Origin: Bdellovibrionales bacterium
Lineage (GTDB): Bacteria; Bdellovibrionota; Bdellovibrionia; Bdellovibrionales; UBA1609
Reading direction: 5' to 3'
Length of the DNA: 64,000 bases
NCBI GenBank assembly: GCA_965243065.1
Contig: CBDETO010000005.1
Span: 1,742,634-1,806,633 of the forward strand
The notes under the pieces are model-generated. The model was not told where the DNA came from. It did no database searches and saw only the letters and a program-made list of their open reading frames with translations. Positions 1 to 64,000 of this stretch are shown here, in pieces (positions within the stretch are counted from its first letter, which is position 1; each line of letters begins with the position of its first letter). The translations under genes and the position numbers were made by a program.

Positions 1-504
1 TTGTAATTGAGTCGAGGCTTGGGGGTGAAATTGAAGTCCCTTTATGTACTCGGCTAAAGCGGCTTTGAGTTGGTTTTTTTTTAAATAGGTTTTGGCTGTT
101 TGTGTATGCCTCCTGCTTATTTCCTCTTTCCAGTTTTGCTCTTCTGATTGATTTTTAAGATGGAGGGCTTTTTCGTAAACCTTACAGGCTTCTTTGTAGT
201 GCCCCAGTTCGTTAAGGACAATACTTAAATTGAGAAAATACTCAGGTCTCGCCTCTCTTCCACAGGCTTTTTGAAACTGAGTGAGGGCCTGCCCAAAAAA
301 GCCTTGATGGTATAAGGCCAAGCCTAGCAGGTGGTAGGCTTTGGCTTTTTTTTCCACCTCTAAAAGCCCTTTTTGTAAGATTGTTTGAGCGGCACTCCAC
401 TGCCTTTTTTCTAAAAGCTGGCTAGCCCTTAAACAGTAATCCTCGCCGGTTAAAAGTTTTTGCTTTCTTTTTGCTAGTTGGAAAGGTTCCATTATGTGCT
501 GCAT
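1..504 (-). CDS. Tetratricopeptide-repeat protein (3' end runs off the window)
   Basis: Manual translation from ATG at 504 (AGGAG RBS at 513-517 on the minus strand) is open to position 1: MQHIMEPF...AYHLLGLALYHQGFFGQALTQFQKA...YFLNLSIVLNELGHYKEACKVYEKAL, a typical TPR pattern. Not in the ORF track. Confidence 0.8.
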   Translation of the reverse strand, partial: MQHIMEPFQLAKRKQKLLTGEDYCLRASQLLEKRQWSAAQTILQKGLLEVEKKAKAYHLLGLALYHQGFFGQALTQFQKACGREARPEYFLNLSIVLNELGHYKEACKVYEKALHLKNQSEEQNWKEEISRRHTQTAKTYLKKNQLKAALAEYIKGLQFHPQASTQLQ

Positions 505-563
505 GTTCTTAACTCCTATGTCTGGAGAGCTTTTTACACCCGTCCGTCCCGCAAAAAGCACTG

Positions 564-602
564 TCATTTCCGCGAAGCTTGTCCTCGCGAAAGCGGGAAT
601 CC
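564..602. repeat. REP-like hairpin (family A)
   Basis: gtcatttccgcgaagcttgtcctcgcgaaagcgggaatcc matches the GTCATTCCCGC..GCGGGAATC consensus seen more than 10 times in the window. Confidence 0.8.
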
Positions 603-687
603 CCCTATTTCCACCTACGGGTGCAGTATATACTAATTTATATGTAAAGGATATAATGTATTGCGTTTTTATAGCTCTTTTATTGAG

Positions 688-898
688 AGGCTTGGCTGCT
701 TCTCGGAGGAAAGAACCGGGAAGTTACGGCAAAAGAAGACCCGCTGGTAAAAGTAGCTCTTCCTAAGAAAATAGGGGACAAAAGGCTCAGACAGACATGC
801 GGTTTGCCACAAACGGGAAAGCGGGGAATCTCGTTGCTCCTGGGCTCAAGGGCCTCACTCGCTGAAGTTACGGCAAAAGAAGACCTTCCTGGGATTTT
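688..898. repeat. Composite repeat cluster (family E, half family B, family E)
   Basis: gaagttacggcaaaagaagacc occurs twice (~720 and ~864). The segment between carries the family B core cagacatgcggtttgccaca. Confidence 0.7.
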
Positions 899-1776
899 AG
901 GCTTTTTAGTGAGGGCAGCTTGGATACATTCAAGGATTTTAAGCACTTAAACTTATCTTCTTCTTTAAAATAAGAACTGGTTTTTAGCTGAGCACAAAAG
1001 GAGAGGGCAGAGGGGTTGATTTTTTGTCCAGTTACAAATTTAAGGCAGGTCTTTTTATCATTATTTGGTTTTTCCGTCATCTGCTTGCAAAAGTTAGCCT
1101 CTGCTTTTTCTATTTGCTGGTCTGAGTTTTTATTTTTACGTCTAAGTTCCGATGGGGGGAGGAGAAAAGCATAATCTTTTATTAAATTCAGCATATAGGG
1201 CCTAGCCGAATGAGGCTTATTTTGATGGAGGTGAAAACGGGCGATCATCCATTGCTGTCGGGCTAAGAGGTAGAGCACTTCCTGCTTATATTTCTTTACA
1301 GCACTTTGGTAGATGCTGTTGGGAAAAAGCTTTAAGTGTTTGTTAAAATGCACCAGGGCTTTTTTAGAAAGGCTTAAATCTCTATCTTCCGTAAGAGGGA
1401 GTTGGTGAAAGTAAGAAAGAGAGAGATGAAACAGCACACGATCGGCTTGGGGATGAAGGGGATGGAGTTCCAAAAAATGACCATAAGTTCTGGTTGCTTT
1501 GTTCCACTCTTTTTGAGCAAAATAAATATCCGCTATCGCTAAATCAGCTTCTTTTACCAGGCGAGAGTAGAGAAAACGGGTTTTAAGTTGCTGGAAGTAA
1601 GTAAGAGCTTCTTTGTAGTAGAGCTTTTCTTTTAGCTTTGTGGCGTGTTGAAAAAGCTCTTTATCGGAAGGATTTTTTTTAAGGGAGTGTAAAGACTGGC
1701 AAGAAGTATTAAACAATAAAAAAACACCTATACCAAAACCAAAGGTTTTTAATTGGTGTGCTTTAATTAAATCCAT
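868..1776 (-). CDS. bamD: Outer membrane protein assembly lipoprotein BamD
   Basis: Lipobox-like FNTSC and BamD/YfiO TPR motifs (ADLAIADIYF, FLELHPLHPQAD, EDRDLS, IARFH). Carries a C-terminal extension. Confidence 0.85.
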   Translation of the reverse strand: MDLIKAHQLKTFGFGIGVFLLFNTSCQSLHSLKKNPSDKELFQHATKLKEKLYYKEALTYFQQLKTRFLYSRLVKEADLAIADIYFAQKEWNKATRTYGHFLELHPLHPQADRVLFHLSLSYFHQLPLTEDRDLSLSKKALVHFNKHLKLFPNSIYQSAVKKYKQEVLYLLARQQWMIARFHLHQNKPHSARPYMLNLIKDYAFLLPPSELRRKNKNSDQQIEKAEANFCKQMTEKPNNDKKTCLKFVTGQKINPSALSFCAQLKTSSYFKEEDKFKCLKSLNVSKLPSLKSLKSQEGLLLP

Positions 1777-1855
1777 GACGAACTCATCCTACAATAGTTT
1801 AAAACCAAAGCTTTTTAATTGGTCTGCTTTAAGTAAATCCATGAATTGCCTGCCC

Positions 1856-2260
1856 GTCCCGCAAAAGCGGGAATTTCGTAAATGAACGAGACCCCCGCTT
1901 CCGCGGGGGTGACAATACTCCCGTGGGGGGGTGACAATACTCCCGTGGGGAGGTGACAATACTCCCGTGGGGGGGGTGACAACACTTCCGCAAAAGCCCT
2001 GTCATTCCTGTATGTGTTCACTCATTCGCTGACAAAATCACTTCTTCAGTAGAGAATAGGAGTCAAAAAGCTCAAACATGCGGTTTGTCACAGAGCAACC
2101 TGTGGTTGCTCCTGTGTTCAAAGGCCTCACTCGCTTTTGCCCCCTATTCTCTACTGAAAAGCTTATCTCCCTGTCATTCCCACAAAGCTTGTCCCCGTGG
2201 AAACGGGGAGCGGGAATCTCGTTGCTCCTGTGTTCAAAGGCCTCACTCGCTTTTACCCAC
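1856..2260. repeat. Composite repeat cluster: REP hairpins, 22-bp tandem array, family B MITE, nested REP
   Basis: gtgacaatactcccgtgggggg units at 1909, 1931, 1953 and 1976. MITE inverted repeats at 2045-2060 and 2143-2158. Nested REP at 2172-2218. Confidence 0.85.
2045..2158. mobile_element. MITE-like element, family B
   Basis: Perfect 16-bp terminal inverted repeat TTCAGTAGAGAATAGG/CCTATTCTCTACTGAA, plus the conserved core shared with other copies. Confidence 0.7.
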
Positions 2261-2292
2261 TCTTCTGAAAGAAATCTATTACTTTAAGTGAG

Positions 2293-3735
2293 ATGGAACC
2301 GATTCCTAGTTTTGACTTTTTCTGCTTGGGAAGTCAATATCAAAAAATGGAAACAAAAACAGATCAAGCGGAGCAGCTCATTCAAGAATTATTAGACCTT
2401 TATGAAAAAGATTTACCTAAAAAATGGTCTATCACGGCTCCGCCCTCCCAGCCTAGGGAGGAGGAAAAAAAAACTTCCCAGGGGCTTTGTAGTCAAAAGG
2501 ATTTTTCTTTTTTTCTGCAACAAATAGAGAAGTCCCGAGGCCGTGCTCTGCTTTACCCTTATTTAGGTTCGGGACGAGGAAAAGGGGTCTATGTGGAGCT
2601 TTTAGATGGTTCTATTAAGATGGATCTGTTGGGGGGGGTGGGGGTGCAAATTTTAGGTCACGGACATAAGGAAATTCAGAGGGCCGCTTTAAGAGCAGCC
2701 CTTTCGGATGTGTTAATGCAGGGGCATTTATTGTTGAATCGGGAATATAAAGAACTCAGCTGTAAATTGCTCGATTTAGTTCCGAAGGAGTCTCGCTTAA
2801 AATATGTGTGGCTTAGTTCTTCAGGGAGTATGGCTAATGAAAACGCTCTTAAGATGGTGAGGCAAAAAAACAGTCCGCGAAGAAAGATATTGGCTTTTGA
2901 TCGCGCTTTTGCTGGTAGAACCACCTTGATGTCAGAAATAACAGGCAATCCCAAGGTAAAAGAGGGCTTGCCTTCTTATGATGAGGTGTTGAGGATTCCT
3001 TTTTATGATCCCAGGGACCCTGGTCGAAGTTTAAAAGTATTAAAGTCACATTTAAAAAGGGAAGGGGATAATATTGGTGCCTTTATTTTTGAAATTGTGG
3101 TGGGGGAGGGAGGATATAAAAGTGCTCCTAGAGAGTTTTTTGTCTCTCTTTTTGAAGAGTGCCGTCTATATAAAGTGGCTCTTTGGGCCGATGAAGTGCA
3201 AACTTTTTTAAGAACCGGCCGGTTTTTCGCATTTGAAAAGTGGGGCTTGTCTAAGTATATTGATCTTTGCACAGTGGGAAAGGCTTTACAGCTAGCAGCT
3301 ACTTTTTTTACGGAGGAGTATAAGCCGAAACCGGGTCTGGTCTCTGGCACCTTTAGTGCGACCACCCCGGCTTTAGCGGGGGGCTTGAGCATTTTGGAGA
3401 TTTTAGAGCAGGGGTATATGGGGGAGGATGGTTTTATTTCCCGTATTCAAGAAGATATAGTGAAGCTTTTTAAGGAACTGAAGGAAAAATCTCTTATAGA
3501 AGATTATGATGTGTTTGGTTTAATGGCCGCTTTTAGCTTACGGGATCCTTCCCTAAAAAGAACTCAAGCATTTTTAAAGCTGCTTTTTCAAAAGGGCGTG
3601 ATCGCCCTTTCTTGTGGAAGAACACGCGTGCGTGCGCGCTTTTTAATACCAGCTATTATTAAAACAGAGGAAATACAAGAATTGAAAACGGTATTGATAG
3701 ACACTCTTTCTGAGTTTTATACGAGTTCGATTTAA
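2293..3735 (+). CDS. astC: Class III PLP aminotransferase (succinylornithine/acetylornithine transaminase-like)
   Basis: SGSMANENALK, AFAGRT, WADEVQT and TVGKAL (PLP lysine) motifs. Adjacent to astA and astD. Start may be ATG 2347. Confidence 0.7.
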   Translation: MEPIPSFDFFCLGSQYQKMETKTDQAEQLIQELLDLYEKDLPKKWSITAPPSQPREEEKKTSQGLCSQKDFSFFLQQIEKSRGRALLYPYLGSGRGKGVYVELLDGSIKMDLLGGVGVQILGHGHKEIQRAALRAALSDVLMQGHLLLNREYKELSCKLLDLVPKESRLKYVWLSSSGSMANENALKMVRQKNSPRRKILAFDRAFAGRTTLMSEITGNPKVKEGLPSYDEVLRIPFYDPRDPGRSLKVLKSHLKREGDNIGAFIFEIVVGEGGYKSAPREFFVSLFEECRLYKVALWADEVQTFLRTGRFFAFEKWGLSKYIDLCTVGKALQLAATFFTEEYKPKPGLVSGTFSATTPALAGGLSILEILEQGYMGEDGFISRIQEDIVKLFKELKEKSLIEDYDVFGLMAAFSLRDPSLKRTQAFLKLLFQKGVIALSCGRTRVRARFLIPAIIKTEEIQELKTVLIDTLSEFYTSSI

Positions 3736-3789
3736 GATTTTTTTCTTATACCGGGCAGGAAGTTAAGAAAATGGCTTTTCGTTCATATA

Positions 3790-4047
3790 GATTCCCGTTT
3801 TTACAGGAATGACAGTCTATTATAGAGAAAGTTTGTTCATAGATTTTATTAAAGTTTGCCATCAAAACCTTTTGGGATTGTGTTAATAGTAAAGCTTCAG
3901 TAGAGAACAGGAGTTAAAAAGCTCACGGACATGCGTTTTGCCACAAATATGTCATTCCCGCGAAGCTTGTCCCCGTGGAAACGGGGAGCGGGAATCTCGT
4001 TGCTCCTGGGCTCAAGCTTCACGGGGACAAGCTTTACAGGAATGACA
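3790..4047. repeat. Composite repeat cluster (REP, family D, half family B, nested REP)
   Basis: attcccgtttttacaggaatgaca at 3791; cttcagtagagaacagg...gccacaaa at 3895-3947; nested REP at 3951-3996. Confidence 0.75.
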
Positions 4048-4067
4048 GCTTAATCGGAGAAATAGAG

Positions 4068-5207
4068 ATGAAGAAAAAACAAAAAGCTTCTATTTATGTG
4101 CCCACTTCTTTTGGAAGTTTTCTTATTCAGTCCGTCGGTTTTGGTGATTATTCTTCTTTGAGGAAGTTGGCTTTAAAGCATCCTCTTTTGAATTTACCGG
4201 CGGACCCGTCTCTTTTGAAAAAAAAAATTCAGATCAGCGAAGACTCCATTAAAGGAGTTTTGGAAAGAGAAAAAAGACAATTTCTTTTTGTGATAAAAAA
4301 AAACCCGGGGTCGTTGAGGGGGGAGGAAGGGGAACCCAATGGAGAAGTTATCGGCAGCTCTCAGATATCTTCTAAGTTCGGCACAAAAAAAGAGCCATTT
4401 TATTCTTTAAAAATTTTTTACCAGGAGGATGTTTTACAATTAAAGGTGGTGCAGGATGGGCCTTCTTATTTAGGAGGTCTCATTGTGGATGAGAAGTACA
4501 GGGGGCACCCGGAAAAAATAGGAAAGCAAATAAGTTTAATTCGGTTTTTATTTGTGGCTATACATAGAGAGTTTTTTGAAAACACTCTTCATGCCGAGGT
4601 GGCTCCTTTTTTGGATGAAAAAGGAAAAAATCCCTTTTATGAGCATTTTATTCATCCCCGCCTTTCTTTATCTATGTCGGAGATAGATTATCTCACTTTG
4701 ACCAATAAAGAGCGGCTTTTTTCTTCTTATCCTAGGGAGAAAATTTTACTTTCTTCTTTGCCGAAATCCGTTCGGGAGGGCTTGGGGAAACCAGGCTTAT
4801 TTAGTCAAAGAGCGGCTCGGCTTTTAACAAAACAAAATTTTTATTTTACAGGAGAGGTGGATCCTTTTGATGGAGGACCTTATCTGCAAGCTCAGACAAA
4901 AGATATTCCTTTGATTAAACATAGCCAAAAGGTTTTTTTTAACCCCGGGGGTTTTATATTTTCGGAGAAAGAGACGATGAGAAAAAATCAACCGAAGGAA
5001 TATCAAGAGACAAAAAAGTGGCTTTGGGCTAAAATGGAAAACGGACAGTTTACGGGAGGTGTTTGGGAGGCTCTTATATACCGAACAGATCAAGAAAAGG
5101 AGACTCTTAAAAAGGGGCCTTTCAAAATAACTCCCTCTTTTTTGAAACAGGCTCGTAAGTGGGGTATAAAAAAGGGAGATACTCTTTTTATCACTCCTTT
5201 TGAATAA
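4068..5207 (+). CDS. astA: Arginine N-succinyltransferase
   Basis: LNLPAD, LGGLIV..YRG, GKQISLIRFLF, NPFY and VDPFDGGP motifs of AstA. The ORF-track start at 3975 lies inside a REP, so ATG 4068 (after GGAG) is preferred. Confidence 0.85.
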   Translation: MKKKQKASIYVPTSFGSFLIQSVGFGDYSSLRKLALKHPLLNLPADPSLLKKKIQISEDSIKGVLEREKRQFLFVIKKNPGSLRGEEGEPNGEVIGSSQISSKFGTKKEPFYSLKIFYQEDVLQLKVVQDGPSYLGGLIVDEKYRGHPEKIGKQISLIRFLFVAIHREFFENTLHAEVAPFLDEKGKNPFYEHFIHPRLSLSMSEIDYLTLTNKERLFSSYPREKILLSSLPKSVREGLGKPGLFSQRAARLLTKQNFYFTGEVDPFDGGPYLQAQTKDIPLIKHSQKVFFNPGGFIFSEKETMRKNQPKEYQETKKWLWAKMENGQFTGGVWEALIYRTDQEKETLKKGPFKITPSFLKQARKWGIKKGDTLFITPFE

Positions 5208-5224
5208 GGGGGAAGGAGCTTATT

Positions 5225-6715
5225 TTGAAAAGTAAAGGGGATTATATTGCCGGAGATTTTATTAAGCCAGCCTTGGAGGGAACGGAGCATACTTTATTTA
5301 GTCCTGCGGACCTTAAGGATAAGGTGTTTTCTTTTTCTCCTTGTTTGGACCACATAGAACCGGCTTTAGAAGCGGCTTCTCGTGCCTATCCTTTATGGTC
5401 TTCTTTAAGTCAAGAGGAGCGAAATAGGTATCTTAAAAAGCTGGCTCATATCTATCGTGAAAAATCAGAGGAGATGGCGGTTCTTATCTCCCGGGAGGTG
5501 GGAAAACCGCTTTGGGAAAGCCAAATGGAGGCGCGGGCTTTATCTCAGAAAATAGAGATCACCTTAAGGGAGTCTTTACCTTTGGTGCAGGACACTTCTT
5601 TGTCTTCTTTAAAGAAGGGAGCTAAGGGGAAGATCACTTATAAATCCCGTGGGGTTTTTTTAGTATTGGGTCCTTTTAACTTTCCCGTGCATTTGCCCAA
5701 TGGCCATATTATTTCCGCTTTGGCTACGGGGAACACAGTGATCTTTAAAGCTTCGGATAAAAGCCCGGCGAGTGCGGAAAAACTGGCGGAGTGTTTTCAT
5801 TTGGCTGGTTTTCCAAAGGGGGTTTTTAATTTGATTCAAGGGGGCGGGGATATAGCTCAAAACCTGATGCGCTCTCCCTTATTGGATGGGCTGCTCTTTA
5901 CCGGTTCTTATGCTGTAGGAAAAAGCATTCAAAGATATATGGCAGATTGGCCGCAAAAAATACTGGCCCTGGAGATGGGGGGGAAAAATAGCTCCCTAGT
6001 TTGGAAAGACGCGGATATAAAAAACGCGGTTTATGAAGTGCTAAAAGGAGCTTATCTTACTTCAGGGCAAAGGTGCTCGGCTTGTTCTCGCTTGATTTTA
6101 CATAAGGAGATAAAAGAAAAATTTTTGGAAAGCTTTCTTTCCTTAAGTAAAAAGCTTAGTATTGGGCATTGGAGGGATAGTCCTTTTATGGGGCCGGTGA
6201 TTGATGAAAAGGCGGTTAAAAGGTGGGAGGCGGTTAAAAAAGAAGTGGAAAAAGAAAAAGCTAGATGGCTTATGCTTGGGGAGCACTTAAGTCATCTCAA
6301 TGGTCATTATGTGAGTCCTTCCCTGGTAGAGCCTAGGGAGTTCCTTTCTTCCTCTTTTTATCAAAATGAGGAGTTATTTCTTCCTTTTTTAGTTTTGTAT
6401 GTTGTGGAGGAGGAAGAAGAAGCGGTTTCATTGATAAATCAAGGTGGGTATGGGCTTTGTCTTTCTGTTTTTTCCCAAGAAGAGGAGTTGGCAAAAAGAA
6501 TTTTTCAGAACTCGAAGGTGGGGGTGTTTCACTGGAATTTAAGCACTAATGGAGCTAGTTCTCGTCTTCCTTTTGGGGGTTTAGGAAAATCCGGGAACGA
6601 CCGGCCCGCCGGGCTTTTTTCTGTTTATACTTGTACGACACCGGTCGCCTGGATGCAGAAAGATTTTTCAACAGAAGAGGACACTTTCTTTGATAAAAGA
6701 TTTTTTCAAGATTAA
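5225..6715 (+). CDS. astD: Succinylglutamate-semialdehyde dehydrogenase (aldehyde dehydrogenase family)
   Basis: GPFNFPVHLPNGH, FTGS, LEMGGKN, GQRCSA and PFGGLGKSGN motifs; ast gene context. Confidence 0.85.
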   Translation: MKSKGDYIAGDFIKPALEGTEHTLFSPADLKDKVFSFSPCLDHIEPALEAASRAYPLWSSLSQEERNRYLKKLAHIYREKSEEMAVLISREVGKPLWESQMEARALSQKIEITLRESLPLVQDTSLSSLKKGAKGKITYKSRGVFLVLGPFNFPVHLPNGHIISALATGNTVIFKASDKSPASAEKLAECFHLAGFPKGVFNLIQGGGDIAQNLMRSPLLDGLLFTGSYAVGKSIQRYMADWPQKILALEMGGKNSSLVWKDADIKNAVYEVLKGAYLTSGQRCSACSRLILHKEIKEKFLESFLSLSKKLSIGHWRDSPFMGPVIDEKAVKRWEAVKKEVEKEKARWLMLGEHLSHLNGHYVSPSLVEPREFLSSSFYQNEELFLPFLVLYVVEEEEEAVSLINQGGYGLCLSVFSQEEELAKRIFQNSKVGVFHWNLSTNGASSRLPFGGLGKSGNDRPAGLFSVYTCTTPVAWMQKDFSTEEDTFFDKRFFQD

Positions 6716-6791
6716 AAAGAAATACCGAATCGGTATATGGGAGAAGGACTTAAAGTTATGAAAAAATAGTCTCCCTTCAGGAGAGTGGGTT

Positions 6792-6906
6792 TTTCAGGAG
6801 AGAATAAGAGTCAAAGGGCTTCAGACATGCGGTTTGCCACAGAGCAACCTTTGGTTGCTCCTGTGTCAAATCCGAACTCGCTTTTAACTCTTATTCTCTC
6901 CTGAAA
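6792..6906. mobile_element. MITE-like element, family B
   Basis: Perfect 20-bp terminal inverted repeat (6792-6811 / 6887-6906) plus the conserved core. Confidence 0.75.
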
Positions 6907-7050
6907 TAAGCCTCTTTTTTAAAGAAAATTAGAAGATGCAGAGATGTGTTTTGCCACAAACGGGACGGCAAATCCTTGCCTTTCCATCCCTAATGAAAGC
7001 AGGGAATCTCGTTGCTCTGTGTTCAAGGGCTTAACAGAAGGAGTAACAGA

Positions 7051-8187
7051 ATGAAAAATATGGAAGCGGGTTGCTGCTCTGCGCTCAAGTGTCTAACTCA
7101 CTTTTGCACCAGGGGTGTTCTGGTGGTTTTTGGATTTTTTTTAGTAGCCCTGCTTTTTTTTTCAAGTCCTTCTTTTGCTTTAAAGGAACAAAAAGCCTTG
7201 GCTGCCACGGGAAACCACCAAAGTGGTTTCCAGGTGGAAAGTCATGGAAAAGTCACACCCGATGATGGGTATATTTTTATTAAAAAAGGAATGCCCGTGA
7301 GTGAAGTGGCAAAGACCTTAAAAGAAGCGGGACTCATAAAAAGTATTTTTTATTTTAAATTTTTAGCCTGGTTAAGTGGAAAGAGCACAAAGATAAAATC
7401 AGGGGAGTATGTTTTTAAAAAAGATAGTTCTAATTGGGATATACTTTCTACTCTGGTTAAGGGAGAGGTCTATCTTCACCCGGTGACCTTTCCTGAAGGA
7501 TATAATATTTATGAAATAGCTAAAACCTTGGCAGAAAAAAACCTCTTAAAAAGAGAGGACTTTATTTCTCTTTGTTATGATTCTGATTTTGTTTATCATC
7601 TTTTGGGTGAAAAGCGGGATTCTCTGGAGGGTTATCTTTTCCCTGATACCTATTATGTATCTCGTCCGGTTAATCCTAGAAGTTTAATCCGTAATATGGT
7701 GAGGGCTTTTTTAAGTGTATATAATAAATTCAGTCGGGCGGGTCGTTTGTCGGCGGGTTCAGGCTCTGTTCGTTTAAGCCGCCATGAGGCAGTTATTCTA
7801 GCTTCTATTGTGGAAAAAGAAACAGGTCAGGCTCAAGAAAGAAGCTTGATTGCTTCGGTTTTTTATAATCGCTTGCGAAAGAAAATGCGCTTGGAAAGTG
7901 ACCCTACGATTTTATACGGAATGATGAGGGAGGTAAGAGATTTAGTTCCCCTTAATATTAGAAAAAAAGATATTTTAAGGAAAACTCCTTATAATACCTA
8001 CCGCCTTTCTCGGTTCCCCGTTGGCCCTATTAGTAACCCCGGGGAGGAGGCTTTGAAGGCGGTTTTTAAACCCAAACAGTCGGATTTTTTATATTTTGTG
8101 AGCCGAAATGACGGCAGCCATGTCTTTTCCAAAACTTATAAGGAACATAAAAAAGCGGTGGATTATTATCAAAGAGGTTTAAGATAG
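7051..8187 (+). CDS. mltG: Endolytic transglycosylase MltG (YceG family)
   Basis: VTFPEG, LEGYLFPDTY, LASIVEKET, ESDPT, PYNTY and GPISNPG motifs. AAGGAG RBS before ATG 7051. Confidence 0.92.
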   Translation: MKNMEAGCCSALKCLTHFCTRGVLVVFGFFLVALLFFSSPSFALKEQKALAATGNHQSGFQVESHGKVTPDDGYIFIKKGMPVSEVAKTLKEAGLIKSIFYFKFLAWLSGKSTKIKSGEYVFKKDSSNWDILSTLVKGEVYLHPVTFPEGYNIYEIAKTLAEKNLLKREDFISLCYDSDFVYHLLGEKRDSLEGYLFPDTYYVSRPVNPRSLIRNMVRAFLSVYNKFSRAGRLSAGSGSVRLSRHEAVILASIVEKETGQAQERSLIASVFYNRLRKKMRLESDPTILYGMMREVRDLVPLNIRKKDILRKTPYNTYRLSRFPVGPISNPGEEALKAVFKPKQSDFLYFVSRNDGSHVFSKTYKEHKKAVDYYQRGLR

Positions 8188-8197
8188 AGGGCCAATC

Positions 8198-8470
8198 TGT
8201 CATCAATTTTACTGGAGTTGGCCAATAAAAATCCCTTGGGTTTCCTCAGGAGAGAATAGTGGTTTAAAAGGCTCAGACATGCGTTTTGCCACAGAGCAAC
8301 CTTCGGTTGCTCGTATGTCAAATCCGAACTCGCTTTTAATCCCTATTCTCTCCTGAGGCTTTTCATTGGGTTTAAGAAGAGATAAATTTGTCATCAATTT
8401 TACTGGAGTTGGCCAATAAACATCCCTTGGTTACAGAGCAATGAGATTCCCGCTTTCGCGGGAATGACAG
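8198..8470. repeat. 42-bp direct repeats (family D) flanking a family B MITE, followed by a REP
   Basis: 8198-8239 matches 8389-8430 with one mismatch. MITE at 8244-8358 with 16-bp inverted repeats. REP at 8446-8469. Confidence 0.8.
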
Positions 8471-8485
8471 GCTAAAGCTCGCCAA

Positions 8486-9307
8486 TTAAATCCCATTGGC
8501 TTTGGTGGGGTCAAAAAAATCTCTTAAACCGTCTCCTAACATCTGAAAGCTTAAAACCAAAAAAAATAAAGCCAGCCCCGGAAAAAGGCTTAAGTGAGGG
8601 GCTTCTCCTAAAGCGTGCCGGCCTGAACTTAAAAGACGGCCCCAGCTAGGGATCTCCGGCGGCACTCCCAAACCTAAAAAACTTAAACCCGCTTCGGCTA
8701 TCACCACACCTACTAAGGAAAAAGCGGCTTGCACCAATAAAAGCCCTAAAAGGTTGGGCCAAATATAAAAAACCAAAGCTCTTATGGAACTAGCTCCATA
8801 AGACAAAGCACTTAAAACATACTCTTCTTTCTTTAGATGTAAAACTTCTGCCCGTACTAAACGGGCAAAGCCCGCCCACCCGGAAAGACAAAGAGCTAAA
8901 ATCAAATTAAACACACTGGTACCTAGCATAGCTAAAAGAGCTAAAGCCAACAAAAAACGGGGAAAAGCGGAAACCATATCCACCAAACGCATTAAAACTT
9001 GATCTACAACCGGGCCGAACCAAGCGGATATAGAACCCACAATCAAGCCCACTAAAAGGCTAATAAGCACCACCTGTCCTGACACCCATAGAGAGATCCG
9101 CGCTCCGTAAAGCACCTGGGAGAGCACATCCATTCCGTTTTCGTCCAAACCAAAAGGGTGTTCTAGGCTGGGGGCTTCTAGCAAACGGGATAAGTTCATA
9201 GCTAAAGGGTCATAAGGACGAATAAGAGGGGCCAATAGGGCAAAAAGAAAAAGTAAGCACAAACTACTTAAGCCTATAATAATTTTAATATTTCTTTTTT
9301 TTCTCAC
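8486..9307 (-). CDS. dppC: Peptide/nickel ABC transporter permease (DppC/OppC family)
   Basis: HPFGLDENGMD, YGARISL, EAA-like loop and LSFLGLG..PSWG motifs. Confidence 0.88.
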   Translation of the reverse strand: MRKKRNIKIIIGLSSLCLLFLFALLAPLIRPYDPLAMNLSRLLEAPSLEHPFGLDENGMDVLSQVLYGARISLWVSGQVVLISLLVGLIVGSISAWFGPVVDQVLMRLVDMVSAFPRFLLALALLAMLGTSVFNLILALCLSGWAGFARLVRAEVLHLKKEEYVLSALSYGASSIRALVFYIWPNLLGLLLVQAAFSLVGVVIAEAGLSFLGLGVPPEIPSWGRLLSSGRHALGEAPHLSLFPGLALFFLVLSFQMLGDGLRDFFDPTKANGI

Positions 9308-9324
9308 GAATGGAGCCTCTCCTT

Positions 9325-10239
9325 TTAAGTCCGCATTTTAGGATGAATATAAATATAAATAAGATCCACGGCTAAATTCACCAACACATAGATAACAGAG
9401 ATCAACAGCACAGCCCCTTGAACAAGGGGGTAGTCTCTTCTTTGAATGGCTTCCAAGAGCAAAAGCCCCAAGCCGGGCCAATCAAAAATACTTTCTACGA
9501 TCACTGTGCCTGTAAGAAGAGCCCCACTTTGAAGCCCTACTACGGTCACTATAGGCACTAAGGCATTTTTAAAGCCATGTTTTAAGTTCACCTTTAAAGA
9601 GGAAAGCCCTTTGGCTTTAGCGGTTCGAATATAATCTTTTTCCATCACTTCCAACAAAGCCGCCCGGCTCATTTTAAGTAACACGGCTCCAAGGGGTAAA
9701 GCCAGGCTCACGGCGGGTAAAATAAAGTGAGGCCAACTATCCCCTTTTTCACTCACCGGTAACCAGGAAAGCTGAAGGGCGAAAACCCAGATCAAAAGGG
9801 GAGCGAGAAAAAAGACGGGAAGAGACATAGCTAAAAGAGAGAGAAAAGAAAGCCCCGTGTCCCATAAGCCTCTTTTCAAAACAGAAAAAAGCCCGGCCGG
9901 AACCCCCCAGGCTAGGGCCAGACACAAAGAGAAAAAAGCTAACTGAAAAGTAGCCGGAAAAGCCTGCCTCAGCTCTTTTAAAACCGGCTCACCAGAATGA
10001 AGAGAAGAAGATAAATCCCCTTTTAATAGTTTTAAAAAAAAAACTTTATACTGCTTCCAAAGGCTTTGATTCAGGCCCAAACTTTCTCTAAGTTGTTCCC
10101 GATCCAAGGCAGAAGCTTGATCCCCTAAGATAATATCCACAGGATCCCCTGGAACCAGATGAATTAAAAAAAAACTAAAGCTACAGACTGTAAAAATAGC
10201 CAAAAGGCTTAAAAGTCCTCGGTGGACTATCGTCTTCAT
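9325..10239 (-). CDS. dppB: Peptide/nickel ABC transporter permease (DppB/OppB family)
   Basis: VPGDP, DYIRTAKAKGL, VESIFDWPGLG and RDYPLVQG motifs. Confidence 0.9.
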   Translation of the reverse strand: MKTIVHRGLLSLLAIFTVCSFSFFLIHLVPGDPVDIILGDQASALDREQLRESLGLNQSLWKQYKVFFLKLLKGDLSSSLHSGEPVLKELRQAFPATFQLAFFSLCLALAWGVPAGLFSVLKRGLWDTGLSFLSLLAMSLPVFFLAPLLIWVFALQLSWLPVSEKGDSWPHFILPAVSLALPLGAVLLKMSRAALLEVMEKDYIRTAKAKGLSSLKVNLKHGFKNALVPIVTVVGLQSGALLTGTVIVESIFDWPGLGLLLLEAIQRRDYPLVQGAVLLISVIYVLVNLAVDLIYIYIHPKMRT

Positions 10240-10421
10240 ATCTTGCTTTCCTTTTATATCCCTTTGCTTTGGTTCTCCACTTGTGCGGGAATCCAGCCCT
10301 GTGAGCGAAAAGGCAAGTGGCCCCCCAGTTCGTGGAAACAGGAAGCCGCTTTGGTGGTTTTTCGTCCTGCAAAAGCCCTGTCATTCCTGTAAATGTTCAC
10401 TCATTCGCTGACAAAATCGTT

Positions 10422-10538
10422 TCTTCAGGAGAGAATAGGAATCAAAAGACTCAGACATGCGTTTTGCCACAAAGCGACTTTCAGTCGCATTGTGTTCAAG
10501 GGCCTAACTCGCTTTTGCCCCCTATTCTCTCCTGAAGA
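10422..10538. mobile_element. MITE-like element, family B
   Basis: Perfect 18-bp terminal inverted repeat TCTTCAGGAGAGAATAGG / CCTATTCTCTCCTGAAGA. Confidence 0.75.
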
Positions 10539-10550
10539 GCCTATCTCTCT

Positions 10551-10763
10551 GTCATTCCCGCGAAGCTTGTCCCCGTGGAAACGGGGAGCGGGAATCCCGT
10601 AAATGAACTAGACCCCCGCCTACGCGGGGGTGACAACACTCCCGCGAAGCTTGTCCCCGTGGAAACGGGGAGCGGGAATCCCGTAAATGAACTAGACCCC
10701 CGCCTACGCGGGGGTGACAACACTCCCGCGAAGCTTGTCCCCGTGGAAACGGGGAGCGGGAAT
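10551..10763. repeat. BIME-like tandem array of paired REP hairpins, 84-bp period
   Basis: Identical units start at 10557, 10641 and 10725. Each full unit has a nested REP plus an opposite-orientation REP (gacccccgcctacgcgggggtgac). Confidence 0.9.
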
Positions 10764-11047
10764 TTTATACCAGTTCAGTAAAAAAGTCTTCAAAAAAAGT
10801 TTTTTTACTTATTAACTGGCATAACAAAATCGGCCTGGGAATTTTTTAATATTATAAATTCTAAGAAAATAGGTTATACTGAAGCTCGCCAATAAAAACC
10901 CTTTAGGTACAGGGTGGACGAGATTCCCGTTTTCGCGGAATTGTAAATGTTCACTCATTCGCTGACAAAATTGAGTTTATAAGGGAGCCTTAGAAAGCTC
11001 TAAATAATCCAAGATAAGGAGGCGAGTTATGAGGGATAGAGTTGAGT

Positions 11048-11166
11048 TTCTTCAGGAGAGAATAGGGTTGAAAAGCGAGTTCGGATTTGACATACGAGCA
11101 ACCATAGGTTGCTCTGTGGCAAACCGCATGTCCGAGCCTTTTGTGCTCCTATTCTCTCCTGAAGAA
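11048..11166. mobile_element. MITE-like element, family B (core in reverse orientation)
   Basis: Perfect 19-bp terminal inverted repeat. The interior is the reverse complement of the 8244 and 6792 cores. Confidence 0.75.
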
Positions 11167-11246
11167 CAAGAACCGACTGGATTCCCGTTTTCGCGGGAAT
11201 GACAGGCTAGAGTGGACCAATAAAAACTCATTGGGTTTAAGAACTT

Positions 11247-13367
11247 ATGAAGAAATTAAAAGCTAGAAAAAAAAGACATGTTACAGGGCAGTTATCCATC
11301 TTTGCCATTCTTATTTTTCAAGTGCTTTTTATTCTTTTTGCCATGTCCTTAAACATGGCTTTAGTCGTGCATGATAAAATCAATCTTCAAAACTCGGTGG
11401 ATATCGCTGCCTATTACGGAGCCATGAAGCAGGCGGAAATGATGAACGCCATTGCTCATATTAATTATCAAATTCGTCAATCCTGGAAACTTCTGACCTG
11501 GAGATACCGCGTGTTGGGGAGTATGGGTCTTACGGATTCACCATCATCGGAAGGAGGATTTCCTGCCATAAATACCGATACCGAGCATTATTTACCTGTC
11601 TTTAAAAATCCACCACGGGAGGGACCTTATTTTTTTTGTTTGGGACATAAGCTTTGGGGAACTCTTATGGATCCTGTAGATCTGAGTCCTAGACCCGGCC
11701 CTACTTTAGGTGATAATCTTTGTGAACGAATGGATCAAGACATCTCTGCCCCTATTGGAACTCCCTCCATGCCTGGGTTTGGAGGTTGGTCCTCTTTTGT
11801 AGGTGGCATGTCCGGCTTTATAACATCTGTGGGTATCAAACTTCGGAAGAAATGTAATTTTTATGGTTTTAATTCCTGGGTTTTCGGTATGGAGTCTTTT
11901 ACTCATTTTCGAAGAGATCAAAGTGCTAGAAAATACATGATACATGAGTTAGCTAATGCTTTATCCTCGGACAAAGACCTGGATGGCGGTTTTATTTCGG
12001 TAGGTGTTAAAAAAACTTTTAAAAAAAACTTAAGCTTTATTAATAAAGGTTCTTTTGATGACGACCCAAATCAGCTTAAGCAGTTTAATTCTTTAACCGG
12101 CCACTCCCCTGGGGAATGGTTAAAAGATCAGGAACTTACCGAATGGTCGGGAATGTATGCCAATACCTACGGCCCTGCAGATAATTGTGAAAAGAAGCTT
12201 TCTTATTTAAATGATCCACCTCAAGAAATAAAAAATGATCCGACAGCTTTAGCCAAAGCTCAAGAACAGATAAGAATGGCAGTAGAGTTTGTAGAACCTA
12301 ATCAGCCCTGGCCGGCTTGCGCTACAGGGTCTAAAAGCTGTCTTCCTTCCGCGGGGATGAGAAAAATAAAGAACTTCGTGGTCTTTTACAGTGTTAAGGC
12401 GGATCTAAAATATAAAAACCAAATTTTTCTGCCTTTTAGCACAAATGTAACTTTAAAAGCCAAAGCCTTTGCCAAACCTTTTGGAGGCCGCATAGGTCCT
12501 AACACAGAAGACCCTTCGGATCCTCCTGTGGACAAGCTTCTTCCGAAGTCCTTTTCAGTCGTTCCTATTATAGCAGATAAGCAAAGCACCCCCAACTACT
12601 CTCGCTATCCGGGAGATAAATGGGGCTTAAGATCGAGTGTCGTGCATTATCACTGGGCTAAGTATATAAAGTCAAACTCTGCCGAAAACAATATACACTA
12701 TTATCGAAACTCTCCTGAAGACAAGGGCCCTTTGGCTAAGGACTTCGTTACAAGATCTACTCATGTGAGGGCCAGAGGATGGGAGATCGCCGCCGTAGCG
12801 CCTGATCTTTTTGATGTTACTTATTTTACCATCTTGCCTTATTATACCCAGGTGTATTTTCCTAAAGTTTATCATTTAATTTCTGATAAGGATTATGTAC
12901 GAGGAGATTTAGGGAGATTTGAAAACTCTACAGGAGGATTTGATGGTGACAGCATTCTGGAGCAAGTGGGCTATGGTTCCAGTCCAGATAAAAGTATATG
13001 GGCAAGAATCCCCTCCAATGACTTCCATCTCCCTCCCCTCCCTATTTACAGTTCTTTTGCTAAACCCTTTTATAAGATCCAAAATTTAAACTTGCTCCTT
13101 ACGGGCTGGAACCCTCCTAAAAGAAAATACGAAAGTGGAGATAACGATTATGATGCAAATAAGGAAACCAATTTTGGAGAGTGTTTTAAGTGGGTTCATC
13201 AAGCCGGAGTGGATCCCTATTCCCCCAGCCCAAGAGGAAAAATCGCCACCGGGTGCATTTACGGAGGACGTACCGGCTATTCCGTTAAAATGATATCAAT
13301 GGGTTTTTTACAAAGCCTTGTACCTTCTTTAACATCTGTGCCTTCAGGAGACCCTGAATGGTATTAA
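11247..13367 (+). CDS. Tad/Flp pilus-associated TadG-like protein
   Basis: Basic N-terminus, then a GQ prepilin-like site, a hydrophobic helix and KINLQNSVDIAAYYGA (Tad N-terminal LQxAxDxAA motif). Confidence 0.7.
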   Translation: MKKLKARKKRHVTGQLSIFAILIFQVLFILFAMSLNMALVVHDKINLQNSVDIAAYYGAMKQAEMMNAIAHINYQIRQSWKLLTWRYRVLGSMGLTDSPSSEGGFPAINTDTEHYLPVFKNPPREGPYFFCLGHKLWGTLMDPVDLSPRPGPTLGDNLCERMDQDISAPIGTPSMPGFGGWSSFVGGMSGFITSVGIKLRKKCNFYGFNSWVFGMESFTHFRRDQSARKYMIHELANALSSDKDLDGGFISVGVKKTFKKNLSFINKGSFDDDPNQLKQFNSLTGHSPGEWLKDQELTEWSGMYANTYGPADNCEKKLSYLNDPPQEIKNDPTALAKAQEQIRMAVEFVEPNQPWPACATGSKSCLPSAGMRKIKNFVVFYSVKADLKYKNQIFLPFSTNVTLKAKAFAKPFGGRIGPNTEDPSDPPVDKLLPKSFSVVPIIADKQSTPNYSRYPGDKWGLRSSVVHYHWAKYIKSNSAENNIHYYRNSPEDKGPLAKDFVTRSTHVRARGWEIAAVAPDLFDVTYFTILPYYTQVYFPKVYHLISDKDYVRGDLGRFENSTGGFDGDSILEQVGYGSSPDKSIWARIPSNDFHLPPLPIYSSFAKPFYKIQNLNLLLTGWNPPKRKYESGDNDYDANKETNFGECFKWVHQAGVDPYSPSPRGKIATGCIYGGRTGYSVKMISMGFLQSLVPSLTSVPSGDPEWY

Positions 13368-13385
13368 ACCCGGAAGGAGTTTTAG

Positions 13386-14486
13386 TTGGTGAAGAGTATG
13401 GAAACAGATTTTTCGGTTTGGATGGGAATACAAGGTCTTGCTTTGTCTTCAGAGGAAAAAAAAGCTCTTCAAGAAAGCTTTATCTCTGGAGTTGTTCTCT
13501 TTAAAAGAAATATAGAATCTTTATCTCAGCTATGGGAGCTGTGTCAGGAAATTCATAGTTTGAACCCCGCTCCCCTCATGGCTATGGATCGGGAAGGGGG
13601 GGAGGTGGATCGCTTAAAACATTTGCCGGAGTACCCTCTTTGGCCTTCTCCCGCCGAGCTGGCCCAGGTTTGTTCTTTACAAGAGATAGAAAAAACTGCC
13701 TTCTATATGTCTCAAGAAATGAGGGATTTAGGTATCTGTGTTAATTTTGCCCCTTGTGTGGATATTCTCTCTGTTAGTAATCCCCTTTTTAAAGGCAGGC
13801 TTTGGGGAAACCAGGTAAAATCCGTATCCGAAAAAACCATCGCCTGGTTAAATGGGCTTAAAAAAACTGGATTGGCGGCCTGTGCAAAACATTTTCCAGG
13901 TCATGGAGGAGTTAAAGAAGACTCTCATGTCGAGTTGCCCGTAGATCAAAGAAATTTTGAAAGTTTAAAAAAAAAAGATACCTTACCTTTTCAGGAAATG
14001 ATTACGGCCGGAGTGGAGATGATTATGACAGCACATGTGCTTTACCCTAAAGTGGATTCTCTTAACCCCGCCACTTTATCTTCCTTTTTTTTACAACAGG
14101 TGTTGAGAAAGCAAATGGGTTTTTCAGGACTGATAGTTTCTGATGATTTGGATATGAAAGCCTTGTATAAGGCCGATACTTCCTTACCGCGCATCATGGC
14201 GCAGGCCCTGGAAGCTGGGGTGGATATTTTGTTGAAATGCAGCCCTTGTGTGAACGAACAGGAATGGATAGAGCCGTTTAATGAAGCTTTGAGTCAAAAT
14301 AACACCGGAAGGGGACAGACAGAGCAAAAAAGAATAAAAAAGGGAGAAGGGCGTATAAGTGCCTTTAGAAAAAAATATTCTACTATAAAACCCCTCCCTT
14401 CTTTAAAGGCTTTAAAAACCCGGGGGCAGGACTTGAGGATCAAAAATTGGTGCGATGAATTAACGAAAAGGCTCACAGATGCCTGA
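13386..14486 (+). CDS. nagZ: Beta-N-acetylhexosaminidase (GH3)
   Basis: GVVLFKRN, MDREGG, KHFPGHG..DSH, MTAHV and SDDLDM motifs. Confidence 0.9.
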   Translation: MVKSMETDFSVWMGIQGLALSSEEKKALQESFISGVVLFKRNIESLSQLWELCQEIHSLNPAPLMAMDREGGEVDRLKHLPEYPLWPSPAELAQVCSLQEIEKTAFYMSQEMRDLGICVNFAPCVDILSVSNPLFKGRLWGNQVKSVSEKTIAWLNGLKKTGLAACAKHFPGHGGVKEDSHVELPVDQRNFESLKKKDTLPFQEMITAGVEMIMTAHVLYPKVDSLNPATLSSFFLQQVLRKQMGFSGLIVSDDLDMKALYKADTSLPRIMAQALEAGVDILLKCSPCVNEQEWIEPFNEALSQNNTGRGQTEQKRIKKGEGRISAFRKKYSTIKPLPSLKALKTRGQDLRIKNWCDELTKRLTDA

Positions 14487-14606
14487 CCAGTTGCGGGTAC
14501 GGCTCGGAAGGAGATAGAGGAGGAGACCGAGCCAGACGGGTCTAATTTTATAGATTGTGTTTTTTTGTTCTTCGGGATGGATGGTACAATAAACATATAG
14601 GTTTTT

Positions 14607-15653
14607 ATGAATCGTTTTTTGGCTTTTTTTTTAGTGTCTTTTTTGTTGCATTTGACGGTAGGGGCTTTGTTGCTTTCTCGCTCCGGTATATTAGGAGGGA
14701 AAGGGACCGATGATAGTACGGAGCTAAGTGACTTAGAAGAAGTTTCTATGGAAGCTTCCCCCGGCGAAGAAAAAACAAAAGAGATTTTAGAAAAAAAAGT
14801 TAAAGAAATAAAATATCCTCCCTCCCCTCCCCCGAAGTCAAAACCGAAAAAAACGAGGAAGAAAAAACCAGTGAAGATTCCGCCCGTTTCCCCTCCCCCA
14901 AAAAAACAAACACCTCCGGTGGTTAAGCCACCTGTTGTGCCAGATAAGCCTGTTGTGCCGGATAAGCCTGTTGTGCCAGATAAGCCTGTTGTGCCGGAAT
15001 CAGCTAAGACGGAATCGGATGTAAAAGAGATGGAAAAACCAGAAAAAACTCCAGCACCGGAGGAAGCCCCCCGGGCGGAAGAAGAAAAGGCCCCTGAAAA
15101 AACTTTAGAAAAAAAGGAAGAAGAAAAAGGAAAAGAGGAATGGGTGGATGAAAGTGAAATCGTGCCTTCCTCCCCCCCTTCCTCGTCTGAGAAAGCTGAA
15201 CCAGAAAAGGAAGCCCCTTTGGATGGGAAAAAACAGAAGCCTCAAACGGAGTTCGAGGAAAAAAAAACAGATGAAGACCAAAAACCTTCTGCTCCCCCAG
15301 GTTCGCCGCAGGGGGAAAAAAGCGAGGTTCCTTCTTTAGATGTAGGGGCCGCTCGTATGCACAGTCAATTAAAACAATTGGAAGGCAACCCTCTTCCCGT
15401 TTATCCTAGAGAGGCCTTAAAAAAAAGATGGGAAGGAAGGGCAGAGATATTTTATTATGTCAATCGAGCTGGTTTTGTAGAAAAAATTCAGCTTAAAAAC
15501 TCCTCGGGTCATTCTATTTTAGATAATGCAGCCCTCCGTGCTCTATCTCGTTACCGCTACTACCCTGGCCAAGAGGGCTGGGTTAAACATCCTGTGGAGT
15601 TTCTTTTGGATTTAAGTCAGGAAGTAAAAGAAACCGCGCCTTTAGGTAGATAG
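14607..15653 (+). CDS. tonB: TonB-family energy transducer
   Basis: N-terminal TM helix with SxxxH, Pro/Lys-rich linker including PVVPDK repeats, and TonB_C domain (YPREA..WEG..SSGHSILDNAAL). Confidence 0.85.
   Translation: MNRFLAFFLVSFLLHLTVGALLLSRSGILGGKGTDDSTELSDLEEVSMEASPGEEKTKEILEKKVKEIKYPPSPPPKSKPKKTRKKKPVKIPPVSPPPKKQTPPVVKPPVVPDKPVVPDKPVVPDKPVVPESAKTESDVKEMEKPEKTPAPEEAPRAEEEKAPEKTLEKKEEEKGKEEWVDESEIVPSSPPSSSEKAEPEKEAPLDGKKQKPQTEFEEKKTDEDQKPSAPPGSPQGEKSEVPSLDVGAARMHSQLKQLEGNPLPVYPREALKKRWEGRAEIFYYVNRAGFVEKIQLKNSSGHSILDNAALRALSRYRYYPGQEGWVKHPVEFLLDLSQEVKETAPLGR
14928..14998 (+). repeat. 18-bp coding tandem repeat (PVVPDK, about 4 copies)
   Basis: cctgttgtgcc(a/g)gataag repeated inside tonB. 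Confidence 0.85.
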
Positions 15654-15662
15654 GTTTGCTGC

Positions 15663-16466
15663 ATGTATTATAAAATAGGGTCTAGGCTTTTTTTTCTTCT
15701 TATCAGTAGTCACATTTCTTTTTTTTCTTTGGCTTTAGATCTTCGGGGTCCTTTAGCCTTATCTATGAGCGGTTCCGGCAGAGCCGCTACCCAGTCCGGG
15801 GCGGAATACCACCTCATCAATCCAGCCGGGCTGGTTCATGCTTCCGGGTTTTCTTCCGGAACTTATTATATGTTTGAGGTGGCAGAAAAACGAAAGCCGG
15901 TCTGGGGGGTTTCTCTTTCAGAAACACGACAAATTCCTTTAGCTTTGAGCTACATAAAAAAGAGGCATTCAAAAGAGCAATACATGAGTGTGAGCACGGC
16001 AGGTTTTGTTGTCCCTGGATGGAGCTTGGGTTTAAGCCTCAGTCGTTGGCAGATAGACCAAGGGGCTAACTGGAATATGCAAGCCGGTATTTTAGTAAAA
16101 CCGACTTCCTCTTCTTTTGCTTTGGGAGCAACATGGGATCATATTTTACCTCTGGAGGGAGCCTTTGAAAAAAAAAGAAGATGGGGGCTGGGTGTGGATT
16201 ATAAGTTTTATGAGGGTTTTTTCTTAAGAGCAGACGCTTTTTATAATCAAAATACCAGGTGGTTAGTGGCAGGGGGAATAAAAGCTATCTTTAGTGATTT
16301 TTTGGTTTTGCGTTTTTCCTCCCTTTGGCATTTACATCAAGAATTTTTTCTTTTTTCCGGAGGGATAGGCTTGGAAACGGGGCAGATCTCTTTAGACTAC
16401 GGCCTTAGCCAATGGGAGCGGGAAAAAGCCTGGTTACACACCATCAATGTTCGCTTTTCATTCTAA
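15663..16466 (+). CDS. Putative outer-membrane beta-barrel protein
   Basis: Signal peptide, N-terminal SMSG..A....INPAGL motif (FadL/PorV-like start), alternating beta strands and C-terminal Phe. Confidence 0.6.
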   Translation: MYYKIGSRLFFLLISSHISFFSLALDLRGPLALSMSGSGRAATQSGAEYHLINPAGLVHASGFSSGTYYMFEVAEKRKPVWGVSLSETRQIPLALSYIKKRHSKEQYMSVSTAGFVVPGWSLGLSLSRWQIDQGANWNMQAGILVKPTSSSFALGATWDHILPLEGAFEKKRRWGLGVDYKFYEGFFLRADAFYNQNTRWLVAGGIKAIFSDFLVLRFSSLWHLHQEFFLFSGGIGLETGQISLDYGLSQWEREKAWLHTINVRFSF

Positions 16467-16467
16467 G

Positions 16468-16579
16468 AAGGCCAGGGGCCTTGTTTAAGGCCAGGGGCCT
16501 TGTTTAAGGCCAGGGGCCTTGTTTAAGGGCCAAGGGCCTTGTTTTAAGGTCAAGGGCCTTGTTTTAAGGTCAAGGGCCT
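16468..16579. repeat. 19-21-bp palindromic tandem repeat (6 copies) between convergent genes
   Basis: aaggccaggggccttgttt units at 16468, 16487, 16506, 16525, 16546 and 16566. Confidence 0.9.
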
Positions 16580-16599
16580 ACTCTTATAAGGTCGCAGAC

Positions 16600-17868
16600 C
16601 TAATTTTTTCTTACACAGATGGATAAAAAATGGGGGCAATATTCGTCACCTCTTCTGCTGCATTTTGCGCCGCTATTGGCTAAGCGATGGCCTGGGTTAT
16701 CTTGAGTGGTCAATGGTGTATAACAAAAGTTACTAGGACTTTTAAGAGAGATACATTTTTTACTGGTGTTGATATTCCATTCCGCTGGGGAGGACCTCAG
16801 GACGGTGCGGGCCACTGTGGCTGCCGTGCCGGTAGGTGAGGCACTGGGGCATAACTCTTCTGGAGGGGGAATTCTTTCATCAGGATCTTCTGCATTTAAA
16901 GCCTTTTCTAAAGTGGGGTATTTTTTCCGATAATCGGGGGGGAGGCTGTCATAGAGTCTTTTAGGTTGAAAGGTGTTTTCGGCATGTCGTCTAATTTCGA
17001 AGCGGAGAGACTCTGGACAGGTCCATGTTTTTTGGGGAGGAGCTTCCGGTCGTTTTTCTTCGGAGATAGAACGAAGAGCGTATCGGGAAAGCCGTGGGGC
17101 GCTGGTAATTTCTGCTAGATTTAAGGTGTAAATTCTCCCATAAATATCTACCCCTGTTTCTCCTCCTGTTTTGTGGAGAGTTTTGTTTTCCTTCCCTCCT
17201 TTGTAGGTTAAGGCGAGTTTCCAGCCTCCACTGTTAAGCCCTAATACAGCGCTAGATATAATATTGGGGCCGTAGGACATTCGAGCTTCAATAGAGTCAC
17301 TTCCCGGTCTGATACGAGTCGTGCCCGTGGCTACTAAATCCTTGACCAGACGGTAGAGCCGTAAAGAAGAAATTTGAATAACGCTATTAGGTAGAGTCGT
17401 TGTAAGGTTGTTTATATGTGCATAGGAGAGCCAGGGGAGGGCATGATATTTTGTGGAGCTTTTAATGAGGGTTTCTAAAGCACTGGCACTCATAGAGCCT
17501 AATTGTTGTAAAAAATACTCACTTAAACGAAGTCCACTTCGGTCAAAGTAAGCCCCCGCTTTAAAAGTAAAAAAAACGGGATTTTCGCAGCTCATATAAG
17601 CGATTGTGTCCATCTGTAAATCATAAGGAAAATAGTTAAACTCTTCGGGGTCATCGGGTTTTGCTGGCTTTTCTGTAACGGCTTCTTCATCCAGAATCTT
17701 CTCTGCTTCTTCTTGTGTGGCTGGTGGTGGAGGGGTCGCTATCTCCAGATCGGATGTCAGAGAGCTTAAAATTTCTGCTCTTTTGGAGGCCGCTCCAGAA
17801 CAGCCGTTGAAGAGTCCTATATTTAGTGTTAGAACCAGGAAAAGGAAAAAAAAGGAAAAATAATTCAT
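16600..17868 (-). CDS. Hypothetical lipoprotein with Cys-rich C-terminus
   Basis: Signal peptide with LFNGC lipobox; 422-aa ORF; several paired Cys near the C-terminus. Confidence 0.7.
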   Translation of the reverse strand: MNYFSFFFLFLVLTLNIGLFNGCSGAASKRAEILSSLTSDLEIATPPPPATQEEAEKILDEEAVTEKPAKPDDPEEFNYFPYDLQMDTIAYMSCENPVFFTFKAGAYFDRSGLRLSEYFLQQLGSMSASALETLIKSSTKYHALPWLSYAHINNLTTTLPNSVIQISSLRLYRLVKDLVATGTTRIRPGSDSIEARMSYGPNIISSAVLGLNSGGWKLALTYKGGKENKTLHKTGGETGVDIYGRIYTLNLAEITSAPRLSRYALRSISEEKRPEAPPQKTWTCPESLRFEIRRHAENTFQPKRLYDSLPPDYRKKYPTLEKALNAEDPDERIPPPEELCPSASPTGTAATVARTVLRSSPAEWNINTSKKCISLKSPSNFCYTPLTTQDNPGHRLANSGAKCSRRGDEYCPHFLSICVRKN

Positions 17869-17898
17869 ACTTATTTAATCGGAGATTTATTAGAAAAC

Positions 17899-18756
17899 AT
17901 GAGAAAAAGATGGTTATATTCTTTTTTTTTCCTTAGTTCTTTAGAGGTTTTGTCTTTTTTGCCTTTACCTTTGGCAAAGGCTTATATTCCCACTTACTCC
18001 ATGATCCTTTCTCATTTGGCGGAGTCTCAGGGTAAAGGAGGCTACCTTATTGAGCAAGAAGTGTTCTTTAAAGAAGGGACAGAGCCTCTTTTTTTAAAAG
18101 AGATATGGTGGATCGCTAGTTCCCAGGAGATCCGTTTGGATGTAGTCAGTGCAAAAAAAAAATCTCTAAGGAAAAAAGATACACCTAAGTCCTCTGATCT
18201 TTATTTGCGTTTTCTTTACCAAGGGGGTAAAAAAATCTTCCGAGACGAAAATAATAAATTGCAAAGGCGTCCTCTTTCTCCTTATCATTTGGAAAAGCCC
18301 TTTCATTTAAGAAGTGAAGAAAAATTAAGAAAACTCTTTTCCCTGTGGCGAGCAGCTCCTTATCAAGTGCCGGAAAGAAAAGAGGGTCAAGGTTCTGATT
18401 CTTTTGCGCGCCTTAATCGAAAAGGAGGCGTCATACAATATCAAATAGGAAAAAGCTTGTCTTATGTATGGTTGGAGCAAGATGAGTTTGTGATTCGTTC
18501 CTGGAAATGGTCTTCTGGAGAAAGTTTGGATGCCGGGGATTATAAACTTTATCCGGGCTCCTTGTTTTATCCGTCCTATAAAATTTTTCGTCAAAATGGA
18601 ATGACAGTGAGTATGCAAACACAAAAAGTGCAGAGGTGGAAGGTGAATAAAAAACAGATCCGTGTCAAAGTCCTTTCCAAAAAAAACACTTTACCAGATC
18701 ATCTTTCTTCCGTAGATCAGGATCAAATTCGTGAGTTTTACAGAAAGTTCCGATAG
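17899..18756 (+). CDS. Hypothetical exported protein
   Basis: Signal peptide ending AKA; 285-aa ORF that overlaps the priA start. Confidence 0.65.
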   Translation: MRKRWLYSFFFLSSLEVLSFLPLPLAKAYIPTYSMILSHLAESQGKGGYLIEQEVFFKEGTEPLFLKEIWWIASSQEIRLDVVSAKKKSLRKKDTPKSSDLYLRFLYQGGKKIFRDENNKLQRRPLSPYHLEKPFHLRSEEKLRKLFSLWRAAPYQVPERKEGQGSDSFARLNRKGGVIQYQIGKSLSYVWLEQDEFVIRSWKWSSGESLDAGDYKLYPGSLFYPSYKIFRQNGMTVSMQTQKVQRWKVNKKQIRVKVLSKKNTLPDHLSSVDQDQIREFYRKFR

Positions 18757-20842
18757 ATCCGCAAAGAAGGCAGATCACCTCAAAAAAATCTATTATTATG
18801 AGGTGGCCTTACCTTTATCTTTAGGAAAAAACTTAATTTACTCCTCTTATGACCTTTTCCAAAAAGGAGACTCTGTGTGGGTCCCTCTTAAAAGCCGCAA
18901 AAGATCAGGGCTTATTTTAAGAAGAGAGCTGTCCTCAATAAAAAAAAAATTTGATGTAAAACCCATTTTATCGCTGAATTTCGATCGTGAACGACTTTCC
19001 CCCGCCCGGATGAAGTGGCTTTATTGGTTGGCGGAGTATTATCAGTATGACTTAGGCTTGGTGCTGCATTTAAGTTTTCCCCCGGCGGGGGCTTTTTCTA
19101 AAAAGCCTGTCTCTAAAACTTCTTCTTTAAAAGCGGTTCAACATCCTTCTTCCCCTAAATTTTCTCCGGAGGCACTTAAACCCTCTCTTACGGAAGAACA
19201 AAAAAAATGCTTAAAAGAAATACAGTTTTCCATAAAATGGGGGGCAGAACCAGATGGACCGAACCAGGAAATAAAAACAGGAGAGGAAAATGCTGGTTTT
19301 CGTGTGCATCTTTTACATGGTGTCACCGGTTCCGGTAAAACAGAAATTTATTTTCGTTTAGTGGAACCTGCTCTGCACAGAAACGAAAGTGTGTTGATTT
19401 TAGTACCAGAGATTGCTCTTACCCCTCAGCACATAGAGAGGTTTTCTCTACGCTTTCCAGGTCAGGTGGCTTGTTTTCATTCCGGCTTGAGTCCAAAAGA
19501 CAAATATCAGCAGTGGATGTCTATTTTAAATGGAGAGAAAAAAATCCTCATTGGTCCCCGCTCGGCTTTGTTTTGCCCCTTGCCGCACCTGGCTTGGATT
19601 ATTGTGGATGAGGAGCATGAATCCCACTTTAAACAAGATGAAAAATTAAAATATCATGGTCGGGATGCCGCTATTTACCTCGGAAAATGTTTAAATGTCC
19701 CGGTGGTTTTGGCTTCGGCCACACCCAGTATGGAAAGTTGGTGGAATGTCCAATCGGGGAAATATATGTATCATCGTTTAAAAAAACGAGTGTTTAAAAC
19801 AAAGGTTCCTAAAATAGAAGTGGTGGATATGAAAAAAGAAAAAAAAGGAAGTGATCTTCCGTATTGGTTAAGTGTCCCTCTTTATAAGTCTCTAAAGGAA
19901 TCTTTGAAAAGAAAAGAACAAGCGGCTTTATTTTTAAACCGGAGAGGAGAGAATAGTCTTTTTTGTCCGGCTTGTGTCTATCACTTTTCCTGCGCTAATT
20001 GTGATATATCTCTTACTCAACATCAGTCTTCTCATTTGCTTTGTCATTATTGCGGCTTTAGGGAAGAAAAACCAAAAACTTGTCCAGAATGCGGTGGGAC
20101 GGAGCTTTTTTCTTTTGGTATAGGTACCGCTCGCTTACAAAAAGAACTGGAAAAACTTTTCCCCCTGGCTCGTATCGTACGAGCCGATCGGGATGCCGTC
20201 AAAAATCATAAGGAGTGGGCTTATATCTTAAATAAAATTGAGAAAAGGGAAGTGGATATGGTCATTGGCACTCAGATGATAGCTAAGGGACTCGATTTTC
20301 CGTATTTGAATTTAGTGGGGGTGATTTTAGCCGACCAGGGTTTAAGCCGCCCGGATTTTCGATCTGCAGAAAAAAGTTTTCAACTTATTACTCAAATGGC
20401 GGGAAGAGCAGGGAGAAGAGAAAAACCAGGGCGGGTTATTTTACAAAGTTATCACCCCTCTCATCCTGTGGTCACCTTTTTAAAAGAAGGAAATTATGAA
20501 AAATTTAGTGAGAGGGAACTCGATCTGAGGAAAAAATATAAGTATCCTCCGTTTGGAAAGTTGTCTTTGGTGCGTATTCAGTCTATTTCCGCTTCGCTGG
20601 CTTTTAATGTAGGTTTAAAAATAGGGGCTGAATTAAAAAATATAAAAAATATAGAGGTCTTAGGGCCTGCTCCGGCACCTTACTTTCGGTTAAGGAATAA
20701 ATACCGGTATCACTTATTATTAAAAAGTGAAAAAGCGGGGCTGTTAAAGCAAGCGGGAGAGCTTATATTAAACTCAGTAAAAAAGGGAAAACCTTCTGCT
20801 GTACGGGTGGATATCAACAGGGATCCCGTTTATATGTTTTAA
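18731..20842 (+). CDS. priA: Primosomal protein N' (replication restart helicase)
   Basis: GVTGSGKTE, DEEH, SATPS, Cys-rich Zn region, GTQMIAKG and QMAGRAGR motifs. Confidence 0.95.
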   Translation: MSFTESSDRSAKKADHLKKIYYYEVALPLSLGKNLIYSSYDLFQKGDSVWVPLKSRKRSGLILRRELSSIKKKFDVKPILSLNFDRERLSPARMKWLYWLAEYYQYDLGLVLHLSFPPAGAFSKKPVSKTSSLKAVQHPSSPKFSPEALKPSLTEEQKKCLKEIQFSIKWGAEPDGPNQEIKTGEENAGFRVHLLHGVTGSGKTEIYFRLVEPALHRNESVLILVPEIALTPQHIERFSLRFPGQVACFHSGLSPKDKYQQWMSILNGEKKILIGPRSALFCPLPHLAWIIVDEEHESHFKQDEKLKYHGRDAAIYLGKCLNVPVVLASATPSMESWWNVQSGKYMYHRLKKRVFKTKVPKIEVVDMKKEKKGSDLPYWLSVPLYKSLKESLKRKEQAALFLNRRGENSLFCPACVYHFSCANCDISLTQHQSSHLLCHYCGFREEKPKTCPECGGTELFSFGIGTARLQKELEKLFPLARIVRADRDAVKNHKEWAYILNKIEKREVDMVIGTQMIAKGLDFPYLNLVGVILADQGLSRPDFRSAEKSFQLITQMAGRAGRREKPGRVILQSYHPSHPVVTFLKEGNYEKFSERELDLRKKYKYPPFGKLSLVRIQSISASLAFNVGLKIGAELKNIKNIEVLGPAPAPYFRLRNKYRYHLLLKSEKAGLLKQAGELILNSVKKGKPSAVRVDINRDPVYMF

Positions 20843-20926
20843 TAAAAAATTATTGCTTTTATTATAAAAAATGTGATAGCCCTCAAAGTTACCGATGGTT
20901 TTAAGAGAAAAAGGGAGAGACCATAT

Positions 20927-21883
20927 ATGTCAACGGATTTGAATATTAAAAATATGTTGTTAGCAGGTGTTCATTTTGGTCATCAGATTCAAAGGTGGAA
21001 TCCTAAAATGAAACCCTATGTTTATACTTCCCGGGGAGGTATTCATATTATCAATTTGCAAAAGACCTTGGATTGCACAAAAAAAGCTTTGGATTTTGTG
21101 GAAAGTGTAACGGCTCAAGGAGGGCACTTTATTTTTGTAGGGACAAAAAAACAAGCAGCTCCTTTGATTCGTCCCGCAGCGACGAAAGCGGGACAATTTT
21201 ATGTCAGCAAAAGATGGCTAGGAGGGACCTTGACTAATTTTGAAACAATTAAAGTAAGTATTGATCGTATGAAGAGAATTGACCAGATGAGGGAAAGAGG
21301 AGACCTAGATCCTTTTTCTAAAAAGGAAAGAGCTCATATTGAGAAAGAATACACTCGTTTAAATGACTATTTAGAGGGGATTCGTGACATGAAAAAACCT
21401 CCTGAGGCTTTATTTGTAGTGGACATTAATAGAGAAAATATTGCCGTTGCCGAGGCGGCTCGTTTGGGGATTCCCGTGGTGGCTTTGGTGGATACAAATG
21501 GTGATCCTTCTCTTATTAGTTATCCTGTTCCCGCTAACGACGATGCGACTCGATCTATTGAGTTTTTTATTAATTTAGTGAGTCAGGCTTGCTTGGCCGG
21601 TCAAAAAAAATGGGAGGCTTTTTTAAGGGAACATCCTCTTCGGGAAAAAACAGGAAAAGGGACTTCTACTACCCCGGTTCGTTCTCATAAAGGAAGTGAA
21701 GATAAAGAAATAAAACAAGGTCCCACAGTGGTAAAAGTGTTTAAGACAAGAGAAAGAAAGCTTGTAGCCGCGGGGACAGCCGATGATGTGGAAATATCTA
21801 TGGAGTTGGAAGAGAAAAAAGAAGATAAACAGCCACAAAAAACCTCTGATTCTTCGGATGGAAAAAAGGACCAGAAAAAATGA
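20927..21883 (+). CDS. rpsB: 30S ribosomal protein S2
   Basis: AGVHFGH..RWNPKM, RWLGGTLTN and PANDD motifs. ATG 20927 after GGGAG is preferred to the ORF-track start at 20873. Confidence 0.97.
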   Translation: MSTDLNIKNMLLAGVHFGHQIQRWNPKMKPYVYTSRGGIHIINLQKTLDCTKKALDFVESVTAQGGHFIFVGTKKQAAPLIRPAATKAGQFYVSKRWLGGTLTNFETIKVSIDRMKRIDQMRERGDLDPFSKKERAHIEKEYTRLNDYLEGIRDMKKPPEALFVVDINRENIAVAEAARLGIPVVALVDTNGDPSLISYPVPANDDATRSIEFFINLVSQACLAGQKKWEAFLREHPLREKTGKGTSTTPVRSHKGSEDKEIKQGPTVVKVFKTRERKLVAAGTADDVEISMELEEKKEDKQPQKTSDSSDGKKDQKK

Positions 21884-22515
21884 GTTTGGAAGAAATAAAA
21901 CACTTAAGGGCTAAGACTGGGGCGGGCGTTTTAGATTGTAAAAAAGCCTGGGAGGAATCGGGTCAGGATTTTAATAAAGCTTTGGAATGGCTTAAAAAAA
22001 AAGGCTTGGCCCGGGCAGAAATAAAATCTTTAAGGCAGGCTAAAGAAGGTAAAATATCGGCTTATTTACATGGCCAGGGTCGTATTGGCGTGTTGGTGGA
22101 AGTCAATGTAGAAACGGATTTTGCGGCCCGGGGGGAGGTTTTTAAAGAATTTACACACCAGTTGTGTTTGCATATTGCCGCTATGGATCCTTTATTCGTT
22201 AAGCGGGAAGAGGTTCCAAAAGAAAGGGTGAAAAAGGAAGAAGCTATATTCCGGGCGCAGGTAGAAAAAGAAGGTAAAAAAGAGGTGGTACGGGATAAAA
22301 TAGTAAAAGGAAAAATGGAAAAATGGTTTTCGGAAATATGTTTATTGGAACAGGTGTTTTTAATTAGCGCGCAAAGTGATGAAATAAAAACAGTGGAAGC
22401 GGCTCTTAAAGATATTATCGCTCAGCTAGGGGAAAATGTGTGTATTCGCCGCTTTGTTCGTTTTGAGTTAGGTGAGGAGATAGGTCCTCTCCCATTAGCT
22501 GAGGGGCCCCATTGA
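21880..22515 (+). CDS. tsf: Elongation factor Ts (short form)
   Basis: [25 protein letters not shown] and [10 protein letters not shown] motifs. Confidence 0.96.
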
Positions 22516-23225
22516 ATCAGCTCAAGTATAAGAGGATTTTAATTAAAGTCAGTGGAGAAATTCTCAGTGGAAAAGGAGGCTTTGGTATTCATTCTCCTAC
22601 TGTGTCCGGCCTGGCAGAAGAGCTGGTAGAGGTGCATCGTCTAAAGGTGCAGCTGGCTTTAGTGGTGGGAGGAGGTAATATTTTTCGAGGCACTTCAGAG
22701 GAGGCGGAAGGAATGGACAGAGCTGGTTCTGATTATATGGGCATGCTGGCTACTTGTATTAATGCCTTAGCCCTTCAGGATGCCATTGAAAAACAAGGAG
22801 TGGAAACCCGGGTGCAAACCGCTTTGTGTATTTCCGAAGTGGCAGAACCTTATATTCGTCGAAAAGCTCTTCGTCATTTACATAAACACCGCATTGTTAT
22901 TTTTGCCGCGGGGACAGGTAATCCTTACTTTACAACAGATACAGCGGCGGCTTTGCGAGCTATGGAAATGGATATGGATATTTTGTTAAAGGCCACTAAA
23001 GTGGATGGCGTGTATGAAGAAGATCCAGAAAAAAATAAAAATTCAAAAAAATATGATAAATTAAAATATATTGATATTTTAAATAAAGGTATTAAAATTA
23101 TGGACTCTACAGCGGTGAGCCTGTGTATGGATAATCAAATGCCTTTAATTGCTTTTAACTTAAGAAAAAAGGGGAGTATTGTTCGTATTGTCAAAGGAGA
23201 AAAGCTAGGCACCCTTATATACTGA
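22512..23225 (+). CDS. pyrH: UMP kinase
   Basis: [21 protein letters not shown] and [11 protein letters not shown] motifs. Confidence 0.97.
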
Positions 23226-23316
23226 CTTTGTGAAAGGGAGGACTTTCGAGGGGAGCTTTCAGAAGGACTTTTAGGAGGCTTCGGTGAGTTTTCCTCCTTT
23301 AGAGGGGTTTTTTATT

Positions 23317-23353
23317 AGGGGGTGTAAATAGGGGGTGTAAATAGGGGGTGTAA
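23317..23353 (+). repeat. 13-bp tandem repeat (3 copies) containing the frr ribosome-binding site
   Basis: agggggtgtaaat three times immediately upstream of the frr ATG. Confidence 0.8.
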
Positions 23354-23358
23354 AACAA

Positions 23359-23919
23359 ATGGAAACAGCAGAAATAAAATCACAGACACAAGAGAGGATG
23401 GAGAAGGCTTTTTGGCATACTCAAGAAAAGGTAAAAAAAATACGTACCGGTTCGGCACACAGCTCTTTGTTAGAAGGAATAAAAGTTCATACTTATGGAA
23501 GTGAACAGGAGTTAAAACATATTTCTTCTATTTCTTGTCCTTCTACAAGGTCCCTGGTTATTTCTCCTTGGGATCAAAATACTTTAAAAGATATTGAGGC
23601 CGCCTTAGTTAAAAGTGACTTAGGTATGGCCCCGCAAAGAGATGGTAAGGTGATTCGCCTGCGGATTCCTGAATTGACAGAGGAAAGAAGGCAGGAGTTG
23701 ATTCGCGCTTTTAAAAAAGATGTGGAAAAAGCCCGAGTGGAGTTTCGTCAAATTCGGAAGATAATGAATGAACAGGTGAGAAAAGCTCTTAAGGAAAAAA
23801 AAATTAGCGAAGATATAGCGAAAGATACAGAAGCGGACATTCAAAAGATGACGGATCAGTTTATTGAAAAAGTAAATGAAATTTCAGAAAAAAAACAAAA
23901 AGAACTTTTACAGGTATAA
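23359..23919 (+). CDS. frr: Ribosome recycling factor
   Basis: IRTGSA, ISPWD and IPELTEERR motifs; conserved synteny after pyrH. Confidence 0.95.
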   Translation: METAEIKSQTQERMEKAFWHTQEKVKKIRTGSAHSSLLEGIKVHTYGSEQELKHISSISCPSTRSLVISPWDQNTLKDIEAALVKSDLGMAPQRDGKVIRLRIPELTEERRQELIRAFKKDVEKARVEFRQIRKIMNEQVRKALKEKKISEDIAKDTEADIQKMTDQFIEKVNEISEKKQKELLQV

Positions 23920-23928
23920 AGAAAGAAA

Positions 23929-24678
23929 GTGGTTTATTTGAAAAAAAAAGCGGCAGGGCCAGCCCTTTTACCACTTCAGCATCTGGCTGTCATTATGGAC
24001 GGTAACGGTCGTTGGGCTGAAAAAAAAGGCTGGCCTCGTTACTTCGGTCATTTTCGCGGAGTAAAGTCTTTGCGGCAAATGGTTAAGAATTGTTCCCGGT
24101 GGGGTATTCCGTATCTTACTGTCTTTGCTTTTAGTACAGAAAACTGGAAGAGATCCTCTATAGAAGTATCTGTTATAATGAAACTGATGAGCCGTTCCCT
24201 AACTCGTTATCAGCAGGAATTGGATAGAAATCAAATTCGTTTGCGGGTTTTAGGAGGTTTAGAAGAACTAGCTCCTGCGGTTCGTAATATTTTTAATGAG
24301 ATGGTGGAAAAAACGAAAAATAACCAGGGTCTTCAGTTAATTGTAGCTGTAAATTATGGTGGTCGTAGAGAAATTATCCAGGCGGTTCGAGCTATTTCTC
24401 AAGCTGTTAAGGATGGAAAGTTAGAGGTCGCCGATATAGACGAAGATCATTTTTATTCTTATATGAGTTCGTCTGTGTTTCCTCCACCGGACTTGATTAT
24501 TAGAACGGGGGCGGTTAGCCGATTATCTAATTTTTACTTGTGGACAGCGGCTTATTCTGAGATCTATGTTAGCGATGTTCTTTGGCCAGATTTTAATGAA
24601 GCAGAGTTAAGAAAAGCTTTGCATTTTTATACTCAAACCTCGCGCCGGTTTGGGGCCGCTCCTTTTAAAAGAAAGTAA
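23929..24678 (+). CDS. uppS: Undecaprenyl diphosphate synthase
   Basis: HLAVIMDGNGRWA, AFSTENWKR, NYGGR and DLIIRT..RLSNF motifs. Confidence 0.96.
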   Translation: MVYLKKKAAGPALLPLQHLAVIMDGNGRWAEKKGWPRYFGHFRGVKSLRQMVKNCSRWGIPYLTVFAFSTENWKRSSIEVSVIMKLMSRSLTRYQQELDRNQIRLRVLGGLEELAPAVRNIFNEMVEKTKNNQGLQLIVAVNYGGRREIIQAVRAISQAVKDGKLEVADIDEDHFYSYMSSSVFPPPDLIIRTGAVSRLSNFYLWTAAYSEIYVSDVLWPDFNEAELRKALHFYTQTSRRFGAAPFKRK

Positions 24679-24685
24679 AATTAGG

Positions 24686-25564
24686 GTGAAGTTAGATCAT
24701 TTTATTTCTCGCATTTTGACTTCGGTAGGGTTTATTACCTTTTTCCTTCTGATTTGGTTTTTTTTCCCGGAAAAAGGCATGCCTTTACTCGTCCTGATCA
24801 TTATGGGTGGTCTGGTTTGGGAGTATGGAAAATTAGTTTTTATGCCGGATCGGTATCATTTGTTTTTTCTTTTGTCTTGTTTATTTTTTTATTGTGTTTA
24901 TTTTTTTATAAAGCAAAATGTACTGGAGTTGTTTTTTATCTTCTTATTTTTGTTTTTTATTTTTGTTTTTTGGTTTTTATACCTCTCCGGTCAAGAAAGA
25001 GAAAAAATTTTTCATGGCCTTTGTTTTAGTCTGGTAGGATGGCTTTATATTGTTTTTCCTACTGTTTTGTTTTTGGATATGTTTTTACATCAAAAAAACA
25101 GACTATGGTTTTTCTTTTTATGTATTGTGTTTTTAGGGGATATTTTTGCTTACCTAGGGGGTCAGCTTGGGGGAAGTAAAAAATGGGTGCCTGCTCTTTC
25201 TCCTGGGAAAACCTGGTTTGGCTTATGGTGTGGTTTGTTGGCCAGTGGAATAAGTGCCTTGGTGTTAAGTTTTTATGTAAGTAGGTACTTAATCTATGAT
25301 GGAAAAAACCCAGCTCTCTCCTGGACAGAAGGCTTTGATTTTTCGCTGTCGGTTTTTCTTTTTATTTCTGGGGCTTTATTGTTTTTTATTGCTCAAACAG
25401 GAGACCTTTTTGTATCTTTGCTTAAAAGGCAAGCTGGAGTGAAAAACACCGGTTGTTTATTACCGGGACATGGAGGCTTGTTAGATCGTTTAGATGGGCT
25501 ATTGTTGGTTTTACCTTTTGTGTATTTTATTGTTCAGATAGATATTTTTTTCATCTTTCTTTAA
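24686..25564 (+). CDS. cdsA: Phosphatidate cytidylyltransferase
   Basis: SPGKTW and GDLFVSLLKRQAGVKNTG.LLPGHGGLLDRLD motifs. GTG 24686 preferred as start. Confidence 0.93.
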   Translation: MKLDHFISRILTSVGFITFFLLIWFFFPEKGMPLLVLIIMGGLVWEYGKLVFMPDRYHLFFLLSCLFFYCVYFFIKQNVLELFFIFLFLFFIFVFWFLYLSGQEREKIFHGLCFSLVGWLYIVFPTVLFLDMFLHQKNRLWFFFLCIVFLGDIFAYLGGQLGGSKKWVPALSPGKTWFGLWCGLLASGISALVLSFYVSRYLIYDGKNPALSWTEGFDFSLSVFLFISGALLFFIAQTGDLFVSLLKRQAGVKNTGCLLPGHGGLLDRLDGLLLVLPFVYFIVQIDIFFIFL

Positions 25565-25606
25565 AGAAAACTGGTGTTTTTAAGTTAGATCAGTATAATA
25601 TAATTC

Positions 25607-27283
25607 ATGTCTGTATTATCTAGTGTGTTTTTTTCTATAGGGGGCTTTGTTAGTGCCCTTATTCCTTTTATTGTCTTGCTGGGAGTGTTGATATTTATCC
25701 ATGAGCTAGGGCATTTTATGGTGGCCAGGTGGTGTGGAGTGAAGGTGGAAGTATTCAGTTTGGGCTTTGGTAAAAAACTTTTGAAGTGGAAAAGAAAAGA
25801 CACCCTTTATTGTGTGAGTTTATTTCCTTTGGGCGGATATGTGAAAATGTTTGGGCATGAGTACGGAAAGGAAGTAGCAGAAAAAGATCGTCCTATTGCC
25901 TTCCTCCATAAAAAGCTATGGCAAAGGGTCGCTATTGTTTTAGCCGGGCCTTTGATGAATTTTTTTTTAGCGGTTCTTATCTTTGCCGGTTTAAATATTT
26001 TTGTAGGAGAAAAAAGAGCCTTTCCCGTTATAGGTGAGTTAGCTCCTTCTTCCGTCGCAGCTCAATCTGGCTTGGCTTATGGTGATCTTATTTTATCTAT
26101 TGACGATGTTCCTGTGAAAAACATAAGAGAGGTGAGAGAAATTATCTTTGAAAAACCAGATACACTGTTGGATATAAAAGTGCAAAATCTTTCCCAACAA
26201 GTGCAGACAAAAAAGGTGTTATCTCAAACGGGACCAGCGACGGGAAAATGGGGTTTTTTAGAAAAAGGAGGGGTGATTGAGGGGCTTACATTTTTCGCCG
26301 CGGCGGCGGTTCTGGGAGTTAGCGATCCAAACAGCCCCGCTGGTCAAGCCGGATTAAAAACTTTTGATAAAGTGATATCGGTGGACGGGAAGAAAATAAA
26401 TACACGAAAAGAGTTATTTCATATTTTAAACTCTACCCCTTCTTCTGTTTCCTCCTGGACACTGGAAATTCAAAGAGAAAAAGATCTAAAAACAATAGTG
26501 CTGTCACGACCTCAAAATGATCCAGAAGGAGAAGAAGCCCATCATTTGGGCTTAATCCGTTCCGATTTATTTATAGCTGATTTAAAAACCAATGGGGTGG
26601 CAGAAAAAGCCGGGATAAAACAAGGAGATTTCATTTTTAAATTAAATGGGGAGAGGCTTCCTTCCTGGTCTTTTTTGGTGGAAAAAATTAAAAATTTTAA
26701 AGAACAGGACGGGGCTTTGGAGATGGAAATAAAAAGACAAGGGCAGGTAAAATCTTTCTCTTTAGTGCCGGAAATAAGAAAACAGATGATAAATGGAGTG
26801 GAAAAAAAATCCTACATGCTAGGTATTATTGCTCAGTCTCCTCTTATTCCTGTTGGGGAGACTTATGTGGAAAAGAGTAAAAATCCAGTAAAGGCTTTAA
26901 CCTTTGGAGTGGGAAAAGGACTGCATTGGTGTGCCTTTCTCTTTGTGTATATTAAAAAGCTGGTGGCAGGAGATATATCTACAAAAACTTTAGGCGGAGC
27001 TATTACTATAGGCCGGGCAGCTTATGACAGCTACTCTTATGGCTTAGAGTATTTTTTTAGACTTATGGCTATTTTATCAGTGCAGTTATTCTTATTTAAT
27101 ATTTTACCGATTCCGGTGTTTGATGGAGGGCATTTGTTATTTTATGTGATCGAGTTTTTTAATGGAGCTCCTTTAAGTATAAAGAAAATGATAATAGCCC
27201 AACAAATGGGCGTATTGGCGGTCTTGTTTTTACTCCTTTTTACCACTTTCAATGATTTGCATAATTGGTTATTTACCTGGTGA
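25607..27283 (+). CDS. rseP: Intramembrane zinc metalloprotease RseP with PDZ domains
   Basis: HELGH, GGYVKM, AGPLMN and NILPIPVFDGG motifs. Confidence 0.95.
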   Translation: MSVLSSVFFSIGGFVSALIPFIVLLGVLIFIHELGHFMVARWCGVKVEVFSLGFGKKLLKWKRKDTLYCVSLFPLGGYVKMFGHEYGKEVAEKDRPIAFLHKKLWQRVAIVLAGPLMNFFLAVLIFAGLNIFVGEKRAFPVIGELAPSSVAAQSGLAYGDLILSIDDVPVKNIREVREIIFEKPDTLLDIKVQNLSQQVQTKKVLSQTGPATGKWGFLEKGGVIEGLTFFAAAAVLGVSDPNSPAGQAGLKTFDKVISVDGKKINTRKELFHILNSTPSSVSSWTLEIQREKDLKTIVLSRPQNDPEGEEAHHLGLIRSDLFIADLKTNGVAEKAGIKQGDFIFKLNGERLPSWSFLVEKIKNFKEQDGALEMEIKRQGQVKSFSLVPEIRKQMINGVEKKSYMLGIIAQSPLIPVGETYVEKSKNPVKALTFGVGKGLHWCAFLFVYIKKLVAGDISTKTLGGAITIGRAAYDSYSYGLEYFFRLMAILSVQLFLFNILPIPVFDGGHLLFYVIEFFNGAPLSIKKMIIAQQMGVLAVLFLLLFTTFNDLHNWLFTW

Positions 27284-28125
27284 TTTGTAAAAAAGCTTGC
27301 TTGCTTATAGAAACAACCAGCCTCCGAGGTTCTCTCGGCCTATATTCTTTATCGTCTGAACAAAGTATAGGCCCACCCCTATTAGTGAAGGAGTGGAAAG
27401 GGCCTTCTCATAGCTCTGCTATTACGCCCGCTTTCGAATCTATTGTAAATTTTTATCTCCAAAGGTTCTTCCCCTCCTCTAAAATGGCTAAAGATATACC
27501 GATCGTATTTGAAAACTCCGGGGTTAAAAGCCCCTCTGCCCAGAGGAAAGAACTGAAAAGGGACGGAAAAATGAGATCAGATGAGGATGCTTCCTATTTA
27601 AAAATTCTTTCTTCTCATATAGCTTTTATAGCTTTAGGTATTGGACCCGGTCGTTTTACCGGTGTGCGGGTAGGGGTGAGTTTTGCCAAAACTTTGGCTT
27701 TTCTTCTTAGGCGACCTATATATCCTGTTTCTTCTCTTAAAATATTAGCGCATTCTCAGGTGGAACAAGAAAAACCTATATTGGTATTGTTAAATGCTTT
27801 TAAGAACAGTGTATATCTGGCTCTTTATCAAAAAAAAGAATTTAAGTTGGAAGAACGGATACCTCCTTCCGTCGTCCTTTCCAGGGACCTAGGTAAAAGT
27901 ATTTTTGAAAAATGTGTTTGTATAGGGGATGCCTATTCCGTATATAAGGATTTATTACCTGATAATTTGAAAGACAAACTTCAGGTAAAAGAAGGTATTT
28001 TCCCTAAAGTGGAATACTTAGCTTCTCTTTTAAAAAGAGAACTTAAAACTTCTAAATGTATTGACTGGAAAGAGCTTAAACCAGTGTATTTAAGATCACC
28101 AGTGCCTCTTATTAATAAGGAATAG
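27280..28125 (+). CDS. tsaB: tRNA threonylcarbamoyladenosine biosynthesis protein TsaB, with a 41-aa insertion
   Basis: LIETTS, HS, GIGPGRFTGVRVG and PVYLR motifs. The GTG start overlaps the rseP TGA. Confidence 0.88.
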   Translation: MICKKACLLIETTSLRGSLGLYSLSSEQSIGPPLLVKEWKGPSHSSAITPAFESIVNFYLQRFFPSSKMAKDIPIVFENSGVKSPSAQRKELKRDGKMRSDEDASYLKILSSHIAFIALGIGPGRFTGVRVGVSFAKTLAFLLRRPIYPVSSLKILAHSQVEQEKPILVLLNAFKNSVYLALYQKKEFKLEERIPPSVVLSRDLGKSIFEKCVCIGDAYSVYKDLLPDNLKDKLQVKEGIFPKVEYLASLLKRELKTSKCIDWKELKPVYLRSPVPLINKE

Positions 28126-28130
28126 GGTGT

Positions 28131-29261
28131 ATGGAAAAAAAAGGGGGGGGGAGTATATCTCGAAGGGAAAAAGCAATCCAGGTTTCTCCAGAGCAAGAAG
28201 GTTTAAGGTTAGATATTTTCTTATCTCAATATGTCTCCAGTCGTTCGCAGGCAGAAAAAATAATAAAACAAGGAGGGGTGAAGAATATCAGTGCCGGGCC
28301 TTATGAAAGTGTTAAGCCTTCTCATAAGGTAAAGGCAGGAGAGAGCTATCGCTTTGTTTTAGAAGATAAGGGCCAACAGGCGGCCTTAAAACCTTATGAT
28401 TATGATGTTCCTATATTGTATGAGGATGCGCATATACTAGTAATAAATAAGCCCGCGGGTATAGTGATGCACCCGGGAGCCGGGCACGAGCAAGATACTT
28501 TAGTGAACGCTTTATTTGAAAAGGTGTCCTTATCTTCCGGTGTGGATCCCTTGAGACCGGGCCTGGTTCATCGTTTAGATAAAGGGGTCAGTGGTCTTTT
28601 GCTTTTGAGTAAAACGCAAAGAGCCCAGAGTTTTTTAATTGAACAATTTAAGCTTAGAAAAATGAGACGTATTTATCGAGCTTTAGTCCTGGGCGTAGTA
28701 AAAAAGCCGGCTGGTCAGATTGTTAGTTTTATTGGTCGGCACCCTAAAGAAAGAAAAAAGTTTTACTCTTTCGATAAAGAAGTGGCAGGGGCTAAAAAAG
28801 CTCTTACTTACTATCGTGTTTTAGAATCTTTTCAAGATGGTATTCATCATATTCAATGTCGTTTAGAAACAGGTAGGACCCATCAAATACGGGTTCATTT
28901 AAGTAGTAAAGGCTGGCCGATTTTAGGAGATGAAGTCTATGGTTCCTGTCGTCGTCAAAGCAGAGCTTTAGACCGAATCGGTCAGGAATTTTCGTTCTCT
29001 AAACTTCTTTTCCCCTTTGGAGAAAAAAAAAGGAGATCGGAAAATGCAAAGCCTTTGGCTTTAGACCGAATCGGTCAGGAATGTACGCCCTCAAGGATAG
29101 CTCTTTATTCTGCTTTTTTGGAGTTTATCCATCCGGTAGGACAAAAGTTGTTGACCTTTTCCCTTCCCTGGCCGGAGGATTTTCAGCCATTTATGAAAAA
29201 ACTGGGTTTTAGCACTAAAGGGCCTGGTTCTTCCTTCCCTCCGGAAGGCTCTGGTTCATAA
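28131..29261 (+). CDS. rluD: RluA/RluD-family pseudouridine synthase
   Basis: N-terminal S4 domain (RLDIFL), NKPAG, VHRLDK, TGRTHQIRVH and PILGD motifs. Confidence 0.9.
   Translation: MEKKGGGSISRREKAIQVSPEQEGLRLDIFLSQYVSSRSQAEKIIKQGGVKNISAGPYESVKPSHKVKAGESYRFVLEDKGQQAALKPYDYDVPILYEDAHILVINKPAGIVMHPGAGHEQDTLVNALFEKVSLSSGVDPLRPGLVHRLDKGVSGLLLLSKTQRAQSFLIEQFKLRKMRRIYRALVLGVVKKPAGQIVSFIGRHPKERKKFYSFDKEVAGAKKALTYYRVLESFQDGIHHIQCRLETGRTHQIRVHLSSKGWPILGDEVYGSCRRQSRALDRIGQEFSFSKLLFPFGEKKRRSENAKPLALDRIGQECTPSRIALYSAFLEFIHPVGQKLLTFSLPWPEDFQPFMKKLGFSTKGPGSSFPPEGSGS
28969..29063 (+). mobile_element. 95-bp family C element, in frame in rluD
   Basis: TAGACCGAATCGGTCAGGAA start; TA at +94, shared with a second truncated copy. 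Confidence 0.65.
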
Positions 29262-29297
29262 AAAAACTTTATATTTTTTATGAATCAACCGAAAAAA

Positions 29298-29392
29298 TAA
29301 ACTCATCAGGTTTGATTTTTCCTGGCGGGCCTTTTTCTCTCTCAAGGGAAGAAAGGCTATAAAGGGAGGGGATTCCTGACCGGTTCGGTATC
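29298..29392 (-). mobile_element. 95-bp family C element, intergenic
   Basis: Reverse strand reads gataccgaaccggtcaggaat...aaatcaaacctgatgagttta. Confidence 0.6.
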
Positions 29393-29419
29393 TAACTTTT
29401 TTAAAAAGAAGGGAAAAAT

Positions 29420-29887
29420 GTGAAAAAGGCGGCTTGGTTTACTCTTATTTTTGTTTTTTTTATTTTAAATGTCGGTTCTGCTGTCATTTTGTTTTCTGAT
29501 AAGCGGCGGGGGTGGGTGCAAAGCTGGTTTATATCTGAAGAGCAAAAATTATTGTCTGTGGTGCATTCCAGAGACTTAATGTACGATGGAACCCTTATAA
29601 AGGTAGTAAAGTTTCAAACCATAAAAGGTATTGTGTTGGAGTTTTACTCCAGACATCAAAATGGTTATCATGCCTTAGTGACACGGGTGGAGATCCCTAA
29701 TGCTAAAGATGGTTTTTTTGATCATCGTGGACAGGCGGTTCAATTAGCCGTGGTGGACCTGGATGGAGATGGTAAAATGGAGCTTCTCTCTCCTACTTTT
29801 AATGAAAATCTCCAGGCCAGCTTAAATCCTTATCATTATTCTACCGAGGCCAAAGCTTTTATTCCTTTTTTCTTTCCTAAAAATTAG
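29420..29887 (+). CDS. Hypothetical membrane-anchored protein with FG-GAP-like Ca-binding loop
   Basis: N-terminal hydrophobic helix; DLDGDGKMEL motif. Confidence 0.65.
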   Translation: MKKAAWFTLIFVFFILNVGSAVILFSDKRRGWVQSWFISEEQKLLSVVHSRDLMYDGTLIKVVKFQTIKGIVLEFYSRHQNGYHALVTRVEIPNAKDGFFDHRGQAVQLAVVDLDGDGKMELLSPTFNENLQASLNPYHYSTEAKAFIPFFFPKN

Positions 29888-29996
29888 GTCCAGACAGAGC
29901 TGTTTTGCCCATAGAACTGTCCTTTATTTATATAGCAAAGTGGCAAAAATTGACAAAGTTATAAAATAATAGCAAAAGGAAGTGGGATGGCTTTCT

Positions 29997-30605
29997 ATGG
30001 TTTATAAACATCATGTCCCCTCTTTAGATCGTTTGATCCATGAATTAAAAAAATGGCCGGGGGTGGGACCTCGTAGTGCCAATCGTTGGGCAAATTGGTT
30101 GTTAAAAACATCTCAAGTGGAGATTCAACAACTCAGACAAGCTCTAAAAGATATAAAAACCAATATCAAAAAATGCCCTGGGTGTTTTACTTTAACCGAA
30201 GATGAAAAATTATGCTATTTATGTGATTCTCCCTCTCGCAGAAAAGATATTATTTGTATTGTGGAAGAACCTTTTGATATTGCTCATATTGAAGCTTCGG
30301 GTAAATTTAAAGGGCAATACCATGTGTTACACGGGGCCTTATCTCCTTTAAATAATATTAGTCCGGCAGATCTTACTTTTGGTCCTCTCATGGATAAAAT
30401 ACGGCAAGGGCGAATAAAAGAAGTGATTTTAGCTTTAGATGCGGATATGGAAGGCGATATTACAGCTTTGTATATTGGGAAAATGATGAAAAATTGTAAT
30501 GTAAAAGTGTCTCGCCTGGCTCATGGTATTCCCTTTGGCGGAGATATTGATTATATTGATGAACAAACTTTAGGCAGGGCCTTGGAAAATCGAGTGGAGA
30601 TATAA
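29997..30605 (+). CDS. recR: Recombination mediator RecR
   Basis: PGVGPRSA HhH motif, C4 zinc finger, and Toprim motifs YHVLHG and EGDITA. Start 29982 or 29997. Confidence 0.95.
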   Translation: MVYKHHVPSLDRLIHELKKWPGVGPRSANRWANWLLKTSQVEIQQLRQALKDIKTNIKKCPGCFTLTEDEKLCYLCDSPSRRKDIICIVEEPFDIAHIEASGKFKGQYHVLHGALSPLNNISPADLTFGPLMDKIRQGRIKEVILALDADMEGDITALYIGKMMKNCNVKVSRLAHGIPFGGDIDYIDEQTLGRALENRVEI

Positions 30606-30609
30606 AACC

Positions 30610-31200
30610 GTGTCTCTTTTTAATTATAATTCCAAAGAAATTCATTGTAAGGTCATCTATTATGGTCCCGGAGGGGCTGGGAAAACCACCAATATCAAAT
30701 GGATATGCCGAAATACTTTAGATCAGAAGTGGGATGTGTTTTCCATTCCTTTGCAGACAAAACCCAGTACTTTCTTTGATTTTTTGCCTTTGGATATTGG
30801 TTCCATTAGGGGGTTTAAAACGCGGTTTCACCTTTACACCATACCTGGAAATGATTTATTTAAAACTTCTCAAAAACTCTTATTGAAAGGGGTGGATGGC
30901 ATCGTGTTTGTTGTGGATTCACAAAAAGATAAAATGGAAGAAAATGAAAAATCTATGAATCAGCTAAAACAATATTTAAATGAAGAAGGGTTATCTTTAG
31001 AAAAAATCCCTATGGTCATACAGTATAATAAAAGAGACTTACCGGATATTCATTCTATTACACATATTCGTACAGCCTTAAATTATTATAATCATCCTGA
31101 TTTTTCAGCTTGTGCCGAAAAAGGACAAAATGTTTTTGAACCTTTAAAAACTCTTTTAAAGATGGTGCTTACTGTTTTAAAAGGGGGCCGTTTTCAATAA
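30610..31200 (+). CDS. mglA: MglA-family small Ras-like GTPase
   Basis: KVIYYGPGGAGKTTN, FFDFLPL, GFKTRFHLYT.PG, KGVDG and QYNKRDL motifs; follows recR as in Deltaproteobacteria/Bdellovibrionota. Confidence 0.92.
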   Translation: MSLFNYNSKEIHCKVIYYGPGGAGKTTNIKWICRNTLDQKWDVFSIPLQTKPSTFFDFLPLDIGSIRGFKTRFHLYTIPGNDLFKTSQKLLLKGVDGIVFVVDSQKDKMEENEKSMNQLKQYLNEEGLSLEKIPMVIQYNKRDLPDIHSITHIRTALNYYNHPDFSACAEKGQNVFEPLKTLLKMVLTVLKGGRFQ

Positions 31201-31363
31201 TTCTTGAGAAGGGCTTTCAAAAGCGTATAGAAGTGTTTCAATTATAGAATTTTAAGGGAGGAAAATAAAAAAACTTAAAGCGGGTAAAAAAATCTTTAAA
31301 GACTTTAGTCTAGTGACCGATACTTAGTAAAGACTTGGATGTACGACCGGTAACAGATACTTA

Positions 31364-31747
31364 ATGAAGGAAGGACGGGTGCCTATAATGAATTTAAGTA
31401 ATAAAGAAATACAGAAGGTAAAAGCCTGTTCTATTACCTTTTACAATGAGGAAAATATTATAGTTAAAAAAGCGATTATTTCAGAAGTGACGACAAGTGG
31501 GTTTAAGTTAATTCTTAATTATCGTAATTTAGTGCCGGATTCTCTCAAATTTCAATTACACTTAAGTAAGTTGTGGTATAAAAACATTCGTGTATATATA
31601 CCGGATATGGAAATGGATTGGGAAGGAAAAGTGATCGGCACTCAACATCTGGGAAAAGGCCGTTTTGAGGTGAACATAGAGTTTTTTCAGGAAGTTCCTC
31701 ATTATTGGCGAGAGTGTCTATTTGACTTATGGCCTAAACCTATTTGA
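31364..31747 (+). CDS. Hypothetical protein, possibly PilZ-like beta-barrel
   Basis: ISEVTTSGF resembles the PilZ D/NxSxxG strand; 127 aa. Confidence 0.5.
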   Translation: MKEGRVPIMNLSNKEIQKVKACSITFYNEENIIVKKAIISEVTTSGFKLILNYRNLVPDSLKFQLHLSKLWYKNIRVYIPDMEMDWEGKVIGTQHLGKGRFEVNIEFFQEVPHYWRECLFDLWPKPI

Positions 31748-31784
31748 TATTATACCGGTTCGGTCATATATCCGCTTTATTTTG

Positions 31785-33284
31785 TTACGACTCTAGATCT
31801 TTAGAGTCTAAAATCTCTGCTGAGAATGTATTTTGGATCTCCTGGATCAGGTGATGCTCTTGAACCTGGGTTTTTAAATCTGGTTTTTCTTTTAAGGCTT
31901 GTCTGTTTTTTTTCTCTTTGCTTTGTTTTGTGGTTTTCGTAGCTTCTTTTTTTGATGAGGATGTATTAGTCCGGTTGATTCCTGCTTCTGCGAGGATCAG
32001 GTTTTTTGCTTGGTTCTTTTTTTCTCCCGTGGGAACAGGTGTTCCCGTGGGAACAGGTGTTCCCCCGGGAACAGGTGTTCCCACGGGAACATCTGTTCCT
32101 GTGGGGAGAGAGTCTTTGAAAGCTGCGTTTTCCTCATCTGTTTGGGGTAATGTATTTTCTTTGGGAGGATTCATTCCAAAAAGGCTTTCTACATAAGGGG
32201 CTTGGCTCATTTTTAAAAGGAGCATTTCTAAAAAGACTTTTGTGTCTTGAACACGGGTGATTTCCCAAGAACCTTTTAAAGTCATATCTAAAAGGAGATG
32301 GAGATCTTCAGGAGAGACACCCTGAATCCCTTTGGAAAGCTTTAATTTTTCCTCTTGGGATAAAGAAATTAAGTGACGTGTAGAACGAGGGGAAGCTAAT
32401 TTTAATAATAGTAGATTTCTTAATTCTTTAATCAGATTTTGTAAGAATACGGAAGGATCCCCTCCTTTTATATGAAGTTGGTTAAGCACTTTAAGTATTT
32501 GTTGGGGATTTTTTTCTAAAAGCCCTTGAAGACTTTGTGTAAGAAGAGCTTCGTCTGTTAATCCTAAAACTTCACTCACATCTTTAGATGTAAAATGGTT
32601 ATGGCAAAAAGTCATCATTTGATCTAAAAGCCCTTGAGCATCCCTCAAAGAACCCTGTGCCTCTCTTACCAAGGTCCATAGGGCATTATCTTCTGTTTGT
32701 GCTTTTTCTTTCTTGCAGATTTTTTTTAATTGTTCGTAAATTAGGTGGTCAGCGATCTGATGAAATTGTAAAATCTGACATCGGGAAAGTACCGTGGCAG
32801 GAATTTTTCTCATCTCTGTTGTCGCCATGATAAAAAGAGCGTGAGGAGGAGGTTCTTCCAGTGTTTTTAACAAAGCATTGAAAGCACTCACCGATAACAT
32901 GTGCACTTCATCAATGATATATATTTTGTAAGGCCCAGCGGGAAGATAAATAATGGTTTCTTTTAACTGTCTTACAGATTCCACTCCATTATTGCTTGCT
33001 CCATCAATTTCCATAACATCTAAGGAGCAGCTATTGTCTATGTCTTGGCAGACTTTGCATTGATTACAGGGAGTTAAATTTTTTAAATTTGAACAGTTTA
33101 AGCTTTTAGCTAAAATACGGGCGGTGGAAGTTTTTCCTGTCCCGCGCGGACCTGCAAAAATAAGAGCCGGGTGCAGACGTTTATGTTTTAAACTATTTGT
33201 TAAAATCCGTACAACAGAACTTTGACCAACGAGGTCTTCAAAAACCGCAGGTCTCCATTTTCTAGCTAACACTTGATAAGACAA
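31785..33284 (-). CDS. dnaX: DNA polymerase III subunit gamma/tau
   Basis: (M)SYQVLARKWRP, GPRGTGKTS, IDEVHMLS, LLKTLEEPP and SRC motifs. TTG 33284 preceded by GGAGG. Confidence 0.96.
   Translation of the reverse strand: MSYQVLARKWRPAVFEDLVGQSSVVRILTNSLKHKRLHPALIFAGPRGTGKTSTARILAKSLNCSNLKNLTPCNQCKVCQDIDNSCSLDVMEIDGASNNGVESVRQLKETIIYLPAGPYKIYIIDEVHMLSVSAFNALLKTLEEPPPHALFIMATTEMRKIPATVLSRCQILQFHQIADHLIYEQLKKICKKEKAQTEDNALWTLVREAQGSLRDAQGLLDQMMTFCHNHFTSKDVSEVLGLTDEALLTQSLQGLLEKNPQQILKVLNQLHIKGGDPSVFLQNLIKELRNLLLLKLASPRSTRHLISLSQEEKLKLSKGIQGVSPEDLHLLLDMTLKGSWEITRVQDTKVFLEMLLLKMSQAPYVESLFGMNPPKENTLPQTDEENAAFKDSLPTGTDVPVGTPVPGGTPVPTGTPVPTGEKKNQAKNLILAEAGINRTNTSSSKKEATKTTKQSKEKKNRQALKEKPDLKTQVQEHHLIQEIQNTFSAEILDSKDLES
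32025..32105 (-). repeat. 18-bp coding tandem repeat in dnaX (PxGTPV, about 4.5 copies)
   Basis: tcccgtgggaacaggtgt-like units at 32025, 32043, 32061, 32079 and 32097. Confidence 0.85.
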
Positions 33285-33765
33285 TTTATACACCTCCAAA
33301 ATCTGGATTGGTATCATTTATAGCATTTTTTAGAAAGAGAATTAAGTTGATATATTATATTTTTTTAATTTTTTACTCATTATACCGGGTCTTTTTACAT
33401 TTTTAATCCGGTTATAGAGAATTTATAAAAGAAGATTATTCCAAAAGATCAATAATAATATATACCCCCGTGGAGGATTTTTATACTGACCAATAACAAA
33501 AGTGGTTTTATAGTGAAATTAGCGAGGAACCCTGTCCTCGCCCCTACTTCTACACGGGCTGGTTTCGCTAGGATTAACCGGTTAGGTATAAAAACATAAA
33601 AGATATTTATAAGTCACCCCTGCATATACTTATGTAATATGTATATTTTTCTTTGTTTTTTTGGATTAGGTTAATTTTTTTCTAAAAATACTTAAATTTT
33701 TTCTATTAATCTCATTTGTAATGATATAAGTAAGACTTTATTTTTTCTAAGGAGTTTATAAAAAA

Positions 33766-35223
33766 ATGATAAAATTAAAGGTATTCAAAGTAGAGGTTCT
33801 TATCGTTTTACTCTTGTGGAATGTGGGTTGTGAGCAAAAATCTTCTGATGGGGAAAAAGGAAATGACGATCCGTCACCATTAGTTTGTTCTTTTCCGAAT
33901 AGCCTTAAAAAAGCGGTTTCAACGAATTTAAAAAAGGATTGTGAAAATAGCATCCTAAAAGACCTCCATTCCATTAAAAGTTTAACGGTAAGAGAGATCA
34001 ATAAAAGGGAGGGAGACTTATTAACAAAAGCGTACGCATCTTATTTTAAATCATTGGAAGAGTTGGACATATCAAACAACCCCCATCTGCCGGCTTTACC
34101 GGAGTTTGTTTCTTATCTTCCTAACTTAAAAAAATTAAATATTTCAAGAACGGGTATTCGAAGTTTTCCAAAAGAAATATGTCAATTAAAAAACAGTTTA
34201 ACAACATTAATAGCCTCTCATAATAACTATGAAGGTCAAGAAATTCCTCTGGAGGTTTTTTGCTTAAGTAACTTAAAAGTTTTGGACTTTGCTTATAGTT
34301 CTCTTCGTTATATTGATGAGTATATTGGTAAGCTTGCTCTCTTAGAAGAGCTGTATCTCAGCGGCAACTCCTTATTGATAATTCCGAGCATGCTATTTAC
34401 TTTGTCTCATTTAACGGTAGTGGATTTGAGAGATAATAATCTCTACAATGAAGAGTTAAACTCGATACACAGTTGTAAGAGCCTGGAAGAGGGTGAAAGA
34501 GAAAAATGCCAGGAAGATTTATTAGATTCTCTTCAATGTGAAGGATTGTATGAATTGCCCTTTCAAAGAGGAGAGCCTTTAAGGCAAATTTATACAAATT
34601 TGGTAGCTCAGCATGAGGGAGCGATAATGGAACAATGTAAGCAAAACTCCGTATTTGCCTATTGCCCTAGTTTTTTTACAAAGTGCAAAGATTATCCGGA
34701 ATACGATAGGGAACAGTGTATGTTGGATGTGTTTGAAAACCCCAGGGAAGAAGAGAGGCATAGACCCCATAGAGATAGATGTTATATCACTTGGATCGGT
34801 TGGTTCGTTGATTACGATAAATCACCTGAACTTTTAAATAAGACCATCCGGGGTCAAACACTTAGAGAGTTGAGATATTTCGCTAGATATATGAAACAAA
34901 ATAAAAATTTTTATGAATATTGTTTTTCATCATCATGGTGGGATCCTCTTAATTTTAAAACGATGCGTATAGATGCCCCCATTCTTAGAAATTGGGTTGA
35001 TAATGCTCCTCAAAGATATGACGCTCATCCTTTGGAAATATTTCCTAAGGCATTCCGAAAGCCAGGGATAGCCTCTAAGGTGAAAGCCTACATAGAGGAT
35101 GGGGTGTTTAATTTAACTAAAGATCAGTTTTACTGGGTTCCAGAAGACTGCCCTCATTTAGGTCCTAATTTGAAAGAAAAGATAAAAAAAATAGCGGAAG
35201 AAAACGCCACACCGAATATTTAA
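33766..35223 (+). CDS. Leucine-rich-repeat lipoprotein
   Basis: WNVGC lipobox; about 6 LxxLxLxxNxL repeats (LEELDISNN, LKKLNISRT, LEELYLSGNSL, LTVVDLRDNNL); Cys-rich C-terminal half. Confidence 0.85.
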   Translation: MIKLKVFKVEVLIVLLLWNVGCEQKSSDGEKGNDDPSPLVCSFPNSLKKAVSTNLKKDCENSILKDLHSIKSLTVREINKREGDLLTKAYASYFKSLEELDISNNPHLPALPEFVSYLPNLKKLNISRTGIRSFPKEICQLKNSLTTLIASHNNYEGQEIPLEVFCLSNLKVLDFAYSSLRYIDEYIGKLALLEELYLSGNSLLIIPSMLFTLSHLTVVDLRDNNLYNEELNSIHSCKSLEEGEREKCQEDLLDSLQCEGLYELPFQRGEPLRQIYTNLVAQHEGAIMEQCKQNSVFAYCPSFFTKCKDYPEYDREQCMLDVFENPREEERHRPHRDRCYITWIGWFVDYDKSPELLNKTIRGQTLRELRYFARYMKQNKNFYEYCFSSSWWDPLNFKTMRIDAPILRNWVDNAPQRYDAHPLEIFPKAFRKPGIASKVKAYIEDGVFNLTKDQFYWVPEDCPHLGPNLKEKIKKIAEENATPNI

Positions 35224-35250
35224 AAGTAAAAAAAGAAAGAAGAATAAAAT

Positions 35251-38200
35251 ATGATAAAAAGCTGCCTAAAAACCGGGTTAAAGATTTTTCTCTCCGGCTC
35301 TTTAATTTTTATGCCATCCTATGGTTATTCTAATATTGAGACATTGATAAATCGTCTCGAGGCAGAATACAGAAGAACACAAGAAGAATTACCTTTAGAG
35401 TTTAGGCAAGCCAGTCAGGTTCTTCAAGAGATGGGAGAGGCTTTTACGGAAAATCGTTTAGGGGAGTATATAGAGGCTCGACCGGCATTAAAAACCAAGT
35501 TTGATTTACTCTCTCTTTCTAATCAATCTGTGACAGCCTTAGATTACAATGAGCGTCCCGATTTTACTATTCATTTTGATGAGGAGAGAAAAAGCTTTTC
35601 TTCTTATAAAAGAATACTTACGAATATTGATGTGGCTTTTAATTCCGATGGGAAGTTAGTTTTTAAAGGAGTGGTCGTTTCAGAGAGTACAGAACATAAC
35701 TTAAATAAAAGAATCGGCCTTATTCATACATTTGAGGATATAGAAAAAAAAGATGTGGTTGATTGGGATTATGATAAAGAGTTTTTAGTTATTCTCCATA
35801 AAAAAAGAGGTTTTATTTTATATCATATCATGTTTGCTTATGAATTATTAGGGTCCTCTCCTATTCCCTCTATCACTTTGCCGTCCGGTAATGTATTAAA
35901 TTTAAAAAAGGTGAAATTGGAGTTTATAGATCGAACCGTACATCCGCCTGTAAAAGGATCTCATAGTGATGTGGCTATAAACTTAAATGGCAATCCTATG
36001 TTTTCTGCCGGAGATTTACTAATTTCTTATGAGGATTCTGAAAATAAAAAAAGAATAACCCGTGTTTTAGCCCGGTCAAAAGATCTCATACCGGCTATAA
36101 ATAAAAAATATATGATATTAGGCTCTTTAATTAAAGTAAGGAATTTAAAACTAGATGGGGATACCTCTACTAGTGGTTCTGCGTTAGAGCTCTATTTAAA
36201 AGAGATATTAGAAACCATCCTCTCTGCTGTATTAAATAAAAATGCGATTTCTTCTTTTAGTAAATTCAGTGAGTTAATAGAGCTTATGCCCTATTTTTTA
36301 ACCTATAAATATGTGGGTAAAAATGTAGATCGTTTTTCACATACTGAGTGGCTTGAAGATTATCAAAGAATAACAGAATCTGCCCCCCATTTATTTAATG
36401 GCAGATTAAAGGAAGAGGGAAAGATTATTTCATCTGAGGAAATAGTAAAAACTTTAAGGCCCCTTGTAGCTGCTCGTCAAGACAGGCAAAGACATAAATT
36501 ACAGAAATGGTTAAATAACAAACTTGTTAATTTTATTAAAGAACATAAGGTGGATATAGGTGTAATAGCCGCTTCTTGGATCTTAGCCAGTGTGCAGACT
36601 TTTTCTAACCTGTCCTCCTATAAAGGAACGGGGCATTCTACGGGAGATGCGGTTAATAACCTTATTTTTTTAGGAATTGGTTTTTTAGTCATTGTGGGGG
36701 CGGCAGGCCGATTTTTTATTCCTATTTTAAATAAGGCAAAACAAAAAGCCCCTTTACCAGGGGAGTTTAAACTCACTCTTGAGCAAATTATTGAAAAATG
36801 GGGTGCAAGCCACCTGCGTACGCGAGATAGATTAGCGGCTTTTGGTTTTAAAGTAGCCGCTTTATTACTTCCTTTGATTTATAGAGGATTTCAAATTGTA
36901 GGACAGCCTCATTTTCATAAGGCCCTTACTCAAGGGGTTAATCCTTTTGAGAGGGTTCATCCTCAGTCTTATTTAGGCAGAGCGGGGGACATTGAGAGAC
37001 CTATGTTTTTAGGACTGGGTTGGCCTAGGTGGAAAGTTGGGGAGCTTTATGAAAAAAAATCACAGTTGGTGAATTTAGTGAGTGAACAAAAAAAGCGAGT
37101 GGAAAGGTTATCTAGGTTAATGGCTTATTATGCTCTTTCTAATCAAGACTTTGATATTAGAGTGGTGCTCACGGGGCCTTTCGCTCTGGATCAAAGCGTT
37201 GATTATAAAGATCAAAAGCTTATGCTCGATTTTGATTATGTGTCTTATGAACTGAGCAAGTATATTTTAAAACACGGGAGAACAGATTTCACTCGTTCTA
37301 TATTTGAATGGGATGTGACAGAAATAAATGATGATTTTAATCGGAAAGCTTTAGAACTGGCTCAAAAAGTGCAGTCTATATCATGGACTCGGAAAAAAGT
37401 ACGGGAATTAAGAAAGGTAGTAACTCAAAATGTTCAAAAGGGCTTAGCCTGGAATACAGAGGAGGCCAGAGTATTAATGTCTTATTACCCTACCCCGGCG
37501 GCGGCAGACCAGTTTTGGTATGGTTTAATAATAGATCACCTCGCTTTAGTGGGGTTTCCATTAACAAGTGTGACTCCTCGTGGCGATTTTTATACTGGAA
37601 GTCAACATACAGCAGCTATAGAGTCTTATACTCAAAATCGTACTAGTGCCCCTCATCTATATGAAGCAGGTGCAAACATAACTATACATGATGTTATGTC
37701 TGCCAGACAACAACTACAGTTTCTTGTTCTAAAGAAAAACGAAAAGTTAAAACAGTTATTTATAAAGCTGGAAGAATTGTACGCTCCTCTTGAAAAACAT
37801 TTTAACCTAACAAAAAATACACCTGGAGTGTGGCAATATACATTAGATAGTGCGAAATACCCTGGCAACTTCGGAGAAAAAATATATGAAGGAAAAGAAT
37901 TGGAGGAACGTATAGATGCCGGCGGGCTACTTTGGAAATCTATTAAAATAGGAGCTCGATTTTGGTCGGTCTCTATGCCTATTATGATTTTAGGAAGAGA
38001 AATTTTTACACCGGAGTATTCTTTTTACTCTAATGTTGTTGGAACTTTGTACTTTGCGGGGGCCGGTTTTATTATTTTTGGCCTACCTCAAATATGGACT
38101 ATGCATCATCATTTGGTTTTTACAAAAAGAAGCCAGGAAACCAAAGAAATTATAGACGGAATTAAACTAATAGATCATCGGATAGGACAAAAACTTTATG

Positions 38201-38727
38201 ATTCCCTTTCTTCACTGGATTCAGATTATGAAAGAGCCTTACATAGTTTCAAAAAGCTTTACCACTCTGCTAAACCATTTCGAAAAACGGTTTCTTTAGA
38301 TTCATTGGATTCAGGAATTAAAGCCTTCATACAAACGGCTGATTTTGAAGAAGTAAGAGGTTTAAGAGAATTTATTCAATCTCAAACTATAGAGGAAAAG
38401 AAACAGCAAATATATGAGATGAGTTCCCTTTTAAAAACCCGGTATTTGCCTACAGAAATTAATACCACTGCGTTTAAACTATCTTTATTGCTCACTCTTG
38501 GAATTTTTAGCAATGTTGTTTTTGTCTTTGTATCTGATAAAAGTTTTACTAACCTTACTCTTTTTGATTCTTTATTTTGGTTTGGTCTGTTGGCTCTGAG
38601 CGGATATGCTTATAACCGTCTTAGCTCAAAAAGTCTTTCTGAGCGTATGAAAGATATAAAAAGAAGGGGATCAAATATCAGAAACAAATGCTCCTTAAGT
38701 TTTAGAGGTTTAAAATTAAAAAAATGA
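35251..38727 (+). CDS. Large hypothetical multipass membrane protein (1158 aa)
   Basis: Long ORF with a signal-peptide-like N-terminus and roughly 6-8 hydrophobic segments; no recognisable family motif. Confidence 0.8.
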   Translation: MIKSCLKTGLKIFLSGSLIFMPSYGYSNIETLINRLEAEYRRTQEELPLEFRQASQVLQEMGEAFTENRLGEYIEARPALKTKFDLLSLSNQSVTALDYNERPDFTIHFDEERKSFSSYKRILTNIDVAFNSDGKLVFKGVVVSESTEHNLNKRIGLIHTFEDIEKKDVVDWDYDKEFLVILHKKRGFILYHIMFAYELLGSSPIPSITLPSGNVLNLKKVKLEFIDRTVHPPVKGSHSDVAINLNGNPMFSAGDLLISYEDSENKKRITRVLARSKDLIPAINKKYMILGSLIKVRNLKLDGDTSTSGSALELYLKEILETILSAVLNKNAISSFSKFSELIELMPYFLTYKYVGKNVDRFSHTEWLEDYQRITESAPHLFNGRLKEEGKIISSEEIVKTLRPLVAARQDRQRHKLQKWLNNKLVNFIKEHKVDIGVIAASWILASVQTFSNLSSYKGTGHSTGDAVNNLIFLGIGFLVIVGAAGRFFIPILNKAKQKAPLPGEFKLTLEQIIEKWGASHLRTRDRLAAFGFKVAALLLPLIYRGFQIVGQPHFHKALTQGVNPFERVHPQSYLGRAGDIERPMFLGLGWPRWKVGELYEKKSQLVNLVSEQKKRVERLSRLMAYYALSNQDFDIRVVLTGPFALDQSVDYKDQKLMLDFDYVSYELSKYILKHGRTDFTRSIFEWDVTEINDDFNRKALELAQKVQSISWTRKKVRELRKVVTQNVQKGLAWNTEEARVLMSYYPTPAAADQFWYGLIIDHLALVGFPLTSVTPRGDFYTGSQHTAAIESYTQNRTSAPHLYEAGANITIHDVMSARQQLQFLVLKKNEKLKQLFIKLEELYAPLEKHFNLTKNTPGVWQYTLDSAKYPGNFGEKIYEGKELEERIDAGGLLWKSIKIGARFWSVSMPIMILGREIFTPEYSFYSNVVGTLYFAGAGFIIFGLPQIWTMHHHLVFTKRSQETKEIIDGIKLIDHRIGQKLYDSLSSLDSDYERALHSFKKLYHSAKPFRKTVSLDSLDSGIKAFIQTADFEEVRGLREFIQSQTIEEKKQQIYEMSSLLKTRYLPTEINTTAFKLSLLLTLGIFSNVVFVFVSDKSFTNLTLFDSLFWFGLLALSGYAYNRLSSKSLSERMKDIKRRGSNIRNKCSLSFRGLKLKK

Positions 38728-38793
38728 TATAGTAGCCCCTGTTATACTGAGTTTTGTTTGATTCCCCGCTATTTCGACTCATGTCTTCAGTTA

Positions 38794-39969
38794 TTAATGG
38801 TCTTTACTTAAAGAAGATATGAGGTAAGTGTTAACATACTGAGATACTTTTTTGCTAGAGCCTTTAGGGATGCGGGTTCTCCAATGTTCTATGTACCTGG
38901 GAATGGAATCCCTCAACAAAGCGGGATTCAAAGTTTTTATTTTTTTGTAAGGTTCTTTTATATAACTGGCTAAAAGGCGTAAATTTGTGCCGCCGGGTAA
39001 ATAAAAAATTTCATAAGTGTAAGGCTCTTTTATTTTTAAATAATTAAAACCATAAAGAGGGGGGGCTTTAGCGATAGTGATAGCCGCTATGAGTTGAGGT
39101 ACATATTGACCTGTTTCATAAGGGAAATCATACTTTTGAGCTAGAGACCAAAAATTTTTTGTTTTATATTTTTTAATAAGCCGGGTGAGTTTTTGTTCCC
39201 CCATGTTATAAGCGGCGGCGGCCAGATACCAGTCTCCAAATTGTTTATATAAAAATCGTAAATATTGACTGGCGGCATAGGTGCTTTTTTCAAAATCTTT
39301 TCTTTCGTCCAACCAGGAAGCCTCTCGCAGGCCAAAGCGTGAGGCCGTGGCTTTTATGAATTGCCAATATCCTACAGCTTGAGCAGAACTAATCGCTCCA
39401 GATGAAAAACCACTTTCAATCATGGCTAAATAGGCTAAATCTTCCGGTAAGTTTTGTTTTTTAAAAATTTCTTTCATCATGGGAATGTAACGATAGGATC
39501 GCTCCAACCATAAACGAAAACGGCTTGAATAACGGCTTTGAAAAGCCTGAATCCATTGCTCTACCCAATAATTATGGACAAGGGGGAGATCAGAAAAAGG
39601 GTCTATTAAAATGAGACCCATTCGGTTTGATCCCCGCGAAGCTGGTTCTTGTAGAAGCGAGCGGGATTCCCGCTTTTGCGGGAATGACATTTTCCGCGAA
39701 GCTGGCCCCCGCGCAAACGGAGGGGGGGAATAGGGTTTTCTACTTGTCTTTTTTTCTTTTACGGGAAAAGAGGTTCGAAAGTGGCCTTTTTTTTCTATCT
39801 TTTGTGTAAAAGCAGGAAAAGCAGGAAAAGGAGAAAAACCTATAAATATTATAACAGAAAACAGCGGGAAATATTTTCTTATTATGGAGACCTTTTTTTT
39901 TAAAAATTTTTTCATATTTGTAGCTTTAAATATTTTTTTGTTTATCATGTTTAAAAATAAAAAACCCAT
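38794..39969 (-). CDS. MltD-like lytic murein transglycosylase (SLT domain)
   Basis: LAMIESGF, AVGYWQF, DERKD, LAAAAYNMGE and ETGQYVP motifs; exact start uncertain. Confidence 0.88.
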   Translation of the reverse strand: MGFLFLNMINKKIFKATNMKKFLKKKVSIIRKYFPLFSVIIFIGFSPFPAFPAFTQKIEKKGHFRTSFPVKEKKTSRKPYSPPPFARGPASRKMSFPQKRESRSLLQEPASRGSNRMGLILIDPFSDLPLVHNYWVEQWIQAFQSRYSSRFRLWLERSYRYIPMMKEIFKKQNLPEDLAYLAMIESGFSSGAISSAQAVGYWQFIKATASRFGLREASWLDERKDFEKSTYAASQYLRFLYKQFGDWYLAAAAYNMGEQKLTRLIKKYKTKNFWSLAQKYDFPYETGQYVPQLIAAITIAKAPPLYGFNYLKIKEPYTYEIFYLPGGTNLRLLASYIKEPYKKIKTLNPALLRDSIPRYIEHWRTRIPKGSSKKVSQYVNTYLISSLSKDH

Positions 39970-40526
39970 AAGCTTAGTTTTTGATTTTTTTATATATAAG
40001 ACAAGACAATATGAGTTATGGCCGAAAAGGTCAGAAAACCTCTCTTTTAAGAAGACAGACTTAGCGAGTTTTGTTTTTTATTGGAAAGAGGCGTATGGAA
40101 ACCACAAAATAGATCTTTGCGGAAACAGGGATCAAACCAAATCAGTATAAATTCAAGATATTAATCCCCGTCAGTGTAGTTGTTGCAGAATCGGAAGCTC
40201 TATACCGTCTAACAAAGGTGATGAATAAGGGGATATATTTTTTACACAGATAAAGTAATTCTTTCACACTATATATTATTGTACAAAATTATCAAGGCCA
40301 AATAACAAAGATTGTCAAAATTTTCTTTTCAGAATTGTGGACTCAGTGCAAATAAGATAGGGCTAAAAAGGGAAAAAAAGCACAAACCTATTTTCCGGTT
40401 TCTTTTTATTTTAGAAAAAAAAGCTAAGATAACATGGACTTATTATTTTTAGAGTGCAGAGAGCTTGTGGTAAAAGCGGGAGCTTTTACTTTATGCGTAT
40501 ATATTTTTCAATCTTGTAACATAAAT

Positions 40527-40555
40527 TTGACAAATCATGTAATAAGCATTATTTT
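40527..40555 (+). promoter_or_regulatory. Candidate sigma70 promoter of csrA
   Basis: TTGACA-N17-TATTTT, about 70 bp upstream of the csrA start. Confidence 0.5.
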
Positions 40556-40623
40556 GCAGACAGTTTTGTACTGGGTGTTGATTTGAGGACAGCACAGAAT
40601 ATACGGGGCAAGGAGGTCTAAAA

Positions 40624-40830
40624 ATGTTAGTGCTAACGCGTAAAGTAGGAAGTAGTATTCTCATTGATGGTCAAATAAAAATTCAAGTGGTGCAAATTAA
40701 AGGCCGTCAGGTTCGTTTGGGTATCTCAGCTCCCAAAGAAACTAAAGTTCATCGGGAAGAAATACAACACAAAGCGGTTCCAGAAAAAAGGGAACTACAT
40801 ACATCTCATCAAGAAAGTCTTTCTTTATAA
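40624..40830 (+). CDS. csrA: Carbon storage regulator CsrA
   Basis: MLVLTRK..S and [16 protein letters not shown] motifs; AGGAGG RBS. Confidence 0.95.
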
Positions 40831-41103
40831 AAAATATTTAGTATATAGAATAGGAATTTTATACCAGATCGGTATAAAGTGTTTTCTTTATGTTATGTCT
40901 GTCTTAGATAGATAATCCTTTATTTTATGGGAAGAGGGCTTAAAAAGTTTATATATTTTTAGTGGAGCATTGAGTAAATTTATCTTTCTAAAAGCCAGGT
41001 AGTATAGTATTTTTACTCTTATTTTGAGTGGATTTATGATAAAGAAATAAAAACTTGATTTCTTACAAAGGCAAGCGCGGTAAGTAATGGGAAGGGGGAG
41101 TAT

Positions 41104-42084
41104 GTGGAAGAAATATTTTTTAAACCTTTAAGTGAAGGATTAGGTTTTTATGACCCTCCCCGCCATTTTGATATGTCAGGTTCTGCTAAAAAAACAGACC
41201 GCTCCAGGCAGGAATGGGCAAGCTCTGAACCCCGTTCACCTTCGAGAGGAAGCTTGCAGAACCCACAAAATTCAAACCAGATCAGTGTAACTGATTTACA
41301 GAAAAAGAATTTTTTACCTTCGGAGGAATGGCCTGATTCCCTTCTATCGGGAACTTTAGACTTGGACGATTCGCAAAATTATGAGCACCTTATATCTCTT
41401 TTGGAAAAACCTTGGTTAGGAAAAAAAAGCACTCAAATGCCCTCTGTGTCGCCAGTAAAAACCACTATAGACCGCACCAGTCAGGAAGGGGCGAACTCTG
41501 AACCCCGTTCACCCTTGGAAGGAAGCTTGCAGCACCCACAAAGGGCAAGCCAGGTCACTGTATCAGCTCCGGGCCAGCAGGATATTTCAAATAAAAATAT
41601 TTTAAACAGCTCTACCTTAAATGAAAATAAGGATAAGAAAAGTAAAATCCCCTCGCTTCTTAAAAAAACATTTTATTTTTCTTTAAAAGCTTATCTAGTG
41701 GATGCTTTTGTTATTTCTTTGTTATTTTTCCCTCCTTTTGTTTTGTTCGTGTTTCTAACTCAACCCGCTCCTATAGCTGTATTGCCCTCGGTCTGGTTCC
41801 AGATGCTGTTGGTTTTTCTCTGTTTTTCTCAGATTTACTATCTTCTATGTCGTTTGTTTTGTTTTGAAACCTACGGAGAAACTCTTGCTAAAATAAGACT
41901 TTGCCATTTAGATTCCTCAAAAGAGGTGCATCCCTATAGGTTGCTTTTGCGATTTTTTATTTCTTGCGCCACCGGTTTTATTTTTCTCCCTTTGTTGTCT
42001 CTTATCTTTAGGCGGGATTTTATGGCTCGTTTAACTGGTCTTTATTTTCAAAAAATAGAGATAAACCTTGGAGAATCAAGTTGA
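41104..42084 (+). CDS. RDD-family-like membrane protein with a long N-terminal linker
   Basis: [11 protein letters not shown]-terminus; C-terminal TM region with AYLVD and ETYGE; contains two family C insertions. Confidence 0.65.
41195..41289 (+). mobile_element. 95-bp family C element, in frame
   Basis: Encodes [31 protein letters not shown]. Confidence 0.7.
41468..41562 (+). mobile_element. 95-bp family C element, in frame
   Basis: TA-bounded; encodes [31 protein letters not shown]. Confidence 0.7.
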
Positions 42085-42923
42085 AAAAAAAGAATGAAGT
42101 GTCACAAAAACTATGGGCTGTTGTTAAAAAATACCGGGATATTCGATTAGAGAAGACCCAGGACGGGGTGGCTAAAATCACTATTTGTAGGCCAGAGGTG
42201 CACAATGCCTTTCGTCCTCAGACAGTCAAAGAAATGAAAGCCGCCTTTGAGTGGGTGCGAGAGGAACCCTCTATTGGAGTAGTGATTTTAACAGGGGAGG
42301 GTTTTAAGGCTTTTTGTGCGGGAGGCGATCAAAAAACGCGCTCAAAAGGGGGGTATGTGGGAACAGATGGAGTTCCCAGGCTGAATATTTTGGATGTGCA
42401 AAAACAGATTCGCCATTTACCTAAACCGGTAATAGCTATGGTAGCGGGTTACGCTATTGGAGGGGGGCATGTGCTTCATGTGGTGTGTGACCTCACTATT
42501 TGTTCCGTTAATGCCCGTTTTGGTCAAACGGGGCCGAAAGTGGGATCTTTTGATGGGGGCTTAGGGAGTGCTTATTTAGCCCGGATCGTAGGGCAGAAAA
42601 AAGCAAGAGAAATATGGTACTTGTGTCGTCAATATGGAGCTAAAGAAGCTTTACAGATGGGCCTGGTTAATTGTGTTGTACCTTATAAGGAGTTGGAAAC
42701 GGAAACATTAAAATGGTGTAGAGAGATATTAAAACACTCTCCTATGGCCCTTCGATGTTTAAAAGCTGCTTTAAATGCGGACTGTGATGGACAGCAAGGC
42801 TTAATGGATCTAGCGGGTAATGCCACTTTGCTTTATTATCTTAGTGAGGAAGCTCAAGAAGGAAAAAAAGCTTTTTTAGAAAAAAGAAAACCCGACTTTT
42901 CCCAATTTCCTCGTTATCCTTAA
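42081..42923 (+). CDS. menB: 1,4-dihydroxy-2-naphthoyl-CoA synthase
   Basis: [31 protein letters not shown] and [11 protein letters not shown] motifs. Confidence 0.97.
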
Positions 42924-43046
42924 ATAGTTGTTTCTAAAAAAATCCGGACAGTTTGGTTTTATTTATAGTGTTGTTGTTTTAAAGGAATAATTTAAATGAA
43001 AAAAAGCTTCTTTCGTTTAATTTTTTTTAAGGACGACTGAATATGG

Positions 43047-43973
43047 GTGAACAGAGTGCCGGAAAGCGCGAATTTGATACCGGTTTGGTATAAAAAAAAA
43101 ATTTTGGGATGGTGTTTATCCATTCGTTTTAAGCCTCTCATTGTGGGTGTAGGACCTGTTTTTATTGGTATTAGCCTCTCTTTTTCCGGGTGGGATCATT
43201 TTTCCTGGTTGTTAAATGGGTCTATTCTGTTTTGTATTTTTTGTATTCAAACCGCCACGCATTTTTTTAATGATGCTTTTGATTTTCTAAAAGGCGCGGA
43301 TAATATTTCCCGGAAAGGTCCAAAAAGAGCTATCCAAAAAGGATGGCTCACTCCCTCCCAATTATTTAAAGGTGGTGTTTTTTGTTTATTTCTAGCTACG
43401 CTGGTCGGGGGGTATTTGGTGTGGCAAGGAGGCTGGCCGGTTTTTTGTATAGGTGTTGTTAGTTTGGCTTTAGCTTATTTTTATACCGGCGGGTCTTATT
43501 CTCTGGCCTATACTGGATTAGCTGATATCTTTGTGCTTTTATTTTTTGGTCTCCTTCCTGTAGCAGCGGTGTTTTATCTCAATACAGGTTATTGGGACGA
43601 AGGTTCTATTGTAGCTGGTCTTCAATGTGGTTTTTTAGCTTTAAGTCTTTTAGTGGTTAATAATCTAAGAGATGAAGAAGAAGACAGAAAGGCAAAGAAA
43701 AAAACCTTAGTGGTAAGATGGGGGCGAAAATTTGGAATTTGGGAGTGGACTCTAGCCCATTACCTCCCTTACTTACTTACTTCTTATTGGTTTTTTAAAA
43801 GTGTAGGTAGGATGGCATTTCTTCCTTTTGTTCTTTTTCCGTTTTCGATATATTTGCATTCTCTTTTGTATAAAGCTTTTAAAAAAGAGAATATTTATAG
43901 CCGGGTTTTTGCTTTCACTTTACTGCATTACTTATTGTTTGTTTCTTTGCTCTCTTTTTGTTTTGTTTTTTAA
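43047..43973 (+). CDS. menA: 1,4-dihydroxy-2-naphthoate prenyltransferase
   Basis: NDAFDFLKGAD, YTGG and NNLRD..ED..KKTL motifs. Confidence 0.92.
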   Translation: MNRVPESANLIPVWYKKKILGWCLSIRFKPLIVGVGPVFIGISLSFSGWDHFSWLLNGSILFCIFCIQTATHFFNDAFDFLKGADNISRKGPKRAIQKGWLTPSQLFKGGVFCLFLATLVGGYLVWQGGWPVFCIGVVSLALAYFYTGGSYSLAYTGLADIFVLLFFGLLPVAAVFYLNTGYWDEGSIVAGLQCGFLALSLLVVNNLRDEEEDRKAKKKTLVVRWGRKFGIWEWTLAHYLPYLLTSYWFFKSVGRMAFLPFVLFPFSIYLHSLLYKAFKKENIYSRVFAFTLLHYLLFVSLLSFCFVF

Positions 43974-44046
43974 GAAAATGGAATATACTATTTAGATATT
44001 TTATACCGGACTGGTATAAGATAGACGAAGAAAAAGGAGGCTAAAT

Positions 44047-44505
44047 TTGGGTGTTTTTCCTGTTTTTGTGTTTTTTATATCTGTGTTTGTGTATTGTGCT
44101 TCTCCTGGGGGTACTGAGGGTAGCGGAGGTTCAGAGAGTCGTTCTCCATCGCAAGTACGGATAGAAAAAGGGGGTGATCCTGCCAAGATTACCACTTGTG
44201 TTCCGGGAATGTCAGGTTGTGTCTCTGGCGGAACAGAGTTGGTCGCTATACAGGAAGCGAAGATGGTAGATTATAATGAAGACTTCTTTTTCTATCACGA
44301 AACAGCAGAATCAATGGGACTTGTGGTCGGGAGATGTGCCAGCTTCAAGGTCCAGCGGGATAAGTTAAGTGATGAAGTAGATCAGTTTTTGGAGCAAGGC
44401 TGGAAGAAAGGGCACACTACTAAGGTATCATTTCATAAAAATAGTGTCCTTAGTTGTCCCTTAGCTCCCCCTGATTTTTGTACTCCCTGTGAACCGTCAG
44501 AATAG
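44047..44505 (+). CDS. Hypothetical Cys-containing (lipo)protein
   Basis: AGGAGG RBS, hydrophobic N-terminus followed by Cys, 152 aa. Confidence 0.6.
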   Translation: MGVFPVFVFFISVFVYCASPGGTEGSGGSESRSPSQVRIEKGGDPAKITTCVPGMSGCVSGGTELVAIQEAKMVDYNEDFFFYHETAESMGLVVGRCASFKVQRDKLSDEVDQFLEQGWKKGHTTKVSFHKNSVLSCPLAPPDFCTPCEPSE

Positions 44506-44548
44506 GGGTTATAGATAGTTATTTCTGTTCGGTAAAAAATGTCGAAGA

Positions 44549-45541
44549 GTGTATATGGACCTGCTGTTAAAAAGTTCCGTAAGAAGTATATGGTTTGCAC
44601 CTTATGAATTAAAAGTAAAAAAAACCAGACAGATTCGTTATGGTTCTTTATTAAAAGTGGAGTTTAGGGATGGAAAGACAGGTCACGCTGATCTCCATCC
44701 CTGGCCGGAAAAGGGCGAAGCTCCTTTAAAAACGCATTTGGAAAAACTAAGAAAAAAAGAATTTACAAACTTATGTTTAAGGGCCTTGGCTATTGCCAGA
44801 GCAGAAGCTCAAGCCTATACAGAAGGATTTAACTTGTTGAGTTCTTTAAAAGTTCCTTTAAGTCATTATCTTATTTTAGATGTGGAAAATTTATGTAATG
44901 TGGATAGGATATTAAATCAGGGTTTTCGCATTTTTAAAGTAAAGTTAAATAATCCTTTAAAAAGACAAACACAAAAGCTTTTAAGGTGGATGCAGGATTT
45001 AGGTTCTCTTGTTAAGTGGCGTTTGGATTTTCATATAATATTAAATGAGCAGCAATGGCGGCAATGGAGCGAGGAATATTTAGTTAAAATGGATCCTCGG
45101 TATTTGGATTTTATAGAAGTGCCTTTTGAGTATCAAGAGTGTTTGTGGAGGCAATACAAAGAATATCCTTTGGCTTTAGATGTATGGGATGGAAAAAATA
45201 CCTTGCCTGTATCTACTTTGGTGTGGAAAAACTCCAGAAAGAGTAGGCAGGAGTTACTTAGGAAAAAGAGTGCTAACTTATTTCAAAGAGTGATTTTTAC
45301 TCATAGCCTTTCTCATCCCTTAGATCAGCTTTCCAGTGCTTACTTTGCCGCTCGCTTTTATAAAATCTATCCTTATTTAAAGGAAGTATGTGGCTTGGTT
45401 CAAAAGGATGTTTATGAAAATCACGAGTTCACTTTACCTGATAAGGGGCCTTTCTTCCCTCGTCTTGCCGGAAAAGGCTGGGGAGGGGTTTTATCCCTGG
45501 ATCGTCTTTCTTGGAAAAGATTTTTTTCAAGGTTTGGCTAA
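44549..45541 (+). CDS. menC: o-succinylbenzoate synthase (enolase superfamily)
   Basis: DLHPWPEKG, FKVK, RLDF, FIEVP and LALD motifs; men gene context. Confidence 0.75.
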   Translation: MYMDLLLKSSVRSIWFAPYELKVKKTRQIRYGSLLKVEFRDGKTGHADLHPWPEKGEAPLKTHLEKLRKKEFTNLCLRALAIARAEAQAYTEGFNLLSSLKVPLSHYLILDVENLCNVDRILNQGFRIFKVKLNNPLKRQTQKLLRWMQDLGSLVKWRLDFHIILNEQQWRQWSEEYLVKMDPRYLDFIEVPFEYQECLWRQYKEYPLALDVWDGKNTLPVSTLVWKNSRKSRQELLRKKSANLFQRVIFTHSLSHPLDQLSSAYFAARFYKIYPYLKEVCGLVQKDVYENHEFTLPDKGPFFPRLAGKGWGGVLSLDRLSWKRFFSRFG

Positions 45542-45548
45542 TGAGAGT

Positions 45549-45798
45549 AAGGGGCTGTAAAGTGACAAAAAAAAGAATACCCGCAGGGGAAATAATGCCA
45601 TTATCTCGATCTATCTTCAAGGGGCTGTAAAGTGACAAAAAAAAGAATACCCGCAGGGGAAATAATGCCATTATCTCGATCTATCTTCAAGGGGCTGTAA
45701 AGTGACAAAAAAAAGAATACCCGCAGGGGAAATAATGCCATTATCTCGATCTATCTTCAAGGGGCTGTAAAGTGACAAAAAAAAGAATACCCGCAGGG
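45549..45798 (+). repeat. 70-bp perfect tandem repeat (3.6 copies) duplicating the menE start region
   Basis: Units at 45549, 45619, 45689 and 45759. Each contains AAGGGG, GTG and the first codons of menE. Confidence 0.95.
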
Positions 45799-46989
45799 TA
45801 TAAAATTAATCCTTCTCGAGTGGATTGGGAATCGGAAAACTCCCTCCTTTTTTTTAATGAGCGACATGCAAAAAAAGATATTTTTGTGTCCTCTTTATCT
45901 CATCTTCCTTATTTAAAGTCGCATATATGGTTAGCTACCTCTGGTCGGGTTTGTCAAAAATGGGTGGCTCTTTCCAAAGAAGCTTTGCTGATTTCCGCTC
46001 AAGCGGTTAATCAGCATCTTCAGGTGAGGGCAGAGGATCGTTGGGGGCTTTGCCTGCCTTTGTTTCATGTAGGAGGTTTAGCTATTTTAGCTCGTGCTCA
46101 TCTCTCTCATAGTTCTTACTTTTTGTTTCAGGAGAAATGGTCTGCTGCTTCTTTCCTGGCCTTTTTAAATCGAAACAAGATCACTTTAAGTTCCCTCGTT
46201 CCTGCGCAAGTTTATGATATAGTAAGAGCAAAGCTTCCTTGTCCTTCTTTTTTAAGGGCAGTGGTCGTGGGAGGAGAAAGTTTAAGTCCTATCCTTTACC
46301 CTGCCGCCCGGAAGTTAAATTGGCCCTTACTACCGTCTTATGGTCTTACGGAATGCGCTTCTCAGGTGGCGACAGCCGAGTTAGACACTCTTATACCGAA
46401 CCGATGCGGCTTCGCAAGGGGCATACCAGATCAGTATAATAAAATGGAAATGCCAAAAATGAAAATCCTTTCTCATGCTCAACTTAAAATCGTTCATCAA
46501 GAAATTGGGATTCGATCCCGTAGTCTCCTTAGTGGTTTTGTACCTCTTTTGCCTTCGTCTTCTCGTTTAGAGTTTCAAAACCCCGGCCCGGGTGGATGGT
46601 ACTTTACAGGAGATAAAGGCTCTTTAGAAGGGGCTTTTTTACAAGTAGATAACTCAGCTCAAATAAAAATATTGGGTGAGAAAATAAATCTAGGAGATTT
46701 AGAAGAGACATTGATGAATGTTGTATTAAAAAAAAAGGAAATATCAGGGCGATATATTCTTCTCCCTGTGCCCAGTGAAAGAGAAGGGTTTCAAATAGCT
46801 CTTATTTCAGATGTTTTTTACAGACCCATTTTAGCTGATCTTATTCAGGAATTTAATAAGAAAGTTTCTCCTTTTGAAAGGATTAGAAAGTTTTATTTCG
46901 TTCCTCAATTAACTTTTACTGATATTTCCAAACTTTCTAAGCCAGCTTTACTTGAAAAAATGGCCTTCTCTTCAGAAAAGCTGTTTTGA
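45772..46989 (+). CDS. menE: o-succinylbenzoate-CoA ligase (AMP-binding family)
   Basis: ATSG, LPLFHVGGL, SLVPAQ, SYGLTECASQ and TGDKG motifs. Confidence 0.85.
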   Translation: MTKKRIPAGYKINPSRVDWESENSLLFFNERHAKKDIFVSSLSHLPYLKSHIWLATSGRVCQKWVALSKEALLISAQAVNQHLQVRAEDRWGLCLPLFHVGGLAILARAHLSHSSYFLFQEKWSAASFLAFLNRNKITLSSLVPAQVYDIVRAKLPCPSFLRAVVVGGESLSPILYPAARKLNWPLLPSYGLTECASQVATAELDTLIPNRCGFARGIPDQYNKMEMPKMKILSHAQLKIVHQEIGIRSRSLLSGFVPLLPSSSRLEFQNPGPGGWYFTGDKGSLEGAFLQVDNSAQIKILGEKINLGDLEETLMNVVLKKKEISGRYILLPVPSEREGFQIALISDVFYRPILADLIQEFNKKVSPFERIRKFYFVPQLTFTDISKLSKPALLEKMAFSSEKLF

Positions 46990-47245
46990 CCCCCCTTTCC
47001 TTTCTTTTGTTTGTTTTTTGGGCTATATTGTACTTGTCTGGTTTGTTCCCCGCGAAGCCCCTTTTTTTCTATACCTAGGGGGTATAATAAGCGGCTGGGG
47101 AGGGACAAAAAAATAAGGCCCTTTGGGTATAAAGGCTTGGCTGTTAAGAGGAAGAGGCCGGGAAGCCACAAAAAAATAATACCCCTTGTGGGTATTGTAT
47201 AGAAGAGAAAACGGGAAAAATAGAGCAGCAGAGGGTTGTGAGTTA

Positions 47246-48184
47246 ATGATGGAAGAAAAGTCTTTTCACTTTAAAAGGGATTTTCCTTTAAATATTCCCC
47301 AGATGGATCTTTTGTATCAAAATCTGTTTTCAAGGGGAAAAACACTGAGAGCAACCATGACATGTCATGTGGCTGCCTGTTTGAATATTTCTAAAGAGAA
47401 AAGCGATAAATTAGGAAAGATAGTGGAGTATATTCATCAGTCTTCTATTTTACATGATGATGTGATTGATGCCTCTCCTATTCGGAGGGGGGCTTTATCC
47501 AGCTGGATGCAGTATTCGGTAAGAAAAGCGGTTTTAGCGGGAGATTATTTGTTAGCCCAGGCGGCGGAGAGTACAGCTGAGATGAACAATATAGCTTTGA
47601 TGAAATTGACAGCTAGTGTATTAAAAAAACTAGTGGAAGGGGAATGGATGCAGTCCTCTCTTAAAAACCGGGAAAGTATGTCGGAATTAGATAAAGTGTA
47701 TGAGTTAAAAACAGCTTCTCTTTTTCAGTGGAGCTTGAGAGCTCCTTTTTTGGTGGTGAATCGTTATGAAGAGGAGCTTCATAGTTGTTTAAATCGGATA
47801 GGAGCTTTGATGGGTGTGTTGTTTCAAAGAGCGGATGATCTGTTGGATTTTAATATTAGAAATAAGGAAAATAAAACCACTTTTAAGGATATGGAAGAGG
47901 GATATTTTAATTCTTTTGCTGTGTATCTGTCGGAGGGAAAGACTCCTCACTTTCGATCTCAGTTACGGGCCTGTCGTTCTTTAAAAGAGGTGAAAGCTCT
48001 TTTTGTGGAAAAGGAGTTTGAAGATATTTTAGGCTCTTTTGATGAAGAGAATAAAAAAAGAATACAGGACTGTCAGAATGAAATAGAGAATTCGCTCAAG
48101 CTAAAGCTTCTTAAGTCGGAGCAGGCTTTGATTGATGGACTAAAACCTTGGCCCCGGCAATTTTATTGGAGACAGAGTGTCTGA
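47246..48184 (+). CDS. Long-chain polyprenyl diphosphate synthase
   Basis: GKTLR, LHDDVID..RRG, GDYL, KTASLF and FQRADDLLD motifs. Confidence 0.9.
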   Translation: MMEEKSFHFKRDFPLNIPQMDLLYQNLFSRGKTLRATMTCHVAACLNISKEKSDKLGKIVEYIHQSSILHDDVIDASPIRRGALSSWMQYSVRKAVLAGDYLLAQAAESTAEMNNIALMKLTASVLKKLVEGEWMQSSLKNRESMSELDKVYELKTASLFQWSLRAPFLVVNRYEEELHSCLNRIGALMGVLFQRADDLLDFNIRNKENKTTFKDMEEGYFNSFAVYLSEGKTPHFRSQLRACRSLKEVKALFVEKEFEDILGSFDEENKKRIQDCQNEIENSLKLKLLKSEQALIDGLKPWPRQFYWRQSV

Positions 48185-49106
48185 ATCTCAAGAGTGGAAG
48201 AAAAAGTTTGAAGAGCTTTCCGCTCTCCTGCAAGAAAAAGACCAAGCTTTAAAAGAGTACAGGCAAATCATTGAGCAAAGTAATCAAATGATAAAAGAGG
48301 TCATGGAAAAATTATCTGTTGAGTTAAAAATGGCCCATCAGATTCACCGTGTTTTGTTACCGGTAGATCTACCGGTTATTGCTAATTGTGAGTTTAGCTT
48401 TAAATTCCGTCCGGCCCCGAAGGGGGAAGGTAAGGACTTTTATGAAGTTTTACCTCACTTAAATAAAAAATCTTTTAGTATTATTATGTCCAGTTGTGCC
48501 TCTCATGCTCTGTCCGCTTTGCTTTTCTCTGCTCGTTTAAAAATGATGAGTCGGGGAGAGGAGGTAAATCAACTTCAGCCGCATGAGTTTATGACTCGTT
48601 TATCTGAAGAAATTAATATGGATACCTCCCAACTATCCGCCGGGGGGATGTCTATATCTGAACCTTTAAAAGAAAGAGTGGCTTTATTTTATGCTTTTAT
48701 AGATCAGAAAACCTATCAGATGTCTTATTGTTTAGTGGGGGATATTGTGGCTTTAGTGCAATATGCAGAATCAGGTGAAATAAAGGCTATGAGTGCTTCT
48801 GCTGGTTCATTGGAAAAAAAGGAGATTGGTAATTTAAAAACAGATAAGATATCCTTAAATGGAAAAGATCGTCTTATTTTATGTAGCCCTGGAGTATTAC
48901 ATTGTCAGTCTCCCGATGGAGGTTTCTACTCTTTGTCCGCTTTGAAAAAGACTCTTCAAAATAAAAATCTGTCTTCTGTGCATGAAGTAAGAAATAAAAT
49001 TCTCTATGATCTGGAATCTTTTGCGCAAGGTCGTCCATCGGAGAAAGATCAAAGTGTATTGTTGATGGAAGTAAAAAGTCGTATATTAAAACTGGCTACA
49101 TTATAA
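48177..49106 (+). CDS. SpoIIE/PP2C-like phosphatase-domain protein (degenerate active site)
   Basis: Coiled coil plus ELKMAHQIHRVLLP, GKDFYE, DRLILCSPG and DQS motifs. Confidence 0.75.
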   Translation: MSESQEWKKKFEELSALLQEKDQALKEYRQIIEQSNQMIKEVMEKLSVELKMAHQIHRVLLPVDLPVIANCEFSFKFRPAPKGEGKDFYEVLPHLNKKSFSIIMSSCASHALSALLFSARLKMMSRGEEVNQLQPHEFMTRLSEEINMDTSQLSAGGMSISEPLKERVALFYAFIDQKTYQMSYCLVGDIVALVQYAESGEIKAMSASAGSLEKKEIGNLKTDKISLNGKDRLILCSPGVLHCQSPDGGFYSLSALKKTLQNKNLSSVHEVRNKILYDLESFAQGRPSEKDQSVLLMEVKSRILKLATL

Positions 49107-49407
49107 ACCCAGAGGGTTTTGATAGTTGAATTATATAAACAGAGAGCTTCTTTCAAGATAGAATAGAAACTAAAAGGCTCAGACATGCGTTTTGCCACAG
49201 AGCAACCTATGGTTGCTCATGTGTCAAGCTTGTCCCCGAGAAAGCGGGAATCCGAACTCGCTTTTAGTTCCTATTCTATCTTGAAGAATACACTACATTA
49301 TAAACCCAGAGGGTTTTGATGGTTGAATTATATAAAATTTATGATGATATGTCATTCCCGTGAAAACGGGAATCTCAAACCCAGAGGGTTTTGATAGTTG
49401 AACTCCA
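49096..49407. repeat. 44-bp direct repeats (family D) flanking a family B MITE, plus a REP
   Basis: 49096-49139 matches 49293-49336 with one mismatch; third partial copy at 49377-49402; MITE at 49152-49285; REP at 49350-49374. Confidence 0.8.
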
Positions 49408-49429
49408 TTAACATCTATTTTATAATTTT

Positions 49430-50104
49430 ATGTCTAAAGAAGCTTTAAAAACTAAAAAACAGAGAGTAAAAAAAGTGGTTCATCTTCTTAAGAGGTATCA
49501 CCCTAAAGCAGACTGTGCTCTTTACCATAAAAATCCAGTTCAACTTTTAGTAGCAACAGTATTGAGCGCGCAATGTACAGACAAAAGAGTAAATCAAGTA
49601 ACGAAAACTCTTTTTAAAAAGTACCCTACAGCTAAAGCTTTTGCTTCAGCGAATTTAAGGGAATTAGAGCAGGAAATACATTCCACTGGTTTTTTTCGTT
49701 CTAAAGCTCAAAATATAAAAGCGGCTTGTCAAAAAATTCAAAAAGAATTTAAAGGGAAAGTGCCGAGTTGTTTAGAAGATTTATTGACCTTACCCGGGGT
49801 AGGTCGAAAGACCGCCCATGTTATTTTAGGGACCGCTTTTCAAATCAGCTCAGGGGTGGTGGTGGATACACATGTGCGCAGGCTTTCCAATAGACTACAT
49901 TTTACAAACTCTAAAGATCCGGAAAAAATAGAAAAAGATCTAAATTATCTTTTACCTAAAAAAGAATGGATTTATTTTTCTCATGCTTTGATTTTACACG
50001 GGCGGGAGGTGTGTAAAGCTCGTGCTCCAAGGTGCAACACTTGTTTTTTAGAGGAGTTTTGCCCTAAGAAGGGGGTGGAAAAAAGATATATGGGTTCGGT
50101 ATAA
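49430..50104 (+). CDS. nth: Endonuclease III
   Basis: LSAQCTD, LPGVGRKTA, VDTHV and the 4Fe-4S CxxxxxxCxxCxxxxxC motif. Confidence 0.96.
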   Translation: MSKEALKTKKQRVKKVVHLLKRYHPKADCALYHKNPVQLLVATVLSAQCTDKRVNQVTKTLFKKYPTAKAFASANLRELEQEIHSTGFFRSKAQNIKAACQKIQKEFKGKVPSCLEDLLTLPGVGRKTAHVILGTAFQISSGVVVDTHVRRLSNRLHFTNSKDPEKIEKDLNYLLPKKEWIYFSHALILHGREVCKARAPRCNTCFLEEFCPKKGVEKRYMGSV

Positions 50105-50125
50105 TCTAGGAGGTATAAACTTTTT

Positions 50126-51127
50126 ATGTCTTTAAAAAAAGTTATTGTTTTATTTGTTATTGTTATTGCTTTAGGAATCGGTGTTTTATCTTTTTGGTGG
50201 CGAGCGGTTCCTCAAAAAAAAGTTTTAAGAGTGATGACTTACTCTTCCTTTGTAGGTGTTTTTGGCCCAGGGGTTCATATTAAAAAGGAATTTGAAAAAA
50301 TATGTGATTGCCGCGTGAAGTGGATTAAAGTGCCAGATTCCACTTTGTTTGTTCAGAGGTTAAGTTTAAAAGAGGATGGTTTTAATACGGATGTGGTTTT
50401 AGGTTTGGATCAACTTTCTTTAAAGGCGGCTAAGACACTCCCCTGGAAAAAAACAAAAGTAAAAAGAGATGTACTTACTTTTCCGGCTAGGGATTTTTTA
50501 TCAGATGAGTTTATCCCTTACGATTGGTCGCCGATGAGTTTTTTAGCTAGAGAAAAGTTGGATGAAATGAATTTAAGCGATTTATTGGAAGAAAAATATA
50601 AAAATAATATCTCTCTTCCATCTCCTCGTACCAGCACAGTGGGATGGCAGTTTTACTATTGGATATGGTTTGTGTTTAAAGAAAAAACCGAGGAATTTTT
50701 AAAAAAATTTAAAGATCGGCTTTATGGTTTACCGCCCTCCTGGTCCACCTCTTATGCTCTCTTTCAAAGAGGTCATGTGAGTTTAAGTTTTTCTTATTTA
50801 AGCTCTTTGCTTTATCACCAGGAGCAAAATCAGCCGGCTTTTCGGTTTGTTTTATTTAAGGAAGGACATCCTTTTCAGGTGGAACTTATGGCGGTCTCCG
50901 GTTTTTGCACACAATGTGAATTAGCTCGCTCTTTCGTTCATTTTTTACTGACACCGAGGATTCAAGATTTAATTGAGCAAAAAAACTATATGTTCCCGGT
51001 TATTCATTTAAACCAGGATAGTCCATTTAAGGATAGGCTTTTTAAATTGAAACTCATTCAATATGATCCTGTTTTTTTGGATCATAAGGAAAAATGGCTG
51101 AATAAGTGGGACCGACTGATGAAATAG
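50126..51127 (+). CDS. thiB: Thiamine ABC transporter substrate-binding protein
   Basis: TYSSF..GPG, DVVLGLD, PYDW, PRTSTVG and WSTSY motifs. Confidence 0.8.
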   Translation: MSLKKVIVLFVIVIALGIGVLSFWWRAVPQKKVLRVMTYSSFVGVFGPGVHIKKEFEKICDCRVKWIKVPDSTLFVQRLSLKEDGFNTDVVLGLDQLSLKAAKTLPWKKTKVKRDVLTFPARDFLSDEFIPYDWSPMSFLAREKLDEMNLSDLLEEKYKNNISLPSPRTSTVGWQFYYWIWFVFKEKTEEFLKKFKDRLYGLPPSWSTSYALFQRGHVSLSFSYLSSLLYHQEQNQPAFRFVLFKEGHPFQVELMAVSGFCTQCELARSFVHFLLTPRIQDLIEQKNYMFPVIHLNQDSPFKDRLFKLKLIQYDPVFLDHKEKWLNKWDRLMK

Positions 51128-51185
51128 TTGTATGTCGTAACTCTTATTTCGACTGGGCAGCCTAGAATAAAGGAAATAAAAAGCT

Positions 51186-52661
51186 ATGCAGGTAAATAGC
51201 ACCAGGTTTTTTTCTTTTTTTCTTGTTGCTCTTGTGCTTTTTCCGATTTTTGTTTTTTTATTTAAAATACCTTTTTTGCGGATTCCTCCTCTTTTTGAGT
51301 GGGTTAAAGTGTTGCTCTCCACTTTGTTGCAGGCGGGACTGAGTGCTTTTTTTTCTGTTTTATTTGGGATTTTTGGTTCTTTAGGGCTTTGTGCTTTTTC
51401 TAATAGTGTAAAAAAAAAAGGACTGGAACTGTTTTGTCTTCTGCCCGCTTTGCTTCCTCCTTTGATTCCGGTTTTGGCTTGGATTAATGTATCTGAGTTT
51501 TTTTATCATTTTCCGTTTTCTTTTTATTCTGTTTTAGCTGTTCATGTATTAATGAATACAGGTCTTGTTTCCGTTTTCTTTTTTCGGTTGTTTCAAAATC
51601 AAACCGGTTGCCTGCCAGCCTGGGCGTTTTTACATGGTGTAAGTCGCTTATCTTTTCTAAAAAAGATATTATTTTTTGAGTTTAGAAAAGATATAGTACT
51701 GATTTTCTTATTAATATTTTCTTTTTGTTTTACTAGTTTTTCCGTTCCCTTGCTGGTGGGCGGGGTCAGTGGTCAAACGATAGAAGTATTTATTGCGGAA
51801 AAACTTAAAGACCCGGCTACCTGGTCGGAGGCGATGAGTTTATTTATTATAGAAACCCTGTTTATTTTTATACTTTTTATTTTGTTGTACGGAAAAAAAG
51901 GAAAAGTGAACCAGATAGTGAATCAAAATAAAAGTTTATATTTATTGCCTTGTCTGCCGTTTTTGATTTTACCGGTATTACCTTCTTTGTTAATGTTTTT
52001 CGGCTTAGGGGATGTTTTTTCTTCAGAAACTATCTGGGGGGATTTATTTACTATTAAAGAGAGTGTGGTTAGGGCTGTTATACAAACTTTGTTTGTGGGT
52101 ATAGGGACAGGACTATTGGTGCTTTTTTTATTATCTTTTGTGGCTTTTTGCCTACGGGATCTTTTTTTGCGTCGTTTTCTTGTTGCCTATTCAGGAGCTT
52201 CCGTGGCTTTTATGGGTTTTGCTTTTTTACTCATAGGTTCGGATGGACCTATAGCAGTAAAGGTGAAATGGTCTCTTGGTTTAGCTTTGCTTTTTTTACC
52301 CGCCTTATATCGTTTAATGGGAGAGTCGGTTTTACGACGATTAAACAATCAAATCCAACTGGCTGATCTTATGGGAGCAGGAAGGATTTTAAGTTTTATT
52401 AAAATTATCTGGCCTCAATGTGCCAGTACTTTCTTTTTTCTTTCCGGTATAGGAGCTTTTTGGGCTTGTGGGGATTTTGCATATTCTTCTATTGTGGCCG
52501 GTGAGCAGATGCATTTGGCACTACTTATTCAAGATTTATTTTCTTCTTATCGTTTTGAACTGGCCACAGTGCTCACCTGGTTCTTGATTTTAAGTGGCAC
52601 TTTTTGTTTTTCTTTGTTTGCAGGAGGGGCTTTTGTCCTACATAAAAAATCTTATTTGTAA
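51186..52661 (+). CDS. thiP: Thiamine ABC transporter permease
   Basis: Duplicated permease; TLLQAGLSA and FCFTSFSVPLLVGG motifs. Confidence 0.75.
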   Translation: MQVNSTRFFSFFLVALVLFPIFVFLFKIPFLRIPPLFEWVKVLLSTLLQAGLSAFFSVLFGIFGSLGLCAFSNSVKKKGLELFCLLPALLPPLIPVLAWINVSEFFYHFPFSFYSVLAVHVLMNTGLVSVFFFRLFQNQTGCLPAWAFLHGVSRLSFLKKILFFEFRKDIVLIFLLIFSFCFTSFSVPLLVGGVSGQTIEVFIAEKLKDPATWSEAMSLFIIETLFIFILFILLYGKKGKVNQIVNQNKSLYLLPCLPFLILPVLPSLLMFFGLGDVFSSETIWGDLFTIKESVVRAVIQTLFVGIGTGLLVLFLLSFVAFCLRDLFLRRFLVAYSGASVAFMGFAFLLIGSDGPIAVKVKWSLGLALLFLPALYRLMGESVLRRLNNQIQLADLMGAGRILSFIKIIWPQCASTFFFLSGIGAFWACGDFAYSSIVAGEQMHLALLIQDLFSSYRFELATVLTWFLILSGTFCFSLFAGGAFVLHKKSYL

Positions 52662-53280
52662 TCAAGGTGATTTTAAGCTGGATATTCCTTTTATGGAATG
52701 GCCGGATAAAGGAGTGAGTGTTTTAACAGGGCCTTCCGGTTCTGGAAAAAGCACTTTGGCCTTGGCTTTGTGTGGCTTAAAAAAAGTGGAAAAAGGCTTC
52801 CAGTGGATTTGTAAAGGCAAGGACATGGCTCTTCTTTCTCCTCCTGACAGGAATATTTCCTTAATGTTTCAAAGTTTGGAACTTTTTCCTCATGTCAGTG
52901 CAGAACAAAATATTTTGTTTCCAGCGCAGGCTCGAAAAAGAGATAAACAAGAGATAGAAAAACGAATGTGTGTGTTACAAGAACATTTAAAGCTTTTTTC
53001 TTTTTTAAAAAAGCCGGTGTTTATGCTTTCCGGCGGGGAAAAGCAAAGGGTGGCTTTAGCCAGAGCTTTGATAGTAAAACCCCGGTTTTTAATTTTAGAT
53101 GAGCCGTTTTCCTCCTTAGATGTGCAGTTAAGAAAGCAGGCAGCTAGTTTACTTAAAAAAATTTTGGAGTGGGAGAGATGTCCTACCCTTCTCATTTCCC
53201 ATAGTGAAGAGGAGATAAAATTTTTAGCTCAAAAGGTTTTTTATATTCATAAGGGACAATTACACTCTAATAGAGTATAG
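52633..53280 (+). CDS. thiQ: ABC transporter ATP-binding protein (ThiQ-like)
   Basis: GPSGSGKST, LSGGEKQR and LDEPF motifs. TTG 52633 after GGAGG. Confidence 0.75.
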   Translation: MSYIKNLICNQGDFKLDIPFMEWPDKGVSVLTGPSGSGKSTLALALCGLKKVEKGFQWICKGKDMALLSPPDRNISLMFQSLELFPHVSAEQNILFPAQARKRDKQEIEKRMCVLQEHLKLFSFLKKPVFMLSGGEKQRVALARALIVKPRFLILDEPFSSLDVQLRKQAASLLKKILEWERCPTLLISHSEEEIKFLAQKVFYIHKGQLHSNRV

Positions 53281-53520
53281 ACTGAGTCGCCCATACCCAA
53301 TTATAAGTAAAGACAAATAAAAAAAGAAATACCGTTTTTAAAGACACTATGTTTGTATATCTCATGTAAAAATGGTTTAATACTATTGTTTTCTGTCTTT
53401 TTAAAGATTAAGGTATTGCGTATAACTTATTTTGAAGAAGCAAACTGGTAAAAAAATAGGAAAGAGGGCAGAAAATAAAACTTCCAAGAGAGAAAATCAC
53501 ACTAAATAGGATTAGCTGAT

Positions 53521-55575
53521 ATGAAGGATGGGAACCCTCTAGTTAAAAATTTTAAAAGAAAAAATACTTTATTTCCTCAGACTAAAAATAAACCAAAATA
53601 TTCTGTGTTTGTAGAAGATGGCAAAGGAAAAAAGTGGGAGCTGGCCGATCCTAGAATAACCCGTTTGGCTTTAGCTTTAATGGATATGCAGGCAGGGCTG
53701 GGGGGGGCAGCCAGCCACTGGGGAGGACCTTCCGCTTTTGCGGAAATGGTGTCGGCTCTTTATGCTGTAGTTTTTCGGTTGGCTAATAAGGAAGATCGCC
53801 CTTGGTATGACTTATTTCATTTGATTAATGATGCTGGTCACTGTGAAAACGGGCTTTATGCTATTAAAGCTAATTACGGTATGGGGGGGCTTAGTTTTAA
53901 AGATTTAAAAGGATTCAGATCTATAGATAGCCCTTTGACAGGACATGGGGAAGCTCATCTTTTTCCGGAGGGGGTGTATTTAAGTAATGGCCCCTTAGGT
54001 TCCACTTTGGCACAAGCTCAGGGTCTTTGCATGGCGGATGGTCTGGCGGGGTTAAAGCGATCCACCCTTGTTTTAATGTCGGACGGAGCTTGTATGGAGG
54101 GAGAGGCAAAAGAAGCTTTTCATTCTATCCCGGGTTTTTTTCAAAAAAATGAGATGAATCCTTTTATCGTGATCGTTAGTGATAATAACACTAAATTAAG
54201 TGGCCGCATTGATGAAGATAGTTTTCCTTTAAATCCCTTTTTTAAATCTTTGGAAACAGTGGGGTGGAAGTATGTAGAGCTTTCTTCGGCTCATGATTTA
54301 AAAAGTTGTGTAAATACTTTAGAAGAGGTGTTGACGGGTTCTTTTTCTACTTTAAAAACGCAGCCGGTTTTTATTCATGCCAAGACCATCAAAGGTTATG
54401 GTGTAGAGGCCACACAAAAAGCCCCGCACGGAGGGCATGGCTTCCCTCTTAAAAATACGGAAAAGCTTTTGGATTTTTTAGAGGAAATTTATGGTGGGAG
54501 GGATATACCGATTGAGTTTTTAGATTGGGCTAAGGAATTGGATCGGAAGAGTCAGGAATTAAAAAAGAAAAAATCTATGGGTTCAGATACAAAGAAGGTA
54601 AAAGTGCAGGAAGGAATAGGGAAAGCTATGATCCATTGTCGGGAGGAAAAAGCTTTGCCTGTGGTATCGGTGAGTGCGGACCTTCAAGGTTCTACGGGAG
54701 TTCTTCCTTTTAGAAAAAAGTTTCCTGATTTTTCTTTTGATGTGGGAGTGGCCGAAGCGAATATGGTTTCTTTAGCTGCCGGTTTTTCCAAGCAGGGTTT
54801 TATTCCTGTGGTGGATACTTTTACTCAATTTGGTGTTACTAAGGGGGCTCTTCCTTTGTTTATGGCTAATTTGTCGCAAGCCCCAGTGATAGCTGTTTTT
54901 TCCCATGCCGGACTTCAGGATGCCGCTGACGGAGCCTCTCACCAGTGCCTCACCTATCTGGCTAAAACCTGTGCTCTGCCTATGACAGATGTTTATTGTT
55001 TGAGTTCCAGTGAAGAGGCTTTTTCTTTAATGACCCAGGCTATAGAGTCTTTTGCTCAGGCTTATAAAGAAGGAAAAGTGCCCAGAACAAAAATCTTTTT
55101 TTTAGGGAGGGAGATTTTTCCTCCTACTTATTTGCCTGAAGATTATTCCTATAAACTGGGGCAAGCACAGATTGTTTATTCTCAATTGGAAAATAAAGAA
55201 AAAGCTCTGACATTATGGACGGCGGGGCCTTTGTTAGAGCAAGCTTTGAGGGCGGGCCAGATTCTTTTTGAAAAAGGGTGGAAAATTATAGTGGTGAATG
55301 CTTCTATTGTTAATTACCCTGATATGGAAACACTTCTTTCTTGTTTGGAGAAAACCCATTTTCGTTTGTTGACTATAGAAGATCATCGTTTACCAGGGGG
55401 TATGGGTTCTTTGGTGGCGCAGACCTTAGCCATGAAAGGGGTATCCGTGGATATGCACTCTTTAGCCGTAAAGTCAGATTTTGGTCGGAGTGCTTATAGG
55501 TCTTCTCAGCTATATAAACAGGAAAAACTTATGGCGGAAGATATTGTGAAAGTTTCTTTATCCAAGTGGTCTTAG
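53521..55575 (+). CDS. tkt: Transketolase-family TPP enzyme (single chain)
   Basis: SHWGG, AGH, GH, GPLGS, SDGACMEG..NN TPP motif, GVAEANMV and DGASHQ motifs. Confidence 0.8.
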   Translation: MKDGNPLVKNFKRKNTLFPQTKNKPKYSVFVEDGKGKKWELADPRITRLALALMDMQAGLGGAASHWGGPSAFAEMVSALYAVVFRLANKEDRPWYDLFHLINDAGHCENGLYAIKANYGMGGLSFKDLKGFRSIDSPLTGHGEAHLFPEGVYLSNGPLGSTLAQAQGLCMADGLAGLKRSTLVLMSDGACMEGEAKEAFHSIPGFFQKNEMNPFIVIVSDNNTKLSGRIDEDSFPLNPFFKSLETVGWKYVELSSAHDLKSCVNTLEEVLTGSFSTLKTQPVFIHAKTIKGYGVEATQKAPHGGHGFPLKNTEKLLDFLEEIYGGRDIPIEFLDWAKELDRKSQELKKKKSMGSDTKKVKVQEGIGKAMIHCREEKALPVVSVSADLQGSTGVLPFRKKFPDFSFDVGVAEANMVSLAAGFSKQGFIPVVDTFTQFGVTKGALPLFMANLSQAPVIAVFSHAGLQDAADGASHQCLTYLAKTCALPMTDVYCLSSSEEAFSLMTQAIESFAQAYKEGKVPRTKIFFLGREIFPPTYLPEDYSYKLGQAQIVYSQLENKEKALTLWTAGPLLEQALRAGQILFEKGWKIIVVNASIVNYPDMETLLSCLEKTHFRLLTIEDHRLPGGMGSLVAQTLAMKGVSVDMHSLAVKSDFGRSAYRSSQLYKQEKLMAEDIVKVSLSKWS

Positions 55576-55775
55576 GCTTGAGTCATTCCCGCAGAAGTGG
55601 AAGTAAAAGTGAGAAAGATATTTAGTGATTATAAAATGTTATGAAATAAAATAGCGTTTCCTACATAGAACTAACATTTTTCATTATTAACCAGGCTGTC
55701 TAGTCGAAACGGTGGCCACGCCAAATTGGGGGCCAAAGCACTACTAATTCTTGTTTAAATTTCTGAGGTTTTTAC

Positions 55776-55895
55776 TGGATCCCCGCTTTTGCGGGGATGA
55801 CAATTTTCGTATGGATGACACTTTTCGTATGGATGACACTTTTCGTATGGATGACAATTTTCGTATGGATGACAATTTTCGTATGGATGACAATT
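55776..55895. repeat. REP hairpin followed by an 18-bp tandem array (about 5.6 copies)
   Basis: ggatccccgcttttgcggggatgac, then ggatgaca(a/c)ttttcgtat at 55795, 55813, 55831, 55849, 55867 and 55885. Confidence 0.9.
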
Positions 55896-56151
55896 ATTTA
55901 TACACTTCTTTTCTGTGACCGATTTTAATAACAAAAATAGTAACGACTTTCTTTTCAATAGAATAAATTATTCGATAATCTCCCACTCTTCTTTTCATTA
56001 GTCCTTTTAGGTTTCTTCTTAAGGGAGTTCCAAATCGTATAGGGTCCATCATCAATTTTTCTTCAATAGTTCTTTTTATAAGATATCTTGTTTTTTCAGG
56101 AATATTTTTAAGGTCTTTTTGTACAGAGCGTTTATAAATGATTTTCCACAT
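55894..56151 (-). CDS. relE: RelE/ParE-family toxin
   Basis: RRVGDYRIIY and IGHRKEVY motifs. Confidence 0.9.
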   Translation of the reverse strand: MWKIIYKRSVQKDLKNIPEKTRYLIKRTIEEKLMMDPIRFGTPLRRNLKGLMKRRVGDYRIIYSIEKKVVTIFVIKIGHRKEVYK

Positions 56152-56376
56152 TTACTTTATGGACCATATTTTTTTATGTGATAGTGTAGGCTCTGCTTTT
56201 CTTTCTGCGGCAATTTGAGCAAAGTAAAGATCTTCTTGAAGTTCTAAGGCTTCTTTTGTGAGTTCAATAACTATAGCGGATAAAGAAGGGGATTTTCTGG
56301 TTTTTCTCAGTTTTTCCAGTTGATTGTAAAGGTGAGGATCTACTGTCAGGTTAATTCTTTTATTAGTTGTAGGCAT
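56152..56376 (-). CDS. Putative ribbon-helix-helix antitoxin
   Basis: RINLTVD..LY beta-strand/helix pattern, ALELQED, directly upstream of the toxin. ATG 56376 lies downstream of the promoter. Confidence 0.8.
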   Translation of the reverse strand: MPTTNKRINLTVDPHLYNQLEKLRKTRKSPSLSAIVIELTKEALELQEDLYFAQIAAERKAEPTLSHKKIWSIK

Positions 56377-56408
56377 TTTTATTTTCCTTTTGTTTCTTGA
56401 AAAGAAAA

Positions 56409-56446
56409 TGTTACTTAAGTGTAACACCTTGATATTGTCTTGTCAA
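56409..56446 (-). promoter_or_regulatory. Sigma70 promoter and palindromic operator of the TA operon
   Basis: Minus strand TTGACA-N17-TACACT. The inverted repeat TGTTAC-N6-GTAACA (56409-56426) overlaps the -10 box. Confidence 0.75.
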
Positions 56447-56471
56447 GCTTTATGGAGATGAGAGGGAAGCT

Positions 56472-56702
56472 TTATTCTGTTTTTTCGTTGGGTGAAGAAG
56501 AAGATTCCTGGGGATTTGTGCCGTTTTCTTTAGAGGAAAGAGTTTGATTATTTTCCGGGGTATCTGGTTTTTCTTCCAGACCTTTTTTAAAGTCTCTTAA
56601 GGCTTCTCCTAAGGATTTTCCAAACTCCCTAATTCTTTTATGACCGAAGAGGAGAAGAAAAATACCAAGAATGATTAAAATCTGCCAAAGTGATGGATAC
56701 AT
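56472..56702 (-). CDS. tatA: Twin-arginine translocase subunit TatA
   Basis: LLLFG.KRI..GKSLGEALRDFKK motif; GGAGG before ATG 56702. Confidence 0.9.
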   Translation of the reverse strand: MYPSLWQILIILGIFLLLFGHKRIREFGKSLGEALRDFKKGLEEKPDTPENNQTLSSKENGTNPQESSSSPNEKTE

Positions 56703-56760
56703 GTTTATCCCTCCTGTTTTTTTCCTTATAAGCGAAGAAAAGACCAGAAGCAATATTTTT

Positions 56761-56903
56761 TATACCCAAAAGGTAATTTTTCCGTAACTCTTCAGTTCTT
56801 TCCGCTTGTGGCAAACCGCATGTCCGAGACTTTTGACTCTATTCTCTTAGGAAGAGAACTTTCTGCTGTCAGAATCTTTTAACCTCTATTCTCTTAGGAA
56901 AAG
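56761..56903. repeat. Composite repeat remnant (family E plus right half of family B)
   Basis: ttccgtaactcttcagttctttcc, tgtggcaaaccgcatgtc, and ctctattctcttaggaa twice. Confidence 0.65.
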
Positions 56904-56921
56904 CACTACATCCACCGGGTA

Positions 56922-58004
56922 TTATTTTTCAAAACTGAGGATTTTTTTAATTAAGCTGGAAGGGTTTTTTTTTGCTAGGTTTTTAATGGAAACCCATGAA
57001 ACATCTGGCAAAGAGGAAGAAGGTGTTTTTTTAGATACGAGAACATAAATAGCATGATGAGTGATGAAATGTATAAAGTCATATTTCTTGGGTGGGGTTT
57101 TTTTTCTCATGGCTTTTCCAGGGAAGAAAGGGTAGTTTTTTAGTACGGGCAAAGAATGATGATAAGTTAGAGCTATTTTATTTTCTTTTATACTCGTTCG
57201 GTTTGGATTTTTTAGGTGTTTCTTTGTTTCTTCCACGGGGAGGCGGAGTTCGGAGTTGGCCCATTCCTGACCGGTTCGGTCTATCAACAAAACCGGCTGC
57301 CAGAACCATATTTCTTTTGCCTTTTTTTCTTTTTTAAGAGGGATCAAATGAATTTGATTATATTTCAGAGCTTGGCAGCTTTTTTTAAGAGGGCAGGTTG
57401 TGCACAGAGGTTTCCCGACTGTGCAAACAAGAGAACCTAATTCCATTAAGGCTTGATTTAAAATGGCCGGAGGGTGTTTTATCATCCATTGATCCACTTC
57501 TTTTTGTAAAAAGTCTCTTTCTTTTTTATTCCACCAGGGTTTTTTAAAGTTAAGATAGCGGGCCAGTACCCGAATGACATTGGCATCTAACACTCCTGTT
57601 TTTTCATTAAAAGCTAAAGCACTGACCGCCCGGGCGGTATAGGGACCAAAACCGGGGAGTTTTAATAATTCCTGATAAGTGCGTGGAAAGTATTTTTGTT
57701 TATTAATGATCTGTGCCGACTTATGAAGATTTTTTACTCGGGAGTAGTAACCCAGGCCAGACCAATAGGGGATAACTTCTTCCAGGGGAGTCTTAGCTAA
57801 AAATTCTAAAGTTTTAAATTTTTTAATGAATTTTTTGTAATAGGGGATCACTGTGTTCACAGTGGTTTGTTGCAGCATTACTTCCGATACCCATATAAGA
57901 TAAGGGTTTTTCTTTTTTGTTCTCCAGGGAAGAGGTCTTTTGTTTTTCTTATACCATTGGATAAGCTCGCTTTGACTAGTGTGATGTGGATTTTCTGACA
58001 TCAT
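56922..58004 (-). CDS. mutY: A/G-specific adenine glycosylase MutY
   Basis: RPLPWR, VSEVMLQQT, WSGLGYYSR, LPGFGPYTA, DANVIRV and NQALMELG motifs, plus 4Fe-4S cysteines. Confidence 0.95.
   Translation of the reverse strand: MMSENPHHTSQSELIQWYKKNKRPLPWRTKKKNPYLIWVSEVMLQQTTVNTVIPYYKKFIKKFKTLEFLAKTPLEEVIPYWSGLGYYSRVKNLHKSAQIINKQKYFPRTYQELLKLPGFGPYTARAVSALAFNEKTGVLDANVIRVLARYLNFKKPWWNKKERDFLQKEVDQWMIKHPPAILNQALMELGSLVCTVGKPLCTTCPLKKSCQALKYNQIHLIPLKKEKKAKEIWFWQPVLLIDRTGQEWANSELRLPVEETKKHLKNPNRTSIKENKIALTYHHSLPVLKNYPFFPGKAMRKKTPPKKYDFIHFITHHAIYVLVSKKTPSSSLPDVSWVSIKNLAKKNPSSLIKKILSFEK
57189..57283 (-). mobile_element. 95-bp family C element, in frame in mutY
   Basis: TA-bounded; encodes DRTGQEWANSELRLPVEETKKHLKNPNRTSI. 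Confidence 0.75.
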
Positions 58005-58035
58005 TTTTATTTTCTCAAAATCAGTATAAAATAAG

Positions 58036-58128
58036 GATACTGAACTTGTTGGTTTTTTAGTTTCTATAAACTTCTTTCCCAGGGAGAACGAAGTGCGAAG
58101 CTCGCAAATTCCTGTTCGGTTCGGTAAA
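58036..58128 (-). mobile_element. Family C element, intergenic (93 bp)
   Basis: Reverse strand reads tttaccgaaccgaacaggaattt...caagttcagtatc and aligns end to end with the mutY copy. Confidence 0.65.
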
Positions 58129-58130
58129 AA

Positions 58131-61100
58131 TTAATTTTTTCTTACGATGGTTTTTAGTAACATATTTTCCAGTTCGGTAAAACGACTTTTATTTTTAACC
58201 ACTCCTTGAGCAAAGCGGGCTTGCCCTCCCCCTTTCCCATCCAGGAAAGGGGCGATAGTGTTTTTTAAAAGCTCTCCGGCAGAAATATATTTTTGTAGTT
58301 CTTTGGAGATAGTGATAACTAAAGGGTGTTGTTGTTCTCCCTTACCTAAAACCACCACCAGGGCGGGGGATATTTTGGATTTGAGTTGATCGGCTGTTTC
58401 CGCCAGGAGTTTTCTATCTTCTATGGGTAAAGCTATAATTAGTAAATGACCTTTTATATTTGGGTGTTCAAAAGAGTTTGCTTTTTTTATTAGCTCATCT
58501 AAGTTGAAAGAAGAGGTGAGGTTTTCTAATTGTTCTTTAAGAGATTTTATTTGTTGTTCTTTCTTTTTAAAGAAAGGAAGAAAGATGGTTTCTGATTCTG
58601 CATTTTCTGAGTGCTGGTTTTCTGATTCTTCTTGTAGTTTTGGAAGAGGTAATTTTAAGTATTCTCTTAACTCCTCATTTTGACGAGTTAAAAAATGAGG
58701 CTCCTTTGATGAAGTATATTCAAATTTTATATTCTGTATAGGAGTTACTTTCTTCTCTAAACTGGCTTTAATTAAAAACATTTTAATTTGCTTTTTTAAA
58801 TTTTTTATTTCTTCTTCTTTTAGCTGAAGATAGTGGATAAAAGGGTTTTCCCTTTCCGGTGTGTTTGGTAAAGGGATATTTAAGTATTTTCTAAGTTCTT
58901 TATTTTGTCTTTCTAAAATCGCGAGCCATTTTTCGGCTATCTCACTTGTGTAAGCGGTGATTCTTCGCACTCCTGATTGCACCCCTGTTTCGGAAATAAT
59001 TTTAAAAGGGCCTATATCGGAGGTGTTTTTTACATGGATCCCTCCGCAAAGCTCTAGGCTTTCTCCCATTCGGATGACCCGGACTTCGTTTTCGTAATTT
59101 TCGCCGGCTAAAGATAAAGCTCCTTTATTGATAGCTTCTTTATAAGGGTAGGTGGCGTCAGACACAGAGTAACCTGTTTGGATATACTCTATTACTTTGT
59201 TTTCAATTATTTGTAATTGCTCTTTGTTTAAGGGTTGGGGGTGGCTGAAATCAAATCTGAGTTTTCCTGGTTCCACCAAAGAGCCTTTTTGCCGGACAGA
59301 TTTGCCTAGGGTTTTTCTTAGAGCTTGATGTAGCAGATGAGTGGCAGAGTGACTGGTGGCGATCAGCCGCCGGTGATCTGGATCTACTTGCATTTCACAG
59401 GTTTGTCTTATTTTTATTTCTCCTTTTAAGGTGTTTATACCTGCTAAATGAACAATAGAATCTCCTACTTTTTGACAATCTACAATTTTGACTTCACCAG
59501 TTTCTGTTTTTATTATGCCTTTATCTCCTATAGGGCCACCCCCTTCCGGGTAAAAACAAGTTTTATCTGTTATTAAATACAACTGATTTTTTTTATTGCT
59601 AGATATTGGTTCTGATAATAAAGCACCAGTACTAGATTTATACTTTATTGTAATTCTTTGTGTCTCTTCGGGATCTCCTTCTCTTTTTATAGATTCAAGT
59701 AAATCTGGTGATGTGATGAATGTGCCTGGGTCTGATGCACTAGGTAGCTCGTGGGCAAATGGAAGCTGTATGATCATGCTTTTTTCTTTATCCTTACTAT
59801 AACCAATAAATTTTGTTTTATGAAAATTTGTGTTAAAACATTGCTTCATCCACTCTAATGTCTCCTTTTTATTTTGTGTATGAATAACTGAGATTTTTTC
59901 TTGCTTAAACTTTTCTAAATTAAAATTTTCATTAACTTTAAATCCTTTCTCTCTTGCGATAAGGCGGGTGAGATCAGGAGGAAAGCCATAGGTGCTGTAA
60001 AGGTTCCAGACAATAGAATCGGGAATTATTTTATCCGGTAGAGTTTTTATTTTTTGAAGTAAAATATTTTCCCCCATTTCTAAACTTTCCGCAAACAGTT
60101 CGGCTTCGTCTTTTATGGTGGAATTAATAAGGGTATTTTCTTCACTGAGTTCCGGGTAGATTTTTTCCAGAGAAGGAATCACTTGTTTAACAGCAATAGA
60201 TAAGAGGTTTTTATTTTTTGCTAATTTATGACTATAGAACAAGGCTCTTCTTAAAATCCGCCTCAGGACATAACTGGCTCCATCACTTCCTGGTAATACT
60301 CCATCACAAATAAGAAAAGCAATAGCACGGCTATGATCCGCTATAACTCGAAAAGCCACTTGCTCTTCTTTTGAATGGGTGTGGATATGGGTAAAGTCGT
60401 ATTTTACACCAGCGGCCTGTTCTAAAGATTCTATAATCCCTTTAAAAAAAGTGGTGTGATAATTGCTTTTTTCCCCTTGTAAAACCGCCGTCAGCCGCTC
60501 TAAGCCCATACCCGTATCCACACAAGGCTTAGGCAAGAGTGTTTTTTTTCCATCCTGCCTCTCATTAAACTCCATGAAAACCAGATTCCATATCTCCGTC
60601 ATATCTTCTGGACGGGGATCTTTTTTAGGTCCATCATAGTAGTAAATTTCCGAGCAGGGGCCGCAGGGTCCGGTGTCTCCCATGCGCCAAAAATTATCTT
60701 TTTCGTCCAGGAAAAATATTTTTTCTAGTTGGATTTTTTCTTGTTTTTGCCATATCTCCCTACTTTCCTTATCTTCTTTAAAGACACTCACCCACAGCCG
60801 GTCTTTAGGAAGCCCTAATTCTTTTGTTAAGAAATGAAGGGCGTAATTAATAGCTTGCTTTTTAAAGTAACTGCCAAAAGAAAAAGAACCTATCATTTCA
60901 AAAAAAGTGTGATGGTAAGGAGAATAACCCACTTCCTCCAGATCATTGTGTTTTCCTCCCGCTCGCAGACATTTTTGAATACTGCAAACTTGTGCTGCTG
61001 GAGGGGGCTTTAATCCTAAAAAGCAATCTTTAAATTGGTTCATTCCTGCATTAGTGAATAAAAGGCTAGAGTCTCCTTGAGGGATAAGGCTAGCACTAGG

Positions 61101-61166
61101 TACCCAGGTGTGATCTTGGTGTGTAAAATAATTTTGAAACTTTTTTCTAATATCACGACTGTTCAT
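58131..61166 (-). CDS. alaS: Alanine-tRNA ligase (enlarged, 1011 aa)
   Basis: FTNAGMNQFK, HHTFFEM, GPCGPCSEI, DTGMGLER, HSATHLLH, ELCGGIHV and GKGGG motifs. Confidence 0.97.
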   Translation of the reverse strand: MNSRDIRKKFQNYFTHQDHTWVPSASLIPQGDSSLLFTNAGMNQFKDCFLGLKPPPAAQVCSIQKCLRAGGKHNDLEEVGYSPYHHTFFEMIGSFSFGSYFKKQAINYALHFLTKELGLPKDRLWVSVFKEDKESREIWQKQEKIQLEKIFFLDEKDNFWRMGDTGPCGPCSEIYYYDGPKKDPRPEDMTEIWNLVFMEFNERQDGKKTLLPKPCVDTGMGLERLTAVLQGEKSNYHTTFFKGIIESLEQAAGVKYDFTHIHTHSKEEQVAFRVIADHSRAIAFLICDGVLPGSDGASYVLRRILRRALFYSHKLAKNKNLLSIAVKQVIPSLEKIYPELSEENTLINSTIKDEAELFAESLEMGENILLQKIKTLPDKIIPDSIVWNLYSTYGFPPDLTRLIAREKGFKVNENFNLEKFKQEKISVIHTQNKKETLEWMKQCFNTNFHKTKFIGYSKDKEKSMIIQLPFAHELPSASDPGTFITSPDLLESIKREGDPEETQRITIKYKSSTGALLSEPISSNKKNQLYLITDKTCFYPEGGGPIGDKGIIKTETGEVKIVDCQKVGDSIVHLAGINTLKGEIKIRQTCEMQVDPDHRRLIATSHSATHLLHQALRKTLGKSVRQKGSLVEPGKLRFDFSHPQPLNKEQLQIIENKVIEYIQTGYSVSDATYPYKEAINKGALSLAGENYENEVRVIRMGESLELCGGIHVKNTSDIGPFKIISETGVQSGVRRITAYTSEIAEKWLAILERQNKELRKYLNIPLPNTPERENPFIHYLQLKEEEIKNLKKQIKMFLIKASLEKKVTPIQNIKFEYTSSKEPHFLTRQNEELREYLKLPLPKLQEESENQHSENAESETIFLPFFKKKEQQIKSLKEQLENLTSSFNLDELIKKANSFEHPNIKGHLLIIALPIEDRKLLAETADQLKSKISPALVVVLGKGEQQHPLVITISKELQKYISAGELLKNTIAPFLDGKGGGQARFAQGVVKNKSRFTELENMLLKTIVRKN

Positions 61167-61206
61167 ATTTTTAAATTATATCAGACCTGACGGGTATAAA
61201 ATAGTT

Positions 61207-62397
61207 TTAAGAGACGTTAGTTTTTGTTTTTAAAGATAATTCTGGGCTGGATATTTCTTGAGTTTTAGTTGCTTTTTCCTGGGCGGACTTATTTGCTGAT
61301 TTATCAAATTGGTTTTCAAAGGAAATTCCAGATGAAATCAGTTCGATTTTTTCTGCTGATGTGGAAAACCGATAAGCGTCTTTTTTAGAAATTAATTTTT
61401 TCTTCATCATTTGGATTAAATGGTGGTCGAAAGTTTGCATACCCCAGTGATTGTGACTTTCCGTCATAATTTTCCTTATTTGCTCTGTAGAGTTATGCAG
61501 TTTTTCAATCTCTTTTTGTATCCGGTAGTTATTAATTAATATTTCCACGGCGGGGACATAACCGGTTCCATCTTTTTTAGGAACGAGCCTTTGTGCAAAA
61601 ACCGCTTTTAATACAGAAGATAAGACGAGTCTTACAGATTGTTGTTCCACACTGGAAAAAACACTTAAAATTCGACTGATAGTTTCTGCCGCCTCTTTAG
61701 TGTGAATAGTGGAAAATATTAAATGTCCTGTTTCTGCCGCCGTTAAGGCCGTGGAAATGGCATCTTTTGTTCTTAATTCGGAAAAAAGAATAATATCCGG
61801 GTCCTGCCTTAAAGCAGATTTTAAAGCGAGATGAGGATCATAACAATCTATCCCCAGCTCTCTTTGAGTGATAAGGCTGTGGTGATCTTGAATCAAAAAC
61901 TCAATCGGGTCTTCAATGGTCAAGATATGTTTATTCTTGGTTTTATTGATGTGATTAATGAGAGCCGCCAAAGTCGTGGATTTTCCAGACCCGGTGGCTC
62001 CCGTAACAAGAATTAAGCCTCTTTCTGTTTTGTTGACAATATTTAATATTTCCTTTGGAAGATTTAAATCGTTAAAATGAGGGATATTGTGGGGAATGTG
62101 ACGAACAGCTACCCTTATACTACCTCGTTGAAAAAAGATATTAAACCGGAATCGCCCTATTCCTTTTAATCCATAACCTAGATCCACAGATCCATGCTCT
62201 CTTAATTGCTCCTGGTAATTGTCAGTTAATACAGGTGAGACCAGATGATCTATTATATGGTGATTAATAATAGGAAAATCAGGGTGGAGGGTGCATAATT
62301 TGGTTTTTTTCCTCATAATAGGGGGAGCTCCTACTTTTAGATGCAGGTCGCTTCCTCCTTTGTTCACTAATTCTTTTAATAGTTTATCTATATCCAT
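61207..62397 (-). CDS. pilT: Type IV pilus retraction ATPase (PilT/PilU family)
   Basis: SDLHL, RFRFNIF, GATGSGKST, TIEDPIE, ALRQDPD, AETGH and GMQTFD motifs. Confidence 0.88.
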   Translation of the reverse strand: MDIDKLLKELVNKGGSDLHLKVGAPPIMRKKTKLCTLHPDFPIINHHIIDHLVSPVLTDNYQEQLREHGSVDLGYGLKGIGRFRFNIFFQRGSIRVAVRHIPHNIPHFNDLNLPKEILNIVNKTERGLILVTGATGSGKSTTLAALINHINKTKNKHILTIEDPIEFLIQDHHSLITQRELGIDCYDPHLALKSALRQDPDIILFSELRTKDAISTALTAAETGHLIFSTIHTKEAAETISRILSVFSSVEQQSVRLVLSSVLKAVFAQRLVPKKDGTGYVPAVEILINNYRIQKEIEKLHNSTEQIRKIMTESHNHWGMQTFDHHLIQMMKKKLISKKDAYRFSTSAEKIELISSGISFENQFDKSANKSAQEKATKTQEISSPELSLKTKTNVS

Positions 62398-62620
62398 TTG
62401 TCTCTTTAGCCTTTCTTGTTTAGGTCATCGGTATATCGGTTAAATTATTTAAGAGTTTTTAGCTTATTATTTTAATAATATAATTTAAAGAACCCCGGAA
62501 AAACCCTAATAAATAGCAAAAAAGAGGATGAAAAAGGCAGGTTTAGAGTTTTTGATAGTTTTCTATGGAATCCTTAATCCGTGGTCGTTATAGTAGGGCT
62601 TTGATTAAGGAGTTTTTGAA

Positions 62621-63139
62621 ATGCTTTATTTTGGGGAGTTAGAGAGAAAATCCTTACATATTCATACTCTTTTTACACAGAATAAACAGACTTTAGCCTT
62701 GGCAGAAAGCTGTACAGGAGGTCTTCTTTCTTATTTTTTAACGAAAGCAGAGGGGGCTAGTGTCTTTTTTTTAGGTTCTATAGTAGCTTACTCTTATTTG
62801 GCAAAAAGGAGGAGCCTGGATGTCCCTGCTGAAATGTTGGATGCAAAAGGGGCCGTTAATGAGTCTGTTTGCCGTTTAATGGCGCAAGGTGTAAAAAAGA
62901 AGTGGGGCAGTGATTGGGCTTTAGCTATCACAGGAGTGGCTGGTCCGGGGAGAATGGCAAAAGATCCGGAGGTGGGAGTGGTTTTTATTGGTGTTTTAGG
63001 GCCAGATTGCGATGAAGTGGCTTCTTTTTTGCTAGATAAAAAAAATCGTCAGGACATACAGCATCAATCTGCCATTTTTGCATTGGATTTTTTGCGATCT
63101 CGTATAAAAATAGGCGAGCAAATTAATAGAAGGGGGTAA
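62621..63139 (+). CDS. cinA: CinA C-terminal domain protein (NMN deamidase PncC-like)
   Basis: AESCTGG, GAS, GAV and ITGVAGP motifs; upstream of recA. Confidence 0.88.
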   Translation: MLYFGELERKSLHIHTLFTQNKQTLALAESCTGGLLSYFLTKAEGASVFFLGSIVAYSYLAKRRSLDVPAEMLDAKGAVNESVCRLMAQGVKKKWGSDWALAITGVAGPGRMAKDPEVGVVFIGVLGPDCDEVASFLLDKKNRQDIQHQSAIFALDFLRSRIKIGEQINRRG

Positions 63140-63142
63140 GTT

Positions 63143-64000
63143 ATGAACGACAAACAACAAAGTGAAAAACAAAAAGCTTTGGATTTAGCTATTACATCCA
63201 TTGAGAAACAATTTGGAAAAGGTTCCATTATGAAGCTGGGTGGGGGAAAGTCTATCTATGAAAATATACCCATCTATAGTACAGGGTCTTTAGGTTTGGA
63301 TATTGCTCTTGGTATCGGAGGTCTTCCTAGAGGAAGGGTGATAGAGATTTTTGGTCCGGAAAGCTCTGGCAAAACAACTTTAGCTCTTTCTACAGCTGCT
63401 CAAGCACAAAAGGCCGGGGGTACAGTGGCTTTTGTGGATGCGGAGCACGCTTTGGATATTAACTATGCGGCTAAGTTGGGAGTGAATGTACCGGAGATGC
63501 TTATCTCCCAGCCCGATGCAGGAGAACAGGCTTTGGAGATTACAGAAACTTTAGTGCGATCAGGAGCGGTTGATGTGCTTATTGTGGATTCCGTTGCCGC
63601 TTTGACTCCTAAGGCAGAAATTGAAGGAGACATGGGAGACTCTCACATGGGATTACAAGCGCGGCTTATGTCTCAAGCTCTTCGTAAATTAACCGCCGCC
63701 ATTAATCGTAGTGGGGCTTTAGTTATTTTTATTAATCAAATTAGAATGAAAATAGGTGTTATGTTTGGTAATCCTGAAACCACTACCGGAGGGAATGCTC
63801 TTAAGTTTTATTCTTCTGTTCGTTTGGATGTCAGGAGAGTGGCCGCTCTCAAGAAAGGGGATGCGATTGTAGGTAACAAGACAGTAGTGAAAGTGGTTAA
63901 AAATAAAATGTCTCCTCCCTTTGCCCGGGCCGAGTTTGATTTAATGTATGGAGAGGGTATTTCTTGTGAGGCTGAATTATTGGATTTAGCTTGTAAGAAA
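63143..64000 (+). CDS. recA: Recombinase RecA (3' end runs off the window)
   Basis: Manual translation: [45 protein letters not shown] and [13 protein letters not shown]. Not in the ORF track. Confidence 0.98.

Follow-up and report, generated by a model that had tools for sequence, protein, structure and literature searches.

The genome under study (G000) carries a family of short repeats that duplicate a TA dinucleotide at their target, occupy different sites in related genomes and lie within genes whose reading frame is preserved across them. We consider it most probable, at roughly 0.8, that this is a family of miniature transposons (MITEs) inserting at TA, read through where it lands in genes and kept in frame there by selection. 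The element is a non-autonomous mini-transposon, being small, without a transposase gene, bounded by (weak) terminal inverted repeats, associated with a target duplication and dispersed in many copies; no related autonomous insertion sequence (IS) sharing its ends was found in G000 or its sister species G014, and accepted MITE families often lack one. This overall interpretation had been proposed in a first-pass annotation of a 64,000-nt window, the whole stretch of DNA analysed here. The observations which that annotation named as able to overturn it (the same 31-residue segments in orthologues, similarity between copies no better than chance, or an existing description of the family) came out in its favour.

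The repeat family and its copies in the window

Six copies had been reported in the window, five of 95 nt and one of 93 nt, and all six were found at their positions and with these lengths. Their assignment to rluD, the 41104-42084 frame (two copies) and mutY, with 29298-29392 and 58036-58128 intergenic, was likewise reproduced. The copies and their host genes are as follows.

28131..29261, + strand: host gene rluD
28969..29063, + strand: copy c1, 95 nt, inside rluD 3' of the pseudouridine synthase domain, phase 1
29058..29093, + strand: lone 5' end of the element, directly abutting c1, in rluD
29298..29392, - strand: copy c2, 95 nt, intergenic, between rluD and the next frame
40065..40149, + strand: partial (seventh) copy, profile positions 32-95, E 3.7e-5, CM 15.4 bits
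41104..42084, + strand: host gene of a 326-aa membrane protein, one frame housing c3 and c4
41195..41289, + strand: copy c3, 95 nt, in the N-terminal region of the 326-aa membrane protein, phase 1, G000-specific
41468..41562, + strand: copy c4, 95 nt, in the same gene as c3, phase 1, common to G014
56922..58004, - strand: host gene mutY
57189..57283, - strand: copy c5, 95 nt, inside mutY, phase 1, common to G014 only
58036..58128, - strand: copy c6, 93 nt, intergenic, between the mutY start (58004) and the alaS end (58131)

Copies 29298-29392, 57189-57283 and 58036-58128, which lie on the minus strand, were reverse-complemented for alignment with the three plus-strand copies. The six align over about 95 columns with a mean column identity of 66% and 25 invariant columns. 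A profile iterated from them returned 55, 101, 107 and 108 matches in successive rounds at E<=1e-4. At E<=1e-3 it gave 128 matches in the 2.17 Mb of G000, a count that includes paralogous duplicates (864161 and 867792; 447714 and 1929053; three pilin-like paralogues), so that the copies are not all independent events. The reversed genome gave none, and the similarity far exceeds chance. Near-full-length copies make up 84 of the 128 matches, with a length mode of 95 nt (30/84) followed by 116 nt (10) and 137 nt (4). The 116- and 137-nt forms contain a 21-nt GC-rich hairpin nested at one fixed position, and the longest forms (137-180 nt) carry nested short repeats only, with no transposase gene.

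No earlier description of the family was found: an Rfam search of the window gave no matches, and literature searches returned no account of this element family. A diverged sister family of about 95 nt is present in the congeners G006, G010 and G001. It shares with the G000 family an identical 3' end (...CAAACAAGATCAGTATA) and a similar 5' end, whereas its interior has diverged; its copies score 17-26 bits against the G000 model, compared to as much as 87 bits for copies from G000 and G014. DNA of the G000 lineage occurs in sponge metagenomes.

In RluD, where Pfam PseudoU_synth_2 spans residues 101-259, the c1 insert begins at about residue 283 and is translated in phase 1 as LDRIGQEFSFSKLLFPFGEKKRRSENAKPLA; at this place rluD of G000 is longer than in all 13 congeners aligned. 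The 25 nt at 28965-28989 are repeated at 29058-29082 with a period of 93, creating a second 'ALDRIGQE' in RluD. The lone 5' end at this place is an nhmmer match to profile positions 1-32 (E 8.7e-4; CM 17 bits) and may be a tandem second copy with an internal deletion. The seventh, partial copy is outside any long open frame (longest 38 aa). The 326-aa membrane protein is kept in 15/15 genomes of the genus; it had been labelled an RDD-family protein, and it has no Pfam match at E<=1e-5.

Insertion at TA and differences between relatives

The terminal inverted repeats are short and imperfect (TACCGAACCGGT... / ...ACCAGATCAGTA). Pairing the first 14 consensus positions with the last 14 gives 10 that are complementary and an eleventh that is ambiguous, and a repeat finder run on four single copies returned a 14-nt arm at 79% in one and nothing terminal in the other three. 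TA is present at the 5' flank of 59/84 near-full copies and at the 3' flank of 73/84.

The TA duplication proposed in the first-pass annotation, along with the single-TA empty sites by which it was to be checked, was borne out by close relatives: all six clean empty sites have a single TA, and the net gain at the filled sites is 93 nt in five cases and 99 nt in one. Insertions differ both ways, with copies found only in G000 (c3 and a copy in pgm) and copies found only in the sister lineage (five sites). At the c3 site, G014 has one TA and no insertion, whereas G000 has the copy and is 93 nt longer. Six candidate copies from a sister-lineage MAG were compared with G000 sites; five correspond to single-TA empty sites in G000, all within open frames of 391-859 aa (gains of 93, 93, 93, 93 and 99 nt), and the sixth did not align. 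The place matching c2 in G014 has no full copy, only a short look-alike of the 5' end, and the place matching c6 there has no copy. At the mutY site, which has TA on both sides when filled, the 31-codon block is present in 2/12 aligned orthologues, consistent with the single-TA empty sites. Of 30 other genomes searched, 29 lack the 31-residue segment of MutY and the sister G014 alone has it, the outcome that the proposal of an insertion called for.

These features suggest how the family propagates. A mobile unit of about 91 nt goes into TA and duplicates it, and because the target is duplicated a canonical insertion adds exactly 93 nt, or 31 codons. Within a gene it causes no frameshift, and no stop in four of six cases, owing to the 31-codon gain combined with stop-free frames. 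The host gene would then be translated through with about 31 extra residues; selection would retain genic copies in frame, intergenic copies would decay freely, and the family would have spread recently in the G000 lineage and its sister species.

An IS630-like transposase with matching ends, which had also been expected, was not found in G000 or G014. In these genomes, which are 92-94% complete, DDE_3 (IS630) and DDE_Tnp_4 had no matches; Transposase_1 also had none, a blank that says little, as the control gave no match in any genome. The only IS630-type element of the genus, present in about nine copies in G006, was considered as a partner and rejected, its ends being unrelated. Pairs of element ends 0.3-5 kb apart were judged by position, and none among the closest 60 of 68 was autonomous-like. 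Of the features that define IS630/Tc1-mariner MITEs, the element thus shows the TA duplication, and ends matching an IS630-type element were not found. Based on the TA duplication, we put at even odds the involvement of an IS630/Tc1-mariner-type transposase acting in trans.

Reading through host genes

The consensus has no stop in any of the three sense frames or in one of the three antisense frames, which together with the net gain of 31 codons means that insertions in genes are read through. Genes were called as open frames plus Pfam, without a gene finder. Open frames of at least 180 aa contain 54/128 matches, of which about 12 lie within 50 codons of the frame start and are possibly upstream of the true start; elements are rarer there than random 95-nt windows, 2605/4000 of which fall in long open frames. 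The phases in long open frames are 4/29/14 in sense and 7 in antisense. The single reading frame described in the first-pass annotation therefore holds for the four coding copies in the window and gives way genome-wide to three sense phases and one antisense. Phase-1 peptides share the pattern (Y/D)RTGQE...

An internal position was shown for 22 copies in 20 genes, including mutY, rluD, cysS, pheT, mfd and pgm, by a Pfam match N-terminal to or around the insert for 20 copies and by orthologue alignment for two more. The Pfam scan covered 43/50 host frames, 31 of which have a family. Host genes also include the ATP synthase delta subunit, and some serve in DNA repair or tRNA charging. Most congeners lack the phase-0 copy in pgm, and the pheT match is interrupted at its antisense copy in 4/14 congeners.

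Frame is kept within genes: length minus 2 is divisible by 3 in 38/40 near-full coding copies, compared to 10/24 non-coding ones. The copies shared with G014 have diverged without indel or stop, c4 being identical at 71/95 nt (24 differ) and c5 at 75/95 nt (20 differ). In an AlphaFold2 model of MutY (mean pLDDT 83), the insert lies between strands 231-242 and 276-280 in the C-terminal part. Its residues 249-273 have no secondary structure and a pLDDT <50, which may partly reflect coverage by just 2/12 alignment rows; the model predicts that the extra residues form a floppy loop. The inserted peptides are presumably translated, and harmless rather than useful; a search for RNA runs containing the sequence gave none.

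Alternative explanations

The over-representation of phase 1 (29/47 sense copies against 38% from TA availability, p 0.004) and the shared phase-1 pattern would be expected of a useful 31-residue protein module, such as a linker, targeting or interaction tag, that spread by recombination or selection with the DNA repeats as a by-product. We regard this as very unlikely, since the peptides encoded by this DNA in its three sense phases and one antisense phase are unrelated, 74/128 matches fail the long-open-frame criterion, and a duplicated TA, as seen from six clean empty sites, is a signature of transposition. Moreover, the shared inserts have 50-63% protein identity between G000 and G014, compared to 77-83% for the host proteins, and the MutY insert is a predicted disordered loop. 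Nor do the host genes look like decaying pseudogenes of a shrinking genome, with the in-frame state a matter of chance survivorship in proteins that no longer work. The genome is indeed small and loaded with IS elements and repeats, and the relative scarcity of elements in long open frames would fit such decay. Among the hosts, however, are essential genes present in single copy (cysS, pheT, the ATP synthase delta subunit and mutY beside alaS), whose frames are full-length and have Pfam domains flanking the insert. The difference in frame-keeping between copies inside and outside genes, and the c4 and c5 frames that have stayed open in both species since their split, also make this explanation highly improbable.

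If the family were of the REP or PATE palindromic kind, mobilised through single-stranded hairpins by a Y1 (RAYT/IS200-IS605) transposase, neither TA duplication nor terminal inverted repeats would be expected, yet both are present here. The folds of c2 and c1 are indeed slightly more stable than those of shuffled sequences (z -1.4 and -1.9), the nested hairpin occurs in the 116- and 137-nt forms, and the genome is rich in short palindromic repeats; but c5 and c3 show no such advantage over shuffles (z +0.14 and +0.15), RNAalifold found 0 conserved pairs in 25 copies, and Y1_Tnp had no match in G000 or G014 while its control was positive in 6/14 genomes, leaving such an element with very little probability. 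Nothing was found in favour of removal of the insert after transcription or translation, as with an intron or intein, to yield a mature protein that lacks it, and we give this almost no credence: 31 residues have no catalytic capacity, there is no conserved RNA structure, the window has no Rfam intron match, and the need of the copies to stay in frame would be pointless if they were spliced from RNA.

Comparison with known systems

Rickettsia palindromic elements (RPEs) were reportedly described by Ogata et al. in 2000 as RPE-1 to RPE-10. In partial accounts they are 100-150 bp repeats, intergenic and coding, that lie in frame in housekeeping genes and expanded in lineage-specific bursts (PMC10969869, PMC1779305). 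To the extent of these accounts, the TA-inserting MITE of G000 resembles them as a short interspersed repeat with many copies in the intergenic and coding DNA of a small genome, in frame in unrelated housekeeping genes and with lineage-specific bursts; pheT houses a copy in both cases. In contrast to RPEs, the G000 element resides in a Bdellovibrionales-like host rather than in Rickettsiales, has a clear TA duplication, proven empty sites and short terminal inverted repeats, lacks a conserved palindrome (0 pairs in 25 copies; z +0.15 to -1.9 in four copies) and uses three sense phases and one antisense. The likeness to RPEs drawn in the first-pass annotation thus stands for in-frame insertion (22 copies, 20 genes) and fails for a conserved hairpin.

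RUP of Streptococcus pneumoniae, Correia of Neisseria and Nezha of cyanobacteria are TA-duplicating MITEs tied to IS630-type elements; they are mostly intergenic and known for promoter and transcript effects. The G000 element is similar to them in size (about 100-150 bp), terminal inverted repeats, TA duplication, high copy number and lack of a transposase gene, but about 4 in 10 of its copies are in open frames, it is stop-free in all sense frames, and no IS630 partner with matching ends was found for it. For QMITE1 and QMITE2 of Coxiella burnetii, the portion of the source used here describes effects mostly at gene ends, as added C-terminal residues or stops, and mid-gene in-frame cases confined to hypothetical proteins (PMC5896051). 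On that description, these MITEs of a host-associated bacterium are like the G000 element in overlapping genes, sometimes in frame, and adding residues, whereas in G000 at least 20 genes, most of them with Pfam-recognised families, have an insert in their interior.

Few processes can add new sequence to old proteins, and the entry of selfish repeats into functional genes is among them; most work on it has been done in Rickettsia, where it is not settled how RPEs move. The outcome in G000 is the same, and here the mechanism can be read from the duplicated TA, gains of exactly 93 nt, and sites filled in one sister genome and empty in the other. It offers a second, independent system for asking how far insertions are tolerated, where in folds they land and whether inserts become useful, and for annotation it explains the odd 31-residue inserts in proteins of this lineage. 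It is possible, though doubtful, that the element is adapted to life inside genes beyond mere tolerance, as a convergent counterpart of the Rickettsia elements, its adaptations being a fixed 31-codon payload, stop-free sense frames and a hydrophilic loop-forming peptide. If so, the roughly 65% of this compact genome that is open frame would be safe landing ground, insertions could be dated from the clean TA empty sites, and some loops may be co-opted for function.

Copies, length and ends of the repeat family

The window contains six copies of a TA-bounded repeat, present at the coordinates given in the first-pass annotation. When oriented, they align over ~95 columns, of which 25 are invariant, at a mean identity of 66%, and their conserved ends read TA(T/G)ACCGAACCGGT... 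and ...ACCAGATCAGTATA.

Element copies in the window
28969-29063, plus strand, copy c1, in rluD
29298-29392, minus strand, copy c2
40065-40149, partial copy from the profile search
41195-41289, plus strand, copy c3, in the gene for a 326-aa membrane protein (frame 41104-42084, plus strand)
41468-41562, plus strand, copy c4, in the same gene
57189-57283, minus strand, copy c5, in mutY
58036-58128, minus strand, copy c6

The six copies seeded an nhmmer profile, which was iterated on the 2.17-Mb, five-contig assembly (G000, the genome under study); successive iterations gave 55, 101, 107 and 108 matches at E≤1e-4, a cut-off of E≤1e-3 gave 128, and the reversed genome gave 0, so that the similarity is beyond chance. 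Near-full-length copies made up 84 of the 128 matches; their commonest length was 95 nt (30/84), with secondary modes at 116 nt (10) and 137 nt (4) because one or two 21-nt GC-rich hairpins sit inside the element, always at the same point close to its 3' end. These longer forms stay in frame, as each hairpin unit adds 7 codons. The nested hairpin core, GTCCTCGCGAAAGCGGGGA, occupies the same element position in both subfamilies (for example G000:C5 426175-426290, 859972-860087, 1634002-1634116 and 2042897-2043033), and similar hairpins also stand alone in the window, for example at 561-597 and 39625-39721. TA was found at the 5' end of 59/84 and at the 3' end of 73/84 near-full copies. The terminal inverted repeats are short and imperfect: when the outermost 14 consensus positions of the two ends are paired, 10 are complementary and an eleventh is ambiguous. 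A lone element 5' end adjoins the rluD copy, where 25 nt are repeated exactly 93 nt further on, and RluD consequently contains 'ALDRIGQE' twice.

Insertion at single TA sites

The mutY copy is absent from orthologues outside the closest relative. In a protein search of 30 other genomes from the genus, family and order, the MutY match was broken between residues 236-247 and 269-282 in 29 and uninterrupted only in the sister genome, G014. An alignment of 12 orthologues places a block of exactly 31 residues in G000 and G014 that is missing in ten congeners; at the DNA level it is 93 nt with TA at each side. Copy c3 is not in G014, where the empty site reads ...AAAAAAA-TA-GCTGATT..., compared to ...AAAAAAA-CA-[element]-TA-ACTGATT... 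in G000, a gain of 93 nt.

The reverse comparison started from a sister-lineage MAG, in which 19 model matches, spread over ten loci, had their flanks mapped to G000. Here G000 was shorter by exactly 93 nt at four full copies, by 99 nt at one and by 91 nt at one, the remaining matches being partial copies, sites occupied in both genomes or copies whose flanks map elsewhere. Five of the six sites show a single TA in G000 against TA-element-TA in the MAG; the sixth gave no alignment. With c3, all six clean sites thus have the one-TA empty state that the first-pass annotation had proposed looking for. With c3 absent from G014 and the MAG copies absent from G000, insertions have occurred on both sides after G000 and the sister lineage split; the G014 and sister-lineage MAG loci are treated as a single line of evidence. 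No exact empty site could be reconstructed for the rluD insertion, whose linker varies across all congeners; the G014 linker may hold a decayed element remnant. The G014 orthologue of the 326-aa membrane protein (L068) carries a further ~40-residue insertion, missing in G000 and the other 12 congeners, which may be another in-frame element.

Copies inside genes and their reading frames

Long open frames were defined as stop-free for at least 180 codons through the match, with at least 25 codons before it and at least 15 after. The definition admits 54 of the 128 matches, spread over 50 distinct frames; of the rest, 70 fall short and 4 are without any open frame. A Pfam scan of 43 of the 50 frames assigned at least one family (E≤1e-5) to 31; the seven set aside were three pilin-like paralogues, a frame paralogous to a scanned one, and three short ones (185-228 aa). 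For 20 copies the Pfam match lies N-terminal of the insert or spans it, and these copies are therefore internal to proteins. Their hosts are CysS, a Na/Ca exchanger (a case that depends on the reading of a second, unlisted Pfam stretch), a UvrD-type helicase, an APH-type kinase, YicC, a metallo-beta-lactamase-fold protein, a Ser/Thr kinase, TrmB, a TPP enzyme, Mfd (two copies), phosphoglucomutase, a GT2 glycosyltransferase, PheT, a glucose/sorbosone dehydrogenase, a FadB-like protein, RibD, an epimerase, RluD and MutY. Orthologue sequence is conserved at both sides of c3 and c4 in the 326-aa membrane protein, which brings the total to 22 secure copies in 20 genes. About 12 other long-frame copies, <50 codons from the frame start, may lie upstream of the true start. 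Several genes hold more than one copy, with three in the APH-type kinase frame and two each in Mfd and the membrane protein.

The claim that coding copies are all read in the same frame holds for the four in the window and fails genome-wide. Among the 54 long-frame copies, 47 are sense, in codon phases 0/1/2 = 4/29/14, and 7 are antisense; for the 22 secure copies the phases are 2/12/6, with 2 antisense. A phase-0 copy in pgm gives a ~45-residue insert absent from G014 and most congeners, and at the antisense copy in pheT the match is interrupted at the insert in the relatives G005, G009, G010 and G011. The family consensus is stop-free in all sense frames and one antisense frame, and 7-10 of 24 non-coding copies are stop-free per sense frame, compared to ~3 for shuffles. 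TA dinucleotides in long open frames fall into the three codon phases at 15%, 38% and 47%; since 29 of 47 sense copies use phase 1, against 38% availability, this phase is used more than TA targets predict (p 0.004), an excess we hold loosely because the counts are inflated by paralogous duplicates.

The coding copies are kept in frame by selection: copy length minus 2 is a multiple of three in 38/40 coding compared to 10/24 non-coding near-full copies. Relative to their G014 counterparts, c5 has 20 and c4 24 substitutions in 95 nt, and neither has an indel or a stop; their peptides are 63% and 50% identical, compared to 83% and 77% for the host proteins. Because peptide identity is lower without any indel or stop, the inserts drift faster than their hosts yet stay readable. 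Long open frames hold a smaller share of the elements (54/128) than of random 95-nt windows (2605/4000), a depletion that fits the loss of harmful insertions. In an AlphaFold2 model of MutY from a 12-row alignment (mean pLDDT 83), insert residues 249-273 score <50 and have no secondary structure, between two flanking strands, with only two alignment rows spanning the insert; a surface loop would be expected to look like this.

Distribution among genomes and samples

A sequence-only covariance model of 25 copies, run on 41 genomes, gave at least ~100 matches in G000 and the same in G014, weak matches in the relatives G006 (4), G010 (2) and G001 (1), and 0 in the other 36, the model being too narrow to declare congeners free of relatives. 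The weak matches represent a diverged ~95-nt family sharing the element's 3' end, so the element lineage is older than the G000/G014 burst. A search of 185,579 species genomes for the exact 20-nt end motif, to which diverged relatives are invisible, hit one Bdellovibrionales MAG, in 10 stretches. One further match, in a Chitinophagaceae MAG, was rejected by the model as chance.

In contigs of runs labelled sponge metagenome the 41-kb region is almost unaltered and retains both copies; no RNA run was listed with this region. Across 40900-42200, three of four runs gave one spanning contig and the fourth two abutting contigs. All four carry both copies, and no join that skips either copy was seen, a result of little weight because contigs drop rare variants. 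G000 also encodes an ankyrin-repeat protein (L042, G000:C5:906438-908708) and bears a heavy IS and repeat load for 2.17 Mb. Ankyrin protein, repeat load and sponge-metagenome occurrence fit a host-associated life.

Candidate mobilising enzymes

Strict TA duplication is a hallmark of the IS630/Tc1-mariner superfamily. The IS630-like transposase proposed in the first-pass annotation was not recovered, as DDE_3 had 0 matches in G000 and G014 while its control worked. Transposase_1, DDE_Tnp_4 and Y1_Tnp also had 0 matches in these two genomes, the Transposase_1 control being positive in no genome, which leaves that blank of little value. Pairing 5'- and 3'-end models at 0.3-5 kb gave 68 pairs, mostly adjacent MITE copies or weak matches, and no autonomous copy stood out among the 60 closest, judged by position alone. 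The two abundant IS families of G000, IS4-like (1.94 kb, DDE_Tnp_1) and IS110-like (1.69 kb), were rejected as mobilisers, their ends being unrelated to the element, as was a G006 IS630-type element by BLAST of six G006 loci. The latter, 1.17 kb with a 343-aa transposase, is present in about nine copies on G006:C1 (L081-L086); 7 of its 10 matches are listed with open frames, and another copy is disrupted. With genomes 92-94% complete, the transposase partner may have been lost, be unassembled or reside in another strain, and we give roughly even odds that an IS630-type enzyme mobilised the element.

Three profile matches in 397-427-aa frames, considered as transposases, proved to be pilin-like paralogues with repeat-rich leaders (G000:C5:715325-716605, 552969-554159 and 1196479-1197759). 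The leader consists of 6 to 12 SSPLL repeats, and the first two thirds of the 95-nt element sits just upstream of the prepilin-type N-terminus.

Other repeats and IS elements

The window also holds a second repeat family of ~115 nt, with ends like CTTCAGGAGAGAATAGG... and ...CCTATTCTCTCCTGAAG, and several tandem arrays.

Other repeats in the window
2045-2158, ~115-nt repeat
6787-6905, ~115-nt repeat
8239-8357, ~115-nt repeat
10369-10538, ~115-nt repeat
10553-10804, tandem array, 84-nt unit formed of two palindromes
11048-11167, ~115-nt repeat
16455-16572, tandem array, unit ~19-20 nt
32025-32114, tandem array, unit 18 nt
45549-45806, tandem array, unit 70 nt
49151-49288, ~115-nt repeat
55776-55901, tandem array, unit 18 nt

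At least one IS110-type element (352-aa DEDD transposase, at least 12 genome copies) sits between two halves of a ~115-nt repeat (G000:C5:1851100-1852950), which suggests that IS110 targets this repeat. The IS4-like element encodes a 564-aa DDE_Tnp_1 transposase and has at least 10 copies. One, within G000:C5:864157-869489, is flanked by two 100% identical 1.7-kb segments that each open with a 95-nt element copy. The arrangement, in which a UvrD-type helicase gene has its 3' end, is a recent duplication or an assembly join. Two small contigs of G000 are largely tandem repeats (C1, period ~757 nt, 100% identical; C4, ~824 nt, 98%) and could come from a repeat-protein gene or from the assembly itself.

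Relation to known elements

RUP, Correia and Nezha are TA-duplicating MITEs. On its anatomy the element belongs to the same class.

Two sources on Rickettsia palindromic elements (RPEs) describe 100-150-bp repeats in coding and non-coding DNA, inserted in frame in unrelated housekeeping genes, with lineage-specific bursts and one insert in pheT (PMC10969869, PMC1779305). The element behaves similarly, down to an insert in pheT, with the frequency comparison drawn from review text. Unlike RPEs, it resides in a different phylum and lacks a hairpin conserved across copies (0 pairs in 25; folding z +0.15 to -1.9). The likeness is one of published descriptions, which do not by themselves make the element an RPE. 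It also resembles Coxiella QMITEs, which overlap genes as well (PMC5896051).

The observation made in the first-pass annotation is thus confirmed and its interpretation supported. The mechanism is well supported up to insertion and read-through. Which enzyme mobilises the element, and what becomes of the added peptides, is inferred. Rfam gave 0 matches in the window, and the literature surfaced only general MITE and Rickettsia papers, in line with the initial impression that the family had not been described. Judged on these sources, the family itself is new, and the kind of behaviour it shows is already known.
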